Source: a virus. Taken from it: a stretch of DNA of 64,000 bases. Positions 1-64,000 of this stretch are shown in pieces. The notes below the pieces were generated by a model. It did no database searches. It saw nothing but the letters and a program-made list of their open reading frames with translations, and was not told the DNA's origin. Positions within the stretch are counted from its first letter, which is position 1. Each line of letters starts with the position of its first letter. The stretch is taken from IMG/VR virus record IMGVR_UViG_3300045988_075249, positions 64,001 through 128,000 of that record, one strand, 5' to 3'. The position numbers and the translations under genes were made by a program.

Positions 1-3
1 AAG

Positions 4-549
4 ATGAAGATAGTAGCATTAATGGGTGAAGCAGGAAGCGGTAAGGATACTATTCTCCATAGAATTATGGAGAAGTATCCTTCCTATTTCAATGAAATTA
101 TTAGTTGTACGACTCGACCTCCTAGGCAGGGAGAGAAAGAAGGAGTTAATTATCACTTCTTATCCGTTGAAGATTTTATTAGAAAAATCTTAAATGGAGA
201 TATGCTAGAGGCTACTGAATTTAATGGTTGGCACTATGGAACAGATAGTCAAAGTCTAACAATAGATAAGATAAATATAGGAGTATTTAATCCAGAAGGA
301 GTTAGATGCTTACAGGAAGATGAAAACATTGAACTGTATGTATTTTATGTGCGGGCCGCAGGTAAGTAGCGTCTTTTAAGATAGCTGAATAGAGAAGAAA
401 ATCCTGATGTAGACGAAATAATTAGAAGATACAAAGCGGATACAGAAGATTTTAGTTTTCTTAATGATATAAAATATATAACTCTTTAGAACAATACCTT
501 AGATGATATTGATATAGCTGTTGATACTATATTTGGACAATTCTATTAA
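4..549 (+). CDS. gmk: Guanylate kinase-like nucleoside monophosphate kinase. It contains 3 in-frame TAG codons and ends at TAA 547-549.
   Basis: Kinase motifs in the track ORF: P-loop GEAGSGKDT, TTRPPRQGE, ATEFNGWHYGT. The protein continues in frame past TAG at 367-369 and two further TAGs (..AAGK*RLLR*LNREENPDVDEII..YITL*NNTLDD..FGQFY) to TAA. Confidence 0.7.
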
Positions 550-605
550 ATAATTATATTAGAAATCACAAATATAGTGTTCAACAAAAAATATATTACA
601 AGGAG

Positions 606-2795
606 TTGTATTATATGTTACAAATAAAGAAAAGAAATGGTATAGTAGTTCCATTTGATAGAGAACGAATTATCAACGCTATCAATAAAGCCTTCATCGA
701 AGTAGATGGAGAATTATATGAAGATGATACTGCAAATGATATTGCAGATGAAATTAAGTATGCAGTAAAAACTTCTGACGATGTGGTTTCTGTAGAAAAA
801 ATTCAAGACATGGTGGAAGATTTTCTTATGAAGTCTGAGCGGAGAGACGTTGCTAAAGCATACATTAGATATAGATATAAAAGAGAAATTGCCAGAAAAG
901 GGCAAGACGATTTTATGAAAGCCTTTTCTGCCAAAGTGCAGGGTTCAGATATAGAGAATCAAAATGCTAATGTTGATGAAATGTCATTCGGCGGAAGAGT
1001 TGGTGCAGCTTCTGATTTGCAAATGAAGAAGTACGCTCTTGATTATCTTGTATCTAATAAATCACGCGCAAACCATGAGAATAATGAGATTTATATTCAT
1101 GACTTAAATGCTTATGCAGTAGGTATGCATAACTGTCTTTCTATTCCTTTTGATGATTTGCTTGCAAAAGGATTCAATACAAGACAAACTGATGTACGAC
1201 CAGCGGGTTCAGTAAATACAGCTTTTCAACTTGTTGCTGTAATCTTTCAGCTTCAAAGTTTACAGCAGTTTGGTGGCGTTTCTGCTACACATCTTGATTG
1301 GACTATGATTCCTTATGTAAGAAAAAGTTTCTATAAACATTATATGGATGGATTGACATATATCGAACAAGTCATTAGCATGGATGATAGATTAAACAAT
1401 CAACTGTCTATTGAAGATCCTATCTATAAGGAATTTAAAGGCGCATATTCATATGCTATCGCTATGACAGAAAAGGAAGTTCATCAAGCGGTTGAGGGAA
1501 TGTATCATAATCTAAATACTCTTCAATCTCGTTCCGGCAATCAACTTCCATTTACTTCTATTAACTATGGAACTTGTACTCTTCCAGAAGGAAGAATGGT
1601 TACTAAAGCTCTTCTGGAAGTCTCTATTGAAGGACTTGGTAGACTTCACAAGACTTCAATTTTCCCCTGTGGAATTTTCCAATGTATGAAAGGTGTAAAT
1701 AGGAAGCCTGGAGATCCAAATTACGATTTATTTAGATTAGCATTAAAGTCTACTGCCACTAGATTATATCCTAATTATGCTAATGTAGATTGGTCTGGCA
1801 ATGCCGGATATGATGTAAACGATCCAAGTACATATTTCTCTACAATGGGATGTAGAACTGCTAATGGATTCGATATTAACGGCTTAAAGCAACAGAAAGA
1901 CGGTAGAGGAAATATCTGTCCTGTTACTATTATAATGCCAACAATAGCAATGGAAGCTAATGGTGACGTAGAAACTTTTATGAAACTTTTAGATATTAAG
2001 ATCGAAGAAGCGAAAGATATGCTTCTTGAAAGATTTGAATATATCTGTGCGCAACCTGCGGATTCGGCAAAATTCATGTATGAAAATGGCTTAATGGCTG
2101 GATATGATGGAATTTCTACTCGAAGTGCTTTACAACATGGCACATTGAGTCTTGGGCAGATTGGATTGGCAGAAACTTTACAAATTCTTATTGGATGTGA
2201 TCATACTGAGCCAGAGGGCATGAAATTAGCAAAAAGAATAGAGCAGTTATTTAAAGATAGATGCGCAGAGTATAAAGAAAAATATAGACTTAATTTCGGA
2301 GTATATTATACTCCAGCCGAGAATCTTTGCTATACCTCTCTTAAAAAATTCCGCGATAAGTATGGTATCATTCCTAATGTAAGCGATAGAGAGTTCTTTA
2401 CTAATTCTATGCACGTACCAGTATGGCACCAACTCTCTCCATTTGATAAAATTGATATTGAAAGTCAATTAACTGGATATTCTTCTGCTGGTTGTATTAC
2501 TTATGTTGAGTTAGATACTGGCATGGAAAAGAATATTGATGCTATGGAGACATTAGTAAATTATGCTATGGATAAAGATATTCCATACTTTGCAATAAAT
2601 GTTCCATGTGACACCTGCCTAAATTGCGGATATACTGGCGAGTTTAATGATAAGTGCCCTCAGTGCGGTAGTAAAGAAATTCAACAGTTAAGAAGGGTAA
2701 CAGGCTATCTAACTGGTAACTACAAGACCGCCTTTAATAAAGGAAAGCAGGATGAAGTAAACAATAGAGTTAAACATGTGGGGTATATGGAATGA
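606..2795 (+). CDS. nrdD: Anaerobic ribonucleoside-triphosphate reductase, class III. No TAG codons.
   Basis: 729-aa ORF with a C-terminal Zn ribbon (CDTCLNCGYTGEFNDKCPQCGS) and the glycyl-radical region RRVTGYL. RBS aaggag upstream. Confidence 0.9.
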   Translation: MYYMLQIKKRNGIVVPFDRERIINAINKAFIEVDGELYEDDTANDIADEIKYAVKTSDDVVSVEKIQDMVEDFLMKSERRDVAKAYIRYRYKREIARKGQDDFMKAFSAKVQGSDIENQNANVDEMSFGGRVGAASDLQMKKYALDYLVSNKSRANHENNEIYIHDLNAYAVGMHNCLSIPFDDLLAKGFNTRQTDVRPAGSVNTAFQLVAVIFQLQSLQQFGGVSATHLDWTMIPYVRKSFYKHYMDGLTYIEQVISMDDRLNNQLSIEDPIYKEFKGAYSYAIAMTEKEVHQAVEGMYHNLNTLQSRSGNQLPFTSINYGTCTLPEGRMVTKALLEVSIEGLGRLHKTSIFPCGIFQCMKGVNRKPGDPNYDLFRLALKSTATRLYPNYANVDWSGNAGYDVNDPSTYFSTMGCRTANGFDINGLKQQKDGRGNICPVTIIMPTIAMEANGDVETFMKLLDIKIEEAKDMLLERFEYICAQPADSAKFMYENGLMAGYDGISTRSALQHGTLSLGQIGLAETLQILIGCDHTEPEGMKLAKRIEQLFKDRCAEYKEKYRLNFGVYYTPAENLCYTSLKKFRDKYGIIPNVSDREFFTNSMHVPVWHQLSPFDKIDIESQLTGYSSAGCITYVELDTGMEKNIDAMETLVNYAMDKDIPYFAINVPCDTCLNCGYTGEFNDKCPQCGSKEIQQLRRVTGYLTGNYKTAFNKGKQDEVNNRVKHVGYME

Positions 2796-3265
2796 AGTAT
2801 GCAGGTATTATAAAAAATGACTTTGCTGCTGTTCCCGGAGTATCCTTGAGTTTCTTTACTCAAGGATGCCCCCATAGATGTAAAGGGTGTCATAATCAAG
2901 AGACTTGGGATTTTGATAGTGGCAGAGAATTTACTCATGAAACTCTTAATTCAATCTTAGAAGGGCTAACTGCTAATGGAATTAAGAGAACTTTATGTAT
3001 AATGGGCGGCGAACCATTATGTCCAGAAAATACATTTTTAACCCATCTAGTAATACAAACCGCAAAGGAGACAATTCCTGATTTGAAGGTTTATCTATGG
3101 ACTGGATACTTGTATGAAGATTTAAGAAAAACAACAGATACAGTTATTTAGAATATACTTCAATTAACTGATGTGCTAATTGATGGGCCATATATTGAAA
3201 ATGAAAGAGATATTACAGAGCCTCTAAGGGGTAGTCGTAATTAGAAGATAATCTACCTAAAATGA
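2792..3265 (+). CDS. nrdG: Anaerobic RNR activating protein (radical SAM). Two in-frame TAGs, ends at TGA 3263-3265.
   Basis: CPHRCKGCHN cluster. Reading through TAG at 3149 and 3242 gives the conserved NrdG C-terminus ..LRGSRN*KIIYLK, where * aligns with Q of the RGSxNQ(R/K)II motif. Confidence 0.85.
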
Positions 3266-3294
3266 TTTTCGTAAAAAGTATTTTTGGAGGAATA

Positions 3295-3804
3295 ATGATA
3301 GCAATAGCAAGCTATATCTATTTGTCTGTTGGTGGTATAGTTGGAGCTATTATGTTTTCCATTGGTTTATTAACCATACTAAATATGTAGTTTAAGTTGT
3401 TTACTGGTTCAGTTGGTTATATCAAGAGCAAAAATGATATAAAAGACAATCTTATTATTTTATCAGGAAATATCATTGGAGCGTGCGGGATTTTAGCTTT
3501 TCCGCACGCAGCAGCTCTATATTTGGTCTCTACTAAGATTGCAGTTCCGCTATATTTAGTTTTCCTAAAGGGTATTGTTTGTGGTATATTTATATATTCG
3601 GCAGTATCTTCATTTAAGAGAAATAAAGATTATATGGTGCCAGTTTGTGTAACAGGGTTTATATTATTCGGTGGAGAACATTGCATTGCCGATCTTTGTT
3701 ATGCCTTGGCCGCAGGTGTGCTTTCTATTGATATAATATTATTTCTAATAGTAGTTACATTGGGTAATTCTATAGGAGCAATAATTGTTGACAGAATACA
3801 ATAA
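3295..3804 (+). CDS. Small polytopic membrane protein of unknown function. One TAG at codon 31.
   Basis: RBS ggagg plus ATG at 3295. Hydrophobic throughout. Same frame as track ORF 3397..3804. Confidence 0.5.
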
Positions 3805-3841
3805 TTATGATATTATATTAAAAAGAAAAGGAGGGCTAGAT

Positions 3842-4186
3842 ATGACTTTATATGAGTTAAATCAAGCTGGATATGCTTCTCTTCCAAAAATGACAAAAGC
3901 TGAATTAGATACGGCTAAAGAAGATATTATCACATTTTTAAGATCTCATGACTCACAATATTACATGATGCTTAATCATGATAATAAGTATTTTACTCTA
4001 TTCGTTTATGAAGATGGTATAAATATAGAGAAAATGGCACGTGAGATTATCTCCGTCTCCAAGTCTCTCGGAGAAATTAAATCAATAGAAGTAAATGGAG
4101 ATATTATAGAAATTTGGATTTTATATGAAGGCAAATGTGATATGTACGCATTTTTCGACTATGCAAAAGGGGTGATACAAGTATGA
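3842..4186 (+). CDS. Hypothetical protein.
   Basis: RBS aaaggaggg and ATG at 3842 inside track ORF 3785..4186. Confidence 0.45.
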   Translation: MTLYELNQAGYASLPKMTKAELDTAKEDIITFLRSHDSQYYMMLNHDNKYFTLFVYEDGINIEKMAREIISVSKSLGEIKSIEVNGDIIEIWILYEGKCDMYAFFDYAKGVIQV

Positions 4187-4449
4187 CAAATAGCATTATT
4201 GTTAATTATGATCCATTCGCGATGGAATCTGCTGTATATATCTTAGAAGATGGATTGCAAAAACAAATGAAAGTATGCTCTGATATTAACGGCCTAGCGG
4301 AGACTCTGGTTGGCCTTTCTTACGGAAACAATATATACAGCATACTAATTCATGCCCCTCTTGCAATTACAGGGGAAATAAAGAATTTTGTGCGAGATTT
4401 AGAAGCAAGTATGTATTCAAATAATAAAATTACAGTTGAGGGAATTTAA
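4183..4449 (+). CDS. Hypothetical protein.
   Basis: Track ORF. ATGA overlap with the upstream gene. Confidence 0.45.
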   Translation: MTNSIIVNYDPFAMESAVYILEDGLQKQMKVCSDINGLAETLVGLSYGNNIYSILIHAPLAITGEIKNFVRDLEASMYSNNKITVEGI

Positions 4450-4450
4450 T

Positions 4451-4693
4451 ATGGTTTATAATTTAAAGTCTACAAATACTTATAGAGTGCCAACCGTAGA
4501 AGATGCACTTAGACTGCGGAAATGGCTAGAAAAGACGGCAGTAGGAGAGTTAACCTCATTTAAATATGCTACTAAGTATATTAAGCAAAAGGGAGAAATA
4601 ATTGAGGAGTATCAACTCGTTACTGCTACAATGACTATCGACAATGAAAAAGAACCAGAAGGCGTTATGCCAATTACTATTACGGAGGAATAA
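4451..4693 (+). CDS. Hypothetical protein.
   Basis: ATG at 4451 with a nearby RBS, inside track ORF 4436..4693. Confidence 0.4.
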   Translation: MVYNLKSTNTYRVPTVEDALRLRKWLEKTAVGELTSFKYATKYIKQKGEIIEEYQLVTATMTIDNEKEPEGVMPITITEE

Positions 4694-4694
4694 T

Positions 4695-5261
4695 ATGAGC
4701 GTATATTTCGAGAAAGTAAGTCGTTTTAATGACATTGATCTACCTATACCAACTCGCGCAACCGCAAATTCCGCAGGCTATGATTTTGTAGTTGCAGAAG
4801 ATGTCGTTCTTCCTCCAATGAATTTTTTAACTTCTAAGATTCAAGACCATGTTTTTGAAAAAAATGCTGACAAGGATTTTTATGGGTTCGTAGACCCATT
4901 TACTCTTGATGATATGGCTAATCTTACTAAAGAATTAAAATCCAAGATTACGCTAGTATCAACAGGAATGAAATGTCATTTAAATCCTGGGCAGTATTTA
5001 GAATTAAGCGTCCGCAGTTCTACTCCTCTTAAACACTGGATTATTTGCGGGAATAGCGTAGGTATTATTGATGCTGACTATTGCGATAATCCCGATAATG
5101 AAGGAGAGATTTTCTTTCAACTCGTTAATCTATCTCCTTTTGCTATCCAACTGAAGCGAGGAGATAAGATTGGTCAAGGTATTATTAAAAGCTATGGGAT
5201 TACAGATAATGATGCTGCGACTGGAGAAAGACTTGGCGGATTTGGAAGCACTTCTGTATGA
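4695..5261 (+). CDS. dut: dUTP diphosphatase. No TAG codons.
   Basis: dUTPase motifs: ANSAGYDF, GIIDADYCDNPDNEGE, RGDKIGQG, RLGGFGSTS. RBS ggagg plus ATG at 4695. Confidence 0.8.
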   Translation: MSVYFEKVSRFNDIDLPIPTRATANSAGYDFVVAEDVVLPPMNFLTSKIQDHVFEKNADKDFYGFVDPFTLDDMANLTKELKSKITLVSTGMKCHLNPGQYLELSVRSSTPLKHWIICGNSVGIIDADYCDNPDNEGEIFFQLVNLSPFAIQLKRGDKIGQGIIKSYGITDNDAATGERLGGFGSTSV

Positions 5262-5737
5262 GTAATTTATTATCATTAGACTAGAGCTCCAGAATCACGG
5301 GGTACGCGGTCTTTGAAGATAATAAGTTAAAAACATTTGGTAAATTTGTTGTCGAAGATAGTAATATAGATACTAGATTAGTAAAGATAAGACAAAAGAT
5401 AAAAGATCTTATTATCTAGTTTAATATAGATGAAGTCGTTTTTGAAGATATACAATAGCAAAATAATGTATCTAATAATGTATAGACCTTTAAAATTTTA
5501 GCGGAGGTCTATGGAGTTATTTCCGAATTATTAGAAGAAGAGAAAATACCTCATTCAACGATTTTATCTACTTCATGGAAATCTCTTCTTGGGATAAAGG
5601 GTCGCACTAGACCAGAATAGAAAAAAAATGCCCAGGATTATGTGTTAAATAACTATGGTACAAAACCAACTCAAGATGAAAGTGATGCGGTTTGTATCGG
5701 CCTTGCGCATATAAAATAGAATTAGTGCGCTTGGTAA
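5258..5737 (+). CDS. ruvC: RuvC-like Holliday junction resolvase. 7 in-frame TAG codons, ends at TAA 5735-5737.
   Basis: No ORF in the track covers this stretch. Translating from ATG 5258 (ATGA overlap with dut) through TAG gives MSNLLSLD*SSRITGYAVFED..II*FNIDEVVFEDIQ*Q..CIGLAHIK*N*CAW. This matches RuvC motifs (GIDPGSRVTGYGV; ..IITQFQPD.. where * falls on Q). Confidence 0.75.
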
Positions 5738-5741
5738 TTGG

Positions 5742-5802
5742 TCCAAATAAAAAAATCCTCCTTTCTTAACTTTAAAATACTTTGAGAAGTTAAGAAAGGA
5801 GG
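5742..5802 (+). terminator. Stem-loop (aaaaaatcctcctttcttaactt / aagttaagaaaggaggatttt) between ruvC and the next gene. The descending arm carries the next gene's RBS.
   Basis: Perfect ~20-bp inverted repeat seen in sequence. Confidence 0.4.
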
Positions 5803-5807
5803 ATTTT

Positions 5808-6239
5808 ATGTTTACATTTATAGCAGAACATATAGTAGAAATTCTGTTTGGTCTAATTTCCGCAGGTGCTTTGGCTTTTTGTAGATATTTATATAAACAA
5901 TTAATAGCTTACAAAAAGATGTTACAAGAGAAAGAGAATGATGATATAGCTGAATTGATTGACGAAAAATTGAAACCTGTAGTAGAAGATATTGAAGAAC
6001 TTCGAAGATATATACGGAGGATTGAAAACAAAGAAAATCAAGACTTGACCTTAATTATAGCTTCGTATAGATTTCGACTTGTTCAACTGTGTAAAATATA
6101 TATCAAACAAGGATATGTGACGCAAGATCAATATGACCAGTTAACAGAATTTTATAAACTCTATATCTCTCTTGGCGGAAACGGTTAGGCGAAAGAATAT
6201 TACGAAAAAGCGATTGAGTTAGAAATTAAATCTGTATAA
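5808..6239 (+). CDS. Hypothetical N-terminally membrane-anchored coiled-coil protein. One TAG.
   Basis: Track ORF 5808..6188 continues in frame past TAG 6186-6188 to TAA 6237-6239. Confidence 0.5.
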
Positions 6240-6240
6240 T

Positions 6241-6280
6241 AAAAAAAATGGGGAACTCTTAATTGAGTTCCCCATCCTTC
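6241..6280. terminator. Bidirectional rho-independent terminator (ggggaactc ttaatt gagttcccc flanked by A/T runs) between convergent genes.
   Basis: Hairpin plus poly-A/T seen in sequence. Confidence 0.6.
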
Positions 6281-6585
6281 TTTAAACGATTGAAAATTGA
6301 GTTAGTCATATTTATTATCTCTTGACCGTAAGTTGCTATCAAATCTGCTAGCAATTCCTCTTGTTCAAATGATAATTCTATCCCATAACTAAACATTGCA
6401 GCGTGTGTTAATTCATGACATAAAACTTTTTTCATCATTGTTGAAGATAATTCTTCATTGATATAAATACCTTTAGTTTTGCTATCGCAAGCCCCTATTG
6501 TTAATTGACCGTCACTTCTAATTAACATAGGATGAATAGGAGAAGTTAAGAATAATTTCCATTCTTCTCCATTTATATTAAGCAT
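6259..6585 (-). CDS. ImmA/IrrE-family-like zinc metallopeptidase (HExxH).
   Basis: Track ORF with an HELTHAAMFSYG motif. Confidence 0.45.
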   Translation of the reverse strand: MLNINGEEWKLFLTSPIHPMLIRSDGQLTIGACDSKTKGIYINEELSSTMMKKVLCHELTHAAMFSYGIELSFEQEELLADLIATYGQEIINMTNSIFNRLKKDGELN

Positions 6586-6637
6586 GGTTTAAAGAAGATA
6601 TTTTTGTAGCAAGAGCAGAGATCTTTTTTTCTAGGAG

Positions 6638-7180
6638 CTATCTTTCTTCTGGACTTGCATCATCAATCATTTCTACTAAATCCTCACTTAATTCTTTCAT
6701 ATATTTATCCAATTCTCTAATTTTAGTATCCTTGTCTTTATGTAATTCTTTTGATTCCATATACATACGACGAGTAATTGGACTGCGGCCTTCGCGAGAA
6801 TCTCTTAGTTCCATGGGATATTCTCTTTCGTTGTAATAGATTGGTTTTTCTCCATATCCTTTACGACTACCTGACATATCCTCCATGTATCTGCCTTGAG
6901 AATCTCTAGAGCGAGGATAATACATTCTGCCCCAATCGTCTCTATCCATATCTCTATCTGGAAGATAATATGGTGGCATCATTGGGATGTAATACTTTTT
7001 ATGTTCCTCTTCTTTCTCCTCCATTGCCTTGACAATAGAACAGTAATACATCGCCTGTTCTAAGTCTTTTATCATATCAATAACTTCGCCTAATTCATGG
7101 GTATCTACATTATGAATATCGCTTAGCTATGATTGAACACATCCAATAAGAGTTTCTTTCATATGTTTAAGTCTTTCCAT
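6638..7180 (-). CDS. Hypothetical low-complexity (R/S/Y/D-rich) protein. One TAG.
   Basis: Track ORF 6638..7075 extends upstream in frame through one TAG to ATG 7180, with RBS aagggtgg. Confidence 0.45.
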
Positions 7181-7182
7181 AA

Positions 7183-7605
7183 TTAAGCCACCCTTTCAAT
7201 AATTAGATTTGCGTTTTGAACGTCGATTGCCTAAGTAGAAATATTTTTTACTGCAATTTCAAAACAACATCCTCTTGGTACATCAATAAATATAGAACTT
7301 GCTACATTATTGTAGTCTCCTACCGCTGGAGCTGTAGATATCATAGTAGTAGAAGCTACACCTTCTCCATTAATAGCAATAGCTAAAGAAATTGGACCTA
7401 CTGTTCCGCCTGCGGCAACCGCAATATTGCCGCTAAAGTGAGCTTTATATCTAGCTCTGCACTGTGTAGATGTATTACCTTTTAATGTTACTAGTCCACT
7501 CCCAACGCGGTGTAGTAGGCTGTTGGAGCAGCCCACTACCGCATCGGTAAAAAGGACATTCTGATTAGCTTGTACTGTTTGTACGGCATTCGCAATAATT
7601 TCCAT
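7183..7605 (-). CDS. BclA C-terminal / C1q-TNF-like domain protein.
   Basis: Track ORF plus read-through of TAG at 7231. Sequence pattern typical of Bacillus/Clostridium exosporium BclA-C domains. Confidence 0.5.
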
Positions 7606-7634
7606 TGAACCAAATCTCTCCTTTTAATTTCTAA

Positions 7635-8540
7635 TTAGCACCCGCAACTATTCATGCTATAGCAGCAGTTGGGGTTTGGTACTACGTAAGCGGGAATTGG
7701 ATTATCACGGCCTAATCTGCGGATGAGCTCGGCAGTTTGAGCTTCTTGATTAGCTGTAATAAAGTTATTCTGAGCCTGTTGAGATGCGGCAAGACGAAGA
7801 GCCTGATTCTCGTTTTGCAAGTCAGAGATTTTCTCCTGGCAGAGATAATCGAGAATTGCACGAGTTCCAGCGTTCTGGCTATCAATAATATCACGGGTAT
7901 TATTAGCCATAGAAGTTTGAAGCGCATTTGTATTAGTTGCTAGATTGTAGTTGACGTCGGCAAAACCTCTCTCAATCTAACGACCGGTCTCGCAGCAGCA
8001 ATCTGCAATTTGGCGAGAAATAGCATTTTGATTTGTGAGATTATCAAAGCTTGCTTGCTGAATTGCAGATTTAGTATCGCAGCAACAGTTAGAGAGCTGT
8101 GTAGCCAAAGCATTTTGACCCTGCATTAAAGCTACATTAGTGCTGTTAAATCCTTGCTGTGTCTAGTATCCGAGATTACATACTGCATTATCAACTCCAT
8201 GGAATCCATTAGTTAAAGCATTATTCAGAGCATAAGTGCTGTCACAGATTCCCTGTTGAATAGCATTAATACCAGACTGGAGATTTTGGAAAGCAAAACC
8301 TTCATTAATGTCTGCGCGAGTTGCCCAGCCTTGGCCAGAAGGGGAGCCTAAACCATTGCTATTAGCTCCGTATCCACCAAAGCCTCCGAATCCGTTTCCC
8401 CATCCAGAGAAGCAGAATAGGAATAGAATTATAATCCACCAAGCTCCTCCGTCATTCCAAATTCCGCCGTTGTTACGCTCATTACCACCTGTAGCAGCGG
8501 CGATGTCAGCTAAAGAGTATCCATTGTTAGAATTGAACAT
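7635..8540 (-). CDS. Cys-rich repeat protein with an N-terminal TM helix. 2 in-frame TAGs (7977, 8163).
   Basis: Track ORFs 8163..8540 and 7635..7910 are in the same frame, checked codon by codon. The ~45-aa repeat units (..NAL..Q..CCC..) run through both TAGs. Confidence 0.6.
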
Positions 8541-8564
8541 TTAAGTTCCTCCTTTAAGAAAATA

Positions 8565-9236
8565 TTAAAGGCCGAGCATTTTCTTAAAGTCAGCAAACTC
8601 CTTGTCATAGTCTAATCCTCTTTGGGATAAAAGATTTCTAGCTATTTGTTCTATCTCTTCTGTTTTATTCTACTTGGCAAGATCTAACAAATTAGCTCCA
8701 AACGGATTATTCCCCATCTAGCTTTCTAGCATATTTAAAGTTAGTTGCTGAGGATTCTATCCATTCCTAATCATTTGAATTAACTACATTGGATTCATTT
8801 TATCGACTCCTTAAAAATCTAATTTTGGCTTTGATTCCTGCTATTGCGCTGTAGGCTACTTACTTGCCTATGGCGCAATTTTTTCTTTTAGTTGAGCAAG
8901 TACGGTTTCAAATTCTTCTCTAGTAACATACTGAGAAGGATTGACAACTGTTTCAACTGGAATATTCTTTAATTCATAAACATTAAGCGTTGAAGTTCCA
9001 TCTAAATTTATCTATTTTGTATATATTTTTTTATTAGCTAAATCAGGAAAGAAAAATACAGAACCATCAAAGTCAATGCTAGTTGCCTTCACTTCTTCTA
9101 TTGAAGAAACTGGGCGACCTTTAATTCCAATCTAGGGCTATTCCACATACTGCATCCTTTGTTGCGGTATATAAGGGACTGCCGCATACTAAGGCTGCTA
9201 TTGTTGTGGCATATAGTATGGATAATTAACTGCCAT
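8565..9236 (-). CDS. Gln-rich hypothetical protein with ~13 in-frame TAG codons in 224 codons.
   Basis: RBS aaaggagg plus ATG 9236. 672 nt is exactly 224 codons to TAA 8565-8567. No track ORF because TAG is so dense. Confidence 0.55.
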
Positions 9237-9280
9237 AGTTTTACCTCCTTTAAAATATTCCCTTGGCCTTTCATTATTAT

Positions 9281-9345
9281 ATGAAATTTTGGCAAAGATA
9301 ATTTTACTATTTTGCCAAAATTTTTGCCAATTTTAGTGTAAAAAT
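9281..9345 (-). promoter_or_regulatory. Upstream control region of gene 8565..9236 with TTTTGGCAAA-N14-TTTGCCAAAA inverted repeat and two TTTTGCCAA direct repeats ('site A').
   Basis: Seen in sequence. A paralogous region lies at 10461-10530. Confidence 0.35.
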
Positions 9346-9374
9346 ATATAATGGGACATAGTAGTCCCATTATA

Positions 9375-9764
9375 TCATGATAGTCTGTGCTCATTAACAG
9401 CAGCTTCGATAAGGTTAGTTAAATAAGTATTTAAGTCACCAGTTGTCTCGATAATATACTGTTTTGCATCACTAGAAAGGATTTCCAATACAGAGTTCAT
9501 AGTCTTATCAAATGCAATTTTCTATGCCTCTGCATCAAAAGCACCCTGTTCTTTTAAGCTATCTACATAGGTTTGATTTGTTGCTATTACACACTTAGTA
9601 ATAGTATCAAATATCATAGTAGTATATTTCTGAGCTGTTTCATTCTCTGTTTTAGAATTTAACTCATCTCGTTTTGTAGAGAGGAAATCTACGAGATATT
9701 TTGTTAGAATACCAAGCAGAGGAAGAATACAAAGCTAGAATATTTGAATAACAATTTCAGGCAT
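9375..9764 (-). CDS. Holin-like small membrane protein (N-terminal TM helix, charged C-terminus). 2 TAGs.
   Basis: RBS aaaggagg plus ATG 9764. 390 nt = 130 codons to TGA 9375-9377. Confidence 0.4.
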
Positions 9765-9815
9765 ATTAATTCCTCCTTTATATTATATATAAAACAAGAG
9801 GAAGATGGTTTAACT

Positions 9816-10439
<624 letters not shown>

Positions 10440-10460
10440 CTTTATCACCTCATAGATATA

Positions 10461-10530
10461 TGAAAAAATGGCAATTTTATATAACAAAAATTGCCCAAAA
10501 ATTTGGCAATTCGGCGTTTTGATTTATATA
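10461..10530 (-). promoter_or_regulatory. Upstream control region of the recombinase gene with TGGCAATTTT-N9-AAAATTGCC inverted repeat and TTTGGCAA ('site B').
   Basis: Same motif family and orientation as site A relative to the downstream gene. Confidence 0.35.
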
Positions 10531-10565
10531 AAATTTTATTATATAATATATAAAGAAAGTGAAAA

Positions 10566-10817
10566 TTACCAGGGATAATCTCTTGCAATTAAAACATTAC
10601 CTTTGGGCATAACAAAATACATTTTGCCTTGTCCAAATGAATAATCCACGGAACTTCCATCCTCTAATAAATAAAAAGAATCTGAAATACCTGGAGATAT
10701 ATTTTTACCACTATAAACTATCTCTCCTGGAGATGCTCTTAATGGGAATTCATATTTAAAGCCTGACTTATCTATTATAGAATATCTTTCCGTTTGAGCG
10801 CTTGAATTAAAAATCAT
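10566..10817 (-). CDS. Hypothetical protein (83 aa).
   Basis: Track ORF. RBS ataggaggtag upstream. Confidence 0.45.
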   Translation of the reverse strand: MIFNSSAQTERYSIIDKSGFKYEFPLRASPGEIVYSGKNISPGISDSFYLLEDGSSVDYSFGQGKMYFVMPKGNVLIARDYPW

Positions 10818-11214
10818 TTTCTACTACCTCCTATAAAATAATATACAGTCGTATACTATCAGTTGGAGTTATTAATGCTTTAAAAGTTAATTCATCCAAT
10901 CCTTGATTAATACATAATATCCCAGCATTAAAATATACTTCTTGAGATTCAATAGTTGGCATTACATAAATTAGCTATTTGCTTTCATCTGCGAGTACAC
11001 CTGGAACCATTACTGTGCAGGTGTCATCAGACCATTCAGATTCAAGAATAGCAATAAGTATAGCCTTCGGTTTAAGAGCTGTATTTGCTAAAATTTCATT
11101 AAATTCTTGTTCAGTTCCAGTAAACCCTCCTTCTTTAGCTGTTTCATAAGCAGACTTTCCATTGAGACCGGGCTGACCTATTCCGGCTACTTTCTTACCA
11201 TTTATTTTAATCAT
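10807..11214 (-). CDS. Tail-fibre-like small protein (collagen-like GxxGxxG plus the SAYE..GFTGTE.EF motif). One TAG.
   Basis: Track ORF 10975..11214 continues in frame through TAG 10975. 408 nt = 136 codons to TAA 10807-10809. RBS ttaggaggtaa. Confidence 0.5.
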
Positions 11215-11235
11215 AATATATTTACCTCCTAAATT

Positions 11236-11877
11236 TTAATTACTACTTCCACCACCGCCAGAAGTAATTGTAGCAGAGTCAATAATTTTATATGCTATAA
11301 CTTGACTATTATTATTTATCTGTATAGCACCTAATGCTTTGTATGCAGACTAAGGAGTAATTTTAAGTCCTGAAGGAGAGCCGCCGTTTATAGTTAAAAT
11401 ACTATTTTTTATTACTTTATAATTATTTTTCTACACTACCCATACTGACATTGGTGCATTTTCATGTTCTATTATTACTGTGCATCCACTTATGCCTGAT
11501 AATGATTCAAATGTAATATCTACTGTTTCTATTGGAGTTTCAGTCTCAATTTGACTTATATTTTCTGCCATCTATTGAAAGCTATCGGTCGCCGCAGTTT
11601 CTATTCCCTTGTCAGTGACTGCGGTCGCTATTAGGGTTTTGCCCTCACTGACATCTGTAAAAAGTTCATCTATGGCCTCCTAAACATTGGTAGCGGCCAT
11701 GCTCGAGGTGCTATTGTTATACTCTATCAACGATGCAGTTAGACTTTCATTTTCTTCTTCATCAAATTCGATAGTGTAAGGTCCAACTCCCAAAGATTCT
11801 CCCATTTCTGCAATACCACCGCCCGGCACAGTAATGGCATCTTTGTTCTTAACCTATCCAGTTAAAATACATTCCAT
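11236..11877 (-). CDS. Hypothetical virion or fibre-associated protein. ~6 TAGs.
   Basis: RBS aaaggag plus ATG 11877. 642 nt = 214 codons to TAA 11236-11238. Confidence 0.5.
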
Positions 11878-11995
11878 GAAAATTTCTCCTTTCATTTTTA
11901 AAAAAGTACACTTTACTGAACTTGGTCAAACATATATAATCAATCTATACTCTTTTTCAAGTATATTTGAAAAGAGTAAGATACTCACTTTTGGG

Positions 11996-12030
11996 AAAAG
12001 GGTTTCTTACCCTTTTCCCAATTTTTTGTT
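11996..12030 (+). terminator. Strong hairpin gggaaaagggtttcttacccttttccc followed by aattttttg, in the divergent intergenic region.
   Basis: 11-bp perfect stem plus T-run seen in sequence. No obvious upstream plus-strand gene, so its role is uncertain. Confidence 0.35.
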
Positions 12031-12194
12031 ATCTAGGAAGAAAAAGTATTTTTCCTGTTAAAAAGTGTACTTTTTCTCGGAAATTGTTTATGGCTTTCTA
12101 AAAGACTGGAGCGAAGATCGCTTCCATCCTCGACCTTCTATCTAGTAGTTTAGATTTGTTTGAAACAATAGCTAGATAGAAGGAGGTAAATAAT

Positions 12195-13961
12195 TTGCCT
12201 AAATGTATTTTAGCTGAATAGGGTGGAAAAGGTGGAGGTTCTCTTTCTCTTATAAAAATTGAAGTAACCACTCCCCCTATTAAAACGAGCTATCTTGCTG
12301 GTGACACTTTTAATCCCGCGGGAATGGTAGTCACCGCATCTTACGGCATGGACGGCGTTATTGTAACAACAGCAGAAGTAACTGGGTATCAAGTTACTCC
12401 AAACCCTTTAACTGATGGGGTTACTAAAGTAACAATTACTTACTCTGAATTAGGAGAAACTTGTTAGACCACTCAAGACATTACTGTTATTCATAAACTT
12501 CTTAGTATTTAGGTTACTACTAACCCAACTAAGACAACTTATGAATATGGAGACACTCTCCAAACAACAGGAATGGTAGTTACAGCAAGTTATTCTGATA
12601 GTACATCATCCGCGGTTACCGGGTATAGTTGCTCTCCAACGTCATTAACTGCGGTTGGCACCTAGAAAATTACTGTTTCTTACACAGAAAATGGAGTAAC
12701 TCAGTCTGCTTCTTTCAGTGTTACTGTTGAAAGAAAATCGGTGCCGAAACCAACATGGAAGAATAATCTTACCTATACTGGTAGTAGCCAATCAGTAAGT
12801 GGTGCTTCCTATTGGAATAACTTTAATACCACTTATATGACGATTGGCGGGACAACTTCCGCGACTAACGCTGGAACCTATACTGCTACTTTCACACTAA
12901 ATAGTAATTATAGATGGGCTGATGGAACTACATCAAATCTTGATGTAAACTGGACTATCAATAAAGCTGCTGGGACTTTAACAGTAAGTCCAACTTCTGT
13001 AGCTCTTGATGGAGATAACTATAGTGCAGGCGTAAAAGTTACTATTACCCGTCCTGGAGATGGAGCTATTAGTTATAGCCCAACTAGCGTTTCTGGCTTA
13101 ACTTTATCTTTAAGTGGGAACGTTCTTACAATTAAAGGCGACGGTAGTACAGCTATTTCTTCTACAACTATTACTATCAAGGTTGCAGCAGGAACTAACT
13201 ATACGGCTCCAAGTAATAAAACTGTTACAGTAACAGCTAGCTATTGGGAGTGGGGATCTGAAACTGCTGTTGGTGATGCTAAATGGTGGGCTGGATTAAA
13301 AACATGGGCCGCTAAGGCATCATCTGGAGAGCGACAAAATTGCGTAGGTAAGACTAAAAGAGTAAGTTTATCATCTTCTGTTTTAGGTGGTAATCAAGTA
13401 TTAATGAGATGCGTTGGCGCAGATTAGGATGGAACAGGAACTTTAGCTTTTAATGCTGTCTCCGCTCTTCCTAATTCTACAGATTTTGGTAGCAATGCAG
13501 TATGGATTGGATCAACTGCTAGAGATCTATGTCAAGATTTCTATAACCGCTGTAGCGCGAAAGATTCTATTAAGACAGTAAAGAAGGGTACTTGTCCTAG
13601 TACAAATAGCTCTAGAAATGGTTCTGTAACCTATAATGATGAAACAGTATTCTTATTATCCGAAAGAGAATACGGATTAGATTCTTACTCTCCTATCTCC
13701 ACTTCAAACAGTACTACCTCTAAAGCAGAGTGTACTCAAGGTTATAATGCTGCGTATAGTTACTACATAAGCAACTCTAGAAGGGTTATGTACTTAGGAG
13801 ATGCAAACGGTAATCCAACTAGCTCATATGCGTATCAATGGGAGAGGTCCCGTGACTACTACACCTCGGGCTACGTTTGCTTTGTCAACGCCGATGGGTC
13901 TGCGAGCTTCAACCGCTACGACCTCAGCGGCGGGCTCGCGCCGGCTTTCGTTATCGGATAA
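12195..13961 (+). CDS. DGR target protein: tail fibre/receptor-binding protein with N-terminal Ig-like repeats and a C-terminal variable lectin-like domain. ~5 TAGs.
   Basis: RBS aaggaggtaaata plus TTG 12195. 1767 nt = 589 codons to TAA 13959-13961. Track ORF 12741..13427 is an internal piece. C-terminus ..QWERSRDYYTSGYVCFVNADGSASFNRYDLSGGLAPAFVIG carries the VR. Confidence 0.75.
13846..13944 (+). repeat. DGR variable repeat (VR) at the 3' end of the target gene. GC-rich 3' end (gggctcgcgccgg, IMH-like). A GTTATC-G-GATAAC palindrome lies just downstream (13951-13963).
   Basis: 99 nt aligned to TR 14569-14667. Every one of ~22 mismatches sits at an A in TR. Confidence 0.85.
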
Positions 13962-14042
13962 CACAATAAAATAACAATTCGGGACAGTTAAGATTAAATT
14001 GTCCAACTAAAATTTTATATATTCAAGTGAGGGAGATTTTAA

Positions 14043-14537
14043 ATGTCTGTAAAAGTAAAAGATAGACACATATCAAAGCAAGATTGTCTTTATAAAGCAC
14101 GCGACTTAATGGGATATATTTTAGTCTTAACTCGTCCTAGAGAATATGATAAGGATGGAAAACAAATTTGTAAGCCTGGACTGCTTGGAGAGGGTCAACC
14201 TCTTCAAGCGTTCGGGTACGATATAATTAAGTGCGGAAAGGGCTTACATGCTTGCTGTTATGAGGCATGTAAGATAAACTTGAAAGACAAAGAAACCCTT
14301 GCAAAGAGAAATGACTATCATAATAAAGCACTAGAATATTGTGATAGTATATTTCGACAAATCGACCTATGTATTTATTAGTATGCTCAGAACAGCAAAA
14401 AGAAAAGACGCTCTTTTGAACATCTAGCTAGATTGACAAAGAGAGTAAAAGAGTCAATCCAAGATAGAAAAAATAGAGATAAACTTATAACAGAGCATAG
14501 ATATTCAGCTCCTAAGAGATATAGGAGAGGTCGATAA
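14043..14537 (+). CDS. avd: Accessory variability determinant (Avd)-like small basic protein. One TAG.
   Basis: Position between target gene and TR. Small basic ORF. Track ORF 14043..14381 continues past TAG to TAA 14535-14537. Confidence 0.5.
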
Positions 14538-14568
14538 TATTTTTCTACGGTTAAGTTCTGTATCTTTC

Positions 14569-14667
14569 GGTCCCGTAACTACAACAACTCGAACAACGTT
14601 TGCAATGTCAACAACGATGGATCTGCGAACAACAACAACTACAACAACAGCAACGGGCTCGCGCCGG
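14569..14667 (+). repeat. DGR template repeat (TR), A-rich, encoding a run of Asn-like AAC codons.
   Basis: Identical to VR except at adenines. Lies between avd and the RT gene, as in canonical DGRs. Confidence 0.85.
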
Positions 14668-14978
14668 ATTAGATGGAGCTATCATGTTGCGAGTTAAGCT
14701 GCGGAGCAGCGCAAACGAGCAACGCCTAAATAGTACCCCGGAGTATATTATTATCCATCTAATTAAGGTTTACTCTGGATTGCACTCACTTTATGTGGGG
14801 AAGAGATTGAGAGACCATTAAAGAGCTTTGCTCTACAACTATCGAATAATATAATATAGGTAGATCTACCTTTTCATCTAAGGAGAACTTAACCATTTCA
14901 CTGAAAAAGTGGATAAAGTAAGACTGTAGACGTGGAGCTCGAGTAGCTACCACTATAGCTACATGATAAGGAGAAAGT

Positions 14979-16196
14979 ATGTCTGAAATAAAACAAGATA
15001 CTGCTTTCGAGCGTTTTTGTAGTTTTGACGCTATGTATGAGGCGTCTTATAAGGTATGTCGAAACGTTCGATGGAAAGATAGTACAATTAATTTTGAAGA
15101 GAATAGGATAGAAACAATTTTAAAAACAGAAGCTGACCTGCGAGCGTGTGAATACGAACAGCTTGTGTTTAGTTGTTTTTCGATAATCGAACGAGGCAAA
15201 CCAAGAGATATAAGAGCGTGTCATATCAACGACAGACTGGTACAAAATGCGTTATGTGAACAAGTTTTGCTACCAGAATTAACTCCTAGATTTATCTATG
15301 ATAATTGTGCAACCCTAAAAGGAAAGGGAATAGACTTCGCTCTGGAAAGAGTTAAGAAACATCTCCAATAGGCTCATAAAGAGTATGGGTTAGGAAAAGA
15401 TTTTTATGGATTAAGAATTGATATACAGAAATATTTTGATTCTATTGACCATGAATCTTTAAAGAAAGCAGCTAAACGGCTAATAAAAGATAAACTTGTT
15501 TATTAGTTATGTTGTTACTTGATAGATACATTTTCTTTTAAGCTAACAAAAGACACTTCGCCTATACCCGGTAAAATATATTACACAAGTAAGCGACACA
15601 AGTATGAAAGAGTTAATGTTACTCATTTCTAGCCTGGTCGTAAGTATTATGAATATGAAAGAAAGAGCCTGGGATTAGGAAGTCAAACGTCACAATTATT
15701 CGCATTGCTAGCATTGAACGAAATTGACCACTTCATAAAAGAAGAGTTACATATTAAGTATTATGGTCGTTATATGGATGATTTATACTTGCTCCATAAT
15801 GACAGTAAATACTTGGCCGAATGTGAGAAACAAATAGAAATTCGCTTAAATAAACAAGGATTAAAGATGAATAAGAAGAAAACTACTATCACTAGAATTT
15901 CTCCTATTCACGCAGATGGCGAACGCCACGCTCCTTTTAAATATTTAAAGTGGAATTTTCATCTCACAGAAACTAATCATATAATACAACTTCCTTTCAA
16001 GAAAAAAGTAGCTCATCAGCGCAGAAAACTAAAGAAAATGTAGGCTTTATGGTTAGATAATAAAATTTCAACTGAAGAAGTTTAGAAATCTTATTAGGGC
16101 TGGAGGGCGCATATTTCTAAAGGAACTTGCTTTTATATAATTCAGGACATGGACAATTATTTTCGTTCATTATTCAAAGGAGTTGAAATAAAGTAA
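14979..16196 (+). CDS. DGR reverse transcriptase. ~6 TAGs.
   Basis: RT motifs across in-frame TAGs: YGLRIDIQKYFDSIDH, GLGSQTSQLFALLALNEIDHF (DGR-type SQ variant), YGRYMDDLYLL (YxDD). Track ORFs 14979..15371 and 15705..16043 are in the same frame. 1218 nt = 406 codons to TAA 16194-16196. Confidence 0.85.
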
Positions 16197-16858
16197 TGTA
16201 TATTCTATTAAATAGAGAGAATATAGTAGTTGATATTCTTTCAGAAGCACGTTACATTAAACTGCAATCCTCAAATGGTATTGTCGTTGCCTGCGAGGAA
16301 GAAGAGGGAACTGGGGTTATCGGCTCAGATAGTGATACTCATTACACTCTAGTCAAAGCCGATGTATTAAATCAACCTAATGCTGTTACAGTATTAGAGT
16401 TGGAAACAATTCCATCAAACGTCATTCCTAACTATTCAAAGTATAATCAAGAAGATGGTACTTTCATCGCTGATTTAGATTAGGCAAAATATGATAAACA
16501 AGAGGAAAACAAGAAACTATTCGCAGAGTATCTTGCTACCCACCCGTTAACTTGGGTCGATGGAAAAGAATATGGAATTACGTAGGAGGACCAATCTGAG
16601 ATTAGCTTAAATCTCAATCAATTCTAGGTGGCTGTAGCTGCTGAAGTAGAAAATCCTACGCTTGAGTGGCACGCTCGACACGAAGAGTGTGTACCATGGA
16701 CTTTAGAGCAATTATCCGCTCTAAGTTTAGCTATTTCTAATGCGGTATATCCAAAATACCACTTAATGCAAGAATATAAAACCTAGATATTTGGAGCTAA
16801 TTCAATAGATGAATTAAAAGCTATTGAATTGAGTTATGAAGACACAGACAGCGAATAA
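16196..16858 (+). CDS. DUF4376-like protein (phage tail-fibre-associated family). ~4 TAGs.
   Basis: Track ORF 16196..16483 continues through TAGs to TAA 16856-16858 (663 nt = 221 codons). Motif ..LEWHARHEECVPWTLEQLSALSLAISNAVYPKY. Confidence 0.5.
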
Positions 16859-17294
16859 AAATATAATTCTATTCGTAGTAGGAGGAACTCTATATTACAG
16901 TATAGAGTTCCTCTATAAAACTTTTATTAGCCTTGGAGTTTGTCATTGGTCTATGTTTTTGCTAGGTGGCTTATGCTTTCTATTAATTGGACTAATGAAT
17001 GAGAATATTCTTTGGGAAGAATCTATCTTAACTCAAGGAGTAAAAGGATCTTTAATTATAACTGCTTTAGAATTAATTTTTGGATTAGTTTTAAATATAA
17101 GACTAGGTTTAGGTATTTGGGATTATTCTAACATTCCACTTAACTTTATGGGGCAGATTTGCTTGCCCTTCTCTATTGCATGGTTCTTCTTGAGCCTTTT
17201 AGCAATAGTGTTAGATGATTACCTTAGATGGAAATGGTTTGGAGAAGAAAAACCGCATTATCACTTATACAGTAGACCTCCTTGCGAGGAATAA
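16836..17294 (+). CDS. Polytopic membrane protein (CmpB/DUF1113-like).
   Basis: Track ORF, 4 predicted TM helices. Confidence 0.45.
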   Translation: MKTQTANKNIILFVVGGTLYYSIEFLYKTFISLGVCHWSMFLLGGLCFLLIGLMNENILWEESILTQGVKGSLIITALELIFGLVLNIRLGLGIWDYSNIPLNFMGQICLPFSIAWFFLSLLAIVLDDYLRWKWFGEEKPHYHLYSRPPCEE

Positions 17295-17340
17295 AAAAAA
17301 TAGGGAGAACCTTAATTAAAAGGTTCTCCCTATTTTTTTT
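17295..17340. terminator. Bidirectional terminator (agggagaacctt aattaaa aggttctccct with flanking A8/T8 runs).
   Basis: Seen in sequence between convergent gene blocks. Confidence 0.6.
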
Positions 17341-18121
17341 ATTTTACATCAATAATAACAATAGCAATATCGCTTTCTGGTTTATCTTTTGTGTAGAAAG
17401 TGATTCCAGATCCTACAGTTGCATCAGCATGATCAATTTTACTATATTCCTCTAAATTAGAAGTATAAGTAATGATAGGTGGCACATTTCCCGCTTTTCC
17501 GCAAGTTAAAGCAGTATTAGAGTATGTCTATGTATACATATCTCCGTTCAATACCCATGATGCCGCGGCAAGAGTGGTTGTATAAGCTACAGATGTGCTA
17601 CCAGTAATTTGGTTATCTGTTTCTGACTTGCTATATACATCCAAATTAGTTCTGGCTTGCGCGGCTGTCGTGCCTCCAGTTCCTCCAACCTAGATTGGAA
17701 GTGTACCAAATGTAGGTGCACCCGCAGTAATCGCGTATAAAGCACCAGCACCTTGTAAACCAGCCACACCATTTTCCGCATTTCCGATTACTAAACTGCC
17801 GGCTGCAATTTCAATCATTTTTAATGCTTCTGTTCCATTTCCTACTAGCAAAGCATTAACAGTTAATGTATCATGTCCAGTTCCACCCTACGCTACAGTA
17901 GCAGTCATATTTTTAAGAAAAATGTCGTCAATATCAATTTCAGTAACATTATTCTTTAAAACTTGAGCAGCATAGGCATTGACCTGTAGACGTCCGCCCT
18001 CTATATTACTTACATCAATAAATAAATTTCCTGTGTCCTCGCAGAAATAGGCGTATCCTTCATGAAGAGGTACATCATTAAGATCCTCTTCTGCGCCTTT
18101 AAAAATCTTAAATAAAGCCAT
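17339..18121 (-). CDS. Tail fibre protein (GGTGGTTAAQARTNLDVY motif). 3 TAGs.
   Basis: RBS aaggagggcc plus ATG 18121. 783 nt = 261 codons to TAA 17339-17341. Confidence 0.6.
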
Positions 18122-18154
18122 TTTAGGCCCTCCTTTATACTCTCTAAATATAAA

Positions 18155-20065
18155 TTAAGGTATTAAATCACTAAAACTTCCCCAAGATAGTAATTCTTCA
18201 ATCTATGTTGCAGAATATGTCTATCTATCCTTATTTGTAATAGTTCCACCTATTAAGCTATTAATATAGTGAATACTGTAAGTTTTATTTGTTACTTCTC
18301 CACCATCTTCACTATTATAACTATTGTCAATAAGATTAGAAATACCACCGGTTAACTAAACTCTTCCCCACACTCCATCGGCAGCCTTATAATACCAATA
18401 AGAAGTTTCTTGATTGGTTTCATATTCTACCCATGTAATAGAGAAAATATCTTCCGCACTAATTTCTCCGTCATAGTTTTCTTCAATATAATTTACACCA
18501 TTCTATAAAGAATCTTTTAGTGTATCTGTCTCATTTATTGTATAGCTCTTAACAATATTAAGAGCTTCACCAACAGGGCCTTTTAGGTTGCCGGAATTTT
18601 TCTCCCATGTACCAGAAGATTTTAATTCATATATATTTCCGGTTTCTGTATTTAAATATAAATCTCCAGCTTTCGCACCCTCAATAACAGTAGATGTCGT
18701 TGAATCAGAAATCTAAGTTCCAGAGTATAATTTTGATCCTCGAGGAATCTTAAAATCAATATTCATAGTATCATCTGCTGTAATTTTATTGGATACAGAA
18801 CCGGTTTCATCAATTCCAACAAAAGCAAATGAAGTTGTATATTTAACTGCGGAAGGCAGTCCAAAAACTAGTTTCCAAGCGGTTTGCTCCTCGTTGGTAA
18901 ACTCCCTTGTAACTGTAGGAATTGTCGGCTCAAACTCAGAACCTTTATCTGTATATGGCTTTAATTCTGTAACTTCTATAGTAGGAAGAGGGGACTAAAT
19001 ACAAGCTATATACTAAAAAGTGCAAGTGGTTCCAGTTTTATTTATTACTTTATAAATAAAACCAGTTGGTGCATTAATGTAATAATCACCAACATTATAA
19101 TCCGCAAAAGAATCATTAGCTTCTTCGTAAGTCCCTTCTGTCCTCTCGCCTAATAACTCGCCATAATAAAACTTAACCGCTTCTGGTAAACTAAATTTCA
19201 ATACTGGCACATTAATATTCGAATCATCTATTATTACAGATGGGTTCTCCTCGGGTCCCACTACCGTAGTTTCTGGATCTCCCATCACCTAACTTTGAGG
19301 CAAGAAGAAATTAATAATTGGATTGTTTATATCATCAAAATTTATTTCAAATCTAGGTTTTTCATTAGCATCTAAAGTTGTAGTAATACCTTCCTATAAT
19401 GACTAAGATACAGGTAGATAAAACTTAATTGCCGGTTTGTTGATAGAATAATCTCCTGAAACTTCTAAAGATACTCTTGGATTTTCACCTACATCTAATA
19501 ATTCTACTAATGCAGTATTAATTACCTAAGATTGCGGTAAGGACAACTTTAAGCTAGGATTATTTATATCGGTTGTGTCTAAAGACGCTTCTGGAAGTTC
19601 ATTACAATCCAGAATAGTAGTCTCTCCTAACTAGATATTCTAACTCTATGGTAACTGAAAAGTAAGCCAAAGTCTATCTAGATCGGTATTATCCCAAACC
19701 ACGTTTGGATCTTCATCTGCATCCAAGACTTCTGTGTCATTTAAGCTAATTCTTGGTGTATTACCAGTCATGGAAGCTATCATCTTATAGTATAGGCCGC
19801 CCGCAGATCCGCTTCCATCTTTATCATTATAACATTTTTGCCAAAGAGTAGAGTTATAGCTTTTCCCATAATTCTATAAATCTTCATTCTTATAAATATC
19901 ATAGTTTGTATCGCTTGGCAAACCATATGATACAACAACGAGATCACCTGGGAAGATAGAAGATGTCCAACCCTTTGATAAATCTCTATCCATCTAATAT
20001 TTGCTAGTAAAGATTTCCTTAATATCAAAATCTCTACCTTTAGGTCCTCCATAGAAACTTTCCAT
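18155..20065 (-). CDS. Tail/baseplate protein with repeated ..LP(Q/V)SQ.. units. ~13 TAGs.
   Basis: RBS aaggaggtg plus ATG 20065. 1911 nt = 637 codons to TAA 18155-18157. Several track ORFs in this span are other-frame artefacts. Confidence 0.6.
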
Positions 20066-20079
20066 AGTTTGACACCTCC

Positions 20080-20670
20080 TTATACATAGATAAAATCAAT
20101 AATAACATTATACAAATCCTAATAGTTCTCTGGAGCATCAATATTATCAGGATTGGGTAACACATATATACCGTTTACACCCTAATTATACAAACTTAAT
20201 GCTGTCTAATAAGCCTCTATATAGGTAGTCTAAATATTATTATATGAATCCCAGTAAGCTCTATATCCCTCTGGATCTGTATCCGGGTCTGGCATAACTG
20301 GATTTTCTTTATAAAATTGTTCCAAATCGTCTGCTCGTTTTTTATCCGCAGCCTACATTCCTTCAGTTCCCTACTCAATCGCCTACTAGGAGGCTTCTTC
20401 ATCTTTTTCATACTTTCTAGGTCTAATAAAATACATATTAGTAATAGCTATGTCATCATCTAGTTCATATATTCCAGTTCTACCAACCATAATAGTCTTT
20501 GATTCATTCATAACTATTTTTGTGCCGGCAGGAGCCTATACCCCAACTTTATTGAATTGAGAGGCTCCTACCTAGGCAATAATATCACTGAATATATTCT
20601 ACCCACTAGAGACGTAGCTACCACTGTTATTATCTATTACATTATAGTATACTTGACCAACAGTTGGCAT
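20080..20670 (-). CDS. Hypothetical tail protein. ~9 TAGs.
   Basis: RBS aaggaggag plus ATG 20670. 591 nt = 197 codons to TAA 20080-20082. Confidence 0.5.
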
Positions 20671-20686
20671 TATCTCCTACTCCTCC

Positions 20687-22591
20687 TTATACTCTCGTTA
20701 ATACTTCCGTTGCAGTAATGCTCATAGTTCCATTATAAGCAAGAGGCAAAGTAAACTGAGTTATCTAGTAATTTCCACTAATACCACTATTCTTATCTTC
20801 AATGTAGAGAATATTATTCGGCTCCATATAATACTTTGGTAAGCAGGTAATGGATATAGTTGTATTATAATTTAAATTCTAATACAACATTTCTCTAATC
20901 TTATCAAAACAACTTGCATTAGTAGAACTTATTGAAAATAAATCATAGTATTCAGAAGTAAGAACAAAAAATCTCTAACCTATCCCTCGATATTCTGCTA
21001 TCAAGTCCTAATCAAGTCCTTCAATAAAAATAATATCAGGGGCTTCCATATTATATACGGAAGTTATATCAGAACTATTAACCACTTTAGTCCTTCTGCC
21101 TATTTCATTTATTGAATATTTTCCCATCTCTGAACCCGTATCTATAAAATCTAACCAATAGTTCAAATTTTCTGGATTGTTAAAAACATCAGGGTTCCAA
21201 TGATCGTATTCATCCCATTTCTCGTTCAATGGATCATATAAATTACGCCATTCCGCGATTAATTCGGAATCATAGTAGTTATCATATACGCTATTAGTTA
21301 CCTGCGCATTTAATGCTCTACGGTACAGCTCTTCTCGCCACTCATCACATGGAGACCCGATTAATTTTGTTTCATATCCAGATACAGAGTAATCACTAGC
21401 TATATTATTAAAATCATATCTTACTATTAGTCCAGTTTCTTTATCACTAATAGCCCACATATAATACCCAGCCAAATCTATAATAGGTTTGGTATCAATA
21501 GCTAAATGGTATCTAATGTCCACTTCTACATCAGATGTAGTTTTTCTTTTACCCCAAACATAAAAATCATTTTTAATATTATCAAACTTTGGACTGCGGG
21601 TTATCGCAGTCGTGGTATCAAGCTCGGTTAAAGAATATAAGAATTTAGCATTATTATAACTCTTTACATAGTTTGCTGGCGTAAGTTCAGTTAAAGGGCT
21701 TCCAGTATTAAGATAGTTCTTTATCTCCTAAAAGATAAAACGACCGTTTATATCATAGAAATATTCAAAATTTCCAAGAACATCCACTATCTTATCTAGT
21801 AATGCAGTTACAGTATCACCAGCATCTAAAATCAATTCACCGGGATATGTAAATTCTGTTTCTTTATATCCAGCATCCTATCCATAGCTTACCATATGCG
21901 GGAAGTCTGAGCTGGGAGAGAAATCCATACTCTCATAATTATTACTAAAATATACTGGTTTGTCACCAATATACTTAACCAACATTTTACAGGTTTCCTC
22001 TATATCTGTAATAATTATATTCTCTATAGCTTCCCCTCCCCAGTGGTTTACCGCTTCATATATAATCTGGAATATGGTCGGATATACAATCTCTATATCT
22101 CCATCATTCTTCTATATGTAACTTTCATGGAGGGTAATAGAACCTGGAAAGGTACCTCCCGCAGTTCCATCTAATAAACACATCTTATCTTTTCCATCTA
22201 TAGAAATTGTCCATCCAGAAGTCGATCTTGCTATTGATGCATTAGACAAGACAAATAGTCCGCAAGGAAACCAAATTATATCTCCATAACTAGAATAAGA
22301 TCTTAAGGGGTTATTATATCCAACAAACACTTTAACCTTTTTGTTTATCGAAATCTCGTTATCTATATTCTCTATATCGCTATTATTTCCATCGGCTAGC
22401 ATAGTTAAACTAATTGTTCTGCGCACTGAAGATGAACCATTAACACTTAAACTTCCTGCTGTTATGCGACCTTGTATCTCTCTAATAGGTTTTTCATCGA
22501 AAGAAAGCAAAATAATTTTCGCATAATGGGTTTTAATGTTTAACTTATCAAGGGCAGTAAGAAATTCCATATCGTTTAAATAATCAAACAT
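20687..22591 (-). CDS. Baseplate / distal-tail-like protein. ~9 TAGs.
   Basis: Track ORFs 22112..22591 and 21008..21523 are in the same frame. 1905 nt = 635 codons to TAA 20687-20689, traced codon by codon over the last 320 nt. Confidence 0.55.
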
Positions 22592-25373
22592 AATACTATT
22601 CCACCTTCATACGCATTTGATTTGTTAAACACTTATAGTTTATTACACAGAATTGAGCGCTTTCTAGAGCGATATATTTAATCATATTATCCAATGGGTT
22701 AAGTGTATATCTCCCTGTGGGACCGATTTTTACAGTAATAGGATTACTTCCATCAGCATTTGAGCTAAGAAGAATAGTAGTTCCTTCGTCTGCTTCTATA
22801 TCGAACAAAGTAATATCACTAAAAGTGTAATAAATCTCTCCGTCTGTTAGCTGTCCATCGCTACTTAATTCAAAGTGTGTATTATATATAAGCTCAACTT
22901 GCTTTTGTGTCTCTTCTTTTATTATCTCGTAGATATTTACCGTTTTATATAGATTAAAAGTCGTATTATCAACAATAATATCTCCTTGTTTATCCCTAAC
23001 TAGAAATTTTTCCATATTCGCAGGAACATTACTAAATATGCGATATGTGTCACTATTCTTATAATCATAGTTATAAAACTTTAAAACACCATCTGTTCCT
23101 GTAAATATTCCAGAAATCTAACCCCAAATACGAGAAGCATCAATAGCAGAAACAACTCCCACTGAAACATCTTCAACCTAATTTAACTGACAAACATAAT
23201 TCACAATAATAGGAACTGTTGATGCAGATAGAGATAGAGAATTAACATTCTCACTTAAATGATACATTCTACCTGGTGCAACTAAGATCCTTGAACCATT
23301 AACATTAATTTCAATAGTCGCAGATTCAGGCCCATCAAGAGCAAGAATTAAATTTTCACATTCCTCAATCTATCTATCATACTCAGAAGTATCTTCTTCA
23401 TTACCTGCGGCTTCCGCTCTAAGAGCTTCTAATTCTAGTAGCTACGCGGTTAGATCTATCTTTGGGTATTGTTCAACTAGGATATCAGTAACCTAAACTA
23501 AGTTTAGTTTATACCCTCCACCTATGCTAACCTCTTCCTATTCTCTTATCTTTGCGTATAAGTCTATATTTCGACCATAAATTCCGCTTATCTGCCCAAA
23601 GGAATTTATTCTATCTTCGCTTGCTAAACTCTCAAATTCACCAATATCAATTATATTAACTTCATTTAAATTTTCTATGGTGTTCTCTAATACTTCATAT
23701 GCCGTAGCAGAAAAAGAATAGAGCATGCGGCCGACCGTATTATTCGGAGTCAAAGAAATATTAAGCAAGCCTATAACTATATTCCCTTCGGTTGGAGACT
23801 TAAATAATTTATAGTTAAAATCATTTAAAAATTCTTCTACCTTTTCTCTAAAAGCTCTTTCAATGAAAACATTATCATCTGTTAAATCAGTTGAAATAGA
23901 TAATTTACTCTCATTAGTTGAGACTTCTGAATGAGTTGTCTATCTCTCTTGACATTTTCCTCTAACCACATTTTTGATAGTAAACTTATCTTCTGGGATT
24001 GCAAGTTTGCCATTATAATAAAGGCCATCATCATCTAGAGAGAAGAATGTCTAATATTCATCCATCTAAAAACTAATCAAACCAGAAATAGGAAATTCTG
24101 CATAGTAAGCATTACCATTCTAAATTAAATGAGGGTATTTATCTCCTAAAGTATCCTATTTACTTCTTAAAGTGGTATGTTTAAAGCTGGATAAGGTTTG
24201 ATTGAGTGATAGTTTTAACTATACTCCATCTCTATAAATATAGCTGTGCTCAAAATCAACACTACGACCTTGGTTAGAGGTTTCATATACCTAGGAAGTC
24301 CGTAATCCTGCGGAGTTCTCTTGCTATATAGCGTATTTGTATCTAATTCCGCTTTCAATAATAAAATCGGTATAGATTAGTGAATCGTTCAAAACCTAAT
24401 TAGAAAATTTAAGATACTTCAAATCTTCCCATATCTAATAATTATCTTTCTCTGAACTTCTAGTTATTACATAACTTCCACTTAATCCATCTTTTGCTGT
24501 GCAAAAAATCTTTATACAACCATTCTCTTTGCAATATATATCGCTATCTTCAACTCTTATAGATACTCCTTCTAAATCACCTAGATAAGTTCGACTAACA
24601 GAAAAATTATACTAATCAGACTCTCCCTCATAACCATTGACGGTAATAATAGAGTACACAACAGTATAATCTTCACTATTAGTTAATACTGTTTTAAATC
24701 TATGAGTATCTGTATTATTAATAGAGCCATTATGCTAGATCCACCCAGAGCTTTCGATTAAATCACTGAGATCCTACGAAGAACCTTTGTATAAATCAAA
24801 TTTATATTTATCCAATAATTCATTACTACTAGATTCAATCTTGTAACTGCCAATAAATAGCGGTGTTAAAGTTGCTTCTACTCGTTCTGTAGATATAACA
24901 TCTTCTCGCTTTGCCTCGTCGTTTTCTATAATAATAGTCGGAGTATCTATCGCTTTAATTACCATTACAGTAGACCATTCAGAGAAAGCTCCTTCATCTA
25001 TTTGCTATTGTTTCCATGTTGCAAATTCATCTACCGAGGTATACATAGGATTAATTCCAAAGCGCATCTGCACTTTATATAAATACCCTGGCTACCAAGA
25101 TTCGAACAATTCATTTTTATTGATTGATACAAAATACTAATTGCCCAGGGAACCAATAGCAGAGGGTGCTTTATAGATTGTCCCATCTGGGTATTGATTT
25201 GTATTAACAATGCTTTTATTATTCGACTAACGCACTATTCTTACCTATATATGTCCTATATCATTAAAAGATGTAATTGACTGTAAGGTAAAATAGATTT
25301 GATATACATTCACACTGGCTAGAAACGCTGGCTATGTGCTCTACAGAGTAGGCGGGTAAATACTAATTGGCAT
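22584..25373 (-). CDS. Tail-tip / tail-associated minor structural protein (prophage-tail-endopeptidase-like N-terminal region). ~30 TAGs.
   Basis: RBS aaaaaggagg plus ATG 25373. 2790 nt = 930 codons to TGA 22584-22586. Contains track ORFs 24774..24965, 23538..23768 and 22596..23015 in one frame. Confidence 0.6.
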
Positions 25374-25440
25374 AGTTAACGCCTCCTTTTTCTCATCTAA
25401 GATATTTAAAAAATCTTATATCATTAATAAAGATAATTGG

Positions 25441-25478
25441 CCAAAAGGCTGACGAGTTTTACTCCTCGTCAGCCTCCA
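25441..25478 (-). terminator. Hairpin aaaggctgacgag ttttact cctcgtcagcct between two minus-strand genes.
   Basis: 12-bp stem seen in sequence. Confidence 0.45.
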
Positions 25479-25479
25479 C

Positions 25480-25830
25480 CATAAAGTATAGAATATTCAT
25501 AACCTTTAAAGGAATATCATATCCCTACAAAATATCAATAGAAAAGGTAGCTAATGGAACGCTAGTATTAACCGCCAATAAAGCATTTAATTCTTGATTA
25601 GCCGCTTCCCTTTTCTCCTCTGAAATCTAATAGGTTATATCATCAACTTTTTCTCCATATCTTTCAATAATCTTTTTTCGTTCGTTATAAATATCCTCAG
25701 CAATAGGAGAAAGAATTTTAAAATTTCTTATTACTGCATATGATACGCTCGCGGGAAGAAGTGAGCAATCTTGTATTGTAGAATTTAAATTCTCAACTGC
25801 TTCCAAAATATCCTTGTTTAACATTTTCAT
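25480..25830 (-). CDS. Hypothetical protein (117 codons). 2 TAGs.
   Basis: Track ORF 25627..25830 continues past TAG to TAA 25480-25482 (traced codon by codon). Confidence 0.5.
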
Positions 25831-25850
25831 AATTAAGACTCCTTTTTCTC

Positions 25851-26591
25851 TTATGGCGAAACCGCATCTGCTAAAGCTTCAAATAAAGCTGCACTAATCA
25901 AAGTTTTATCTGCGGTAACTCTTGAAGTCCCGCAAGCAGATGCCATAGAATTATAAACACTCGCAGTTATCCAATCACCACGAGAAACTTTTAAATTATT
26001 GTATGAAGAATACTGATTTGACTAGTTTCTCCAACTTTTATATTTACCAACCTAGTCAGCTAACTAATTCCATTTGCTGGCTGTAGCATAATCTGCTATA
26101 TAATCTCCAGGACTGCATCCAAAAGAAAAGCTAGTTGGTTGCGTATATACAGTTACACTATCAGATGCAGATCCTAAACTAACTGTTGTCCTAGACGTAG
26201 TTGGCCCAGTAGTTGTTGTTACATCTTCATATATTGGATTCCCATTTTCATCTTTTCCTACTTCTTCTCTATGAGTAGACCATCGAGTTACAGTAGTGGT
26301 TTTCGTACATCTAGCACTTAATGTGCCTCTAACTGTGTTTGCCCTTCCCGCGGTTAAACCAGTAAAATTATGAGTTGGTTCTTTTGAACTAGAGCTGCCT
26401 CCATCACTAAAGCTCCAACTCCATACTGTATTGCTATAAGAAATAGTAGTTCTAGAACCGTTTTTACTATCTCCCGTAGTAGTCGTTCCAGAATCACTTG
26501 GATATACCCATCCTACCGCAGTACAACTTATTGAAGCATATCTCTATCCAACACTAGAGTAAGAAGGAGAATGTAAAGTTACAGAACCCAT
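25851..26591 (-). CDS. Hypothetical virion protein (Ser/Thr-rich). ~5 TAGs.
   Basis: RBS aaggag plus ATG 26591. 741 nt = 247 codons to TAA 25851-25853. Confidence 0.5.
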
Positions 26592-26605
26592 ATACTATCA
26601 ACTCC

Positions 26606-29600
26606 TTACGCAAATTGGGCATAAATACCATCCTATCCAGATTTTGGCACATTCATATGGAATTGATTTGCATTAACCCAAATACCTGCTCCTTCAGTAT
26701 TTAAAGCAATATTTCTGGCAGATTTAAGAATAATACTCTACCCTCTTCCAATAGTTGCAATACCAATATTATCAGTTACTCCATCATCATCCTCACCTGG
26801 AACATACCCCAAATATCCAAGATAAGTGTTCCAATTCCTTCCCATATAAATCTGTACCTAATTAGTTTCAAGACCTTCATCAGATAATCTTGTTACACCA
26901 TTTCTAATATCACTTTCAGTGATAGTCCAGCCACCAATCTCACCGTTATTGCAAGTCAAAGTAGTTGCATTAATATCTCCACTAATATCTACATTATCTG
27001 ATTCAAAATCATCACACACAATTCTACCATTTGAATATAGTGTAGTTCTTCCTCCAGAAATTCTATTAGAACTGATAGTCCAGCCACCAATCTCACCATC
27101 ATCTGCGTAAATTGAACCATTAATTGTTGCATTTTTACACTACATTTCTCCAGAGCTAGTAACATAAAAGTAAGAGGATCCAGAGAAGACTGGTCTATCT
27201 GCTGTACTACTAGAACTAGCTCCTGCCCAAAAACGATAAGTGCCTGAGCTCGCTATTCCAGTTCTATAATTATCACTAGTTAACTTATTAGAAGAAAGAA
27301 TCCAACCTCCAATATTTCCCTATTTAGCAGTAATTAATCCGCCTTTAGAAACAGAAAATTTAGCACTTGATGCTGTAGCACTTCCTGCCCAAATAGCAAA
27401 ATCATTATTATTAGTAGGAGTAGAAGTATTGGTTGGAGATTGGCTATTTAATTCAACTCTCGTTGAGCCAGAGCCGCTATATAGTCTATTGGTTTCAATA
27501 GTCCAACCATTAGATCCTGTTTTCGTTCCTCCAATTTTACCAGAAGAGGCGTAAATAGTCCCTGAAACTTCTGCATTGGTTGCTTTTACAGTTCCATTAT
27601 ATTTTACTGTAAAAGCTCCTCCGCCAATCTTTATAGCTTCGGTAGATCCATCTGCTTTAAGATCAGCAAGAGTAATAGTCATTCCATTAGAGGCATCCCC
27701 ACCTTCTTCTGAAGAATTCCCTCCACCATAAATCTTCGCTGAAGTTCCATCAATAATGATCTATCCTCCACCACTTTTAGCTCCAAAAAACGCTGTTCCA
27801 TTTTCCATTAAACCAAAAGTATTAACTCCAGCTTTATAACCATATAAACCTATTTTATCTTGAACGCTATCTTTTCCCATAACTACACCAGTAAAACGAT
27901 TAAAACTATCTTTCTCTCCTGCTCCAATCTATGGAGCTAAGATATACTAACCATTTTCTTCATCAATTTGTAGCTATGTGCCATCCCATCCATTTATTAG
28001 CTCATTGCCATATGTATCAAGATATAAAATAACGGGATGGTAGATATATTTTCCTTCGTATTCACATTTTAATAAAGCAATATTATTATCTTCAAAAATA
28101 AAACTAGATGCAGGTTCAAGATAATAAAGATTATCTTTTTCTTCAACTGTTAAAATTTCTTTTACAAGAGAAGAAATATTACGACTATAATCCTAATTAT
28201 TAACAATAAATTCAATGTTATTGCTATAAAAGGATGGATTAACACCAGACGCAGTATATTTAATATAAGAAGGAATAGAACTAATATCAATATTATTTAA
28301 TTCATCATCACTAAAATTAACAGCAACATCAATAGGGTAATTACAGTAAATTTCATAGGCTCTATTATTCTTATTGTCATTAATAGTTACCTAAACTTTT
28401 ACATATCCGCCTGCGGGATTTGAGATCAACTATGTTGTACCACTTGCTATTTTGCGGTCATCATTCTCGCCTTCCCGCAATTCAATATTAACACCAGTCC
28501 ATTTATAAGATAGGGTGTAATTACCATTATTATTGATTAATTCTCCATCTTTATATACATAGCATCTTATAGGTAATTCATTTACCCAAGATTCATCTCT
28601 ATAAACTAATGGAGTTAATCCAGATAGTTTCAATCCAGTGTCAGGATCAAATGGTCTAATAGCACTTACGTATGTAGTACCATTTGTACCCTAATCACCA
28701 TCTTTTAAGAACAGAATTTCTTTTCGGAAAGAATATTCTTGCTCATCCATAGTGATTATACGAACTAAGATAGTATTATTGTTAAAATTAACTTTATACT
28801 TCTACTTAATAGTATAATGTAAAATATTACTATTGTCAACCCAGAGGTTTTCAATCATAGACTCGCTAGGATTATATCTTGAATTAGTAATATCTTTTCC
28901 ATCTGGACCAATCCATTCTACTTTATAAGAAGTTCCTACACCATCTTTCCAAGTTAAAACAACCTAAAGAGTTCGTTCCTTCTCAGCATCTTCTATTGTT
29001 ATATCTCCGTTTGCATCATATCTAAAGGTATCTTCTCCATTATAAGTGATTGTAACATCTTCCTCGGAAGAACTATTTGTGACAAGATGTTCTAATACAC
29101 AAATAATCTAGCTATGCTCTTTATTATAAACGCCGCAAACAAAAGTAACAGAAGAATATAGCAGTAAATTAGTTACAGTGATAGAATTTTGTTTTAACCC
29201 TACTGCGGTATAACTTCCATCTGGATAAAGCATATACCAATCTCCAATTAAAACAGTATCATCTGCATTGTTCTAAATTTGAATGATAATATCTTCACCA
29301 ACCGTAGTTTGATCTAACTCAAAACTATAGTCACTTGTTAAGTTATAAATCGTTGTTTCTGCGCTTAATGTCACGCTATCATTATATACAACGATCAATT
29401 TATACTACTTTTGATACTCAACCTATTCAGCATTAAGTGTCAACGTATTGCTCTCGGACGCTGTGACGGGAGCCCATCCTACCCCAGCATTTTTGTCGTA
29501 CAAATCGCTCCCTAGTAAAACACTTACATCCCTCTCAAACCACTTACATTCACAGGTTTCTTCGTTCATAATATTATCGCCCTAATAAATCAATCTACCA

Positions 29601-30520
29601 ACCAAATCAAGAGAAGAGATCTCGTTAGTGAATGAGTTTCCTCGCGGGGCCGATATATCTAAATAATATAAATTATCAGTTAAATCTTTCTGTTCAACAA
29701 ACTGAATCTCTATATCCTTTACAAAAATATTAGGTACAGTTCTATTCTCTTTATCTGTAACTATACCAGATTCTACATAACGATCATAGACAAAGTTTTC
29801 TTCAAATAATTTAATTTGTTTAAGTCCAGTTAAATAATTTTTTTGAGTTTTTATGACTACAGATTGCGGGCTGTAGACCTAAAAGCGATATGGATCTCCA
29901 TTAAAAGAACTTAGATCTAGTTTATAAGAAACTATATCCCCACTTTTTGTGAAAAACTATATATCTAAACCATAATTTCCTTTTGTATGTTCACAATGGA
30001 AAGTAGTCAAGAAAGAAGCCTTGATTCTAATAAGTTCGTTATTATTTGCGTATTGTTGGAATAATCCATGATAGCCCTCTTCAGTACCGTCATAAATAAT
30101 CTATTGACTTAGATTACTATCGGCAGGCGCTCCAGCTACAACGCCCCTTTCCGCACTTTTATTATATTCATACATGGTATCAAAGGTTGGGCTTTTCTCT
30201 ATTATTGAATTAGATAAAGATAGCATCTCTCCGTATGATAGCGACTATTCACTTGTTTTACATACTATTCTTTTCCTTGCTGACAAGTCATCTTGAGGTA
30301 TGGTAACGTATACAGTATCTCCTACTTTATATTGCTTTTTTACATCATCAGAAAAAGCAGATACTATATTACCAGAATATTTAACTTTATATTCTCCAGT
30401 ATCAAGATTAACTATACTATTGATCTCTGCTGAAACAGTTTTATCATAAGTTAATTTTGATAGTGCTTTATCAACAAGAATATCTATTGTCTAAAAGATA
30501 GATTCAGAAGCTGTATTCAT
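26606..30520 (-). CDS. Long tail fibre protein (1304 aa) with repeated G.IGGWTI beta-rich units. ~25 TAGs.
   Basis: RBS aaaggaggaag plus ATG 30520. 3915 nt = 1305 codons to TAA 26606-26608. Contains track ORFs 28430..28633 and 27320..27682 in frame. Confidence 0.65.
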
Positions 30521-30547
30521 ATTCTTCCTCCTTTTACTCATAGGGAA

Positions 30548-30571
30548 TAATAGGGGAGATTTTCTCCCCTA
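30548..30571 (-). terminator. Hairpin aggggag atttt ctcccct between the tape measure gene and the fibre gene.
   Basis: Seen in sequence. Confidence 0.4.
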
Positions 30572-33500
30572 TTATTCTTTTCTTCTATTCGCCCATTGAG
30601 TAGCATCATCCGCCAAACTACGAATAGCATCTTGAATTTCATCAGAAGATGTCGCATTGGGGAATTCAACTCGTTCAATATTTATATTTGGCTAAACCAC
30701 ATTATCTGTCGGCGCAATCTAGGTATTAGTTCCCAATCTAGATGCCATAATACTAGAAATAGATAATGCATTTCCATCAAGAGTTTTCTCAATAGAGGCT
30801 ATAAAACTAGGTCCAAAGGCTCTCATAGCAGAGACCGCCGCCAAGATATTTTTCGTATCCTCTTGATTTAAAACTAGCTCTTTTTCATGCAAGAAAGCTA
30901 ATTTAGCATTATCAAATTCTCCGGTATATCCTCCAGTATCGAAACCACTTATCTAACTTTCTTTTAGCCATCCATAGGCAGAATTATTAGACTGCACATG
31001 GATTGGATATGGTCTACCCTTAGCTATATTTGTTATTCTAACCTTTTTACCTGGACCACGTCTACCAGCAGGATCAGTACCATAAGAGTCATGATAATAA
31101 GTTCCGCCAATATAAGTAACTTCGTCTCCTACTTCGGGGATTCCATTACCCCCTCCGGTTCCACTGCTAGAAGACCCACTACCACTATTACCTGAGTTAC
31201 CTTTATCAGTATCAGAAGATTGACTTGAATCAGAAGAAGGTAAGTCATCTTTATCTATACTTCCTGCACTTTCTATTGTGCTACCAGCAGCTCTAGCGGC
31301 TTCTTCAAGCGCTCTTATATATTCTCTGACTGAATCGGCCATATCTAAATACTCTTGACTTAAATCTTGAATAGTGCTTATCTATTCTAACATCTAAGTA
31401 ACGGCATTTGATCCAGCCTCAGAGCACAAATCAGTAGAAGTTGAAACATCGTCGATATAATCTTTTAAATCATCGAGACTTGTTCCAGTCTAATCGGCTA
31501 CTCCAGAAACAGTAGTTTGATAATCTTCCATCGCTCCGCTAGCTTCATCCATTGCATTAGATAAAAACTCTTCAAAGTTACCAGCATTAGCGGTCATATT
31601 GGCTAAGTCTTTCGCAAATACATTATCAAATAGGTCAATAAGTTTTGTATTACTTCCTACTATATCTTGAATCTACTCGTTATCTGATAGTAACAAATCA
31701 ATAATGCTAGAGCCAGAGTTAGCTATAATATCTTGAATTTCTTGACTTGTAATTCCAGTTAGGTCACTTACCTCGTCTCCCGCAACAATAGCCATATCAA
31801 TTAAAGCTTTATTGCCGGCTTCGGTCATATCCTAAATAGCGATCTATTTTTCGTTCTCTAGGTCCTTAACCTTCTGCGTATAATAAGAATAGATTTCTTG
31901 CGCGCGGGCAGATCTTTCTTCATCAGTCAAGGTCATATCAGAATAGATTTCTTTTATCTTATCTTGACATTCTTGCCAAGTAGAAATAATCTCTCCTGTA
32001 ACATCCTCTACCTACTGCTTTGCTATATTATACCACTCATTCTCCGCATCAAGCAAATTCTATTCTGCGTCAGCTATCTGGCTCGCATCTGCGGTGTATT
32101 GATAATTCCAGTTACCTTGACTATCTCTCACTAGTCTAAGTTGATTTTTCGCATTTTGAGCATCTTCAAGTGCCATCTAAGCCTAAAGAACATTATACTT
32201 AGCTTCGAGAATTTCTAAATCGTATTCAGATAAGGTATTGTTCTCTCTACGTATATCAATTTCCTCTTGTAGCTATTTTAACTAATCTTTCATCTTAGAG
32301 TTAGTAGCCTTATCAATATCCTGTTGTAGTTTATTATACCAAGAAGATACCTCATACGCTTCATTTACTTTATCTAAATATCTATCCTCTTGCTCGATAT
32401 AATGATCAAACTTGTCTTGTAGTAGATCTAATCCTACTCCGCCAGAAACAGCCTATCCAAATTCATATACTGCTCTCTCAATAGCTTGAGTATACATCTC
32501 CTAGGCAGTTTCCATAGCGGCTTGCGCAGAACTTAACATAGCCTCTTGTGCTTCATTATATTCTTCTAGTAGAGCATCTCTATTAGCTTTTAGACCATCA
32601 TATGCAGGATCCGTTTCATCTCCGCCTAATGCGTCTAGTGCAGCTTGAGCTTCCAATAATTCTTGACGGATTCCATCGTACCATTGTTTATTTAGCTGCG
32701 CATTGGCGACCTGAGCCTTCATAGTTTCTTCGCTTACTTCCTGAAGCTACTCAAATCCTTCCTCAGTCTTATATGTAACTCCCTAAAGAGCATATAGTTC
32801 TTTGATAAGTCCTAGAACGGATTCATTATGGTCAAGCTAATCAGTAAAAGCTGCAAATCTTTCTGACGCGGCATCTAATGCATCTGGTAGCATTTCTTCA
32901 AGACCTTCTACCCAATCAAGCAAAGCTTCCGCAGTAGAAATCATTTTACCTTGCAAGTCAGATAACTTGCTTACAATCTCATCAATATTAGTCGCATCTG
33001 TGGCATTAGCTAATTCTTCCTGATAACTTTTAAGGGCTTCTTCATAGCTCTTGATGATTTCCTTATTCTCATTCATACTGTTTTCATCAATACGAGCGAC
33101 TTCCATTCCATGAGTTAGTTCATCACCAAAAGATTCTGCTATTTGTCTTGTTAGCTCATTAACCGCATCTTTAGCATCTTTTATATCTATTGCAACTTCA
33201 AGTTTATATTCAATCTAATTTAATCTATTATCTGCAATATTTCTTTCTAGCTCTTCTTGCTCATCTTTTACATCTTGAATCTTGTCAAGAGTTTCTTCAT
33301 ATTGAGCTAAAGCGTCCTAACGAGCCTAGAATAATTCATCAGCAACTTCTTTTTGTAATTGCCAACTATCATATTCTGCCTATCTAGCCTCCTATTCATC
33401 TTTAGTAAGACTGCTAAACATTAATAAGAAAGCGTTGTAATCGGTTAAGAAGTTATTATTATAATCATCAACAATAGATTGAAGAACGTCTTGATAACCT

Positions 33501-36500
33501 TCAATTTCTCCATTTTCATCAAAAGTAAGAGAATTGTTGAATAATCCTTGAAGGTCTGATCTATCTTTCTCAAGATAGGTCTCAGCCTCATCAAGCATCT
33601 TATTATAATTAGCTTGCTGTTTTTCTAACTCTTGAAGCTCTTTCTAATAAGCCTATAATTTCTTCGCTCCATATGCTCTATCTATATTATTACCAATATC
33701 ATCTAATAAATCATTCTAATTCTCAATCTCACGAGTTATTTCATGGTATCTATCTTCTATATCTTCAAGAGTTTTTTCATCTTCGGCATCATATTTTGTA
33801 CCTTCGTTATCTCCGCCAGAATCTTTATTTCCAATATTGTCTGCTGCTATTCTATTCGGATCTAATGCTCCATCAGGATCAAATGCAAATGGCTCCTAAC
33901 CATAATCAAAAATACCATTCTATCCAGATCCCGTACCCTCAGAAGATAAATATGAACCAGCTTCTTTTAGAGCATTAGTAAAATTACCAATAGCATCTCC
34001 GCCCTCGCCGGAAATTTTTAATCCTAGAGTGGGAAGCTCAAAAGGAAGATTCGCTTTGCCAGCTAGCCAATCATCTATCTATAATTTTCCCCATGATTTT
34101 ACATATGGAGTAAAACCTAAACCATATTCAAAATTAGAAATTAAATCTCCTAGTGCTGTTAGAACAGCCCCAGCCGCCTATGAAGTTGAGCTAATTGTAT
34201 TAGCACTCTCGGACATAGTAGAATTAATAACGGCTCCAGCGATACTAGCATCAGTGGACATTGCTTGCATTAAAGCATCGGCGCTTGTATCTAGTCCATT
34301 TGCTAGCGTTATTCCCTAATTAAGAACACCCTAGAGAATCCTTTTATAAGATTCGTTATTAGTCTATTCTAGTCCTACGAGCTATTGTCCAATACTTGAT
34401 ACCATTGCCTAAAATTCTGTCGCAGTAGTATCGAAATTATTATCAATGGTAAAATCTATCGCTCCAAAGCTATCAGCATAGTTTAATAAGTAATCGTAAT
34501 TATCTACTAAACTATTTACAATTCCCATCATGTCTTGGGCATCGCTCACTTGTTTTTCCCAAGTATTTAAATTAGATATATCAGCCATGGCTCTGGCATA
34601 TTCTTCCTCAGAAATTGTAGTTTGATCTACTCCATCTTTGAGTTCCCAAACTCCGTCTGTATTTTTTGTAATATTCTAATTTAATTTAGACTAAGCCGTA
34701 ATTAATGCTTTCGTGGCAGCGATTGTTCCCTCATAGTAATCATCCATATTGATGGTTCCAGATTTAAACTTTTTATTTAAATCTATCAGTCCATCCCCTA
34801 TAGACCCGGTTGCAGCGACCAAAGTAGCTTCATATAAATCAGTTTCTTCTATATTATCGTCAATTTCTTCGTTTAATCTATGAAAGCCTGCATCTATATT
34901 ACTTAATCTTTTATTAATCGTATCAAAATATTCTTGGGCAGATATTGCCCCCTCCTGATACGCTTTCGCATTATCACTAAGGGCCTATGTTCTCTCTTTA
35001 AACAATTCTACATCAGTTTCACTTGTAAACGTATAATCATTTATTGCATTTGAATCACTGGCTCGCGATACTAATTCATCCCACATATTAATATAATTCT
35101 AGAGATAATCAGTATTTACCCCATATTTTTCTTTCATAGATTCTATTGTAGCATCAAGAATTTGCTCTTCTTGTCGTTCAGAATCTAAAAATGTCTAAAG
35201 AGACTAATTTGTTAGTTTATACGCATCTCCAACTTTAACAATATACTAAGCATATCTTTCATCTGCATTAATGAGTTCTTGAACTTGATCCATGGTTAGA
35301 TAGCCTTCTTGATCCTTATATGACTATAAGGCAGATTCAAGAGCACTCTAACTATTATTTAATTCTTCCAATATAGATTTTAAGTCGTCTATTCTCTTTA
35401 CATTTATATTTATTTCATTAATTTTATAATTATCTAAAAATTCCTATAATTCTTCAACCGTATCAAAATTATCTATATTGACACCCATAAGGATTTCCCA
35501 ATCCTCATTTGATAGAGAATCAAAATCAAAATCACTAAATTTACTTTCTACTTTTTCCTTTGCTTCATCTACTCTGCTATCTATAAAAGTTAAAAACTCA
35601 TCTACGCTGACTCCAGCTAACATTAATTCATTTTTAATGGATTCTGTTATCAAACCAGAGGCTGCACTAATATCACCACTAGCCAAAGTGCTATAAAGCT
35701 AAGTAGAAATCTATTTAACTGATTGGCTATCTAAAATTGGTTTTAATATAACCTCTTCATATTCACTTTGACTGCCATAAAGATTTTTACGAATAAGAGA
35801 TAACCGCTCCTGCATTGAAGCTATCATTTCTGGATTATACTCAATAACCCCGTCAGTAACAGATTTAATATATGCAGCATAATCATCTTCTGCTTGCTAT
35901 ATAGCTTCAGAATTGTCAGTTACCCACTGTGCCGTAATCTATTCATTTTGAGTAACCCAATCTTGATACTCTACTAAGTAATCACGATAGGCATCAGAAT
36001 TTTTATCAAGGCCCTAAGTAACACTATTAAACCAAGTGTCTGCATCTACGTACTAATTTTTATAAGTATATCTATTCTATTCAAGTACAGATTGAGCATT
36101 TGGATCATTTAAATCCATGCTCTATTCTAACTCTTTAAACCAGCCCTAGTCTCCATTGTATTCATTCCAACTTCTCCACTAGGTTAAATCTGGTCCTCCT
36201 GCCAAACCCTTAGTAGATTTATCATAATTCTCTTCGATAGTTTTTGCCTAGGCTTTTTGCGCTTCTTCTGTTAACTTCTCTTGTAACTCAACCTATCTCT
36301 ACAAAGAAGATTCTGCCTATTTAAGTTTTTCTAATTCTTCTTGTTCGACCATACTTAAAGAATCCTAATTATTTAATTCTTCTATTCTATCTTTCGTTGT
36401 CTATAATTCAGAATTTAAAGATTCTAATGCAGATTTCTAATCCTCATAAGCCTAGGTAGCACTAGATATTTTTTCTCTAGCCTCTTCTTCCGTAACAATA

Positions 36501-39271
36501 ATGAGAGAAATAACATTAACAAGTAAGGTTACTCCCAAAGTGATTAACCCAATAAGTGGTAAAGCAGTTGAGATAGCCGCACCAACAGTAGTAATACCAG
36601 CAGCCGCAGTTTTAGCTGAAGCTCCAACTGTTAAATACGATATTGCAGTTAAACTATTTTGTAATGCCTGCTGTTTAAACAAGGTAGAGATTGTTGGTAA
36701 TAACATTCCAAAGTTAGTAAGAATAACTGTAAAATCTTCAACAGTAAACTCTCCCTCTTTCACAGAATTTGTAAAAGTAGAGAACATGGAATTAATACTT
36801 GTCATTCCCATTGTAACTTGCGATAAAGTGGTTCCTACTTTAACCAATGTCTCAGCCCAGTCTAAAGTAGCATATCTGTTATTCTTTAACCCCTCACTAA
36901 TTTCTTTTGTTTTCTACTGTAATAATTCTAATCCCTATCTAAAAGCCTCAGCACTAATTTCATTATTCTTAAAAGCTGCTACAAGACCACTTAGATCATT
37001 TTTAAATTTAACAGAACCATCACCTAAAGAAGTAATAACTCTATTTAATGCAGCAACGTCTGATTCTGCCCCTTTTAATGCTTCCTAAAACTACTAAGAG
37101 GTAGTAAGATATTCTATTATCTCCTAATTTGTTGCATCTTGAGCACCTTCAAAAAGATTTAGGCTTCTTACTAAATTAATAGTTTCTTGAGAGATTTCAT
37201 TGGTTCCAGAACCAACTAATTTCTATACTTGCTAAAACTCAGAAAGACTTACGCTCGCCACTTTTAATTTGTCAATTAAACTCTAAAGGGCTTGCTAATT
37301 TGTCTTTGAACTATAGAGAATTTCTGTTTCTATGTCCTCATAAAAAGAAAATTTATTTTCATCTTCTAACACAAGCGCCGATAGTAGATTATCCTTCCAT
37401 TTTTTATTGGGAACTAAACGCTCAGACAAACTATTTGTATAAGCTGTAATAAGTTCATCTGATTTGCTAACCTACTACCCAATTAAATTAACCTATGTCT
37501 ATAAAACCTTTACTCTATCTAAATCTTGTTGTAAAATACCAGCCTAGCGCTCAGATAGTTGTGTGGCCGCAGCGGACGCTTCTCCTTCAAGCTAAACAAT
37601 CTAAGCTTGAGTATTTACCATCTATCCCTAAATAGTATTATCAAGTGCGGATTTCGCGATAATATCAGCCATCTATGCGGCTTCAGTTCTCAAAGTTTGC
37701 GCTCTATCCTTTTCTCTCTATCCGATAATACCAAGATTAGAAGCAATATCTCTCATTCCTTGCGCAATCTTATCACCAAAAGCCTTATTCATCAGTAAAG
37801 CAGTTGTTGCTAAAACGCCAGACATTCCGCCTAAACCATCAATAATATCAGCAGTTGTACTTAAAATAGGACTAAGAACATCATCTACCCCAATATAAAA
37901 ATCAGGATTTATTAAACTATCATAAATATCTTCCGCGGATGCTCTTACTCTATCTCTTGCCGCCTCCCAAGATTCAGCATAAATATCTGCTTGTTCTTGT
38001 AGAGATCCTTCTGCTCCATAAGAACTCTCCAAATTTTCCTAGAAGAAATCCCAGTTATCCATAAGAGCAATAAGACGAGTATATTGACGTACTCCAGCCA
38101 CAGTCTGTGCTAATGCAATCTATTGATCATTAGATAGAGTTTCCCATTTCTCTCCCATTTCATCTAATAAAGTATCCATAGTCTTGATTTCTCCATTAAC
38201 GTCAAAGATGTTAATTCCAACTTTATCAAGAGCCTAAGAATATTTATTTAGAGTAGTTCCATCATCAAGTGTTTCTCCAAGATTTAAGCCCTGAATACGT
38301 GCAAATAATGTTCTAAATGCAGTACCTACAGTATTCGTAGATTCACGAGTTGTAGCAGTAACAGTAGCAAGCGCAGATGCGGCATACTCATAACTCAAAC
38401 CTACCGTCTCTGCAACTGCGGCAAACTGCTAGATACCTTCTGAAATTTCATCAGAGCTTGATGCAGTATCTGCACCTAAGCGCACCATGACGTCTGCATA
38501 ATACTCAAGACTTTTACTTCCATCATAGAAGTTATTCCATACCGCAGTTAACTAGTCAGATGCAGTCTAAGCACTAACACCGGCGGCGTTTGCCATTTTT
38601 ATAGTAGTTTCAGTTCTATCTAAAACTTCCTATTCAGTAAGACCCTGTTGATAGTAAATCAGAGCTGCGTCAGTATAATCTACTGTAGTTGTGCTCAATG
38701 CTTTAGCCGCTTCATTAGCCTACTTAGCAAAAACAGCCATATCCTCGGCAGAATTTTCAGTAACTATACGAATGTTTGTCAGAGATTCATTTAAATCTTT
38801 TGCATAACCATAAGCTGTCTCTAAAGAGCCAATAAAACCCTATAAAGTGCTTGCTGTAATCTACCAACGAACCGTATTTTTCATTGTAATCCACAAATCA
38901 GACATTAACTTATTAGTTCTGATTAACGGAGTTTCCGCCGCCATAATAGCCTGAGAAAGATTTAAGAATGTTTCTTGCCCCTAAATTCCCAGTTTGCTTA
39001 GTTGATTATAATAATCTGTTAAAGTCTTTCCGCTTTTTACTAAACTATCATTAAAAGCAGTCAAATCTAACTTACCTGAATTTCCATTAGTAGCCATCTA
39101 AAGATTACGGCTCAATTCAAGGGCCGCCAAAGATGCCTACTGAAGTTCACTAGAAATAGATGGCTAATTGCCTAATTTCTATAAACTATTTATAACTTCA
39201 TTAACAGAGGTTTTTAGCTGACTCGCGTCAGCGGTAAACCCAATCTAATAGTTTAATCTTTTATTAGCCAC
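30572..39271 (-). CDS. Tape measure protein, ~2899 aa, with well over 100 in-frame TAG codons.
   Basis: Seven track ORF pieces (37718..38032, 36452..36847, 35444..35686, 33392..33598, 32837..33106, 32501..32722, 30953..31342) all share one frame (top position = 1 mod 3). 8700 nt = 2900 codons from GTG 39271 (RBS aaaggagg) to TAA 30572-30574. TM segment cluster, long coiled coils and the C-terminal ..GFDTGGYTGE..AKLAFLHEKELVLN motif are typical of tape measure proteins. Confidence 0.8.
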
Positions 39272-39310
39272 AGTCCTTTTCCTCCTTTATCTCTACGATA
39301 AAACAAATAA

Positions 39311-39347
39311 GGCTCTTGAGAATTATATCTTCTCAAGAGCCTTTTAA
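39311..39347 (-). other. Intergenic hairpin aaggctcttgagaa ttatatc ttctcaagagcctt between the chaperone-like gene and the tape measure gene.
   Basis: 14-bp inverted repeat seen in sequence. Possible attenuator or RNA processing site. Confidence 0.3.
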
Positions 39348-39381
39348 TTCTCTATCTAATTTGTAAATTTTATTAGATTTA

Positions 39382-39912
39382 TTAATCTTTTCCAACCACA
39401 TCTTTAATTACTGATAGTGTTTCAAGATTTTCACCATTCTTAATCTTTTCTAGCATATCAGTAATATATGTATCAAGACCAGAAGCATTTTTATTCATCA
39501 TCTGAATAATGCCGGCCGCAGAACTATTATATCTTGAAATATCGCTTATAGTATCCTTAACTAAATCCTCAATAAAAGATAGTTCCTCCACCGGAATAAT
39601 ATCACGAATTGCATCAATTACACCGTTTGTCTCAAGAGTGTCATAGGTTTTTGCGATATTTTCATGCACATCTTCTGGCTCAAAAGTAATTCCGCCATAC
39701 CATCTGCATATAGCAATAGCAAAATAGGTCTCCACTCTAACTGGACTAAAACAGCCAGTTGCCTCATCTATTGATAAATCAGTGACAAACATAATAAGAT
39801 TTGTTTTATCAGCAATAGGAAGATAATTAGCCACAGACAAAATCTTATCTGCTCCAACCTTTACTTCTGTATATTTAACTTTAGGCTCAAGCCCCAAATC
39901 TTTAAAAGTCAT
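39382..39912 (-). CDS. Tail assembly chaperone-like protein (position-based call).
   Basis: Track ORF immediately upstream of the tape measure gene. Confidence 0.4.
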   Translation of the reverse strand: MTFKDLGLEPKVKYTEVKVGADKILSVANYLPIADKTNLIMFVTDLSIDEATGCFSPVRVETYFAIAICRWYGGITFEPEDVHENIAKTYDTLETNGVIDAIRDIIPVEELSFIEDLVKDTISDISRYNSSAAGIIQMMNKNASGLDTYITDMLEKIKNGENLETLSVIKDVVGKD

Positions 39913-39975
39913 TGTAAAATCTCCTTTATCTCATTTATATTTTTATTATACTAGAAAAATTAACTATTGTCAAGT

Positions 39976-41412
39976 TTAATATGCGTATTTAGATAGTATA
40001 TTATTATTTAAAGTTGCTGCAATAGTTAATTTATTTATAACTCCATTGACTATATTACTACGGGTGATTGCATCTAATATGTTTGCTCCAGAATTGCCAT
40101 ACCACTTATTACCCAGAGCGCCTTCTCCACCAATAGAAACCACTTCATGAGCACTATTTCTAACAATATCATCACAGATATTATTAATAATTCGCTAGAT
40201 TGAAAATACTCTACCATTAACTATAATAAACTATCCTAAATGACCCTTCTATGAACTAAACTCACTAGACTGAATCCACTAATTAAAGAAGGACGCTGCA
40301 ACAGAAGCCCGTATATTATTAAACGATTCTTCAAAATCAGCTCCAGTATATCTATGAGCAATCATATTATAAGCAAGATACTTCTCTGGCTAACCAGAAA
40401 AATATTCTCCAACATTCATACTTGAAGAAGCAGAAATTTTATTCTAAGACATTTTCTTATTTTGCCATCTTGCATTTACATTTGTCCCTATCTCTATATT
40501 AAAAGTCTGATTGCCCTTGGTTACTTGCAAACTAAAGGTATCATTATTAAATATATTTGTAGTACCTTTAGACTTAGAGACATTATTCTATCCTTTATCA
40601 ACCCATCGCAATTTTCCACCAGATTGCGCGATTACCTTATCTAATATACTATCCGCGGTATTAACTCCTATTGATATACCCTCTGCAACTATCGCCTAAC
40701 TAATCTAATTTCCAATAACCCTTCTAAATATATAAGCAATAGTATTAGCAAAAGAACGAGAGTTTACTGATCCCTATTCACTTAAACGAGTAACAGCCCT
40801 GTTTAAAGAATCTATTACATCTTTTGCGATATTTATATCTCCTTTGCCAACAGCCATAACATAACTTTGCTATGCCTAATCTATCTAAAAGCTAGTTCCT
40901 ATTAGCTATCTTCCAATCTATGTTAAAGCATCAAGAACATTAACATTTATCATATTCGCTTTCGTTAAAGCTGATATAAGTAACCTAAAGAAATCATTCA
41001 CTCTCTATATTTCCGGTGTACCAGTTGATAACAAGTTATTAAAGCTTCCAACCTATTGCAATATAGTATTATAGTTTTCAAAATCTACCTATCCACCAGC
41101 TAATTCAATACCCTCATTAATACCGGCGGCAATCTAATCAAGAGTAGAGTCTAATAGGGTTCCTATCTCTAGATCACTTAGAATCTTTAATCCACTGGCG
41201 GCGGAAGGCGCTTTTAGCTGCATCTATTCTTGAATTGAGGAGATCTAAGCCTCAATTCCCGCGGTCTATGCTTTATTTACTGCCTATTGATACTATGCGC
41301 TGAATAAGGTATTCGCTGATTCTACGTCGCCATATTCTCTCAAATGGCTACTGTGATATACAATATAGTTAATAGACCAACGCTAAACATAATCATAAAT
41401 ATCAATATCCAT
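39976..41412 (-). CDS. Hypothetical tail protein (478 aa). ~40 TAGs.
   Basis: RBS taaggag plus ATG 41412. 1437 nt = 479 codons to TAA 39976-39978. Confidence 0.55.
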
Positions 41413-41436
41413 AACTCCAATTACTCCTTATAAAAA

Positions 41437-41462
41437 GAAAAAGGGAGGACATTAAGTCCTCC
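41437..41462 (-). terminator. Hairpin aaagggaggac attaa gtcctcccttt just after the major tail gene.
   Basis: Seen in sequence. Confidence 0.5.
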
Positions 41463-41469
41463 CTTTAGA

Positions 41470-42864
41470 TTAAATTCCGTCATCCTCGGTGACAGAGACT
41501 AACTTATTGCGGGTGCTAGTCTTAGCTTTTGCTGCGGCAGATGTAGCAAAGCTAAGTTTGTTATTAATGGTATAAGTCTTTTCAAAATCACCATTAATCT
41601 TATTAATCTTTGCGGTAATAGGAGTTGCCTGATCTTCGCTAGTAAGAATTACAAGCAATCCTTGAGCTAACTCTTCGCCGCTAACGGTTTGAGTCTTTGT
41701 ATTACCTTCAATTCTTGGGTCTGTAGAGAAGTATCTCTCATAAGCTGGGTTTGTAGTTACCACATTATATTGGGTACTATCACTCTCTACTGGGATTTGC
41801 AGGCTGATCTGAGCAGCTTCTGCTATAGTATCGCCATAAGCCTCAGTGTCATAAGCCTTTCCTGTTACACTACCAGTAACATCAAGCTCTGCGGCTGTAG
41901 CACTATTAGATACGAAACTTACAGTCACATCAGCAGCTTCACTCTCATAAGTACCTACATTCTCAGAGCATGGCTCACGAGTTTCCTCGGTTTCACCGCT
42001 TTCATCAGTGATTACTTGAATTGCAGCCAATACCTTATGGGTTTGGTCGAACTTGGTGTAATCAGGGAAAGCGTCCATTGTAAAGGTAAAGGTAGAAGGA
42101 TCTCCGTTAGCTGCCATGCTGAATGTGAAGTTACTCTGAACTTTACAGTTAGGAATAATAAATTCAGCAGGCATATCTACGCCATCGCTCTCACGACGGA
42201 ATAGAGTTGAAGCCTCAAGATAATAGTTACCACCAAACTTATCAGCAGTAATTTCAATCATCTGTGCTCCACCGGTACGCTTTACATAGTAGTCAACTAA
42301 AACAATGGTTCCCGCAGGAAGTACGCCAGCATGAGAATAACAAGTTAAAGTTGTTTTGCCATCTTCTGTGTAACTTACAGAAACAGGAATACAAGGCTCG
42401 GCATTAACTTGACCATCATCGCCTAACACCATCACAAAGATGTCGGCAGAACGGTGATACATTTCATTATCATGGTCAGTAAATCCATTCCAGCAAGCCT
42501 TGTCTGGAACAATAATAGTATTGGCAGTCTCAACTTCAATCTGAGAAGTCTGGTGAACATAGATAGGAGCTTCTTTTGTTGCATCAAGTAGGCCAGCACC
42601 AGAAAGAATAGAGAAGCTTTCTGGAGAAAGTAGAGCATCTTCCATTGTAAAGGTTAGAGTACGCTCACCTTCCCAAGCAATCAATCTAGAATATCCATGT
42701 CCGCCCTGCGCATATACTGTTGTTGCAGCACCCTCAAGAGTAGAGGTTCTTAAAGTGTCGAAATATAAAACTGGTTCATTTTTGTAGAACTTACGATTAC
42801 CAAGGGTTTGATAACTCTTCGCACGAAGCACTACATCGCAAATCTCACGAATACCAAAACGCAT
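41470..42864 (-). CDS. Major tail protein (tube or sheath). No TAG codons.
   Basis: 464-aa intact track ORF. RBS ttaaggaggaatt. Its own terminator follows. Position between head-tail genes and the chaperone/tape-measure genes. Confidence 0.55.
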   Translation of the reverse strand: MRFGIREICDVVLRAKSYQTLGNRKFYKNEPVLYFDTLRTSTLEGAATTVYAQGGHGYSRLIAWEGERTLTFTMEDALLSPESFSILSGAGLLDATKEAPIYVHQTSQIEVETANTIIVPDKACWNGFTDHDNEMYHRSADIFVMVLGDDGQVNAEPCIPVSVSYTEDGKTTLTCYSHAGVLPAGTIVLVDYYVKRTGGAQMIEITADKFGGNYYLEASTLFRRESDGVDMPAEFIIPNCKVQSNFTFSMAANGDPSTFTFTMDAFPDYTKFDQTHKVLAAIQVITDESGETEETREPCSENVGTYESEAADVTVSFVSNSATAAELDVTGSVTGKAYDTEAYGDTIAEAAQISLQIPVESDSTQYNVVTTNPAYERYFSTDPRIEGNTKTQTVSGEELAQGLLVILTSEDQATPITAKINKINGDFEKTYTINNKLSFATSAAAKAKTSTRNKLVSVTEDDGI

Positions 42865-42878
42865 GAGCTAATTCCTCC

Positions 42879-43604
42879 TTAATTTTTAGGATGTATATCT
42901 CGCATCCATGATTCAACTGGTTTATCCGGTTTGCCGCCTGCAAGACGAACCCGCAGATCAACATCCCATTCAATAAATGCATTATATCTTTCCATCAAGT
43001 CAAATATCTAAAACATATTGAGATTAAGGCAATCCTCCAAGCTCATTGTCTAAGATCCAACTGTTAGGATAGATACATAACGTGTTAAAACACTTTCATT
43101 ATTTCCCTTATTCTTTATTTCCGCTACTTTACGACGTCCCCGCATTAACTTCTCTGCTATTTCTTTTGCTCTATCATTCGCAGGATTATAGATAACATTA
43201 TTACCTTGAAATATGCTATTTACACATAAGACCTCTTTTAATGTATCTTGGAAAATATCAAAGTTATTATCATCTATCAAAATAGGTTGCTTTTCATTCT
43301 ATTTTGTTAAAATAATAGAATTTCTCGTAAGTAGTGGTATATAGTCAGGAAATAATAACGTAAGAAGCATGATAATTGCATCTTTCTTATCCTTATCCTA
43401 AGATTGTTCTAACACCTTCATCAATACTTGAAAATTAGTTAAGGATGATGAAAGAATTTCGTCCTATATTAATGATTCTTTGTCTAAACAAAGATATTGA
43501 ACTGCCATAAAAAATTTTGTCTCGCCTATAAGAGCTATTTCTTTAATGGTGGGAACATGAATAATAAGTTGTAATTCAGGAATGGGAATATCAATCCCAG
43601 CCAT
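42879..43604 (-). CDS. Head-tail joining / tail completion-like protein. ~6 TAGs.
   Basis: 726 nt = 242 codons from ATG 43604 to TAA 42879-42881. Contains track ORF 43050..43280 in frame. Confidence 0.45.
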
Positions 43605-43620
43605 TAAAGCTAATCTATAA

Positions 43621-44157
43621 TCAGACAAGTGGATTTACCTTATCCTCATTACCACGAATTGCAAGATAGGTAAGAGACAAACCGGCAAACTCTTCATCAT
43701 AAATATACGGAACAGCGGATACAAATTCAAGTTCTCCTATCCCAGTTAAATGAGTTTTATCCAACATTGAATCTATCTCTCCGGCTATCCTATAAGGACG
43801 CAAATCATAATCTCCTAAATCCCAATTATCATAATGACATATAATATCTATTCCAAAGGTATTATCTCTATATTCAGGATTAGTAGAATTTCTAACCATC
43901 GTACCATAAATTAATCGCAAATATGATTTTTCTGGCCTATCTACTTTAATTTTAGGCACAGGAGAAATTTGCTATGTTTCAATCATTTCCTTTATCATAT
44001 CTCCGGTAACCGCAGGTTTACTTTTCCAATCTCTAGTATTATAAGCTAATAACTTTAAAACATTCTAATTAGAAAGTATCCTCTCCATAATCAATGAAGC
44101 GTCTTTCTAAATTCCCAATAAACTAGATTTAGGATATTCATAGGTATTCTTTTTCAT
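43621..44157 (-). CDS. Hypothetical virion protein. 3 TAGs.
   Basis: RBS aggggtg plus ATG 44157. 537 nt = 179 codons to TGA 43621-43623. Contains track ORF 43621..43959. Confidence 0.5.
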
Positions 44158-44169
44158 TAATTTCACCCC

Positions 44170-44970
44170 TTAGAACAAAGACTCTACCACAATAACTTTT
44201 TCTAGCGTAATATTTTCTTTTTCCCATATTAGAGTGAATTGACCATGAGTAGATTTATTCCATACTAAATCTACTGCTTTATTTCCATTCGGACATAAAG
44301 TTACAGGGAAATCTTTTTCTAGTATTGACCAAGTTCCATTAGGTTCTTCAACAGAATAAGTCTCTTTTATTAAGGGCTTAATGAAAGTTTCACCTAATAT
44401 TCCACTTTCTGGAGTAGGATCAACAGGCTCAAAAACTAATCCATCTTTCATACTATTCTCAATATCGTCTGTATCTCTATTGATATAGTCCTCTTCTGCA
44501 TTGACTTCAATAACATTTCTCATGCTAATATCGTCTGGAGCCTAGACTTTCCAGCACCGTCCCGCAAATAGAAATTCTTTATATCTATCAAAAGCATGAA
44601 TTGTTTTCTCATTTCTTGGCATGAGGATATTTAAACTTAAATTAGGTTTATCTAATCTCTCTTGATTTTTCTGAATAGATTCTATCTAAGCTTCAACTGG
44701 CCCTCTAATTGCCGCCCATGTTTCACACCATTTTCCATCCTAATCTTTAAATTTAATCTTATATCTACAACGTCTTATTTCTCCTCTAAAGTAAGCATCC
44801 TCGGTTATTTCTTCTAAATAGATAATCCAATAAGTCCCAGTTCTTTTCCACTCAAAGACATCTCCCGGTTCATATTTTGCCATATGATCTATTGAAATTA
44901 TCTTATCATCATAATCTTGTTTTACTTTATCGGGATTAATAAGCGCTCTATATATAGGATAAATACCCAT
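44170..44970 (-). CDS. Hypothetical virion protein. 3 TAGs.
   Basis: Track ORFs 44740..44970 and 44170..44523 are in one frame. 801 nt = 267 codons. Confidence 0.5.
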
Positions 44971-45148
44971 TTCATTATCAATAGCATCTAAAGATGCATC
45001 TAATACCTAAGATGATTTTTGTACCATCTAAACTGAACAACTTTGATAAGAATACTATAACGCTTTTTGAAGAGTGCGCCATTTATCCTTTATCATTCTA
45101 TCTTCTTGCCGAACGCCGCCTTGCCACTCGAGTCTTTTCCTCATTAAT

Positions 45149-45391
45149 TCAAGATTCGTCATCTTTTATTACCTATGCCAATAAATCTATACATCTAAAG
45201 ACTGTTTTTCGATAAATCATAAAATCTTCTTTACATACACTTGAAGTTAAACCTTCTAATTTAGATAATAAGATAAGACCTTCGACTTTATCTTTATATA
45301 TCCTAACCAAACCACTAATTTCCTCTATCATAGTATTTAAATGATTTATCCAATCTTCATCGTTTTCCTTCATTGGTATTAACTTCCACAA
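45149..45391 (-). CDS. Hypothetical small protein. One TAG.
   Basis: Track ORF 45173..45391 plus 8 codons past TAG to TGA 45149-45151. Confidence 0.4.
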
Positions 45392-45647
45392 CTAATTGAT
45401 TAGTCTCTTTAAATCTTGCTCTCTAGTATCTAATGGAAAATCAATTTCATATTTATCCATCAAAAACACTCGTTTCTCTAAGAGTAGACCAATTCGACTT
45501 ATAAGACCCTTCATTATCAATTAGTTTTCTTCTTTTATAAAGACGTTGCATGTGGTGGCTTTGACGCTCAGCTTCCTTCTTTAGCTCTATCAACTTTGCT
45601 AAATGATTAGCCTAAGAAGTCATTTTAAAATCTGTACCAGAATATTT

Positions 45648-45989
45648 CATTCTCGTCTGCTCTATTGATGCTACCTAGCGCTATAACCAAGTATTATACA
45701 TCAATAATGCAAGAATATTTATTTCTTCGGTTGTCAAATGTGCGGAAAAGGCTGGAACAGCAATCGTCCCAGTCTCTTCACTAGCTATCTCAACATTGGT
45801 AAAACTATATAATGGAAATCTAGGAAATTCAAACCCTGGGAGCGCATCCATTAAAATATTATACAAATCTTTCTCGGTATCTTCCTTAGTCCATTCCATA
45901 TACATATCATCAGTAATTTTACCAAAAAATCTATCGTACACTTCTTCAAAAAGGGTAGGATCGCCCTAAATTGGATACTTATTATCCAT
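45648..45989 (-). CDS. Hypothetical protein. 3 TAGs. Coordinates approximate (+/- 1 nt at the 3' end).
   Basis: RBS aagggagg plus ATG 45989. Includes track ORF 45681..45941 (GTG-initiated fragment). Confidence 0.4.
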
Positions 45990-46008
45990 GGCTATAACCT
46001 CCCTTATC

Positions 46009-46566
46009 TTACTCGGATATAGTTACTCTACGCTTTGGAGTATCATCACTTGCAACCGATGCTCTTCTAACAGGCTTAACCTCATTTTTAGAATTTTTTC
46101 CTTCGTCCGCGGTTAATTCCAACGCTTTAGTAACGTTAAAACCTAATTGTTTTTCTATCGCATCTCGCTTTGAAATATCATTCAAAGGAAGAGAAACCGC
46201 GTGAGCCTTAATCAAATCTTTTGTCCCATCAGGGGCAAAATCAAGAGCATCCTTGAATTCATCCAAAGAGCATGACTGCATCCACGAATCAATATCTTTC
46301 TCTTTTAACCAATATTCTGGTTCAACTTTCCCATTAATAAGATATTCAATAATTTCTTTATCATCAATTAATAGATAATTATAAATCAGCTTGCGGCCTC
46401 CGGGTGTTTGAACCAACTTTTCAAGCTCAGATACACTAATCTCTTTATGCTCACCTGGATAGAACATACGACGTACACCAAGCTCAGGCAGTTTATATAC
46501 CGCGCGGCCCGCACTTTTATTATAAACAATACACTTATCTTTCATATTATATCTCCTTTTTCTCAA
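46009..46566 (-). CDS. Hypothetical head or connector protein. No TAG.
   Basis: Track ORF, 185 aa. Confidence 0.5.
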   Translation of the reverse strand: MRKRRYNMKDKCIVYNKSAGRAVYKLPELGVRRMFYPGEHKEISVSELEKLVQTPGGRKLIYNYLLIDDKEIIEYLINGKVEPEYWLKEKDIDSWMQSCSLDEFKDALDFAPDGTKDLIKAHAVSLPLNDISKRDAIEKQLGFNVTKALELTADEGKNSKNEVKPVRRASVASDDTPKRRVTISE

Positions 46567-46606
46567 TAAATAAAGGGGATAGGGATATTTCCCTATCCCC
46601 TTTTAA

Positions 46607-47659
46607 TTAACCATTATTTGGATTTGGGTTAGTATTATCAAGCTCACCTTGAAGTTCAGTATCAACGTAAGAGAAAATGTTATTTGCCATCATTACGCCA
46701 ACTCCGACCTTGCGGTAAACCTGAATATCACGAGACCAGTCATCGTTATCATCGCGCTCGCGCACGTGAGTAGTACCCTCAAAAGCAACTTTAACAGGAC
46801 GGGTATCTGCTCCACCGGGGATAACCCAAGCATAACCAGGGTCAATCATCTTTCTAGAGTTAGTCTCATCCTCAAGAGTTTGAGGTAGAATTACCACTCT
46901 AGTTCCCTTGTAGTTAGCAAGGTATCCAGTTCCCCAATACTGATCTCTCATGTTATCAGAAATCCAAGCCTCATTATCTGGAATCATCTTTACTGCAAAC
47001 TCACGAGTACAGTAAATAGTAGGCTGACCATAAGCGCTAGCAGTATTTACAAGATAATCCATAGTGGCTTCATCAAAACCAGCAACGGCACAACGGTTTG
47101 CTGCGGGAAGCTGATTAATAGAACCCATAAGAGCTTGAGCAATCTCTCTATAAATAAGCTCTTGCATACCCTCAGTTACAATCTGAGTAAGTTCTGCGAA
47201 GTTTACTCTTCCGTCGAGGAACTCCTCGAATCCGATACGAGCAGCTCCGCCGATAGCACTTGTACCAACTTCGAAGCTCTCGGAACCGAGCTTAAAGGTC
47301 TCGTATACGCCAGCAAGTCCAACGCGAGTGATGAATTGCTTAGCACGGGTAAGTCCAGTTCTACGAGTAAATACAGGTTTATCTCCCTGTCCGAAAGTTC
47401 TAATCTCGGCAAAATTGCCATAAGAATTGAGTAAACGATTAGGAACAACTTCATCCATAGTTTGCTCAATTAAAGAGAATAGAGTATGTTTATTTTCTCT
47501 ATAAAGTTCATCTGTGCCAACAAGCTCATTTAACTCATTGCGCAAAGTGGTGTTCAAAGCGTCGTAGCTAAAGGATTCTCCTTGATAGCTATAGGTACCA
47601 GAAGGATTTGCATTGGCGACAGTCTTCATTAAACTAAGTAAATTAGCTTTATCTAACAT
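46607..47659 (-). CDS. Major capsid protein (HK97-fold-like). No TAG codons.
   Basis: 350-aa intact track ORF directly downstream of the scaffold gene. Composition and position typical of a major capsid protein. Confidence 0.7.
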   Translation of the reverse strand: MLDKANLLSLMKTVANANPSGTYSYQGESFSYDALNTTLRNELNELVGTDELYRENKHTLFSLIEQTMDEVVPNRLLNSYGNFAEIRTFGQGDKPVFTRRTGLTRAKQFITRVGLAGVYETFKLGSESFEVGTSAIGGAARIGFEEFLDGRVNFAELTQIVTEGMQELIYREIAQALMGSINQLPAANRCAVAGFDEATMDYLVNTASAYGQPTIYCTREFAVKMIPDNEAWISDNMRDQYWGTGYLANYKGTRVVILPQTLEDETNSRKMIDPGYAWVIPGGADTRPVKVAFEGTTHVRERDDNDDWSRDIQVYRKVGVGVMMANNIFSYVDTELQGELDNTNPNPNNG

Positions 47660-47678
47660 TCTTCTTCACTCCTTCCAA

Positions 47679-48368
47679 TTAACCTACACGCTGTACTTTT
47701 ACACCGGGTTGAAGATCTGGCATGGTGTATACTTTTACTACTGTAAAGATAGGATCTAAATCTCCACCCTTAGCAGAAGATTCAGTATCCTCGGTTAAAT
47801 AACCATCAGTATTAATCTTTAAACGATCTCCAACAGCAAGTGAACCGGCATCAGCCTTAATAGTATTAGTCGTCCAAATATCACCAATACTAATCTTAAT
47901 TACACGTGGAACCATTTTAGTTCCTTCTGGCATCAAAGCTGGATAAGTAAATGTTTCCATATTCTTTTTATATGCTACGTTACTACCTTCACGTACAGCT
48001 TCACCAGTATAGTCATTAATGGTAGCGAGTGTAGAAACGGTCTGTCCGATTGGGCTATAAACACGAGCGTTATAGTTATCTTTAATCATAGCAAAATCGG
48101 CATCAGTCTCACGATCTCTATAAATTTTTACCTCATTGAATACCATCATCCAAGCACCAGAAGTAGCCCCTGTGCTAAAATCACATACACCCTTAGCATA
48201 GTCATACTTTACGAATTGACCATTCTCAAGAAGGGTGATTGTGCTAGCAGCAGGAAGCTGGGCATATACCTGACCATTTCTTGGAGCGGAAAGATGGTTT
48301 GGTTCTACTTGACCATATCCATATTGGACAAAAGTAGCATTACCTAATCTTTTAGAACTCTTAGCCAT
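47679..48368 (-). CDS. Capsid-associated protein (decoration or auxiliary capsid protein). No TAG.
   Basis: Track ORF lying between the scaffold and major capsid genes. Confidence 0.45.
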   Translation of the reverse strand: MAKSSKRLGNATFVQYGYGQVEPNHLSAPRNGQVYAQLPAASTITLLENGQFVKYDYAKGVCDFSTGATSGAWMMVFNEVKIYRDRETDADFAMIKDNYNARVYSPIGQTVSTLATINDYTGEAVREGSNVAYKKNMETFTYPALMPEGTKMVPRVIKISIGDIWTTNTIKADAGSLAVGDRLKINTDGYLTEDTESSAKGGDLDPIFTVVKVYTMPDLQPGVKVQRVG

Positions 48369-48381
48369 TCTTTAATCCTCC

Positions 48382-49635
48382 TTAAATACTGCTCTTAGCA
48401 GTCTCACGAATTGCTTTTACCCAATCAGGAACATTATCTGTCTCTGGATGCTCCAAATTGAAAAGTCCTTTTGGGGTCTTATCATCTTCTTCATGTTTAT
48501 CCTCAAGGTTAAAGTTTACCTTATTTCTAACACAAAGAATAGATAACTTAGCTTCAATATCATCTAAAGAATAAGTGTCAATATGCTCCACGACATCTTT
48601 CTTATCATCATCGCTAAGCATATAGAAACTATCAATCATTTGTTGCTTATTTTGACGTTCAGCTTTGAGCTTAAACTCTTTCAATTCAGCAACTTCGGTA
48701 TCTAGAGTATTCTTCTCTTGCTCAAGAGCAGAATATTTACCCTCTAATTCATTAAATTTAGCAAGCAACTCTGTATATTCGGTTACATCTTCGAGATTGT
48801 ACTTGCCTTTCTTATCCTTATCCTCTTTTCCCTCTTTCTCAGGGGCAGGAGTTCCAGAAGAATTTTCTTTCTCCTTGTTTTTATCCTCTGGATTAGGATT
48901 ATTTTTCTCGAATTCGGTAAGTGCTTTATTCTCATTATCCATAGGTTCTTGAGAGCCTCCTTTATTAAAAGTTTCTTTTAATTGATCCATCATAGAGTAT
49001 ACCATAGTTTTAAGTTTCTAAAACTCTTGATTACCCTCTAAAGAAAATTGAGAACTAAATTGAGCTCCCTCGAAACAAGGCTCAACATTTTCTCCGAGAA
49101 CACATAATTTCTCAATCAATGCTTCATTGTAGATAAAGATTCTTTCATTTGTTTTTTCATCTTTTGTCCAAAATCCTGATTGATTTTTTTCATTTAATTC
49201 CATAGAATGATTGTTTCCATTTTCTAAAATTCTCTTAGATTCTGGATAAACACCAGTCCAAATATATACATCAGTAACTAGATATTCTCTTTCTACACCT
49301 TCATCATTGAACTTCTAAAACCATACATTAGCGTTATCTGGAACAAATCCATAAGGTCTTGTTACATCAACAATAGCAAACTTGCCGTCTTTAATATCAA
49401 TCGCTCTATTGTGACCTTCAAAATCCTTTGTCTCTTGATTAAAATAGCCAACAATAGGACTTCCCGGCAATTTACGCCCCATCTCTATAGCTACTTCCTT
49501 GGTAATCACTGTATGATTGCGGTTTGGCTGTTGACCAACATAACAAACTTTACAAACGCCTTTACTAACTAGAGGAGAAATCTAAGTGTTCTAAATATAC
49601 TCCATTGTGTTTAAAATAGGAACACTAATATGCAA
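48382..49635 (-). CDS. Prohead protease-like N-terminal domain fused in frame to an acidic coiled-coil scaffolding domain. 2 TAGs.
   Basis: Track ORFs 49315..49509, 49018..49203 and 48382..49005 share one frame. 1254 nt = 418 codons from TTG 49635 (RBS aaggaggg) to TAA 48382-48384. Confidence 0.55.
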
Positions 49636-49649
49636 GTTCAATCCCTCCT

Positions 49650-51152
49650 TTATGACGAACTTTCTTGATTAGCTATTGTCTTATCAGACTTTTCGCCATC
49701 TTCCTTCTTTGGCCTTCCGGCCCCATTACTGTTAGTTGAACTTGTCTATTTATTCTAAGAATTAGTATTAGATGACTAATTATTATTACCCAAATCTTTT
49801 CCGCTTCTGGTATTAGAACTCATAGGAGGAATCATAATCTCCGCCAAGTTCAATACTTCATTCTCAAATGTTAATGTAGCTAAGATGCTTGATTGAGAAT
49901 GCCCTAAAGCGATTTGTGGCAACATCTTAGAATATCCTAACTGAGCGTGTTCTTTATACAACTTTGATAATTCTTTATAATTAAACTATGTTGTCTCTAA
50001 CATCTCAGCTCTAAATTCATAATGATTCTTGCGGCTAAATTTTTCTACCACTCTATTTAGTAATTCTGTAAACATAAGAGGTATATCTCTAACGCTAGAT
50101 TCATCAGTCAATATAGAATTTGTTACAGCAATATTTCCATCGGCATTAAACAAATTATGAGTTACACCTGAATTGTTGTAAACTGTACGTTCAACCTTTT
50201 CCAAATCGTCGGTTGTTATATTGGAGTTATTGTCTTTTGTATCAATTTTTTCAATGTCCGCAAAAGTTGTCAATACATCTACTCCAATAGCTCTTTTAAG
50301 CATAGCAACCGCGTTATTATGAATATCTCTAGCTTCATCAACGTCAAAAATTAAATCACCATTCTTATCAAGAGGCAACTTCTAAATGATGATTTTCAAT
50401 AGTTGCTACATTGTTTTTTGACGATCCAATTCTTGCGCCTAATCCAAATCAATAATAGAAGGAATAACTCCCGCAAGGAAAGGAAATTCATTATCGTTTA
50501 AGCTAAACTTAACTGAAACACTAGGATCTAGAGGATACCAAACAGTTGTACTCCCCGGATAATCCCCCTTTAATTTCCCCTACTTATAAAGAATATAAGC
50601 CTTCTATATATCTTGAGGAAAAATCTTTAATATCTGAACCTTATACTGCGGATTTGGGAAATAAACATCAAAAAATTCAAGATTTAATTCAACAATAGGG
50701 TTAGGGCCTTGGAAATATCTATTGCGACAATATGAAGCAGGTAGTTTCTAAATGGCAAACCTATCCCCGAAGTCAATAATTATGCCATAATATGCCCCTT
50801 CTTTGATAATATCTAATGATATATTGCCAAACATTCTCTTTATATTAGATTTATCAAGATAAAGCAATACTTTAGAAAAGTCTTTTAATAGCTTCTCCTT
50901 ATCTTTCTGCGCGCTTACGGTATATGGGGTTATATACCAATCAAATCTGTATAAGAAAGCTAGGTATTTACATAATCTGTAATATATACCACTACTTTCA
51001 TAGAAATAATTAGAAATCTCTCTTAGAGTTCTATAATCATGCTTATAGATAGCATTTAATACGAACTTCTTATCTCCATAATTTCTATTTATTTTCTTAT
51101 ATGTACCTAGATTAATAAGCGCATCATCTACCGAGCGAAGCCCCACCCGCAT
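49650..51152 (-). CDS. Portal protein. ~4 TAGs.
   Basis: Track ORFs 50748..51152, 49986..50378 and 49776..49961 are in one frame. 1503 nt = 501 codons to TAA 49650-49652. Confidence 0.65.
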
Positions 51153-51295
51153 CTTAGCATAATCAACGCTCTTATAATCTAAGTCGTCCTCTTCCTCTTG
51201 CTACTAATAGCGAGTAACGTCTTGATTTAATAAATCAAAACCTTTGGCTCTAATACTTTCTTGTCTACTCTTTAACAAAATATCACCTCCCGGAT

Positions 51296-51652
51296 TCAGT
51301 ATCCAGCCTTGCTCATTAAGTAATCATAAGAGATGATATTTTCCTCGGTATAGGGAACTTCTATAAGCGTAATTCCTTTTAAGGCACAAAATCTACGCTT
51401 TTGATTATCATTATATTTCTATTGATATAATCCTCTATTTCCACCAAATTTACTTACAGCCTAATAGTGCTATTTTCCTTGATATTCAATTAAAAAATCA
51501 AGATTTCCATCGTCATCAAAAACAGCAAAATCAAAACGAAGTGGTCTACCGCTTGGCGCTTTTAACCCAGGAAATTCATACTCTTCTTTAAAGTTTATGC
51601 CATTTTGCTCTAGTATTTCATGAATTTTAATTTCTCCACGACTAGCTTTCAT
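51296..51652 (-). CDS. Restriction-endonuclease-fold (DUF559/Vsr-like) homing-type nuclease. 3 TAGs.
   Basis: ..RFDFAVFDDDGNLDFLIEYQGKQHY.. motif. 357 nt = 119 codons from ATG 51652 to TGA 51296-51298. Located directly downstream of the terminase large subunit gene. Confidence 0.45.
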
Positions 51653-51654
51653 AC

Positions 51655-53400
51655 TCACACCTCGCTCATAAACATAAAGTCTGAAAATCTTCTACTTTTA
51701 CGCTTGCGTTTACTATCTTCTTCCTATTTAATATAATACAACCCATATTCAAGCGCAGAGAATTTATCTTTAGGCACGGATTTATTTGCTTGTTTCAAAA
51801 TAATATTCACGCCTTCATTTTCTTCTCGCAAATTCAGCATTTCTTCTCTTAATATAGAAGTTAAAGTGAACGGTTTTAAATATTCTGCCCGTTCTTCTGG
51901 TTTCATAGCCTAACCTTTTTTAGTACCAAGCAATTTATTTCTTGCGACTTTTTCATCAATCAAAAATCTAAGTTTTCCTGCTCTTAATTGTGTCTAAACA
52001 TTACTATGTGCCTCGGTATTAATAGGGGCGTTAGCCTTAATTTCATAAATAGCATCATATTCCGTATTCTCTGTTCTAAATCGTTTATACTCACCATCTT
52101 CATCATTGGCCACACCAAAGTCAGGAAAAACTTCATTGGTATCAGGCACTATCTAAGGCTTAACCATATAATCCATCAATCCGGCGCCAAGGCCATTACC
52201 GTCGATTACAATAATCTTAGCCTTATAATTATAATATAATCTCTTTAACTTAATTGCCTAGTCTTCAAAATGTTCATCGTCCATAGTATATATATTTACC
52301 AAAGACTTTATAGCAGGTCCTTGTGACTAAGGAGTTACCTTAAAGACACAAACAACAGATTGACATTTCTTTCTACCTACATCAACAGAAAGAACATAAT
52401 AAGCCTGTGCAGAAGATCTTCCAGACGATTCATATTCAGGCTAAAGAAGTTTTCTACTTCTATCAAAAGCATCTCCATTAAAGAAAGCATCTTCAACAGT
52501 TCCACTCCACTTAGATTCATACTCTCTATCGAATGAAGCTTCATTAAAAGTACCGTCCTATTTTAGTTCCTATACGAAATTGCGGGATTGCAATCCTACT
52601 AGTACAGGAATTCTCCATGTTCCGCCCATAACAATACTCTTTTCTGGTTCTAATATCATGCGTACAAGGAGAGTAATAAGTTTATTGTAGGGGAACGTAT
52701 TCTTCCATCCCGCAGTAGTAACATAAATCTAGGATTTATTGAGTGTTTCCTCTTCATGAACAGAACCATCTAAACATCTTCTATCAACGTTCATCAAGGG
52801 AATTAAAACTTCGTTTAGAATATCTCCATCTACGCCGACGCACTCCTCAATAAGTCCGCCATGTCTACGTTTACCACGAGAAGATTCTCTAGCTGCTACG
52901 TTATCAAAGTAGGAGCCGTTTTTGAAGATATATTTACAATAATCTTTTCCTTCCTATGTCTTACCTCGTCTCCAATCAATTTCTCTTTGGAGCGCGGGGA
53001 TTGCATTACATATTTCCTAGACTTTTTCTTTAGCAATTCCAGCTGCTTGTTCCTTTCCTCCAGAAGTAATGAATAACTTACATCCGGGATATAAAATACA
53101 TCTACACATAAGCACCGTTACAGAAAGAAATGACTTAGAATAAGCACGGGGGAATACCATGTATACATACTTATACCGCATTGCGGCCCGCAAGAAAACT
53201 CTCTAGTAAAAATAAAAGTTAATTTCTTTTTTCCTAGTTTCATCCCCACCAGTCTGCAAGAAATCAATAAACATATCTGGATATTCTCTCCAAAAAGCTA
53301 TATACTATCTTGCCGCGGGGATTATGGCTCGAACTCTTTCTTCTGAAAGACCAATCTTTTTATTATTATTCGAGAGGTTTAATAAATCTTTTAATGCCAT
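51655..53400 (-). CDS. terL: Terminase large subunit. ~15 TAGs.
   Basis: RBS aaggagg plus ATG 53400. 1746 nt = 582 codons to TGA 51655-51657. ATPase-like N-terminal domain and RNaseH-like nuclease region (..VLSVDVGRKK..KAKIIVIDGNGLGAGLMDY..). Confidence 0.7.
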
Positions 53401-54575
53401 TACTAAACCTCCTTTAGTATGCTATTTAGCATCTCTTCATCCTTATCTCTTTCGGATTCTTTCATATCCTCATACTCTTGATAATCTTCTTCTGTTAATT
53501 CTGGATGTTCATAATTAAATAAATCTTCATCCTCATCGCTATCCTCAACATCAATATTCGCTTCGCGCTCTTTATCTTTCACGATTTCTCTCAAAGAAGC
53601 CTCAATCATATTACCAAGATTCATTTCTTCTGTAACTAGAGTATGCGTATATTGCTACAAATCCTAAAGAGTTCTATCTACTTTATCCTATGGCCCATCA
53701 GTATAATATCTAGGAATAAATCCTTCTTTCTCACATAATGCTACCAGCTCGCCAATAGAATCAACAAATTCGCCGGATTCTCCCTTATTCTAAGCGGCAG
53801 TGAACTTTCCGCTTTTCATTAAGCTATCATAGGCCTTCTACATTTTCTAAAAGCCATCAATATCTCCAGCATCAATTAACTAATTCGCTTTCAAACTAGT
53901 CTTGCATACCATAATAAGAGTATCTTTATGTCCAGCTCCCTAAATATCATATGAACTCATCATATCCTTATAGAGCTACTCCATTCGCACTCTTTCTTCC
54001 CAAGAATAACCTCGACCCCATTTAAGACGAAGCATTAATTTATCTTCTTCTGTTAGCTAATCGCTAAAGTCATCTTCTTCCTCTTCTGGATCTTGATATT
54101 CTGGAGTTCCAACTGGAGCCTAAACATCTTCTAACTCCTTTGGTTTTGGCGGAGTTCTATCAATAGCTAATTGCTCTTGAATTTCATCCTCTGTAAATCC
54201 TTGAGCTTTCATATTAAGAACTTTTTTCTCAGTTGAATCCTTCTCTAGTGCCTCTGTATCTGCCCAAGTATATTTATTCCATTGTTTTAATTTCATTTTG
54301 GATAAATAGCGTCCAATAATAGTTAATCCAGTAACCTTTTTTGGATCTTTTCCATACCTCTCTAATAAGCCATTCCACTCTTCTTTGATGTATGGAACAT
54401 CAATTTCCTACAAAATCCACTTATATGTCTCTGGATTCCAGTTGTCTACGTGCATCGTAAGACATTTCTTACAGACATCCATCTTTCCATCTGGAGGATA
54501 TTTTTCTATATTCTTTGATGTATAAAACTATGTATCATCCATAGTTTTACCACACTTTTTACAATAATGACTCAC
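53400..54575 (-). CDS. Putative DNA-packaging / terminase small subunit candidate: N-terminal double CxxC Zn ribbon, highly acidic C-terminus. ~14 TAGs.
   Basis: GTG 54575 (RBS aagagg). 1176 nt = 392 codons to TAA 53400-53402, overlapping the terL ATG. The terminase assignment rests on position and charge only. Confidence 0.35.
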
Positions 54576-54580
54576 TATAA

Positions 54581-55666
54581 TCAACCTCTTTTCTTGTTAC
54601 GACACTTCTTACAAATACTATATAAATTATCTTTACTTGTCTTATTTTTTGAAAAGAATTGATTATGAGCTGGCTTTAATTGCCCACACTTAGAACATTT
54701 TTTCATTGGATAATTTCTGTTTTTATACTACCAATATAAAAAATCCTCTAGGGCGGCTTCGGCTATCAATTTAGGAATTTTATTTCTCCATAAACTGGAG
54801 ATATATTCCACGCTATATGTTTTTCCGAACTCTTCATTTAATATTTCCTATATCTCATTATTCTGCTTTTTATCAATCTTTAACTCAACAATTCGTAAAT
54901 AGATTGGAAAATCCTCAAGAGCTTTATCGCATATCTCTTCAAACGCTTGAATTAGATACCACGTATCCCCATCGAACTAATCATAACTATCTTCTTTTAA
55001 TTTTGAATAATTGCATAAAATAGCAGAAACTACATTTGGATCCATTAAGGAAATACCTTTAACGACTACTTCCTATCCATTAAGATAACTTTCATCATCA
55101 AGAGGTATATGTGTTCTTGTATTTCTTGTTAGCTTACAAGGAACTATAGGCTTTTGATATGCCTATTTAATAATATACTAATCTTTTCGCATTTCTATCA
55201 ATGCTTTTTTCATCATATAAGCTTGTTTCGTTCCCGCGGCGCGTTTCAAGGCACCTTCCCAAGCATTAATGGTTTCTCTTAACTATTTTAAACATGGTAT
55301 AGAATCTAAATCTTTCTGTGTAATAGAAATCTTTGGCTAAAATATAACATTTTTATTATCTGACATTAAACCATAAATGCCATCCTCGCCATTTTCCATC
55401 TATGAAGCGAGTCCCTCAAAAGAACATTCTCGTTTATTGACGGTGGCCATTCGGTTATCAGTCAATATGTTCTTCTCTTTCTTCTCTTGTTTCTCCATAC
55501 ATAGAACTAAATAATCTGCTAATACTTCTAAATAACCTGGAGTTAAATCAGGATTTTCTGCGATTATTTTTTCGACAAGCGCCTTGCGCTCTTCGGGAGA
55601 TTCAATCGTATAGTCTAATTTTATCATATACTGGTTCATCTCCTTTTTATACTCATATAATAACAA
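54581..55666 (-). CDS. Hypothetical protein with C-terminal CxxC..CxxC Zn ribbon, possible regulator. ~9 TAGs. True start may be an internal ATG near 55627.
   Basis: 1086 nt = 362 codons from track ORF start 55666 to TGA 54581-54583. Confidence 0.4.
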
Positions 55667-55692
55667 AAAAAAACTAGATTGTCAAATCTTAT

Positions 55693-55721
55693 TTGACCAA
55701 TGTTTTTTAAAATGGTATAAT
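55693..55721 (+). promoter_or_regulatory. Sigma70-like promoter TTGACC-17-TATAAT driving the plus-strand folD block.
   Basis: Consensus hexamers with 17-nt spacing seen in sequence, 34 nt upstream of RBS gggagg. Confidence 0.55.
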
Positions 55722-55754
55722 TTAAATATAATAAATAGGGAGGTTTTTAATAAA

Positions 55755-56093
55755 ATGTTTTTCGATACACCCTATTCTGAATTACCAAAACGAGCATAGT
55801 ATTACTTTAACATTTTAATTATAAGCATAGCAGTATAGCCAGAAGTTCTAACAGACATACTTGGACATAAAAACACTGTTGACTTATGGGATGTTCAAAA
55901 TATCAATAATGCAAGACCAACGGCTTTGCATATTTATGCTTCATATAATTTAGATAGAGATTCTGATTATGAAATATGTTGTATCCCACATTAGGTTTTA
56001 GAAATAACGCCTAATAACAAAATATCATTCTATGATATGATTGATTATGATACTGATGATCCATGGGGGCTAGAACCAGATGCAATAGATTAA
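55755..56093 (+). CDS. Hypothetical protein. 3 TAGs.
   Basis: RBS gggagg plus ATG 55755. 339 nt to TAA 56091-56093. Confidence 0.45.
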
Positions 56094-56871
56094 CATAAAA
56101 GAATATTTTAAACAATAGAAAGATGAATTGCGGCAGTCCGATGTCAAGCCATCATTGACCATAATTGATGCAACTAACGGGGATGCCGGAAATTAGATTT
56201 ATATATAGAAAAAAGTAGACGACTTTGATGAATTAGGATGGCCAGTAAGCGTGATTAAAGTTCCAGAACACTGGACTCCCGCAGATTTAAATAATTACAT
56301 AAATAGTATAGATACTGATTGTATTATAGCACAAATGCCACTAAGAGATTCATTGAGTTCTTTTTCTATTGATGTAATTCCTACGATAAAAGACTGCGAC
56401 GGTTTAACTTCTTCTACTCTTGTTTTACCGGCAACGGTAAGAGGAATAGTAGACTATCTTGATGACTGTGGTTTTAAGTATGAAGGTAAAAGTGCTTTAA
56501 TATTAGGTAGAAGTAATATAGTTGGTAAGCCAATGGCGAAAGAGTTGTTGGCGAGAAATATGACTGTATCTATCTGTCACAGTAAAACAAATGTAAATGC
56601 GAAGCTTTATTTAGCAAGAATAGCAGATTTAGTAGTATCCGCAGTTGGAGATTTTACTTTGACAAGAGAGGCTTGCCCTCACGCTATTGTTGTTGATGTT
56701 GGTATTCGTAGAAATTAGGCGAATTTTATTCAAGGCGATTTTGTTGAACTTGAAGATATTGCAAAGAGAAATGAAGTGTGGTCAACTCCTGTGCCCGGAG
56801 GGGTGGGATTATTGACTAGATTGGGGTTGATGAAAAATTGCTTATAGTTAGCGAAACAGGCGCGAAGATAA
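56080..56871 (+). CDS. folD: Bifunctional methylenetetrahydrofolate dehydrogenase/cyclohydrolase. ~7 in-frame TAGs.
   Basis: Track ORF 56251..56718 is the C-terminal domain (..GRSNIVGKPMA..VVDVGI..). Read-through gives the N-terminus MQ*INIKEYFKQ*KDEL..AGN*IYI*KK.. and C-terminus ..VPGGVGLLT..KNCL*LAK. These align with E. coli FolD AQQ, ASQIY and TLQAC, with * on Q each time. Confidence 0.8.
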
Positions 56872-57230
56872 TGAAATTCTCAGAAGATTTTGATAATTAT
56901 GCTAGAGAGGTTCTTCATATTGAAAATCCTTTTCGAGAATTTTATCGTACACAGGATTCAACATTTAAGACTAATATTGATGGCAGCATAACAGTAGATA
57001 TGGAGAAATCCAGAGAAATATACAGAGAAACAAAAATAAATAGAGAAGAATGGGTAAAGCTGAGGAATAGATATATCGCAGAAAGAATATTGCGAGAACT
57101 CGGGTATGAAGTCCTATTAGCTTCGTCTTATTTTGAGGATTACCCTGATGCAATTCCCTGTGATGGAGCTACAGGACAGTGTTTACTAGATTGTAGAATA
57201 AAGGGGTGTAAATATGAACCCATGCATTGA
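56871..57230 (+). CDS. Hypothetical protein.
   Basis: ATG 56871 overlaps the folD TAA. Track ORF 56838..57230 is in the same frame. Confidence 0.45.
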   Translation: MKFSEDFDNYAREVLHIENPFREFYRTQDSTFKTNIDGSITVDMEKSREIYRETKINREEWVKLRNRYIAERILRELGYEVLLASSYFEDYPDAIPCDGATGQCLLDCRIKGCKYEPMH

Positions 57231-57375
57231 TTATTGTTATCTTAGATTGCATCAATAGTATGATCCAATTAGATGCGATGATTCATGCGAATATGCAAAA
57301 GTAATAAAAGAAAACAAAGAGTTAAAGTAGAAGATCGAGGAATTAAAAACTCAACACACTTTATTTGAAAAATAA
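57214..57375 (+). CDS. Small Cys-rich protein (53 aa). 2 TAGs.
   Basis: ATG 57214. 162 nt to TAA 57373-57375. Confidence 0.3.
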
Positions 57376-57433
57376 AATAAGACAATTATTTAATTTTGCC
57401 CAACGGCGTTTTTATAAAAGGAGGCCGCGATGA

Positions 57434-57958
57434 CAAAACAAGAGCGCAATCAAGGCACGAGCGCATTATGAAGATATTAAAACTAGACTTGCCGCAAACA
57501 CTAAATTATCTATCGAGCGCACATATGTATATAGTCCAGATTCTTTTACACAGCATGAATCCGGCAATCAGAAACCAGCTTTTACTCTAACAGATATGGA
57601 TAGCGTATTCAACTTATCTGACAATGGTAGAACAGCAATTCTTAACTATGCCAGTTATAAAAGTCCTGGTGGTTTCTTCCTAGAAGGTAGTCCTGCGCAT
57701 AGATACCAGAGTGTGAGTAAAAGCGAGAATGATAGAGTTCTTGAAAATCGAATTCACTTTATGTATCAGATTGCTGAGGAAAACGGTGTGGAAAATCTAG
57801 TCGCGGGAGCTTGGGGTTGTGGAGTTTTTATGCAGGATCCGTACACGGTCGCAACCTTACTCATAGGCGCAGCACGCAATTATAATATTCCAAATATTTA
57901 TTTTGCAATTCCCAGAATTTTAGAGCATAAACAGTTAATTATAGCTAGAAAAGATTGA
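57434..57958 (+). CDS. Macro-domain protein (TIGR02452/DUF2263-like). N-terminal region is out of frame with its RBS-associated ATG at 57430.
   Basis: Track ORF 57596..57958 has 54 further protein-like in-frame codons upstream to TGA 57431-57433. RBS aaaggagg plus ATG 57430 is in the +1 frame and stops after 13 codons. One fewer A in the A4 run at 57435-57438 would fuse them. Confidence 0.5.
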   Translation, partial: QNKSAIKARAHYEDIKTRLAANTKLSIERTYVYSPDSFTQHESGNQKPAFTLTDMDSVFNLSDNGRTAILNYASYKSPGGFFLEGSPAHRYQSVSKSENDRVLENRIHFMYQIAEENGVENLVAGAWGCGVFMQDPYTVATLLIGAARNYNIPNIYFAIPRILEHKQLIIARKD

Positions 57959-58451
57959 AAAGATTCTTTGGGGAAGCAAAGAAGTGGTTCGGGAAAGAGA
58001 TGGCATTATGGATATAAGTCTCGATACAGACTTATTCCATGATTGGAGAAACTAAAGTTGTTTGCCGCGCGAAGAATAAAGATTACTTTTTGATTTATGA
58101 TGAGCTGTCCTGAAGGGACTGGATTTAGACCAATGGAAGCTGAGGAGATTTATACCATTAAGGGATATTTTTGCCCTAACTGTAAAGGTTAAAAGTTTAG
58201 CCTTTCATCTTTTTTTCGTTATTGAGATTGAAAGTGCGATTTAGATTTTGAAATGGCGTGGCAGAACGAATTTGCGAAAAAATTTCCAGTTTTTCCCAAA
58301 ATACACCCTCCCCTTTCACATGGTAAAGTGCTGAAGTGTAGTTGGCCTCTTTCGCTCGCTAAAGTATGAAAGTAAAAAGCCCCGCCCTAAAGGAATACGC
58401 GCGCGTAAAGAATTTGTGCAAAAGAGAGAGAAAGAAATTTCAAAAAAACTA

Positions 58452-58480
58452 TTGACAAGTGGGCGTTTTGGTGGTAAACT
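58452..58480 (+). promoter_or_regulatory. Sigma70-like promoter TTGACA-17-TAAACT overlapping the palindrome CTGGACTTGTCCAG (58479-58492).
   Basis: Seen in sequence. Confidence 0.45.
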
Positions 58481-58551
58481 GGACTTGTCCAGTAGAGGAC
58501 AGGGCAAAACTCAATGTACCTTGAAAATCAAAAATTTTTCAAAAAAAGGTA

Positions 58552-58580
58552 TTGACAAGCCCACTAAAGTCTGATACAAT
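58552..58580 (+). promoter_or_regulatory. Sigma70 consensus-like promoter TTGACA-17-TACAAT upstream of gene 58633.
   Basis: Seen in sequence. Followed by the conserved leader ..gaaagggagtaaaagaaaATG. Confidence 0.55.
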
Positions 58581-58632
58581 ACAGACAGAACAAAAGAGAA
58601 CCACACCACAAAAAGAAAGGGAGTAAAAGAAA

Positions 58633-59010
58633 ATGAAAAAAATCGACTTTACCAACGATGACAGAAAAGTCATCATGGAATACCTGGCCGCTAAACAGGC
58701 AGTAGCGGCGGCGGAGGTCGCAGAGAAAGCGGCTAAGGCTAAAGCGAAAGAGCTTTTCACCCGGTTAGGGAAAGAGTTCAAGACCACAGATAAGACCTCT
58801 TATCTGTACGGCACAGTCCAGATAAAGGGCGCCGCTTATGCGGTGGTATATAAAGAGACTACTGCTAAAGGAGCGATAGACTGGAAAGCCTACGCTATGG
58901 CGTTAGGTGGAACAAAGGCAGAGGCGGAGCAATACCGCAAGCGTCCGACGGTCAGAACCTCTCTTGATTGGGCAACGAAAGACCAGCAAAAAGAACTCAA
59001 TCAGCAGTAG
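58633..59010 (+). CDS. Hypothetical early protein (125 aa). Ends at TAG 59008-59010, directly followed by a terminator hairpin. Read-through would reach TGA 59089-59091.
   Basis: Track ORF. Strong RBS. Confidence 0.55.
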   Translation: MKKIDFTNDDRKVIMEYLAAKQAVAAAEVAEKAAKAKAKELFTRLGKEFKTTDKTSYLYGTVQIKGAAYAVVYKETTAKGAIDWKAYAMALGGTKAEAEQYRKRPTVRTSLDWATKDQQKELNQQ

Positions 59011-59011
59011 T

Positions 59012-59050
59012 TTATAAACCCTGCCTTGCAAAACCCAAGGCAAGGCAGGG
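59012..59050 (+). terminator. Hairpin ccctgccttg caaaaccc aaggcaaggcaggg.
   Basis: 12-bp stem seen in sequence. Confidence 0.5.
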
Positions 59051-59080
59051 TTATAATAATCAAAAGAAAGAAGGCTGTAT

Positions 59081-59231
59081 TATGAGGTATCAGTTGCAGG
59101 TTTTAGTGGGTGACAAAATGCGATACTATGAGCCGTCTACTGTTGCACACGCAAGATGGAGAGTAGACCATGAGCTTGTCAATCCTGACTATTGGATTGT
59201 AGACCTGTCTACCGGCGAAGCTATCAAGTAA
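59081..59231 (+). CDS. Hypothetical small protein (50 aa).
   Basis: ATG 59081 inside track ORF 58968..59231. Confidence 0.4.
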
Positions 59232-59286
59232 CCATATACCACAAGAAGCTGACCTAACGGCTATACGGGGAGAAAGGATAAAAGAT

Positions 59287-59673
59287 ATGTCTAACTTCAT
59301 CAAGTATTACACCAATCCCACCTTTAATAAGCCTGAGTTCGTGCGTGTTCTCCGTTACTCCATGAATGTGAAGGCGGCCGCTGTGGATGATGGTATCATC
59401 CTTGACTTAGACGCTTTTAATGCTATCTCTAAGGCCGTCATGCCACATTGGGCCTTTATCAATGCACGGTATATCAACAGCAAGCTTCACACTCGTCCTG
59501 CCTCTCTTGACGAGTATAAGGCCGCTCTGGATAAGGACACCACAGAACAGCTTTATATCATTCGGGATAACTATTATAATGAGTATGACAGGGTAACTGC
59601 CAAAGAATGGGATAGGCTTAATGCCGAAATCCCTGGACGGTATGACCTTCTGGGGAAGGAGCCTGCGGTATGA
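59287..59673 (+). CDS. Hypothetical protein (128 aa).
   Basis: Track ORF. Confidence 0.5.
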   Translation: MSNFIKYYTNPTFNKPEFVRVLRYSMNVKAAAVDDGIILDLDAFNAISKAVMPHWAFINARYINSKLHTRPASLDEYKAALDKDTTEQLYIIRDNYYNEYDRVTAKEWDRLNAEIPGRYDLLGKEPAV

Positions 59674-59880
59674 GAGTGCTACGGTATATAGGAGGCGGCC
59701 TTTGCGCCGCTCTCCTTCTCTGGATTGCTTTGAGCTGGGCTGACATAGTAGCAGATAACAACTATCCAAATCCACAGCATAGTGAGTATAACTTCTTTAC
59801 TGTGATGTTTTAATATTCTATCCGGTAATCTGCACAAAGATTGCCGGATATTTTTGTGCACTTTCCCATATTGACTTTTC

Positions 59881-59925
59881 GCCGGGCCGCCAGCGTGCGC
59901 CGCGGCCCGAATTTTTGTTTGTTCG
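59881..59925 (+). terminator. GC-rich terminator (cgggccgc ..gcgcc.. gcggcccg plus aatttttg).
   Basis: One of four paralogous GC-rich hairpin terminators (59881, 61461, 62858, 63766). Confidence 0.5.
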
Positions 59926-59991
59926 GCAGTTTCAACAATTATATGGCCAAAAGTTTGTGCAATCTGCCGAGAATTTTTCTCCCGAAATCGC

Positions 59992-60020
59992 TTGACATTC
60001 CTTTGTGGGTATGGTATATT
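59992..60020 (+). promoter_or_regulatory. Promoter TTGACA-17-TATATT.
   Basis: Paralogous to the promoter at 61573-61601 (shared ..aaatcgcttgac..ggtata.. context). Confidence 0.5.
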
Positions 60021-60086
60021 ATACTTGTCCAGAGAGACAGACCACAAAAAGAATTTGAAAGGAAGTAAAAGAAATGGTGTGACGTT

Positions 60087-60305
60087 GTGATTTTGTTCCG
60101 GCAATACTCTTTCTGTCTGGAAGAGGATGCGGCTATTCAGGTAATCGACAGCAATACCGGCGCACATTTCCGGTTTGACAAGGAATGGAAGCTCCAGCTC
60201 GGCGGTGACTTTTATGGCGATGACCTCAGCGCCCTGTTCAAGAAGCAGGTGACTGAGATTGAAATGAGAGAAGAAGGTGGCGTTAATATCTACATTAACG
60301 CATAA
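60087..60305 (+). CDS. Hypothetical small protein. Start uncertain (GTG 60087; ATG 60074 is out of frame).
   Basis: Track ORF. Confidence 0.4.
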   Translation: MILFRQYSFCLEEDAAIQVIDSNTGAHFRFDKEWKLQLGGDFYGDDLSALFKKQVTEIEMREEGGVNIYINA

Positions 60306-60359
60306 GAAACCTGCGGGAGTGGAGGTCTATGACTTCCACTCCCCATGATAAAAAATTCT

Positions 60360-60596
60360 ATGGAGGTCGATTTCCGCATGGGAAAATATGTAGTTTCGTT
60401 TAACTCTCTTGAGGATCGAGCAAGTTTCGAGTGCTTAATTAGTCAGATGGGCGCGGACTGGTCTTTATCGACTATTGATAATCTTCGCGGTGCGTGGTTG
60501 TTGATAACTCCGCATAAGTCCAGTGCAGCAGAACATCTTGTCGGATTCTTTACAGAAAAGGGGATTATCAATGACTATCGAGAGACTTCCGCGTGA
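60360..60596 (+). CDS. Hypothetical small protein.
   Basis: Track ORF 60345..60596. ATG 60360 is better placed relative to the RBS. Confidence 0.4.
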   Translation: MEVDFRMGKYVVSFNSLEDRASFECLISQMGADWSLSTIDNLRGAWLLITPHKSSAAEHLVGFFTEKGIINDYRETSA

Positions 60597-60702
60597 ATAT
60601 CCTATTGGTTCCACCGTTTGGACTAATAAGGGATATGGAACAGTTTTGGTAAGATTGGGGAAATATCACCTTGTCTGGTTGCAGAGGCTGGGGCTGGCAT
60701 AA
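60571..60702 (+). CDS. Hypothetical 43-aa protein, followed by terminator ~60685-60725.
   Basis: ATG 60571 overlaps the upstream gene. Hairpin gggctggcataagtcagccc plus T8. Confidence 0.3.
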   Translation: MTIERLPREYPIGSTVWTNKGYGTVLVRLGKYHLVWLQRLGLA

Positions 60703-60976
60703 GTCAGCCCTTGCTTTTTTTAAAAAAATATTCTATAATATATATAGAAAAACAAAGAAAGGAGTTTTCTAATGACCTTAGAAGTGCTGAAAGCTCTTGC
60801 GGTCATTCTGGAGTTCTGTTTGAACTAGGATTCTTGTAAGAATTGTCCTATGGCTCAGTTCCGCCAGAAAATGCCTTGCGAGTGGTAATTATTCCCTCCG
60901 ATTGTTACAAATCGGCGATTCCCGTGATGGAGTCGTTTTTCGCACGAACCTAGGTCACTAGAATTTATTTATCAAA

Positions 60977-61213
60977 ATGCAAGAAACTACTTTCTCAAGG
61001 AAATTGGATTCAAGTGGGCGCATCATGATTCCCGTAAGACTACGAGAGTAGATGGGCCTTGTTTCTGGTCAAGAATATTATTTCACTACTATGGTAAAGG
61101 ATGGCAGAAAATATATTTGTATCGACTGTGGCTCCGTTGACAATACTTCTCTTGAAGAAGCTATGCGAATTATACAAGCAAATGGAATGAAAATTGTTGA
61201 AAGTACCGATTGA
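60977..61213 (+). CDS. AbrB/MazE/SpoVT-type swapped-hairpin DNA-binding protein. One in-frame TAG.
   Basis: ..RKLDSSGRIMIPVRLRE*MGLVSGQEYYF.. matches the AbrB-N fold. 237 nt ATG 60977 to TGA 61211-61213. Confidence 0.5.
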
Positions 61214-61460
61214 CTTCCCGAAATTCTTATGTTAAAATTAAGTTATCAAAAGAAAGGAAGTTGAGAGATATGTATGAATTTGAGATTTTGCTTGAAAATG
61301 GCTCGACCGACAATATCTCTGGTTATTCCTATGAAGATGCTCTTTTCCGGTCTCGACGTAAACCTGAAGAGGTTGTAAAAGTTTTAAATCGAGAATATGT
61401 AGATTGAGATTTTCCTCCCAAAATGGGAGGAATTTCTTTTCCAATTCAAAATATATTGTT

Positions 61461-61505
61461 CAGCCGGCCGCGCATGAGCGCAGCGGCCGGAATTTTTTGT
61501 CAAGA
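61461..61505 (+). terminator. GC-rich terminator (ccggccgcgc atgagc gcagcggccgg plus aattttttg).
   Basis: Seen in sequence. Confidence 0.5.
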
Positions 61506-61572
61506 GGCAATTTGCACAATTTTTGGATCAGTTTATTGGTGAAATTGACGAGAGGAAATTTCCCAAAATCGC

Positions 61573-61601
61573 TTGACTTTCCCCTCCCGTTCTGGTATAC
61601 T
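61573..61601 (+). promoter_or_regulatory. Promoter TTGACT-17-TATACT.
   Basis: Seen in sequence. Conserved leader before ATG 61654. Confidence 0.5.
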
Positions 61602-61653
61602 TAGACCATCAAGAGGGGAGAACAAAAGCCCTCAAGAAAGGGAGTAAAAGAAA

Positions 61654-61893
61654 ATGAAAAGCTATGTGGTTATGGCTGATAATCGTGAGAAGATTATCTG
61701 TGTATCTGATGATCTGCGGTTAGCTCGTGGCGCGGGCTGGGACTGGCTGAAAAAGCAATATAATCCCGATAACTGGCAGGATATTCTGGAGGATATGGAC
61801 TACGAAAGCGAAAACGACCTGCAGCATGATATGCTCCTTGGGGCCTGCTGGGAAGATTTCGACATGGAAATTATCGAGGTGGAGAGGGTGTAA
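61654..61893 (+). CDS. Hypothetical small acidic protein.
   Basis: Track ORF. RBS aagggag. Confidence 0.5.
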   Translation: MKSYVVMADNREKIICVSDDLRLARGAGWDWLKKQYNPDNWQDILEDMDYESENDLQHDMLLGACWEDFDMEIIEVERV

Positions 61894-61920
61894 TCCCTCT
61901 CCACCATAGGAGAAACAAAT

Positions 61921-62064
61921 ATGACAACTTTTATCATAATCATTCTTGCCATTTGCCTAACGATCCAGTATGTAGTGGCTCTGGTAAAAGAGCATTTCTG
62001 GCTTGCTATATTCTTCACGGCTGAAATCGCAATGTTCGGATATATTATAAATACTCCGATGTAA
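61921..62064 (+). CDS. Small hydrophobic (membrane) peptide, 47 aa.
   Basis: RBS ataggag plus ATG 61921. Not in the track (<60 aa). Confidence 0.35.
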   Translation: MTTFIIIILAICLTIQYVVALVKEHFWLAIFFTAEIAMFGYIINTPM

Positions 62065-62068
62065 AGGG

Positions 62069-62097
62069 TATTGACAAACCTAGCCCTTTATGATATA
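62069..62097 (+). promoter_or_regulatory. Promoter TTGACA-17-TATAAT.
   Basis: Seen in sequence. Confidence 0.55.
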
Positions 62098-62148
62098 ATA
62101 ACACTATCAAGAGAAGGAAAACTCTATAAACCAGAAAGGAAGCATATT

Positions 62149-62391
62149 ATGACTACTCTGCCTAAGATGACCCAGGAGGATAAGGATGGCCTGATTGCCC
62201 TTCATATGGCGATACGTACGGTAGACCGCCATTCGGCTGATTCAGCTTTGGTTCAATCTCTGGGGAAGTTCTTGCTTGAGGATGCCTGTACTCCAGATGA
62301 TGCGGCCGACATTTTGAAGGCAGTCTTTGACGAGGAGGCCGACCGCGTATCCAGTGAGGTTGACATTGACGCCCTTCTGTCTATGCTGTAA
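62149..62391 (+). CDS. Hypothetical small protein.
   Basis: RBS agaaaggaag plus ATG 62149 inside track ORF 62071..62391. Confidence 0.45.
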   Translation: MTTLPKMTQEDKDGLIALHMAIRTVDRHSADSALVQSLGKFLLEDACTPDDAADILKAVFDEEADRVSSEVDIDALLSML

Positions 62392-62453
62392 ACTGGATAA
62401 AGGCGCCTGGGCAACTAGGCGCCTACCATAAAATTTAGAAAGGAAGTATAAAG

Positions 62454-62810
62454 ATGAAAGTTATCGGCATCACTCGGAGGATGGATGATCTGGGACGCGT
62501 GGTTATCCCCAAGGAGGTGCGCCAGTCTCTCGGAATTAACGAGGGCGATTTTCTGGAGATTGTAGGTACTGACCGGGGCCTGCTTATGCAGAAATGCGGC
62601 GAAGCCTATGGGAATGAACCCGTCCCGAAGGGAGTGGAAACCGAAGAAAAGGACAAGATATTTGTTTTCCGGGATCAGGATTACATGGTTCATCTGGTTT
62701 CACTTTCCAAAAAGGCAGAGGAACTTTGCAGGTGGCTTGAAGAGCTGGGCCTGCTGGATGAAGATATGTGGTGGGAGGCTTGTAGCGACAATGCAGAGGA
62801 AAATTTTTAA
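62454..62810 (+). CDS. AbrB-family transcriptional regulator.
   Basis: ..ITRRMDDLGRVVIPKEVRQSLGINEGDFLEI.. AbrB-N domain. Confidence 0.6.
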   Translation: MKVIGITRRMDDLGRVVIPKEVRQSLGINEGDFLEIVGTDRGLLMQKCGEAYGNEPVPKGVETEEKDKIFVFRDQDYMVHLVSLSKKAEELCRWLEELGLLDEDMWWEACSDNAEENF

Positions 62811-62818
62811 AAGATTTG

Positions 62819-62895
62819 CCCCTTTCGGGGCATTTCTTTTTGTCTTTTTTCGCGGGCGGACCGCGCAGGATGGGCGCGGTCCGATTTTTTCTTCT
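62819..62895 (+). terminator. Tandem terminators (gcccc tttc ggggc plus T-run; cggaccgcgc aggatgg gcgcggtccg plus T-run).
   Basis: Seen in sequence. Confidence 0.55.
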
Positions 62896-62985
62896 ATTGT
62901 AATGTTGCACAATTTTTGACTTGAAATCTTGTGCAAAATGTCATCTTGCAATTATCCTTAAATTATGGTATTATTAGTACAGAAA
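62885..62985 (+). repeat. ~100-bp promoter/operator module, copy A. It holds the TTGCACAA-N16-TTGTGCAA inverted repeat (62905-62912 / 62929-62936) and promoter TTGCAA-17-TATTAT (62946-62974).
   Basis: ~90% identical to copy B at 63798-63893. Confidence 0.6.
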
Positions 62986-63001
62986 GAAGGAGGGACACTA
63001 A

Positions 63002-63226
63002 ATGAAACCTTCAAAGTTTATTCGGCCTAATGAGTGTTTAACTGTGGCTGAAATCTACCGCCGTCAATTTGGTGGTACTACCACCACAGAGAATTATGGG
63101 GTCTATATGCAAGCTATTCTTTTGCGCGACCCTCTAATTTATGTGGATTATACGTCAATGCCTTATAAGGTATATCGGCATAAAAATTTCTTTGAAAAAC
63201 TTGTTGACAAGATAGGCAACAGGTAG
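63002..63226 (+). CDS. Hypothetical small protein.
   Basis: Track ORF. RBS gaaggaggg. Confidence 0.45.
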   Translation: MKPSKFIRPNECLTVAEIYRRQFGGTTTTENYGVYMQAILLRDPLIYVDYTSMPYKVYRHKNFFEKLVDKIGNR

Positions 63227-63254
63227 TATAATAAAACAAAAGGAGGTTATATAT

Positions 63255-63719
63255 ATGATAACTAAAAAAATGCTCTGCTTTGATATGGACGGGACAATTG
63301 CAGATCTATACGCAGTCCCCAACTGGCTTGAAAAACTCCGCGATGGAGACCCCAGCCCATTCCGAGACGCTGCCCCCATGTGGGATATGAACGCCCTCCG
63401 AAATGCGCTTCTAAACGCAATTAGTAACGGGTGGGAGGTTCGAGTTATTACATGGTTGCCCCCTGAAAGCCCCCCTGAATATAAGAAAGCAGTCACAACC
63501 GCCAAAAAGGAATGGCTTGCAAGGCATAAATTTCCGGCCCATAAATGCCATTGTGTGGCGTATGGAACAACTAAAGCTAAATGCGTATTCCGCAGTTTTT
63601 ATGAACCGCCGTTCATTCTCTTTGATGATAACGACAAAATTAGAAACGGCTGGCATTTAGGGGATACCGTAGACCCCCAAACTACAAACATTATTGAATA
63701 TATCAACAATCTGGACTAA
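63255..63719 (+). CDS. HAD-superfamily 5'(3')-deoxyribonucleotidase (NT5C-like).
   Basis: ..FDMDGTIAD.. HAD motif I. Overall NT5C-like sequence. RBS aaaggagg. Confidence 0.55.
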   Translation: MITKKMLCFDMDGTIADLYAVPNWLEKLRDGDPSPFRDAAPMWDMNALRNALLNAISNGWEVRVITWLPPESPPEYKKAVTTAKKEWLARHKFPAHKCHCVAYGTTKAKCVFRSFYEPPFILFDDNDKIRNGWHLGDTVDPQTTNIIEYINNLD

Positions 63720-63721
63720 AT

Positions 63722-63805
63722 AAAAGCGGGGTGAAAATCCCCGCTTTTATTTTTTTTATAACTTGGCCGGCCCGCGCACAAGCGCCGCGGGCCGAATTTT
63801 TCTTC
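63722..63805 (+). terminator. Tandem terminators (agcgggg tgaaaat ccccgct plus T-run; cggcccgcg cacaagcgc cgcgggccg plus T-run).
   Basis: Seen in sequence. Confidence 0.55.
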
Positions 63806-63893
63806 TATTGTAATGTTGCACAATTTTCAAGCAGAAATCTTGTGCAAAATGCCATCTTGCAATTATCCCGAAACTATGGTATTATTATCATGT
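63798..63893 (+). repeat. Promoter/operator module, copy B (TTGCACAA 63816-63823, TTGTGCAA 63840-63847, promoter TTGCAA-17-TATTAT 63857-63885).
   Basis: Paralog of copy A. Confidence 0.6.
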
Positions 63894-64000
63894 CAGGAGG
63901 GAGAGGCCAAGAAATCAAGAGGTCGCGAACTCTTAGAAAGTAGAGGAAGCAAAGAGAAAATAACTAAATTCCGATTAGCTATCGGGAGGATTAAGTTAAA

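Follow-up and report, generated by a model that had tools for sequence, protein, structure and literature searches.

The 64,000-nt stretch of DNA analysed here (the window) appears, on the evidence of its sequence, to come from a phage in which TAG is a glutamine codon (genetic code 15) and TAA and TGA are the sole stops. Under the standard code, stop-to-stop open reading frames (ORFs) no shorter than 300 nt take up 42% of the window; the figure is 96% when TAG is taken as sense, and 52% with TGA or 79% with TAA as sense at the same ORF threshold. Likewise, the longest ORF extends from 2,271 nt under the standard code to 8,715 nt with TAG as sense and measures ~2.3 kb with TGA or TAA as sense. 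The same gain in coverage was obtained with TAG as sense for all 30 related loci fetched via the capsid gene. An earlier sequence-only reading had proposed TAG as a sense codon in most of the window and had suggested comparing the two codes; the coverage and ORF lengths bear this out, as do the individual genes. Gene statistics were computed on the 56 genes left of 57.3 kb, since the greedy gene caller chose antisense ORFs in places (e.g., L125 1105-2793) and calls right of 57.3 kb were therefore excluded. In-frame TAG occurs in 42 of these 56 genes (~75%), with 366 TAG codons in total that make up 43% of Gln-equivalent codons and 2% of all codons. Genes are interrupted by TAG alone, never by TAA or TGA, and the in-frame TAGs are spread evenly along gene lengths (KS p = 0.12); 45 genes end at TAA, 11 at TGA and none at TAG. 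Within the 57–64 kb early region we found no convincing case of TAG as a stop, only TAG/TAA exchanges in frames that are probably not genes.

The recoding extends through much of the structural module, where genes on the reverse strand were recovered at exactly the lengths that the sequence-only reading had rebuilt: a tape measure gene (30572..39271; 8,700 nt, 2,899 codons, 102 TAG), a fibre-like gene (26606..30520; 3,915 nt, 25 TAG), the “tail-tip” gene for a 929-aa distal-tail protein (22584..25373; 2,790 nt, 27 TAG) and the large terminase gene, TerL (51655..53400; 1,746 nt, 14 TAG). The tape measure and distal-tail genes have orthologs in Enterococcus phage EF1, TerL is 58.6% identical to its EF1 ortholog segment, and the GTG start of the tape measure gene follows AAAGGAGG, with AGGAGG ahead of it. 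On the same strand, the portal gene (49650..51152; 10 TAG) matches phrog_2739 in one stretch (34–499, E = 5e-80), and a small serine recombinase of the invertase/resolvase type (9816..10439; 5 TAG; Pfam Resolvase) starts at a GTG at 10439 with GAGGTG, its catalytic YARVSSRDQ lying upstream of the first ATG. Single-stretch Pfam matches also run across the TAGs of five forward-strand genes: guanylate kinase, cut at the window start (1..549; 3 TAG; PF00625 over residues 2–176), the NrdG activase (2792..3265; 2 TAG; Fer4_12 over 15–154 of 157 residues), a RuvC-like resolvase (5258..5737; 7 TAG; Pfam RuvC 5–151), the reverse transcriptase of a diversity-generating retroelement with its TR/VR pair (14979..16196; 6 TAG; RVT_1) and FolD (56080..56871; 6 TAG, or 7 if the start is at 56047; THF_DHG_CYH and THF_DHG_CYH_C). 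In the GC-richer early region, an AbrB/SpoVT-like small regulator (60977..61213, forward strand) carries a single TAG inside its domain, at 61049, and this codon is CAA in relatives (6 loci).

A suppressor tRNA(CUA) encoded elsewhere had been predicted from the window alone, and this prediction holds in part. No tRNA gene lies in the window, within ~10 kb to its left or within ~5 kb to its right; in sister lineages a tRNA(CUA) is found ~35 kb downstream of the window, at the end of an array of 25–30 tRNAs, between tRNA-Ser(UGA) and tRNA-Leu(CAA)/tRNA-Cys. It is present in L163, L173 and L174, and further in L120, L121, L133, L220 and L231–L234. Wherever the syntenic spot of a sister lineage was fetched, it held a tRNA(CUA); one of the lineages with this tRNA is ~84–85% identical to the window at the nucleotide level across the structural region. 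The Rfam tRNA model scored this tRNA at 60.2 and 57.9 bits. Its acceptor stem agrees with that of the phage's tRNA-Gln(UUG) at 11 of 14 positions, and both tRNAs carry G73. The acceptor stem and this discriminator base are the only suppressor features compared that indicate tRNA-Gln, and overall sequence identity to other phage tRNAs does not single out tRNA-Gln as the parent. Low-threshold and intron-mode ARAGORN runs on the array added only false positives, such as a poorly folding 94-nt “tRNA-Asn(att)”. The neighbouring DUF2828 gene, used as a link from the suppressor to the window's species, returned no contig tied to that species; from the sister lineages, we infer that the exact species also carries tRNA(CUA). 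The release-factor manipulation that the sequence-only reading also thought possible is not borne out: a regex for the GGQ motif had no hits in the loci fetched, and the ~140 kb of related genomes covered (with a small gap between L161 and L163) yielded no release-factor gene. The best surviving alternative, an unlikely one, is that TAG is read here without a dedicated suppressor, by near-cognate phage tRNA-Gln(CUG) or tRNA-Gln(UUG) that would form a G-U mispair at codon position 1. Genes for both tRNAs stand side by side in the tRNA array of close relatives, and tRNA(CUA) is known from sister lineages and not from a contig of the exact species. Against this, tRNA(CUA) sits at the syntenic spot in all sister lineages whose spot was fetched, and near-cognate readthrough, being inefficient, would hardly get to the end of a gene with 102 TAG codons.

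That the inserted residue is glutamine is supported by every test run, namely codon exchange, residue statistics and conserved motifs. Orthologs with 95% identity or more gave 117 different aligned TAG sites, of which 8 vary, each to CAA or CAG; among orthologs 80–95% identical, a Gln codon is among the alternatives at 31 of 46 varying sites; and neither TAA nor TGA was ever seen opposite a TAG site in the orthologs compared. Against the standard-code phage EF1, 122 TAG sites were aligned, and Q stands opposite 24 of them (19.7%, 4.7x background), on par with the 21.1% at which the window's own CAA/CAG codons face Q in EF1. Q is also the best amino acid for TAG in this comparison by both BLOSUM sum and likelihood (+23.5 log units over Glu), and Ser and Tyr show no enrichment. 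Counting TAG as Gln gives a Gln share of residues of 4.6%, and 2.6% without TAG. These results agree with the sequence-only reading, which had taken TAG as probably Gln partly on four conserved motifs, two of which stood. In NrdG, the TAG of the C-terminal GSxNQ motif (3242–3244, forward strand), within RGSRN-TAG-KII, faces GSDNQ in EF1; in FolD, the TAG at 56194 (forward strand), within GN-TAG-IY, stands where the SQxY motif has its conserved Gln, facing ASQ(T/V)Y in two of three solved FolD structures. The FolD “AQQ” and “TLQAC” motifs were not located, and the remaining FolD TAGs fall in variable columns. RuvC supplies two further sites, LD-TAG-S and PE-TAG-KK, with Q opposite in EF1. As the best 120 FolD matches are phage FolDs of the same recoded clade, whose translations may already assume Q, they were not used as independent evidence; PDB FolDs and EF1 served as the independent references instead.

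It is very improbable that TAG encodes another residue, whether Glu, Lys, Tyr, Ser or pyrrolysine. ARAGORN labels the CUA tRNAs “Pyl”, a label due to the anticodon alone; the clade's CUA tRNAs have a canonical cloverleaf, and TAG, at 2% of codons, is far too frequent for pyrrolysine. Pyrrolysine decoding was rejected on tRNA structure, dense TAG use and a Gln-type substitution pattern. The tRNAs occur in two forms in the clade, a normal one of 72–76 nt and one of 88–91 nt with a ~20-nt variable arm; an exact pattern of the long form, scanned on viral contigs, hit three contigs, none from the close lineage. A long variable arm and G73 are also seen in tRNA-Ser, and the long form could to that extent suggest serine. 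Yet in the lineages with the long-arm tRNA, the few TAG sites mostly face CAA/CAG and in no case a Ser codon, and both the uniform exchange to CAA/CAG in close relatives and the likelihood deficit of Glu against EF1 argue for glutamine.

TAG use is graded. TAG is the phage's single most used Gln codon and makes up about half of the Gln codons in most late genes, reaching as much as 79% in late genes that neighbour the TAG-free capsid and tail genes, and it is rare in replication genes. The major tail (tube) protein gene (41470..42864, reverse strand; phrog_2729; homologs annotated as major tail or tail tube protein) has 15 CAA/CAG and no TAG (P(0 TAG) = 3e-5) and lacks TAG in all five relative groups. 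The major capsid protein gene (46607..47659, reverse strand; YonB family, PF27364; homologs annotated as major capsid protein) has 13 CAA/CAG and no TAG (P(0 TAG) = 1e-4), is without TAG in groups B81–E55 and averages 0.5 TAG per ortholog in A97. Over the range from 97% to 55% identity, both thus stay entirely or very nearly free of TAG, as do gyrase and the anaerobic ribonucleotide reductase NrdD (615..2795, forward strand), which has 31 CAA/CAG and no TAG and whose exact protein occurs in 1,748 assembly blocks. This pattern fits a slow, suppressor-dependent codon kept from the proteins needed most abundantly or earliest. A split into early and late genes is not clean, with 7 TAGs in RuvC, 3 in guanylate kinase, 9 in a RecJ-like gene and 1 in DNA polymerase III alpha. 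The TAG-free genes also bear on the idea that the host itself uses code 15 and is mirrored by its phage, since their strict avoidance of TAG is understandable only with conditional decoding of that codon. Phage-sized contigs were binned with Oscillospiraceae and Eubacterium MAGs, which hints at a host. A recoded host is very improbable: bacteria are not known to read TAG as Gln, a tRNA(CUA) is encoded by the phage clade itself, and the related phage EF1 grows on standard-code Enterococcus. The notion that the TAGs are sequencing or assembly errors, or mark a decaying prophage of pseudogenes, draws on nothing more than the fragmented look under code 11 and has a negligible probability, being already refuted at the sequence level by TAG positions that stay conserved between independent assemblies: those of the same species (L001, L002 and L006) are 99.3–99.7% identical over a shared 12 kb, and TAG persists at 109 of 117 sites aligned with a sister lineage of ~85% ANI and with further orthologs of 95% identity or more.

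Jointly, these observations are best explained, with high probability, by a code-15 phage that reads TAG as Gln with its own amber-suppressor tRNA(CUA) and uses the codon in a graded manner. The window would belong to a tailed, SPbeta-like phage of ~146 kb that encodes a very long tape measure protein, is common across human gut metagenomes (exact proteins in ~1,750–1,960 assembly blocks) and probably infects a Clostridia bacterium with the standard code. Its suppressor, putatively a tRNA-Gln derivative, would lie at the far end of the array of 25–30 tRNA genes. We infer that host enzymes charge it with Gln and that it outcompetes host release factor 1, so that TAG-containing genes are read through; any regulatory meaning of TAG has the same standing. 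More tentatively, TAG might act as an expression-level throttle rather than as a timing switch only, and the long CUA form might be a tRNA-Gln derivative of a new class, with a distinct part in recognition or protection. The phage offers a clean case of TAG being kept out of the most abundant virion proteins, a point relevant to the reasons for phage recoding. Since over half of this highly prevalent gut phage would come out as fragments under code 11, annotation pipelines must test code 15.

The recoding itself is real but of an already described kind. The best annotated matches are, in order, phAss-1, the EF1 group and SPbeta-like phages, with the YonB, YonD and YonG Pfam families present. 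Babkin et al. (2023, PMC10607447) assigned code 15 to the clade of phAss-1 (OQ749652), and NCBI places phAss-1 under “Caudoviricetes code 15 clade”; as a public protein catalogue also holds read-through calls for same-species contigs, the suggestion that the recoding had not previously been noted is doubtful. This nearest described phage, from the human gut and ~136 kb long, uses TAG as Gln in its TerL, tape measure (~3,150 aa), portal and fibre genes, has 36 tRNAs including Sup-CTA, and was reported to lack TAG in its capsid and polymerase genes (PMC10607447). Like the window's phage, it has NrdD/NrdG, DNA polymerase III alpha and NAD-salvage genes and no dedicated aaRS (PMC10607447). The suppressor of the sister lineages is 83–86% identical to the published 72-nt Sup-CTA tRNA, but that tRNA lies beside NrdD in phAss-1 rather than at the end of the tRNA array, and TAG load differs as well (75% of window genes versus 28% of phAss-1 ORFs). 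With a capsid protein identity of 51% and no phage match beyond 33 nt in a megablast of window positions 40–60 kb, the phage falls outside the proposed genus Phassvirus (phAss-1, BK046881, BK025033), for which we took ~80% or more nucleotide identity and synteny with phAss-1 as the criterion.

To the known code-15 phages, the window thus adds a heavily recoded, highly abundant Bacillota-type siphovirus. Code-15 crAss-like, Lak and “gemstone” phages likewise use TAG as Gln in standard-code hosts with suppressor tRNAs, concentrating the recoding in structural and lysis genes (bioRxiv 10.1101/2021.08.26.457843; PMC9523058), and proteomics has demonstrated the Gln in crAss-like phages (Borges et al., bioRxiv 10.1101/2021.08.26.457843; Peters et al. 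2022, PMC9523058). These are unrelated lineages, mostly with Bacteroidota hosts, and some carry release factor or aaRS genes, of which none were found here. The Enterococcus phage EF1 group (MF001358), SPbeta-like siphoviruses, shares at least 22 orthologous proteins and a collinear structural module with the window's phage and has NrdD/NrdG, FolD, DNA polymerase III alpha and a cluster of tRNAs in common with it, but EF1 uses the standard code, is cultured on Enterococcus and shows protein identities of 23–59%. A bacterial counterpart is E. coli supE, derived from tRNA-Gln, which has a CUA anticodon and places Gln at UAG; it is a chromosomal point mutant giving partial suppression. In contrast, the suppressor of this clade is phage-borne, has a mismatched 1–72 pair (U-U) and serves hundreds of codons.

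When TAG was treated as a sense codon, open reading frames (ORFs; stop-to-stop, at least 300 nt) covered 96% of the window (35.6% G+C), compared to 42% under the standard code, and ORFs of 8,715, 3,966 and 2,832 nt emerged against a longest standard-code ORF of 2,271 nt. Reading TGA or TAA as sense gave 52% and 79% coverage, respectively, and long ORFs in neither case. The code-15 gene set (TAG read as Gln) used for counts comprises 56 genes left of 57.3 kb; in-frame TAG occurs in 42 of these, at 366 codons altogether, and all 56 terminate at TAA (45) or TGA (11). In-frame TAGs are evenly distributed along genes (KS p = 0.12), a pattern expected if they are sense codons and not leaky terminators. 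The genes so rebuilt include, on the minus strand, the tape measure (30572–39271; GTG start after AAAGGAGG; 8,700 nt, 102 in-frame TAGs), the fibre gene (26606–30520; 3,915 nt, 25 TAGs), the distal-tail (“tail-tip”) gene (22584–25373; 2,790 nt, 27 TAGs) and TerL (51655–53400; 1,746 nt, 14 TAGs), and their lengths are exactly those proposed by the sequence-only reading. Unbroken Pfam and PHROG profile matches spanning TAGs were obtained for guanylate kinase, NrdG, RuvC, reverse transcriptase, FolD and the portal protein. The gene at 53400–54542 (−) ends in TAG followed directly by TAA (53400–53405), the TAG being either a C-terminal Gln or a functioning first stop.

Codon exchange, a standard-code relative and conserved motifs agree on glutamine as the predicted residue. 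Using the capsid gene, we collected 30 related loci (groups at 97, 81, 76, 65 and 55% capsid identity), all of which show the same TAG-dependent rise in ORF coverage. Orthologs at least 95% identical aligned at 117 distinct window TAG sites, 8 of them variable with only CAA or CAG as alternatives; in orthologs 80–95% identical, a Gln codon is among the alternatives at 31 of 46 variable sites. Neither TAA nor TGA was ever seen opposite a window TAG site in ortholog alignments of the related loci. Upon comparison with Enterococcus phage EF1 (MF001358), a cultured, standard-code phage with at least 22 window orthologs, Q occupied 24 of 122 aligned TAG sites (19.7%, 4.7 times background), the same rate as for window CAA/CAG codons (21.1%; other residues, 2–8%), and was the best assignment by both BLOSUM sum and empirical likelihood (23.5 log units above Glu). 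The NrdG motif highlighted by the sequence-only reading, RGSRN-TAG-K, indeed aligns with GSDNQ of EF1, and the RuvC stretches LD-TAG-S and PE-TAG-KKNAQ lie opposite LDQA and IEQKRNAQ. Its FolD motifs were recovered in part: of the three solved FolD structures compared, two have ASQ(T/V)Y opposite GN-TAG-IY, whereas “AQQ” and “TLQAC” were not located. Counting TAG as Gln, the Gln share of residues is 4.6% (2.6% without), and TAG is the most frequent Gln codon (361, followed by CAA at 353 and CAG at 124), the total of 361 applying to a tape measure begun at its first ATG and 366 to the corrected GTG start. Overall, the original assignment of TAG to Gln is correct, as judged by ORF coverage, codon exchange, EF1 statistics and motifs, and is of use for annotation.

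Within the late block, TAG makes up 50% of Gln codons (up to 79% in single genes), and five late genes lack it. Absence by chance is improbable for the major capsid protein (46607–47659; 1e-4), the major tail protein (41470–42864; 3e-5) and an unnamed gene at 47679–48368 (4e-3), and is not significant for two unnamed genes with few Gln codons (46009–46545 and 39382–39912); identities derive from annotated Bacillus phage homologs and the YonB Pfam family. All five are TAG-free or nearly so in each of the five relative groups, where neighbours carry TAG, with strays only in 97%-group capsid orthologs (mean 0.5) and 65%-group orthologs of 46009–46545 (mean 0.3). NrdD and gyrase likewise lack TAG, and DNA polymerase III alpha has one against 47 CAA/CAG. 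A simple split between early standard-code and late recoded genes fits only partly, given the many TAGs in RuvC, guanylate kinase and a RecJ-like gene; the pattern is better matched by avoidance of TAG in the most abundant proteins. The highest TAG load in the clade belongs to the window’s own lineage, and TerL carries 14 TAGs here versus 1–3 in more distant groups.

No tRNA genes were found in the window, its ~10-kb left flank or its ~5-kb right flank. Tracing the flanks along related IMG/VR and metagenome contigs revealed a mostly TAG-free replication module upstream and, in sister lineages, an array of 25–28 tRNAs starting ~15 kb beyond the right end. The far end of this array is closed by a 75–76-nt amber-suppressor tRNA(CUA) (L163 995–1069, L173, L174; L-numbers denote fetched loci of related or sister lineages) that scores 60.2 bits against the Rfam tRNA model, has a mismatched U1–U72 and G73, and matches the acceptor stem of phage tRNA-Gln(UUG) at 11 of 14 positions. 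This short-suppressor lineage shares only ~84–85% nucleotide identity with the window (structural region); the syntenic placement of tRNA(CUA) in every sister lineage sampled leads us to infer that the window’s exact species carries it as well. Other clade members encode 88–91-nt CUA tRNAs with a ~20-nt variable arm and G73 (L120 19124–19214; L133 4632–4721; L231 8407–8497; 62445–62532 in phAss-1, a code-15 gut phage, OQ749652), and the few TAG sites available in such lineages are still paired mainly with CAA/CAG. A search of all fetched loci for the release-factor GGQ motif returned no ORF.

Features of the sister-lineage array (L158–L161, e.g. L159 5731–16914; L159 12385–12700; L114 16755–17299) include a tmRNA with tag DNDYFENYLAA in one variant and a 468-nt intron-like insertion within the tRNA at the tRNA-Asp position in two. 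One related lineage carries a full-length ROOL RNA (RF03087, 362 bits; L231 1701–2299) between tRNA-Gln(UUG) and tRNA-Gln(CUG). Neighbouring the suppressor are a DUF2828 protein and one with a major-vault-protein shoulder domain, and farther along an RNA ligase, a Thg1-like gene and a kinase/phosphoesterase pair (L163 2254–6627; L231 10001–14355; L125 1666–2940 and 8553–10564), a set suggestive of a cluster for tRNA repair or maintenance; a putative nicotinamide phosphoribosyltransferase-like NAD-salvage gene follows.

Elsewhere in the window, positions 57300–64000 (G+C 0.42–0.44 versus about 0.34) hold small plus-strand ORFs with long gaps, weakly coding under both codes, and two AbrB/MazE-like genes (60977–61213; 62454–62810). 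This segment yielded no Rfam matches, is the least conserved among relatives (31–44% aligned) and is probably an early regulatory region. A small serine recombinase (9816–10439, −) starts at GTG after GAGGTG; the first ATG falls downstream of the catalytic YARVSSRDQ motif, such that the public 158-aa gene call is N-terminally short. At 1.4 kb from the recombinase, a 21-nt inverted repeat (90% complementary; 11853–11873 and 12202–12222) flanks a 370-bp segment holding a start codon and first 14 codons (MKGEIFMECILTG plus TAG). This short exon is joined to a 219-aa gene (11236–11895, −) in the window and, upon in silico inversion, joins in frame a 593-codon form of the target (12324–13961, +) of a diversity-generating retroelement. 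The segment may be an invertible switch; all three same-species contigs aligned across it show the window orientation. The retroelement’s variable repeat (13846–13947), located at the C-terminal end of a Big_3 + DUF6273 protein, differs over 102 nt from its template (14569–14670) almost only at template adenines, and its reverse transcriptase gene (14979–16196) itself contains six TAG codons.

Identical copies of the NrdD and capsid proteins are listed for about 1,750 and 1,960 assembly blocks, respectively, on contigs of 143–148 kb; 290-kb contigs look like two joined genome copies. Public catalogue gene calls for these contigs already read through TAG. Phage-sized contigs at 91% capsid identity were binned with Oscillospiraceae and Eubacterium MAGs, which hints at a Clostridia host. 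The phage is new, very abundant and heavily recoded, the phenomenon itself being already known: code 15 is established in phages (Borges et al., bioRxiv 10.1101/2021.08.26.457843; Peters et al., PMC9523058). The closest annotated phage is phAss-1 (capsid identity 51%; NCBI “Caudoviricetes code 15 clade”); its 2023 description reports TAG read as Gln, Sup-CTA tRNAs and no aaRS, and places it in a group that also includes EF1 and SPbeta-like phages (PMC10607447). Across the phage collection, the only nucleotide-level match to window 40–60 kb was a 33-nt TerL stretch (53263–53295) identical to Enterococcus phages EF1, EF5 and VRE9. The published 72-nt Sup-CTA of phAss-1, next to which the phage carries its long-arm suppressor, is 83–86% identical to the 75–76-nt sister-lineage tRNA(CUA). 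Because window 40–60 kb gave no nucleotide match to phAss-1 and synteny around the suppressor differs, the window falls outside the proposed phAss-1 genus, and most likely belongs to the wider phAss-1/EF1/SPbeta-like group.

Follow-up and report, generated by a model that had tools for sequence, protein, structure and literature searches.

A probably functional diversity-generating retroelement in a large TAG-recoded gut phage

Is a reverse transcriptase (RT) gene that lies beside a pair of direct repeats, and that is interrupted by several in-frame TAG codons, part of a working diversity-generating retroelement (DGR)? The question is raised by a locus in a 64-kb stretch of viral DNA, here called the window. 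An earlier, sequence-only reading of this DNA had proposed a complete DGR, and the repeat pair, the target gene, an accessory gene, the template repeat (TR) and the RT have now all been identified. We consider that the locus is a functional DGR of a TAG-recoded gut phage with a genome of about 100-150 kb, with a probability of roughly 0.93. The previously given order of target, small ORF, TR and RT is correct, and the features are as follows.

11991-12021, plus strand: terminator-like hairpin upstream of the module, a 13-pair stem and then a T run
12195-13961, plus strand: DGR target gene, 588 aa, TTG start, five in-frame TAG codons, TAA stop
13482-13955, plus strand: DUF6273 / C-type-lectin-like ligand-binding domain of the target (aa 430-587), with VR at its C-terminal end
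13846-13944, plus strand: VR, encoding SRDYYTSGYVCFVNADGSASFNRYDLSGGLAP; 21 differences from TR, each at a TR adenine and none at a non-A position
13932-13955, plus strand: IMH-like 3' end of VR, the GC-rich GGGCTCGCGCCGG followed by CTTTCG, divergent from its TR counterpart
14043-14537, plus strand: accessory gene for an Avd-like basic protein with a predicted four-helix bundle, 164 aa, one in-frame TAG, pI 9.7
14569-14667, plus strand: TR, non-coding, 35 adenines; 15 AAC codons and one AAT codon in the reading frame of VR
14667-14764, plus strand: structured spacer of the DGR RNA, closing helix 14667-14677 / 14754-14764
Within the spacer, plus strand: stem 14686-14695 / 14714-14723 and hairpin 14698-14702 / 14706-14710
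14979-16196, plus strand: DGR RT gene, 405 aa, six in-frame TAG codons; Pfam RVT_1, E 1.8e-16
16196-16858, plus strand: gene in the same orientation, its start overlapping the stop of the RT gene (TAATG), four in-frame TAG codons, weak DUF4376 match
16836-17294, plus strand: small membrane protein (ABC_trans_CmpB-like; Pfam PF06541, E 4e-12), last plus-strand gene of the module
17293-17340, plus strand: strong bidirectional terminator-like hairpin closing the plus-strand module, a 20-pair stem with an A run and a T run on its flanks

The main evidence comes from the repeats themselves. A repeat search returned 13846-13947 and 14569-14670 as the sole direct-repeat family (offset 723 nt, 78% identity), which reproduces the coordinates assigned before to VR and TR as 99-nt repeats. 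Exact ungapped comparison over the 102 nt gives 22 mismatches, and the TR base is A in all 22 cases; non-A mismatches are absent, and VR keeps 14 of the 36 TR adenines. At the mismatched adenines VR carries G ten times, T seven times and C five times. Under random placement, a hypergeometric test gives P = 3.2e-13 for 22 mismatches that all coincide with the 36 A positions. One of them, at 13945 (C in VR, A in TR), lies outside the shared GC-rich end. Because this difference is fixed in all 13 relatives compared, it is regarded as a boundary (IMH versus IMH*) difference and not as a product of mutagenesis, which leaves 21 differences within the 99-nt repeat that are ascribed to mutagenesis. 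Thus, the claim that every one of about 22 differences falls at a TR adenine holds for 21 internal positions and one boundary position, and the A-specific mismatch test on the pairwise alignment, which had been suggested as a check, found mismatches restricted to TR adenines. No second VR was found on either strand of the window.

Both repeats were said to end in a common GC-rich sequence, and GGGCTCGCGCCGG (13 nt) is indeed identical at 13932-13944 in VR and at 14655-14667 in TR. Directly past this stretch, CTTTCG on the VR side stands against ATTAGATG on the TR side, a divergence that is fixed and conserved; GCGCCGG-CTTTCG is kept in relatives down to 59% RT identity. The GC stretch and the fixed divergence after it are consistent with a putative IMH/IMH* arrangement. 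The palindrome described downstream of VR, GTTATCGGATAAC, is present at 13950-13962, where it overlaps the stop codon of the target gene, but it is not a conserved feature. The closest relatives carry synonymous changes that break it up (GTCATTGGATAAT), and RNAalifold found no conserved structure in eight diverse VR-downstream regions. The palindrome is therefore most likely incidental, and its interpretation as a BPP-1-like cruciform was rejected. A small GC hairpin at 13928-13943, picked up in the terminator scan, was also set aside as incidental, since it needs VR-specific A-to-G changes.

VR is located at the 3' end of the target ORF, inside the C-type-lectin-like domain. The ORF starts with TTG at 12195 downstream of an AAGGAGG site, and the length of 589 codons given before is right when the stop codon is counted. 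Its Pfam matches are Big_3 (E 8.5e-12), corresponding to Ig-like repeats, and a C-terminal DUF6273 (E 8.8e-10). A KCILAEQ motif at the N-terminus is common to homologs of different architecture. The structure models used for the target and the accessory protein are those of homologs, at 92% and 65% identity, and not of the window proteins themselves. In the target model the DUF6273 domain has a CLec-like fold, and the fold matches include the DGR target TvpA, so that the proposal of a lectin-like, VR-bearing C-terminus is supported by both the domain match and the modelled homolog. The label of tail fibre was not borne out, as the protein consists of Big_3 Ig-like repeats and DUF6273 and the sole PHROG match is a family of unknown function. 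The target most likely serves in receptor binding or adhesion at the virion surface, and instead of a tail fibre it could equally be a different virion-surface adhesin, for example a Hoc-like decoration protein. Up to 20 codons in VR are mutable (15 AAC, one AAT, two TAC, one GAT and one AGC), giving a potential repertoire of about 10^20 peptides with no stop codon reachable.

Encoded beside TR is an RT with an [ILV]GxxxSQ motif 4 and a YxDD motif. The GxxxSQ motif is LGSQTSQ (15675-15695, aa 233-239) and YMDD lies at 15771-15782 (aa 265-268); both of the DGR-type motifs reported earlier, the SQ variant of motif 4 and YMDD, were thereby located. Among solved structures, Bordetella bRT (8ub7_A, E 3.5e-14) comes closest to this enzyme, whereas group II intron RTs reach 1e-7. 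The top NCBIfam score was obtained with a group II intron RT/maturase model, at 75 bits against a cut-off of 300 bits, and this match lies mainly over the C-terminal thumb/X-like region. All NCBIfam models for group II, retron and DRT enzymes score far below their cut-offs. The nearest annotated relatives are the RTs of nd12 (35% identity), Shimadzu (34%) and Faecalibacterium phages (28%).

The small ORF between the target and TR had been called avd-like. This stands for its position, its basic charge and its predicted fold, which is a four-helix bundle that bears an inserted beta-hairpin and ends in a basic tail, but not for its sequence: no similarity to Avd was detectable in Pfam, NCBIfam, PHROGs or PDB sequences, in a search that included an 11-sequence profile and permissive thresholds. 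None of 87 homologs of the accessory protein carries a Pfam annotation. The gene is present at every locus of the family where it was extracted, and its ORF is shortened to 130 aa in the relative L026.

A structured RNA lies 3' of TR. RNAalifold gives 26 pairs for the spacer, 13 of them with double-sided changes; 91.8% of alignment cells are paired, compared with 31-47% when the alignment is slid, and the covariation score was attained by none of 500 shuffles. The single-sequence MFE fold yields the same helices (z -3.65). No Rfam family corresponds to the spacer between TR and RT, and an Rfam scan of 11900-17400 returned sub-threshold matches on the terminator hairpins only and no intron RNA family. 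On the other side of the RT, a DUF4376-like gene follows as had been described, but the match is weak and below the Pfam cut-off (E 2.6e-4, 21.8 bits against 25 bits). This gene is found directly 3' of the RT in 45 loci and is missing from three distant cassettes (L046-L048). The ABC_trans_CmpB-like gene is syntenic in 38 loci and is probably outside the DGR. All five genes of the module end in TAA.

Activity of the element was judged by comparison of assembled relatives. In a nucleotide search, GenBank phages gave only a single 95-nt match to the cassette, and thus there is no close annotated relative among them; the closest contigs are 80-95% identical to the window. Of 48 loci retrieved from related viral contigs, 40 contain a VR-then-TR pair. 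In these 40 loci 81-100% of the mismatches are at TR adenines, with 100% in 33. Within a subgroup of 13 genomes TR is variable at three columns, and VR is variable at 36 of 38 TR-A columns versus three of 65 non-A columns. Four metagenome relatives have a TR identical or near-identical to that of the window, with VRs that differ at 12-17 adenine sites. TR is 100% identical in four relatives whose genomes are merely 86-95% identical, and each VR is unique. TR-specific non-A changes are repeated in the cognate VR (C>T in L042, G>A in L005 and A>T in L050), and the C of the window versus the G of its relatives in GGGCT[C/G]GCG is likewise mirrored between TR and the cognate VR. In the 40 loci and in four metagenome contigs, every VR differs at adenine positions against a nearly invariant TR. 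As far as sequence comparison can tell, the near-invariance of TR, the adenine-linked diversity of VR and the copied TR variants indicate ongoing TR-to-VR retrohoming. At least eight contigs have a break within VR or TR or next to one of them, which is what heterogeneity of VR within a sample would produce. Variation among relatives is substantial in the 300 nt upstream of VR as well (an ungapped count gives 128 variable columns, probably including indels), so that the contrast with the flank is not counted as evidence.

The in-frame TAG counts of the sequence-only reading, about six in the RT and about five in the target, were reproduced, and one more TAG occurs in the accessory gene. The element is thus written in a TAG-recoded code. 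Stop-free sequence, in stretches of at least 100 codons, increases from 30.9 to 79.8 kb once TAG is read through, and one ORF of 2,899 aa carries 102 TAGs. Orthologous RTs contain 0-23 TAGs at differing positions, yet they align from end to end. At RT columns aligned with TAG, Gln is the commonest residue, at 30% against a background of 3.3% (ninefold), and K, I, E and R also occur. TAG recoding is real, and TAG most likely encodes Gln. ARAGORN found no tRNA, including suppressor tRNA(CUA), in the 64-kb window; some recoded phages are without suppressor tRNAs (PMC10607447). The relatives of the terminase TerL are Enterococcus, Geobacillus and phAss-1 phages. Since these are phages of Bacillota and not Crassvirales, a crAss-like identity was excluded. 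The phage is distantly related to phAss-1 and to the Enterococcus and Geobacillus phages, with a genome of about 100-150 kb and a probable host among Clostridia or other Bacillota.

By analogy with Bordetella phage BPP-1, the element would work in the following way. The non-coding TR and the structured spacer downstream of it would be transcribed, and the TR RNA would be reverse-transcribed by the RT acting with the accessory protein, a basic four-helix bundle, with misincorporation specifically opposite adenines. The cDNA would then take the place of VR in the 3'-terminal part of the target gene, and the shared GC-rich end, GGGCTCGCGCCGG, would set the boundary and the direction of the transfer. 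As an outcome, up to 20 codons may be rewritten on the binding face of the DUF6273 C-type-lectin-like domain, which is borne on Ig-like repeats. Since the RT, accessory and target genes carry in-frame TAGs read as an amino acid, most likely Gln, this machinery can be produced only under TAG suppression. The biochemical mechanism, the priming site, the location of the target on the virion and the timing of expression are inferred here.

It is conceivable, though unlikely, that the DGR is a relic, active in an ancestor, with the differences between VR and TR as fossils and no current activity. Some cassettes of crAss-like phages are silent or fragmentary (PMC12386605), and the accessory ORF of L026 is truncated to 130 aa. 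However, the pair in the window has no non-A mismatch, which implies no ordinary drift since the last homing event, and the window and its relatives have intact copies of RT, accessory gene and TR. The full conservation of TR across genomes that differ by 5-14%, each with a unique VR, the transfer of TR point variants to VR in several lineages and the contigs broken at the repeats also speak against a relic.

Two other explanations are far less probable still. The repeats might have arisen by chance or by recombinational duplication unrelated to the RT, and have diverged by normal mutation, while the RT belongs to a group II intron, a retron or a defence system. The top-scoring NCBIfam model for the RT is that of group II, although at 75 of the 300 bits needed. 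Yet random placement would give the mismatch pattern with P = 3e-13, the pattern recurs in 40 related loci, bRT is the best solved relative, GxxxSQ replaces the SP motif, and neither an intron RNA in 11900-17400 nor an above-threshold group II, retron or DRT match was obtained. Equally improbable is that the in-frame TAGs are genuine stops, with target, accessory and RT as pseudogenes or split genes of a non-working element in a standard-code phage. The lack of a suppressor tRNA in the window fits such a situation, and the gene calls of public homologs do end at TAG (P0088-P0140, 150-430 aa against 588 aa). Nevertheless, read-through restores full-length conserved proteins window-wide, as in the ORF of 2,899 aa, the TAG-containing RT orthologs align over their whole length with their ninefold enrichment of Gln, and the related phAss-1 lineage is documented as TAG-suppressing (PMC10607447). 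A functional DGR therefore remains the preferred explanation.

A more tentative idea, which we regard as rather doubtful, is that the family forms a distinct DGR subtype of TAG-recoded large Bacillota gut phages, marked by an accessory family of novel sequence, a spacer fold outside Rfam and an insert in the RT, in which the TAGs in RT, accessory and target genes gate retrohoming to the phase of TAG suppression. If such gating is true, diversification of receptor binding would be coupled to late gene expression. Apart from this idea, the cassette family shows the action of a DGR in nature very cleanly, with a template that stays the same and a target tip that is rewritten across dozens of related genomes, and it could be a benchmark for DGR finders. 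Such programs miss cassettes of this kind when RT and target genes interrupted by TAG are called with the standard code, as seen in database homologs cut at TAG. The family widens the range of DGRs to an uncultured and little-described lineage of large TAG-recoded gut phages, and the divergent but confidently modelled Avd-like protein and the covariation-supported spacer RNA could inform variation of the RT-Avd-RNA complex. Knowledge of the DGR mechanism and of recoding is unchanged by this cassette.

Compared with the DGR of BPP-1 (mtd, bavd, TR and brt), the target here is a Big_3 and DUF6273 protein instead of Mtd. The accessory protein is without detectable sequence similarity to bAvd and has the additional beta-hairpin insert and basic C-terminal tail, and the RT, when aligned with bRT, is longer by about 50 residues in the stretch from the motif 3 to the motif 4 region and continues at its C-terminus into an extension similar to a group II thumb/X domain. 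BPP-1 has a long IMH of 21 nt, whereas the homology of TR and VR ends 3 nt past the GC stretch here. The hairpin/cruciform downstream of VR in BPP-1, which is not universal, has no conserved counterpart, and in contrast to BPP-1 the genes contain in-frame TAG. Among TAG-suppressing phages, phAss-1 and the proposed Phassvirus group from the human gut have genomes of about 133-136 kb and predicted Clostridia hosts, and many of their structural ORFs are subject to TAG suppression (PMC10607447). The TerL of phAss-1 is 44% identical to that of the present phage, a distant relationship, and phAss-1 carries suppressor tRNAs, unlike the 64-kb window. The paper on phAss-1 makes no mention of a DGR or reverse transcriptase (PMC10607447).

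The same VR-bearing family, DUF6273, occurs in the Faecalibacterium prophages Lelie, Roos, Pioen and CP11 and in the 'tentaclins' of nd4 and nd12, and it has been described as CLec-like in the DGRs of Clostridia gut phages (PMC11792537, PMC10743442). Clostridia gut phages with DUF6273 targets and the Roseburia phage Shimadzu share about 28-35% RT identity with the present phage, and their inferred hosts are Bacillota, too. These phages and prophages are 33-62 kb in size, compared with about 100-150 kb for the TAG-recoded genome here; stop-codon recoding is unreported for their DGRs in the two papers (PMC11792537, PMC10743442). In target1 of nd4 and nd12 the DUF6273 domain is N-terminal, whereas it is C-terminal here. 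The combination of a DGR with TAG recoding, which had been called unusual, has a precedent in seven zeta crAss-like phages with amber codons inside their DGR RT genes (PMC12386605). The zeta (and epsilon) crAss-like DGRs likewise combine a recoded genome, in-frame TAG in the RT and a GxxxSQ motif, and their targets likewise end in a C-type-lectin domain, sometimes preceded by Ig-like domains (PMC12386605). The zeta crAss-like phages are a different lineage, and avd is found in only two of them (PMC12386605), against an accessory gene wherever it was extracted here. Thus, DGRs with amber-interrupted RT genes and DGRs with DUF6273 targets are already published.

The window is clearly TAG-recoded. 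Stop-free sequence, counted in stretches of at least 100 codons, amounts to 30.9 kb with TAG as a stop and to 79.8 kb with TAG read through; one 2,899-aa ORF (30572-39271, minus strand) then contains 102 in-frame TAGs. The plus-strand genes of the diversity-generating retroelement (DGR) module were called with TAG as a sense codon, and the order target, accessory gene, template repeat (TR), reverse transcriptase (RT), proposed in the sequence-only reading, is borne out by these calls. This module sits between two minus-strand gene blocks and has long terminator-like hairpins at both ends.

11991-12021, terminator-like hairpin at one end of the module
12195-13961, plus strand, target gene bearing the variable repeat (VR), 588 aa, 5 TAG
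14043-14537, plus strand, accessory gene, 164 aa, 1 TAG
14569-14667, plus strand, TR, between the accessory gene and the RT
14667-14677 / 14754-14764, closing helix of the TR-RT spacer, beginning at the last TR base
14686-14695 / 14714-14723, two-part stem inside the closing helix
14698-14702 / 14706-14710, hairpin inside the closing helix
14979-16196, plus strand, RT, 405 aa, 6 TAG
16196-16858, plus strand, weakly DUF4376-like gene
16836-17294, plus strand, small membrane protein
17293-17340, terminator-like hairpin at the other end, 20 pairs with A and T runs to either side

The last hairpin could terminate transcription bidirectionally. The start of the weakly DUF4376-like gene overlaps the RT stop codon (TAATG, 16194-16198). 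In 45 related loci this gene comes directly after the RT, and it is absent from three distant cassettes (L046-L048); it may serve the DGR or the target, perhaps as a fibre chaperone. When 30 distinct orthologous RTs are aligned, 30% of the residues opposite a TAG are Gln, against a background of 3.3%, and the alignment holds end to end with 0 (L048) to 23 (L039) TAGs per RT. Despite the heavy recoding, ARAGORN found no tRNA or suppressor tRNA gene within the 64-kb window, and the TAG-decoding agent must be supplied by the host or encoded elsewhere in the genome. TAG use is very uneven from gene to gene; in-frame TAG is missing from NrdD (606-2795), a virion structural protein (41470-42864), structural genes at 46-48 kb (46009-48368) and the small membrane protein.

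Within 11500-17000, a repeat search found a sole long direct-repeat family, 13846-13947 and 14569-14670, 78% identical and spaced by 723 nt. The claim that VR (13846-13944) and TR differ only at adenines was upheld by exact ungapped comparison: all 22 mismatches have A in the TR, the downstream copy, and G, T or C in the VR, the other 14 of 36 TR adenines are the same in the VR, and every non-A position agrees (chance of all 22 falling on adenines under random placement, 3.2e-13). Both repeats end in an identical GGGCTCGCGCCGG, and the likeness stops 3 nt beyond. One of the 22 mismatches, at 13945 (C after the VR, A after the TR), is a fixed difference in 13 of 13 relatives compared, and so reflects the repeat boundary, not mutagenesis. 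No second VR was found in the window when both strands were scanned with TR adenines as wildcards. Translated in the VR frame, the TR reads SRNYNNSNNVCNVNNDGSANNNNYNNSNGLAP, with 15 AAC codons and one AAT; no adenine substitution yields a stop codon, and the reachable peptides number about 10^20.

The target combines Ig-like repeats (Big_3) with a DUF6273 domain at its C-terminus (aa 430-587, Pfam) that holds the VR. Most of its database homologs are cut short at TAG by standard-code gene calling. In their alignment, a hypervariable patch coincides exactly with the VR-encoded residues within a conserved frame, W-ERSR...VC-V...G-A...LAPAFVIG. The proposed lectin-like C-terminus is thus supported. 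The label "tail fibre" has no such support: a single PHROG family matches, and its function is unknown. An N-terminal motif, x-K-C-I-L-A-(D/E/N)-Q (12195-12225), is common to homologs of different architecture, including the DUF6273 proteins P0107, P0125 and P0128, whose middle regions differ. Its conservation supports the TTG start at 12195, and its sequence may represent a docking peptide, perhaps for the virion. The front half of DUF6273 (13320-13839) gives no blastn alignment between the window and metagenome loci L050-L052, and identity is 85-93% on either side. This segment, outside the VR, outpaces its flanks in divergence through module exchange or strong selection.

Relatives supply comparative evidence for activity. 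Protein-guided IMG/VR searches provided 47 related loci, some sharing contigs, mostly from contigs of 50-148 kb. A VR-then-TR pair is present in 40 of 48 viral-contig loci (L001-L048), and TR adenines account for 81-100% of its mismatches; most of the others lack a VR because their contig or stored chunk stops at that point. In a 13-genome subgroup, the TR has three variable columns; in the VR, variation affects 36 of the 38 columns with a TR adenine but just 3 of the 65 others. Five metagenome contigs have the TR end and spacer in common with the window, and their overall identity to it is 80-95%. The full 99-nt TR is 100% identical to the window's in three, has a single base change in one, and is divergent in its first ~15 nt in the fifth (L053). 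The VR region is absent from one of the five, and the other four each carry a distinct VR with 12-17 adenine-site differences. Where a TR has one of the rare non-A changes, the VR beside it has the change too (L042 C>T, L005 G>A, L050 A>T), and the window's pair shares a C where the nearest relatives have G, as predicted if copying runs one way, from TR to VR. In this phage family, at least eight IMG/VR contigs have an end that lies in the VR or TR or no more than about 100 nt away: L001/L008 (starting at about window 13907), L012 (VR at 19-128), L018 (VR cut at position 13), L038, L027, L011 and L040. This pattern suggests that assemblies break at the hypervariable VR or the VR/TR repeat, indirect evidence for VR heterogeneity within samples.

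The boundaries are conserved: GCGCCGG is followed by CTTTCG at the VR and by ATTAGATG at the TR. The palindrome noted after the VR, GTTATCGGATAAC, is indeed present at 13950-13962, but it is not conserved, since synonymous changes give GTCATTGGATAAT in the nearest relatives; alignment folding of eight diverse VR-downstream regions found no conserved structure. The 311-nt TR-RT spacer has one in its TR-proximal 100 nt. Double-sided changes occur at 13 of 26 pairs, 91.8% of cells are paired against 31-47% with one side slid, and 0 of 500 shuffles match the observed covariation. The single-sequence fold gives the same structure (z -3.65), and no Rfam family matches it. By analogy with the Bordetella spacer, this RNA is expected to position the RT-Avd complex.

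The accessory protein is not a member of the Avd family by sequence; every sequence method applied failed to recognise it, and none of its 87 database homologs has a Pfam domain. The model of homolog P0001 (92% identical) is confident (pLDDT 88.3, pTM 0.81), with four long helices, the first two separated by a short beta-hairpin, an Avd-like predicted fold. The accessory ORF is truncated to 130 aa with a frameshifted tail in L026 and has a 2-aa deletion in L028; both loci keep VR/TR pairs with 17 adenine-only mismatches.

The window encodes portal, virion structural and tail proteins, TerL and NrdD. TerL shares ~50% identity with its counterparts in Enterococcus, Geobacillus and Alicyclobacillus phages of 120-142 kb, and 44% with that of human-gut phage phAss-1, a TAG-suppressing phage with a predicted Clostridia host whose description does not mention a DGR (PMC10607447). 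These TerL relatives rule out a crAss-like identity. The nearest annotated RTs (28-35%) are from phage nd12, Roseburia phages and Faecalibacterium phages.

Apart from Avd sequence-family membership and the optional downstream hairpin, the cassette shows every defining feature of a DGR that is open to in silico testing. Published DGRs of Faecalibacterium prophages and of phages nd4 and nd12 already have DUF6273, described as CLec-like, as their target domain (PMC11792537, PMC10743442). The combination of a DGR with TAG recoding, thought unusual at first, has a precedent in zeta crAss-like phages, whose DGRs have amber codons within the RT gene (PMC12386605), as here in a phage that is not crAss-like. 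The only new items are the divergent Avd-like protein family, the covariation-supported spacer RNA, and the lineage, that is, large TAG-recoded phages grouping with Bacillota phages.

Follow-up and report, generated by a model that had tools for sequence, protein, structure and literature searches.

Amber codons are kept out of the capsid and putative tail tube genes of a stop-recoding gut phage, probably by weak translational selection

Introduction

Why would a gut phage that appears to read TAG as glutamine, and whose late operon is dense in that codon, leave its major capsid protein gene without a single one? The gene (46607..47659, minus strand; 350 aa), assigned to the SPbeta YonB family by a Pfam label, lies in a 64-kb window, the whole stretch of DNA analysed here (IMG/VR record IMGVR_UViG_3300045988_075249, positions 64,001 to 128,000). 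Earlier work on gut phages (Borges et al., bioRxiv 10.1101/2021.08.26.457843; Yutin et al., PMC7886860) took recoding for a switch of late or lysis genes, and a timing device remains the prevailing view of it, yet in this window the bulk virion proteins stay TAG-free inside a heavily recoded late operon. A first-pass annotation of the window had proposed that TAG is strongly non-uniform among genes, that the pattern is not simply early versus late, and that it reflects selection against the recoded codon in very highly expressed or early-needed proteins, consistent with limiting suppressor capacity.

Results

The genome and its genetic code

The genome to which the window belongs is that of a siphovirus of SPbeta-like or Phass-like type, ~140 kb long. 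The window encodes the YonG, YonD, YonB, YomW, YomV and YomU families (names that are precomputed Pfam labels on identical proteins) together with a very long tape measure protein, and its capsid protein is similar to those of Phass-1, Enterococcus EF1 and SPbeta-like phages. A local copy of Pfam gave no match for the capsid, tube, portal and terminase-like proteins, an Rfam search of the window gave none either, and megablast of 12.5 kb of the window against GenBank phages found a single 33-nt match of chance size. The AGGAGG-type ribosome-binding sites, and relatives that infect Enterococcus and Bacillus, suggest a Bacillota host.

Genes were called anew with TAA and TGA as the sole stops (table 15). 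Open reading frames of at least 100 aa sum to 23,134 aa under table 15 versus 8,097 aa under table 11, and genes cut by in-frame TAG become full-length once it is read through. TAG positions align with glutamine in homologues: where the window has TAG, CAA, CAG or TAG fills 252 of the 523 non-gap cells in seven distant lineages, with lysine and glutamate next. The predicted reading of TAG is thus glutamine, inserted by an amber suppressor tRNA that the phage encodes. In four contigs of the clade with a capsid protein 96-97% identical to that of the window, a tRNA with anticodon CTA, located by an anticodon-arm pattern taken from Phass-1, sits roughly 50 kb beyond the capsid gene, outside the window-equivalent region. 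Phass-1 itself carries three CTA-anticodon tRNAs, and two of its suppressor tRNA genes directly precede nrdD, on the strand of that gene. No suppressor tRNA with anticodon CUA was found in the 64-kb window, nor any tRNA in the 5 kb past its end (where the last open reading frame has no relatives found) or within 10 kb of nrdD in 14 relatives; in relatives, a suppressor search that took in 10 kb around the HAD-like gene was likewise negative, and the exact terminator pattern used in the suppressor tRNA search is absent from IMG/VR.

TAG is unevenly distributed among genes

The 52 genes called under table 15 contain 368 TAG among 853 Gln-equivalent codons. A first heterogeneity test on 53 open reading frames (pooled TAG fraction 0.426) gave a chi-squared of 159.4 on 52 df, p = 8e-13, and none of 20000 permutations reached the observed statistic. 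The single binomial rate for all genes against which the first-pass annotation had staked its claim is therefore rejected; the non-uniformity is real, and chance is excluded. One of these frames, 14600-14821 (0/11 TAG), was rejected as a gene, being the non-coding template repeat of a diversity-generating retroelement, and a binomial null deviance of 188.6 (51 df) is obtained once this pseudo-ORF is left out.

Recounting confirmed that in-frame TAG is absent from the capsid gene (0/13) and also from the putative tail tube, or major tail, protein gene (41470..42864, minus strand; 464 aa; 0/15), the gene of the capsid module directly upstream of the capsid gene (47679..48368, minus; 229 aa; 0/8), the small gene that follows the capsid gene (46009..46566, minus; 0/3), the anaerobic ribonucleotide reductase gene nrdD (606..2795, plus; 729 aa; 0/31) and the dUTPase gene dut (4644..5261, plus; PF00692; 0/7). 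The zeros of 46009-46566, with 3 Gln codons, and of dut, with 7, are uninformative taken singly, and the former is a weak case. So is a gene that separates the tube region from the tape measure gene (39382..39912, minus; 176 aa; 0/1), which has its own consensus promoter, TTGACA-17-TATAAT at 39973-39945, and a hairpin behind it at 39343-39309. A gene for a membrane-anchored Q/N/C-rich protein (7635..8540, minus; phrog_16490) has TAG at only 2 of 26 Gln-equivalent codons.

At the other end of the distribution, the tape measure gene (30572..39271, minus; 2899 aa; PF10145 PhageMin_Tail) contains 102 TAG among 203 Gln-equivalent codons, in keeping with the earlier figure of more than 100, and the counts given for the RuvC-like resolvase gene (5258..5737, plus; PF02075; 7/12), the FolD-like gene (56041..56871, plus; THF_DHG_CYH labels; 7/14) and nrdG of the nrdD operon (2792..3265, plus; 2/6) also hold. 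The TAG-richest long gene (39976..41412, minus; 478 aa) has 25 of 35, not the approximately 40 first reported, and 22584-25373 has 27 TAG. What had been taken for a single gene at 8565-9236 is two adjacent genes on the minus strand in the same frame, 8811-9236 (8/18 TAG) and 8565-8798 (4/9), together 12 TAG; an in-frame TAA at 8811-8813 parts them, and 8565-8798 starts from an ATG of its own behind a separate ribosome-binding site. Further TAG-rich genes are those of the portal protein (49650..51278, minus; phrog_2739; 12/27) and the large terminase-like protein (51655..53400, minus; 14/23).

TAG avoidance in the virion genes is specific to the reading frame

By tblastn, the capsid protein has matches in Bacillus phages and Phass-1 (51%) to proteins annotated as the major capsid protein. 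The protein of 41470-42864 belongs to phrog_2729, virion structural protein, and its tube label rests on the precomputed Pfam name YomU_Tube of an identical protein; from a mediocre structural model (pLDDT 61), the best PDB match in a fold search was a JBD30 baseplate/tail composite chain (E = 1.6e-3, low TM-score), the remaining matches being Ig-like domains aligned to the C-terminal part. The 47679-48368 protein has no Pfam match, and its AlphaFold model is unusable (pLDDT 43), too poor for naming. Sequence searches of the PDB with the capsid, tube and 47679 proteins found no match. Terminator-like hairpins lie directly 3' of the capsid gene (14 bp, 46572..46603, minus) and, followed by a T run, directly 3' of the tube gene (11 bp, 41440..41466, minus).

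These TAG-free genes sit on the same strand as, and among, the TAG-rich portal, terminase-like and tape measure genes of the late operon. In-frame TAG occurs at 0 per kb in the TAG-free genes versus 8.9 per kb elsewhere; in the two other frames the TAG-free genes have 5.0 and 7.1 per kb versus 9.95 and 7.9 elsewhere. The avoidance is therefore specific to the reading frame. The strength of ribosome-binding sites does not separate TAG-free from TAG-rich genes.

TAG avoidance is conserved across lineages

Eight lineages were compared, with capsid identities of 51-97% and a shared ancestry that makes them not fully independent. None of 111 Gln-equivalent codons of the capsid gene is TAG in the eight, nor any of 50 in the tube gene in seven, and the orthologue of 47679 has 1 of 81 in eight. 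Pooled across the eight lineages, the three virion genes have 1/242 TAG versus 350/1341 in their neighbours (Fisher p = 2e-27). The weaker cases have 4/48 (46009-46566, eight lineages) and 1/28 (39382-39912, five lineages).

TAG gains have been largely independent, since 200 of 258 TAG columns are found in one lineage alone. Of the 15 conserved glutamine columns in the TAG-free genes, 11 alternate between CAA and CAG and none has acquired TAG, whereas in other genes TAG appears in 52 of 69 such columns (p = 4e-8). The avoidance has thus been kept over evolutionary time despite synonymous turnover. Two separate CAG-to-TAG variants in capsid genes of very close relatives indicate that TAG there is tolerated without spreading.

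Exempt genes carry the codon bias of highly expressed genes

Principal-component analysis of synonymous usage, with the Gln codons left out, gave a first axis that correlates with TAG fraction (rho 0.63, p = 1e-5) and has at one extreme, in order, 7635-8540, the capsid gene, the tube gene and 47679-48368. The loadings set CGT, TTC, AAC, TAC, GCT and ATT against ATA, AGA, TTA and TTT; ATA usage is 0.07 in the exempt genes versus 0.31 in the others, and that of CGT is 0.46 versus 0.15. At other amino acids, then, the exempt genes carry the classic codon bias of highly expressed genes; 46009-46566 is not strongly biased. The same bias is present in all seven other lineages, and the whole Phass-1 genome has a bias in the same direction, with a main codon axis that is largely a GC3 axis and could reflect mosaic origin as well as expression. 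Entering codon bias and module as covariates lowers the deviance from 188.6 to 80.5, and what is left is still significant (49 df, p = 0.003).

Outside the exempt genes, TAG behaves much like any other product of mutation. In ordinary late genes TAG:CAG is 298:53 and the neutral proxy TTG:CTG is 137:19 (p = 0.41), a match that marks TAG as near-neutral there, whereas the exempt genes give 0:19 for the one and 13:3 for the other (p = 4e-7). TAG is favoured towards neither the 5' nor the 3' end of genes. The base after TAG is less often T (0.16 versus 0.23-0.27), in relatives too (0.15 versus 0.23), and from this depletion a residual cost per TAG is plausible.

nrdD and the early/late gradient

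The nrdD gene, at 0/31, departs strongly from the window rate (p = 4e-8). Its codon bias is not strong and does not explain the zero: with codon bias and module both fitted, it is the main outlier (residual p = 1e-3), and it is accounted for only in part. In 34 recoded relatives nrdD is depleted in TAG, not free of it, with 57/1010 (5.6%) versus 1155/6784 (17%) in the flanks. The same operon contains nrdG, ruvC and a kinase-like gene that carry TAG, and dUTPase has TAG in two Phass-type genomes (PMC10607447). There is also a gradient across the window: TAG makes up 28% of Gln-equivalent codons in the metabolic module versus 54% in the late module, and an array of small early-type genes on the plus strand (57396..63719; GC 0.42-0.44), within a block at 57.4-64 kb, is readable in the standard code, with at least two of its genes ending in TAG.

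Discussion

We think it probable that weak translational selection acts against a slightly costly suppressed codon, that its effect is visible solely in the most expressed genes, and that it lies atop the early/late gradient. TAG in most late genes would be a near-neutral synonymous glutamine codon at mutational equilibrium, one C-to-T change away from CAG. Each TAG may carry a small cost, through residual termination by RF1, through slower or less accurate decoding, or through demand on one suppressor tRNA species. Such a cost would scale with the number of times the codon is translated, and for that reason selection would purge TAG in the most-translated genes alone, those of the capsid, the tail tube, the protein encoded directly upstream of the capsid gene, and 7635-8540. 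From function labels, codon bias and 3' hairpins, we infer the highest expression for the exempt genes. A second layer, already known, would be the gradient itself, from the standard-code early block through the metabolic module to the late module. The recoded TAG would be, in short, a slightly costly non-preferred codon and not a late-gene switch alone.

Limiting suppressor capacity, as first proposed, is one among several possible forms of the cost. By calculation, a 10% yield from the tape measure gene, with its 102 TAG, would take a read-through of about 0.98 or more at each codon. This implies efficient suppression late in infection and sets a lower bound on that efficiency which can be tested. 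Each TAG probably costs little, then, and matters only when multiplied by very high expression. For the abundant virion proteins, selection against TAG is supported by the eight-lineage conservation, the frame-specificity, the codon bias and the CAA/CAG turnover; for early-needed proteins, the fit of nrdD is loose. The initial interpretation thus stands in part, with expression level judged from function and codon bias.

Could timing do the work instead? If TAG-free genes were translated before suppressor tRNA had built up, they would have to remain legible to the host's standard code. Such a model has been published for recoded phages, and it would account for the standard-code block, for the gap between the metabolic and late modules, for the depletion of nrdD across 34 recoded relatives and for the placement of the two Phass-1 suppressor tRNA genes directly upstream of nrdD. 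However, the late structural genes as a class show no dependence on the recoded codon: those for capsid and tube, like 47679-48368, are TAG-free amid a TAG-rich late operon, and the first two would be useless without the TAG-rich portal, terminase-like and tape measure products. Within the early operon of nrdD, moreover, nrdG, ruvC and the kinase-like gene contain TAG, and timing does not predict that codons for Arg, Ile, Phe, Asn and Leu should be biased likewise. The remark that the pattern is not simply early versus late has held up on both counts, the late operon and the step from nrdD with none to nrdG with two, and timing is unlikely to be the main cause.

Alternatively, TAG could be positively selected as an attenuator that tunes stoichiometry in low-copy proteins such as the tape measure, fibres, portal and terminase, TAG-free genes being the default. 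TAG is indeed densest in proteins present in a few copies per virion (the tape measure gene, 39976-41412 and 22584-25373), and as yield drops as r to the power n, TAG density could set ratios within one operon. We nonetheless regard tuning as improbable: with TAG:CAG equal to the neutral proxy in ordinary late genes, positive selection is unneeded, TAG has no positional bias in genes, and its positions turn over fast between lineages. The departure from the proxy lies in the exempt genes, which suggests selection on those and not on the others.

A third possibility is that accuracy matters and not capacity. If the suppressor, or near-cognate tRNAs, inserted a non-glutamine residue at a fraction of TAG codons, large symmetric lattices could not bear the mixed subunits, and the exempt proteins of known role, capsid and tube, are lattice builders. 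Lysine and glutamate are the commonest non-Gln residues opposite TAG, but ordinary glutamine substitution gives the same. The portal, likewise a symmetric assembly, holds 12 TAG, and 7635-8540, outside the virion module, has the same codon bias and low TAG; on this evidence we consider the accuracy reading very improbable. Finally, an origin with no selection at all, from chance, glutamine content, local base composition or recent acquisition of genes from standard-code phages, is scarcely credible, for although the 46-48 kb interval is slightly GC-richer (0.398) and GC3 is 0.288 in TAG-free versus 0.250 in other genes, chance is rejected, the exempt genes have 8-31 Gln codons, their out-of-frame TAG and TTG:CTG are ordinary, and capsid identities over the lineages (97/80/76/64/65/64/55/51%) track those of the neighbouring terminase-like gene (99/62/73/71/64/71/72/43%), which argues for vertical descent within the module.

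With weak translational selection as the preferred reading, a more general rule for stop-recoding phages is quite possible, and we offer it tentatively: proteins needed at hundreds of copies per virion would keep to the universal code, and it is the parts needed in few copies (portal, terminase, tape measure, fibres, lysis proteins) that would drift to the recoded codon. Suppression would then never be entirely free, and the code switch would gate assembly via the low-copy parts alone. If true, the density of in-frame recoded codons may allow relative expression in uncultured recoded phages to be gauged from sequence alone. A hint beyond the present lineage comes from a survey of phages with code 15: of the 475 capsid genes that could be identified under table 15, 407 had already been found under table 11. 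There is a warning here as well, that capsid markers found under the standard code do not imply an unrecoded phage.

Under selection, mutation and drift, a few highly expressed genes of bacteria and phages are codon-biased while the rest stay near mutational equilibrium. If each suppressed TAG costs a little, the pattern described here is a prediction of this ordinary theory of codon usage. As in classical codon bias, CGT, TTC, AAC, TAC, GCT and ATT are preferred, ATA and AGA are avoided, and a handful of genes are affected; unlike in classical codon bias, the avoided codon is presumably a stop in the host, decoded by a virus-supplied tRNA that would compete with release factor. In-frame reassigned stops are also spread non-randomly, rare in highly expressed genes and falling with the codon adaptation index, in Blastocrithidia (PMC12153298) and the ciliate PL0344 (PMC10553269), where the pattern was taken for a burden on translation. 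Those genomes are cellular, with measured expression and altered release factors, whereas here a virus would impose its code on a presumed standard-code host and expression is judged indirectly.

Of the same broad lineage is Phass-1 of the proposed Phassvirus group, whose description lists recoded ORFs without analysing why some are not recoded (Babkin et al., PMC10607447). It shares with the present phage a capsid protein (51% identical), an ~3000-aa tape measure, nrdD/nrdG, dUTPase, TAG to Gln and, going by the related contigs, tRNA-Sup-CTA, and its capsid and tube-like genes are likewise TAG-free; it belongs to a different genus-level group, with a GC content of 44.5% versus about 35% here and no megablast match. 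A further hint beyond the lineage, a capsid gene without TAG, comes from Crassvirales: in an Egyptian amber-reassigned genus, the absence of alternative codon usage from the capsid gene was called a surprise (bioRxiv 10.64898/2026.08.21.746148). That case concerns an unrelated order and a single genome, with no statistics, and diversifying selection was suggested instead. Exemption of tail proteins is not universal, because a 'tail tube' family has been reported to be preferentially recoded in crAss-like phages (Borges et al.; Yutin et al.). The phages of those two studies resemble ours in reading TAG as Gln via a suppressor tRNA (a predicted one in our case), in concentrating TAG in structural genes and in having a standard-code early block. 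That work sought families that prefer the recoded codon, whereas here we describe the opposite tail, late genes that are exempt and that track codon bias and not timing. Work on recoded eukaryotes had already made the principle known; applied to phages, it adds a refinement to the late-gene-switch model.

Results

With TAG as a stop (table 11), reading frames of at least 100 aa in the window, which has a GC content of 35%, sum to 8,097 aa, compared with 23,134 aa when TAG is read as glutamine (table 15), among them a 2,899-aa tape measure gene (30572-39271, minus strand); long reading frames depend on TAG being read through. The capsid protein matches those of Phass-1 (51% identity), Enterococcus phage EF1 (38%), SPbeta-like phages and annotated Bacillus phage capsid proteins, proteins of identical sequence in public assemblies are assigned to the Pfam families YonG_N, YonD_N, YonB, YomW, YomV_2nd, YomU_Tube and PhageMin_Tail, and the portal and reverse transcriptase genes have PHROGs matches, which together point to an SPbeta-like or Phass-like siphovirus of an estimated ~141-146 kb. 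It belongs to the Phass group (PMC10607447) but to another genus, because megablast of 12.5 kb of window DNA against GenBank phages gave nothing beyond one 33-nt match of chance size. In a codon alignment of at least 13 orthologous genes from seven more distant lineages, window TAG codons stand opposite CAA (130), CAG (58) and TAG (64), together 252 of 523 non-gap cells, followed by Lys (50) and Glu (45); on this alignment, TAG means glutamine in the window phage. No tRNA gene was found in the 64-kb window. Four contigs with a capsid protein 96-97% identical to the window's encode a 76-nt tRNA with anticodon CTA, homologous to one of three tRNA-Sup-CTA genes in Phass-1 and part of a small cluster (Ser, Sup, Leu, Cys); it lies ~50 kb from their capsid gene, which would explain its absence from the window.

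Our gene calls gave 368 TAG among 864 Gln-equivalent codons (CAA, CAG and TAG) in 53 ORFs. A single binomial TAG rate is rejected (chi2 159.4, 52 df, p 8e-13), none of 20,000 permutations was as extreme as the observed heterogeneity statistic, and of the ORFs with 8 or more Gln-equivalent codons five are TAG-free, against 0.06 expected. One of these five, 14600-14821, was rejected as a gene, being the template repeat of a diversity-generating retroelement; its removal left 853 Gln-equivalent codons in 52 genes and a null deviance of 188.6 on 51 df. The retroelement (12156-16196) consists of a target gene (12156-13961) with its variable repeat at 13846-13947, an Avd-like gene (14043-14537), a template repeat (14569-14670) that is 78% identical to the variable repeat, with all core mismatches at template adenines, and a reverse transcriptase gene (14979-16196) with a YMDD motif and a match to phrog_1423.

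The six genes that the first-pass annotation listed as TAG-free all proved so on recounting: the capsid gene (46607-47659; 0 of 13 Gln-equivalent codons), the putative tail tube gene (41470-42864; 0 of 15) and a capsid-module gene (47679-48368; 0 of 8), all on the minus strand and here called exempt genes, together with 46009-46566 (0 of 3), nrdD (606-2795, plus strand; 0 of 31) and dut (4644-5261, plus strand; 0 of 7). Both 46009-46566 and dut have too few Gln codons for individual weight, and TAG is present in the dUTPase of two Phass-type genomes (PMC10607447). Its TAG counts were also right for the tape measure gene (102), ruvC (5258-5737; 7), the folD-like gene (56041-56871; 7) and nrdG (2792-3265; 2). 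The gene at 39976-41412 contains 25 TAG, not ~40, and 8565-9236, taken as one gene, is in truth two small, Gln-rich, same-frame genes on the minus strand with 12 TAG jointly, split by a TAA at 8811-8813 that is followed by a ribosome-binding site and ATG.

Thirty related IMG/VR loci and Phass-1 fall into eight lineages, with capsid identities to the window of 97, 81, 76, 66, 65, 64, 55 and 51%. Over these lineages TAG accounts for 0 of 111 Gln-equivalent codons in the capsid gene, 0 of 50 in the tube gene and 1 of 81 in the 47679 orthologue, versus 350 of 1341 in neighbouring genes (13-52% by lineage; Fisher p 2e-27). The pattern is not one inherited state, because 200 of 258 TAG-bearing columns are limited to a single lineage. 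At conserved Gln columns of the exempt genes, CAA and CAG switch in 11 of 15 and TAG occurs in none; at those of other genes, TAG occurs in at least one lineage at 52 of 69 (contrast p 4e-8). Is a TAG-free capsid gene then an absolute requirement? Within the closest clade there are two independent CAG-to-TAG variants of this gene, on contigs 96-97% identical to the window: residue 240 in one locus (L005), and residue 313, CAG in every other lineage, in two others (L006 and L007; capsid gene at 10001-11050). TAG is thus possible and viable in the capsid gene, yet lost over longer times, which is the signature of weak purifying selection and argues against an absolute requirement.

CAG becomes TAG by a C-to-T change at the first position, just as CTG becomes TTG in leucine. 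The TAG:CAG ratio in ordinary late genes (298:53) is indistinguishable from TTG:CTG (137:19; p 0.41); the exempt genes show 13:3 for TTG:CTG but 0:19 for TAG:CAG (p 4e-7). With this neutral ratio, and with TAG positions evenly distributed along genes, TAG outside the exempt genes looks neutral, so the TAG-free genes, rather than the TAG-dense ones, call for special explanation. Site avoidance at the DNA level is ruled out by the confinement of TAG avoidance to the reading frame: the out-of-frame density is 5.0 and 7.1 TAG per kb in exempt genes and 9.95 and 7.9 elsewhere, the in-frame density 0 versus 8.9.

Exempt and other late genes differ in synonymous codon use at many amino acids, as in the shares, within their amino acid, of CGT (0.46 in exempt, 0.15 in other late genes), ATA (0.07, 0.31), CTT (0.45, 0.21), TTC (0.42, 0.21), GGT (0.46, 0.30) and ACG (0.01, 0.08). 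The bias is in the manner of highly expressed genes of low-GC bacteria, and the contrasts recur in each of the seven other lineages. In an unsupervised principal-component analysis of synonymous usage that excluded Gln codons, the extreme of the first axis was formed by four genes: 7635-8540 (TAG 2 of 26), the capsid gene, the tube gene and 47679-48368. Gene scores on this axis track TAG fraction (Spearman 0.63, p 1e-5), and a binomial model with module (late or not) and codon axis lowers the deviance from 188.6 to 80.5. TAG heterogeneity is also strong over the whole Phass-1 genome (chi2 414, 105 df), where capsid and tube-like genes are TAG-free and lie at the codon-biased end of an axis that is there largely GC3. 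The most codon-biased gene of the window, 7635-8540 (minus strand), encodes a 301-aa protein with an N-terminal membrane segment, Q/N-rich repeats and CCC(D/E)T motifs, which matches phrog_16490, has homologues in thousands, is without a Pfam family and is presumably very highly expressed. Strong terminator-like hairpins lie directly 3' of the capsid gene (46603-46572) and tube gene (41466-41440), as is often the case for structural genes expressed in abundance; ribosome-binding sites did not discriminate between TAG-free and TAG-rich genes among the window genes compared. We infer that the exempt genes are highly expressed.

Two further loci have features of their own. Gene 39382-39912 has a strong terminator-like hairpin directly behind it (39309-39343) and a perfect TTGACA-17-TATAAT promoter match ahead of it (39945-39973), and may be a small separate transcription unit within the tail module. 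A small serine recombinase/invertase-like gene (9816-10487, minus strand), recognized by sequence motif, lies beside fibre-like genes (10807-11895) and a change of coding strand at about 12000; an invertible segment is one possibility here, a resolvase another.

The TAG share is 28% in the metabolic and 54% in the late module, an early/late gradient like the published picture for recoded phages. A block of small plus-strand early-type genes (57396-63719; GC 0.42-0.44) is readable in the standard code and includes the TAG-terminated genes 58633-59010 and 63002-63226, so TAG may be a genuine stop in the 57.4-64 kb block yet encode Gln in other parts of this genome. Two copies of the leader 'aagaaagggagtaaaagaaa ATG' stand in the block, at 58633 and 61654, and an AbrB/MazE-like gene lies at 62454-62810.

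The absence of TAG from nrdD is only partly explained. This gene is not strongly codon-biased and is the main outlier of the binomial model (20% TAG expected, 0 of 31 observed, p 1e-3). Among 34 distinct recoded relatives, TAG makes up 57 of 1010 Gln-equivalent codons in nrdD versus 1155 of 6784 in its flanks, a consistent, roughly threefold depletion, but not freedom from TAG; nrdD of the closest relatives (93% identical) has 2 TAG. Directly ahead of nrdD in Phass-1, in the same orientation, stand a tRNA-Leu gene and two amber suppressor tRNA genes (L112 3377-3638 = 62445-62703), an arrangement that would fit nrdD expression when the suppressor first appears; in 14 close relatives of the window there is no tRNA gene within 10 kb of nrdD. 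Three loci (L032-L034) combine a capsid 96-97% identical to the window's with an nrdD 93% identical, in an alignment ~21 residues longer and with 2 TAG, and nrdD may have a history partly separate from the structural module.

Discussion

Why would a phage that uses TAG freely keep it out of its capsid and tube genes? The first-pass annotation invoked selection against TAG in very highly expressed or early-needed proteins under limiting suppressor capacity. Its observation stands with minor corrections, and there is good support for selection that keeps TAG out of the most abundant virion proteins; the interpretation as a whole is only partly supported, with early need a possibility for nrdD and limiting suppressor capacity one possible form of the cost. 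By calculation, a read-through of 0.95 per codon would give a tape measure gene with 102 TAG a full-length yield of 0.5%; with 0.98 the yield rises to 13%, with 0.99 to 36%. Read-through must consequently be efficient in late infection, a point against a grossly limiting suppressor.

The main explanation, which we consider probable, is weak translational selection against a slightly costly TAG in the most expressed genes. At 0.95-0.99 read-through, a capsid gene with the background number of 7 TAG would yield 7-30% less product and release truncated subunits. Assuming 775-955 capsid subunits per virion and a tail about 430 nm long built from 300-650 tube subunits, background TAG in the capsid and tube genes would add an estimated ~8,000-12,000 TAG decodings per virion, on a rough reckoning several times the total for all other virion proteins. 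Across all TAG-using window genes, T directly follows in-frame TAG at a frequency of 0.16, versus 0.23-0.27 after CAA/CAG (p 3e-4), and 20 related loci (L001, L008-L026) give 0.15 versus 0.23 (p 0.0015). In E. coli, U right after a stop codon favours termination; the depletion of T would fit residual release-factor competition and suggests that the bases next to a suppressed codon are under selection.

Borges et al. (bioRxiv 10.1101/2021.08.26.457843) scored TAG preference family by family in crAss-like phages and reported only TAG-preferring families, a tail tube family among them. For Yutin et al. (PMC7886860), in-frame stops within the capsid gene counted as evidence that a phage is recoded; not every recoded phage, then, exempts its capsid gene. 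A 2026 preprint (bioRxiv 10.64898/2026.08.21.746148) noted a TAG-free Crassvirales capsid gene as a surprise, and Cook et al. (PMC11210395), with 715 code-15 genomes, could identify a capsid gene in 407 of them under table 11 and in 475 under table 15, which we take as an indirect sign that the capsid genes that can be identified are mostly TAG-poor. Reassigned stop codons are depleted in highly expressed genes of Blastocrithidia (PMC12153298) and a ciliate (PMC10553269), so that the window supplies a further case of a known principle, one that refines the phage model without overturning it.

Follow-up and report, generated by a model that had tools for sequence, protein, structure and literature searches.

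A standard-code, probably early arm built of modular cassettes in an SPbeta-like phage of gut Clostridia

We analysed a 64,000-nucleotide stretch of a viral genome (the window; IMG/VR record IMGVR_UViG_3300045988_075249, positions 64,001 to 128,000). The block at 58.3–64 kb, which runs on to ~67.1 kb in the parent contig, is probably the standard-code, early arm of a ~130-kb SPbeta-like siphophage of gut Clostridia, organized as modular cassettes. In this reading, short transcription units follow one another rightward along the arm. Each such module is proposed to start with an inverted repeat of 32 bp, intact (TTGCACAA(A)-N14/16-(T)TTGTGCAA) or decayed; a predicted host sigma-A-type promoter lies 9 nt further on (29 nt in two cassettes) and often has TCCCGAAA within its spacer. 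Next would come a conserved leader, which includes a strong ribosome-binding site, and then between one and four small genes with their own terminator; a second, very GC-rich intrinsic terminator would insulate the next module.

Genetic code and gene content of the block

The phage is TAG-recoded (code 15), reading TAG as glutamine in its late genes, and is kin of phAss-1: its TerL (large terminase subunit) has 44% identity to that of phAss-1, of the 'Caudoviricetes code 15 clade'. ORFs of at least 100 aa total 79.5 kb with TAG as sense, compared to 30.8 kb under code 11, and a single 2899-aa ORF read in this way contains 102 TAG codons. In-frame TAG occurs 23.7 times per 1000 codons in late genes and 11.2 times in the left arm, compared to zero in the 13 high-GC block genes (1099 codons). 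These 13 genes have a GC3 of 0.51 (0.26–0.29 elsewhere), and two of them end in TAG, as does none of 51 genes elsewhere. As the block genes have no sense TAG, a host-like GC3 and two TAG stops, we conclude that the block is a standard-code arm. The TAG of the gene at 58633 is a true stop, since it is TAA in one relative (L366) and the read-through extension is interrupted by TAA in another (L365). The code boundary is not clean, as a lower-GC island with in-frame TAG (60.77–61.4 kb) lies inside the block. No suppressor tRNA was found in the window.

GC in 1-kb windows was 0.41–0.46 over 58–64 kb compared to 0.29–0.41 over 1–58 kb, and the shift at ~58 kb described in the initial annotation (from ~0.34 to 0.41–0.46) is real. 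That annotation noticed that the block was different but missed that TAG is recoded to Gln in the rest of the window, and this code contrast accounts for most of the difference it saw. Its placing of the block's end at 64000 is contradicted by an independently assembled contig (L001), identical to the window across an 11.5-kb overlap, which carries the block ~3.1 kb further, to ~67.1 kb.

Recoded stops are known to concentrate in the late genes of code 15 stop-codon-recoded gut phages (PMC10607447). The present phage is similar, with TAG as Gln in structural and packaging genes and a presumed early arm without sense TAG. It differs in that GC3 also doubles across the boundary and two genes beyond it use TAG as a real stop. 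Since the block genes avoid sense TAG and have a host-like GC3, naive host ribosomes should be able to translate them, even while phage suppressor tRNAs are still lacking. Early expression of the block is made probable by its promoter type, its codon content and analogy. The earlier reading of an early or host-takeover region is one that we, too, infer, from one-directional host-type promoters, the lack of recoded codons and the fact that the corresponding phAss-1 arm lies at a physical genome end. The phAss-1 paper makes no mention of 'promoter', 'early' or 'terminator', and the clade's regulatory cassettes are not described there.

All the genes of the block lie on the + strand. The first (58633..59010, 125 aa) has no in-frame TAG and stops at TAG. 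Three more small genes of the first unit (59082–59231, 59287–59673 and 59670–59813), also without TAG, gave no match in family searches. Three others (60087–60305, with a GTG start, 60345–60596 and 60571–60702) are followed by a terminator (60690–60711). The lower-GC island (60772..61407) comprises an ORF at 60772–60888 (in-frame TAG at 60826), an AbrB-like 78-aa ORF at 60977–61213 (in-frame TAG at 61049) and an ORF at 61270–61407, with a rightward promoter at 61210–61238 that has TCCCGAAA in its spacer. Beyond it lie the genes 61654–61893, 61921–62064 and 62149–62391, and then a 118-aa AbrB/SpoVT-type gene (62454..62810). A 74-aa gene with a TAG stop (63002..63226) has its 3' end overlapped by a consensus promoter (63204–63232), and a 154-aa gene (63255..63719) showed weak PHROG matches to 5'-3' deoxyribonucleotidase and polynucleotide kinase. 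By family searches the block consists of small orphan genes rather than housekeeping genes.

Promoters, terminators and cassette anatomy

Formal prediction upheld the near-consensus sigma70 promoters of the initial annotation: between 58452 and 63232, consensus matches of at least 10/12 numbered eight on the + strand and none on the – strand. A scan of 56–64 kb gave 29 promoter-like sites (18.7 ± 3.7 expected) and 15 terminator-like sites (6.3 ± 2.7 expected). Many promoters and terminators thus exist, but to give almost every gene its own pair was an overstatement, as ~9–10 predicted transcription units serve the 16 genes.

All the promoters described here point rightward. Two strong ones stand in tandem, TTGACA-17-TAAACT (58452–58480) and TTGACA-17-TACAAT (58552–58580), with A-rich upstream tracts. 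Those at 59992..60020 (TTGACA-17-TATATT, with TCCCGAAA just upstream at 59980) and 61573..61601 (TTGACT-17-TATACT, with TCCCAAAA at 61561) each lie 29 nt past a dyad, and a perfect consensus promoter, TTGACA-17-TATAAT, is found at 62071–62099. Two further dyad-linked promoters are both TTGCAA-17-TATTAT, the one at 62946..62974 with a TG extension and the one at 63857..63885 with TCCCGAAA in its spacer. The transcript predicted from the latter would run ~130 nt to the next consensus promoter, past the window end (L001 11567); no credible gene was seen on it, just a reading frame of 25 codons that lacks a ribosome-binding site. The leader said to be shared by three genes was recovered as a repeat family of 73% identity, with a strong Shine-Dalgarno sequence in each + strand copy (58595–58638, 60031–60074 and 61616–61659).

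The four terminators annotated as paralogs likewise emerged as a four-copy repeat family (starting at 59887, 61468, 62861 and 63772). Each is a GC-rich + strand hairpin with a T-run that folds at about –20 to –22 kcal/mol: T1 at 59883..59909 (–20.0 kcal/mol), T2 at 61464..61490 (–20.9 kcal/mol), T3 at 62857..62883 (–21.9 kcal/mol) and T4 at 63768..63794 (–21.1 kcal/mol). They are predicted second terminators, each preceded by the gene's own on the same strand (59819–59850, 61412–61432, 62817–62832 and 63718–63752, respectively). The first of these is overlapped by a near-dyad, CTGCACAA-N16-TTGTGCAC (59830–59861, 1+1 mismatches).

An alignment of 12 cassettes from 7 contigs showed conservation of the hairpin, T-run, both half-sites, –35, TCCCGAAA spacer motif and –10. 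The hairpin covaries, being 95.8% paired and having compensatory changes in 6 of 10 pairs, a result equalled by none of 500 shuffles. The order in a module is covarying hairpin, 22 nt, 32-bp dyad TTGCACAA-N16-TTGTGCAA, 9 nt and –35; hairpin-to-dyad spacings in five cassettes were 22, 22, 22, 22 and 19 nt. The duplicated promoter/operator module reported earlier is present (62834–62976 and 63745–63887), at 81% identity over 143 nt rather than ~90% over ~100 nt.

The dyad and its candidate binders

Counting both strands, the window has 8 copies of the 8-mer TTGCACAA, more than shuffling predicts (2.1 ± 1.2; none of 100 shuffles reached 8), and 7 of these sites fall within 58.4–63.85 kb (58414, 59955, 61512, 62905, 62929, 63816 and 63840). 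The bulk of the at least seven sites annotated before is confirmed, with 61505 corrected to 61512. Both perfect spaced inverted repeats also exist; they had been said to overlap the –35, but end 9 nt upstream of it. These TTGCACAA-N16-TTGTGCAA dyads lie 22 nt past T3 (62905..62936, –35 hexamer at 62946) and 22 nt past T4 (63816..63847, –35 hexamer at 63857). Degenerate dyads lie 22 nt past T1 (TTCAACAA-N16-TTGTGCAA, 59931..59962, perfect in L366) and 22 nt past T2 (TTGCACAA-N16-TTGGTGAA, 61512..61543). The C1 and C2 dyads, with 2–3 mismatches each, may be dead. Cassette C0 has a lone half-site, TTGTGCAA on the + strand (58414..58421), at a place occupied in L364 and L365 by a near-perfect N16 dyad.

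When spacers of N14–18 were searched, 101 of 130 viral matches had a spacer of exactly 16, with which the dyad recurs in more than 100 viral contigs. Most of the 101 N16 dyads were intergenic and adjoined promoter-like sequence (24 lay inside a long reading frame), while the same-orientation control search found repeats within coding sequence only. The dyad–promoter distances are helically phased: gaps to the –35 (n = 83) were 8–9 nt in 39 cases, 18–19 nt in 12 and 29 nt in 2; a further 14 cases formed a peak of their own at 24 nt, outside the 10-nt step. No domain was common to all the genes adjoining viral dyads. The dyad was also found in bacterial genomes (at least 120 matches, including some chance matches in unrelated phyla), mostly of Clostridia (Oscillospiraceae, Acutalibacteraceae, Ruminococcaceae, Lachnospiraceae and Faecalibacterium). 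Among the matches listed, on which our argument for a host regulon rests, it precedes sugar-transport genes on the chromosomes of Clostridia, with PTS, MFS_2, SBP_bac_5, MalK-type ABC ATPase and melibiase genes as neighbours.

What binds the dyad? Since the same dyad precedes sugar-transport genes in Clostridia, the most likely regulator is a conserved factor of the host, and the dedicated repressor regulon proposed earlier does not fit a site common to more than 100 viral contigs and to Clostridia chromosomes. It is unlikely, in our estimate, that one of the phage's own AbrB/SpoVT-type proteins (62454–62810 or 60977–61213) is a dedicated regulator, binding as a tetramer to two quasi-palindromic 8-mers 24 bp apart and shutting off or timing early promoters. 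The 118-aa protein is a genuine member of PF04014 (34.4 bits, cut-off 24.7), its N-domain is 60–78% identical to bacterial AbrB/SpoVT N-domains, and in relatives the block also encodes a third paralog, which is SpoVT-like. The AbrB tetramer has two dimeric DNA-binding heads, which would match two separated near-palindromic half-sites. AbrB-like ORFs occurred at 12 of 120 dyad-bearing viral loci and at none of 115 control loci; however, the 12 are probably one related phage group, hence not independent, and the other 108 had no AbrB gene in the DNA retrieved around them. Nor can a phage protein account for identical dyads before chromosomal transport genes in many Clostridia. Bacillaceae were represented by one genome among the matches listed, and we know of no recognition of the TTGCACAA dyad by Bacillus AbrB. 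A host regulator is therefore the likelier binder, with the phage proteins remaining candidates.

Relative to the transcription start, the dyad extends from about –45 to –76, on the upstream side of the –35, a position that suits an activator or a regulator contacting RNA polymerase alpha better than a classical occluding repressor. It could be a docking site for a symmetric regulator on one helix face, centred near –60, –70 or –80, through which phage promoters would plug into a conserved host regulator; the phage AbrB/SpoVT paralogs may compete with that regulator or mimic it. Sites for phi29 protein p4 and class I CRP sites are symmetric, with widely spaced half-sites upstream of the –35 at whole-helical-turn distances. 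The present dyad resembles them in its symmetry, wide half-site spacing and helically stepped distances, but shows no homology to them in site or protein.

In Bacillus phage SPbeta, the master repressor MrpR acts with SPBRE operators (aaatacaaaaaatatgtata; PMC10516654). Common to both phages are a short motif at many intergenic early promoters of a large SPbeta-type genome, a single regulator (here predicted), and terminase and YonG-type genes. In contrast, SPBRE (aaatacaaaaaatatgtata) is unrelated in sequence to TTGCACAA, and the dyad here also occurs in host chromosomes and many unrelated phages. Over positions 1–100 kb of the SPbeta record (134 kb), TTGCACAA was not enriched (7 sites) and was absent from the five upstream regions inspected.

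Module exchange and the age of the arm

Between close to identical relatives, the differences are entire modules, inserted where hairpin and dyad meet. L364 and L365, 92–98% identical to the window, lose colinearity just past T3. For L364, whose contig covers both edges of the break, a 1.1-kb module occupies this point; it comprises a dyad and promoter of its own, genes for a 131-aa and a SpoVT-like protein, and a new hairpin. An additional unit of 475 bp is present in L364 at the 63718 terminator. The hairpin and dyad repeats may also act as recombination joints where entire modules enter or leave the arm. In T4-type phages, PeSL (promoter-early stem-loop) cassettes similarly place a terminator stem-loop and an early promoter between small orphan genes (PMC2839356, PMC4122927). 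Both are small stem-loop/promoter composites, repeated in a variable region and located exactly at indel joints between close relatives. They differ in setting (a T4-type myovirus, compared to an SPbeta-like siphophage of Clostridia) and share no sequence homology, and the extra 32-bp dyad, the conserved promoter-spacer motif and the standard-code island in a recoded genome are found here.

Could the block be foreign to this phage? That it is host DNA flanking an integrated prophage, or an assembly chimera, might be suggested by a GC jump close to the window end, but is extremely improbable. The independent assembly L001 matches the window throughout their overlap, and L364, L365 and L366 carry the block at the same place (64–98% identity to the window). 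AT-rich phage DNA returns beyond it in L001, L364 and L366, a homologous arm lies inside the complete phAss-1 genome, and the genes are orphans, not housekeeping genes. A recent mosaic import from a higher-GC standard-code phage, whose composition and TAG lack the block would reflect, is a doubtful alternative. The GC3 contrast (0.51 vs 0.26), the lack of sense TAG and the occurrence of like cassettes in other viral contigs of GC 0.37–0.45 favour it, and modules demonstrably move at the cassettes, so that this part of the earlier idea of a mosaic module from a higher-GC donor holds. However, the distant phAss-1 has the same GC-richer, motif-bearing terminal arm (126.7–134.9 kb), with GC of 0.50–0.53 compared to 0.35–0.37 in its structural genes and with 9 of the genome's 11 half-sites, which makes the arm a lasting feature of the clade rather than something newly imported. 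As the block is also syntenic in L366 at only 64–84% DNA identity, the arm appears to be old within the clade, even if individual modules turn over.

Code and composition of the GC-rich arm

The initial annotation had noticed a change in base composition at ~58 kb, and this was borne out in 1-kb windows, where GC was 0.29–0.41 over 1–58 kb compared to 0.41–0.46 over 58–64 kb. It had overlooked the recoding of a stop codon: the window comes from a phage in which TAG is a sense codon. Under the bacterial code, ORFs of 100 aa or more summed to 30.8 kb; with TAG as sense they summed to 79.5 kb, and the essential late genes were intact only in the latter reading, as expected for code 15. The ORF of the tail-length protein (30572–39271, minus strand, 2899 aa) has 102 in-frame TAG codons. 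Read with recoding, TerL could be aligned across 93% of its length with the terminases of large siphophages; it was 44% identical to the TerL of phAss-1, a phage classed in GenBank under 'Caudoviricetes code 15 clade', and also matched the SPbeta-type YonF. A YonG-type gene adjoins the terminase gene. By its terminase and YonG genes, the phage belongs with the SPbeta/phAss-1-like siphophages. No tRNA genes were found in the 64-kb window; phAss-1 has three tRNA-Sup-CTA genes.

The block differed from the rest of the window in code as well as in composition. In the late genes (17.3–55.7 kb, 12594 codons) in-frame TAG occurred at 23.7 per 1000 codons, or 51% of Gln codons, GC3 was 0.26 and 0/26 genes ended in TAG. 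The left arm (0.6–17.3 kb, 4932 codons) had 11.2 per 1000, a GC3 of 0.27 and 0/22 TAG-ended genes, and 56–58 kb (526 codons) had 13.3 per 1000, 0.29 and 0/3. The 13 high-GC genes of the block (1099 codons) had no in-frame TAG and a GC3 of 0.51, used CAG as their Gln codon, and two of the 13 ended in TAG. Even the lowest background rate predicts ~12 sense TAG codons in these genes, so that their absence is far from chance. In one of the genes (58633–59010), the terminal TAG is TAA in L366, a related contig with the same block, and the would-be read-through tail is interrupted by TAA in L365, another such contig. Thus, this TAG marks a true stop position, and the same comparison rules out a conserved extended protein made by read-through at 59008. 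A lower-GC island inside the block (60.77–61.4 kb) has two in-frame TAG codons, one of them within an AbrB-like 78-aa ORF. Immediately left of the block, a FolD-like gene (56041–56871) has seven. As a measure of recoding in other cassette-bearing viral loci, ORF totals gave no discrimination on short loci.

A contig from a different assembly (L001), identical to the window through an 11.5-kb overlap, showed that the GC-rich arm extends ~3.1 kb beyond the window end. The extension holds one more hairpin-dyad cassette, a sixth hairpin, three to four tandem consensus promoters and further small genes, and is followed by AT-rich DNA and then a set of tandem repeats. Searched in 50,697 phage records, the block had no megablast match, and the more sensitive blastn gave only one of 195 nt, to phAss-1. 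In the complete 136-kb genome of phAss-1, nine of the 11 half-sites of the dyad described below lie within the terminal 126.7–134.9 kb. GC in this terminal arm is 0.50–0.53 compared to 0.35–0.37 in the structural genes, and transcription runs inward from the genome end that its authors set with PhageTerm. Because phAss-1 has the same GC split and the same motif, both are old in this phage group rather than recently imported. The idea of a mosaic module acquired from a higher-GC donor was therefore half right: modules are exchanged at the cassettes, but the GC split and the motif are old. Promoters, early genes and terminators go unmentioned in the phAss-1 paper. Directly upstream of the dyad cluster of phAss-1 (L123, its early-arm DNA, 6620–6745) is a tRNA-like sequence with a T-arm-like stretch and CCA at its end, for which ARAGORN made no tRNA call.

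The block is most readily accounted for as the standard-code arm of a code-15 phage, probably expressed early. This keeps the earlier suggestion of an early or host-takeover region in part, early timing being something we infer. This gives a sequence-level picture of how the genome of a stop-codon-recoded phage is divided: one arm has the code and composition of the host and host-type promoters, and the remainder is an AT-rich body in which TAG encodes Gln. Each element is of a known kind, be it the early arm of a recoded phage, the PeSL-like cassette or the repeated phage operator; the present combination, and a dyad common to host and phage, appear to be undescribed so far.

Anatomy and exchange of the cassettes

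The features reported by the initial annotation are real, with some corrections of detail. Eight copies of the 8-mer TTGCACAA or its complement are present in the window, seven of them between 58414 and 63847; shuffled sequences gave 2.1 ± 1.2 and 0/100 reached eight. Perfect inverted repeats, TTGCACAA-N16-TTGTGCAA (the dyad), lie at 62905–62936 and 63816–63847. They had been described as overlapping the −35 elements, but end 9 nt upstream of the −35 hexamers. Matches to the sigma-70 consensus at 10 or more of 12 positions numbered eight on the plus strand between 58452 and 63232, and none on the minus strand. Tool scans of 56–64 kb gave 29 promoter-like sites (18.7 ± 3.7 in shuffles) and 15 terminator-like sites (6.3 ± 2.7 in shuffles). 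That almost every small gene has its own promoter and terminator is overstated, as the 16 genes form ~9–10 predicted transcription units. The four paralogous GC-rich hairpins (59883, 61464, 62857 and 63768) form a single repeat family, each of −20 to −22 kcal/mol, and are predicted to be second terminators, downstream of each gene's own. The leader shared by several genes is a true repeat, as is the duplicated promoter/operator module, which is 81% identical over 143 nt rather than ~90% over ~100 bp.

The cassettes, each composed of a hairpin, a dyad and a promoter, have a regular layout. In five of them the distance from the hairpin 3′ end to the first dyad base was 22, 22, 22, 22 and 19 nt, and in C1–C4 of the window the hairpin and its T-run were followed by a predicted promoter 62–110 nt on. 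C3 and C4 have a perfect dyad, then 9 nt, then TTGCAA-17-TATTAT with a TG extension. The dyads of C1 and C2 are decayed (two and three mismatches), and the stronger promoter begins 29 nt past the dyad, about two helical turns further than in C3 and C4. The C1 dyad is perfect in L366, and the half-site at 58414, which stands alone in the window, is part of a near-perfect dyad in L365 and in L364, a further related contig. Across 12 aligned cassettes from seven contigs, the hairpin arms, T-run, both half-sites, −35, extended −10 and a TCCCGAAA motif in the promoter spacer were conserved. The hairpin alignment was 95.8% paired with compensatory changes in six of 10 pairs; 0/500 shuffles equalled it and slid controls collapsed. 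This covariation shows a structure under selection, as for an intrinsic terminator, and the hairpins have the form of one, a GC-rich stem-loop with a T-tract directly after it on the transcribed strand.

Some smaller features lie among the cassettes. TCCC[GA]AAA occurs six times on the plus strand, in or beside promoter spacers (58294, 59980, 61216, 61416, 61561 and 63866) and nowhere else on that strand of the window, and is kept in the promoter spacer across the 12 aligned cassettes; it may be a second protein site. At 60074–60089, the ATG expected after the conserved leader opens a two-codon mini-ORF (ATG GTG TGA), and a 72-aa ORF begins at GTG 60087 in a different frame, perhaps through re-initiation or because the start has decayed. 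A second, consensus promoter lies ~130 nt past the C4 dyad promoter (63892–64000; 11440–11630 of L001). Over these ~130 nt no gene is convincing: the one reading frame, of 25 codons, lacks a ribosome-binding site. The stretch might encode a small RNA or form part of a regulated-plus-constitutive tandem promoter. No RNA family was found in the window by Rfam at gathering thresholds.

Comparison with relatives showed insertions and replacements of modules at the cassettes. L364 and L365 are 92–98% identical to the window, and the colinearity of both stops in the T-run of the hairpin at 62857 (window 62887–62892). L364, which has DNA on both sides, carries at this point a 1.1-kb module equipped with a dyad and promoter of its own, genes for a 131-aa and a SpoVT-like protein, and a new hairpin; in L365 the same module begins but runs off the contig end. 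L364 has a second insert, a 475-bp unit flanked by copies of the terminator at 63718. In the more distant L366, colinearity is likewise broken at cassettes. The arm would thus be assembled from insulated, exchangeable modules of terminator, operator, promoter, leader and genes. In the adjoining 57300–58200, genes for a PARG-like protein (254 aa) and for PTH2 (145 aa) are intact in L364 and L365; the window has only a gapped, ~85% identical remnant with a 120-aa ORF (57596–57958).

This kind of module shuffling is known from T4-type phages and their PeSL promoter-terminator cassettes (PMC2839356, PMC4122927). As there, a terminator stem-loop is directly followed by a predicted early promoter, many copies (four in the window, two beyond) lie between small orphan genes of a variable region, and cassettes coincide with the indel or replacement joints between close relatives. 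Most block genes had no family match. Unlike PeSL, the present cassettes come from an unrelated lineage, as the phage is not a T4-type myovirus, and they add a putative operator; as there is no homology to PeSL sequences, the likeness is by analogy only. PeSL-like shuffling, so far a matter of T4-type phages, also appears to be at work in a siphophage of Firmicutes. With their strong insulated promoters, their terminators and an operator, the cassettes could supply genetic-tool parts for gut Clostridia, which are hard to engineer.

The dyad in phages and host chromosomes

In 2.9 million viral contigs, the pattern TTGCACAA-N14..18-TTGTGCAA had at least 130 matches, and the spacer was exactly 16 in 101 of the 130 listed. 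Most of the N16 dyads listed were intergenic and beside promoter-like sequence, some between divergent promoters, and 24 of the 101 lay inside a long reading frame; about a quarter had a terminator hairpin 13–21 nt away. With a control pattern of half-sites in the same orientation, the N16 excess came only from 24-nt repeats inside coding sequence. Where a strong promoter flanked the dyad (83 cases among the matches listed), the gap from dyad to −35 peaked at 8–9 nt (39/83), 18–19 nt (12) and 29 nt (2). These peaks reflect helical phasing, with the dyad centre near −60, −70 or −80. Another 14 cases among the matches listed had a gap of 24 nt, off the 10-nt step; they presumably stem from a single group of high-GC contigs that are related to each other. 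Class I CRP sites and the p4 sites of phi29 show the upstream geometry of regulators that touch RNA polymerase. As to the sign of regulation, the geometry of the dyad would, by this analogy, suit a regulator touching the polymerase from upstream better than one occluding the promoter.

What might bind the dyad? A cI/cro-type switch was ruled out by a Pfam scan of 106 ORFs flanking viral dyads, as no domain was common to them and only one was a helix-turn-helix protein (HTH_3). SPbeta uses a repeated operator, SPBRE, read by its master repressor MrpR (PMC10516654). However, the 15-bp SPBRE, in the form taken from five SPbeta promoter regions, bears no relation to the dyad, so this identity was rejected; over the first 100 kb of the SPbeta record (134 kb), TTGCACAA showed no enrichment. 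In the 64 kb of the window and 5 kb beyond it, out of a genome of roughly 130 kb, no tyrosine-recombinase-like MrpR repressor was noticed. A dedicated repressor regulon of the phage, as first proposed, is not supported by the distribution of the dyad in bacteria. The exact N16 dyad, scanned in one genome per bacterial species, gave at least 120 matches. Among those listed, most were in Clostridia (Oscillospiraceae, Acutalibacteraceae, Ruminococcaceae, Lachnospiraceae and Faecalibacterium), the others being scattered over unrelated phyla, as by chance; Faecalibacterium intestinale CLA-AA-H281 and Anaerotignum neopropionicum DSM 3847 are two of the isolates with chromosomal dyads. The genes beside them are chromosomal uptake and carbohydrate genes, including PTS EIIABC, MFS_2 glycoside transporters, SBP_bac_5 binding proteins, MalK-type ABC ATPases, a melibiase and LacI-type regulators. 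No protein encoded by a phage can account for sites at such genes.

The viral and genome dyads listed share the inner flanks TTGCACAAA...TTTGTGCAA. The most economical reading of these sequences would be a conserved host regulator, whose operator many phages, including the present one, have put upstream of promoters. We know of no fit in half-site, orientation and spacing among the sites of Spo0A, Rex, CRP/FNR, CcpA, CodY, LexA, BirA, PurR and NrdR, and full-text literature searches for the 8-mers turned up nothing beyond primers and unrelated sites. We tentatively put forward, as a joint proposal that could well be wrong, that an uncharacterised global regulator of carbohydrate uptake in gut Clostridia (Oscillospirales, Lachnospirales) has TTGCACAAA-N14-TTTGTGCAA as its operator, which phages of several lineages put, helically phased, upstream of their first-expressed promoters. 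If true, the start of infection would be gated by the nutritional state of the host. The 32-bp dyad is a handle that could lead to an unknown regulator of these poorly studied gut bacteria, and to the mechanism by which many of their phages couple early transcription to it. At four Clostridia loci, ORFs of ~40 aa lie right after a dyad and consensus promoter (L299 1997–2122, L245 6786–6914, L342 2137–2265 and L329 2926–3045), with a melibiase-like or MFS transporter gene within ~200 nt in L299 and L342; they may be leader peptides of a host regulon.

AbrB/SpoVT-type proteins and further elements

Two AbrB-type regulators in the block had been proposed as binders. The 118-aa product of 62454–62810 is a true AbrB/SpoVT-type protein, scoring 34.4 bits against PF04014, a swapped-hairpin N-domain profile (cut-off 24.7); homologs of this domain include proteins named at source as AbrB family and stage V sporulation protein T. 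The 78-aa ORF at 60977–61213, read with TAG as Gln, was a weaker match, with 18.3 bits for PF04014 (cut-off 24.7) and 21.2 for MraZ (cut-off 23), and matched PHROG 4681 with E = 7e-8. Relatives have a third, SpoVT-like gene within the same block. AbrB-like ORFs were present at 12 of 120 viral dyad loci compared to 0/115 control loci, leaving 108 dyad loci without one, and the 12 probably represent one related group. If the operator reading holds, the phage paralogs may compete with the host factor, or may be mimics of it.

Beyond the block, ~3–5 kb past the window end (L001 14700–16580), an AT-rich non-coding stretch has about seven CCGATCGG palindromes, followed at the contig end by tandem repeats of catggtattgtcagaataccatgaaat; the stretch may be a replication origin or packaging region. 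Consecutive ORFs at L001 13790–14200 and 14250–14606 have good ribosome-binding sites and no ATG, GTG or TTG start, with ATA after the site, and the second is similar by eye to a GIY-YIG/T5orf172-type domain. At the other end, the 729-aa ORF at 606–2795 looks by eye like the anaerobic ribonucleotide reductase NrdD. An ORF so annotated in phAss-1, flanked by two suppressor tRNA genes, is also of 729 aa. Finally, a complete diversity-generating retroelement lies at 12156–16196, with its variable repeat (13846–13947) at the 3′ end of ORF 12156–13961, its template repeat at 14569–14670 and its reverse transcriptase ORF at 14979–16196; the two repeats differ at 22 positions, every one of them an adenine in the template.
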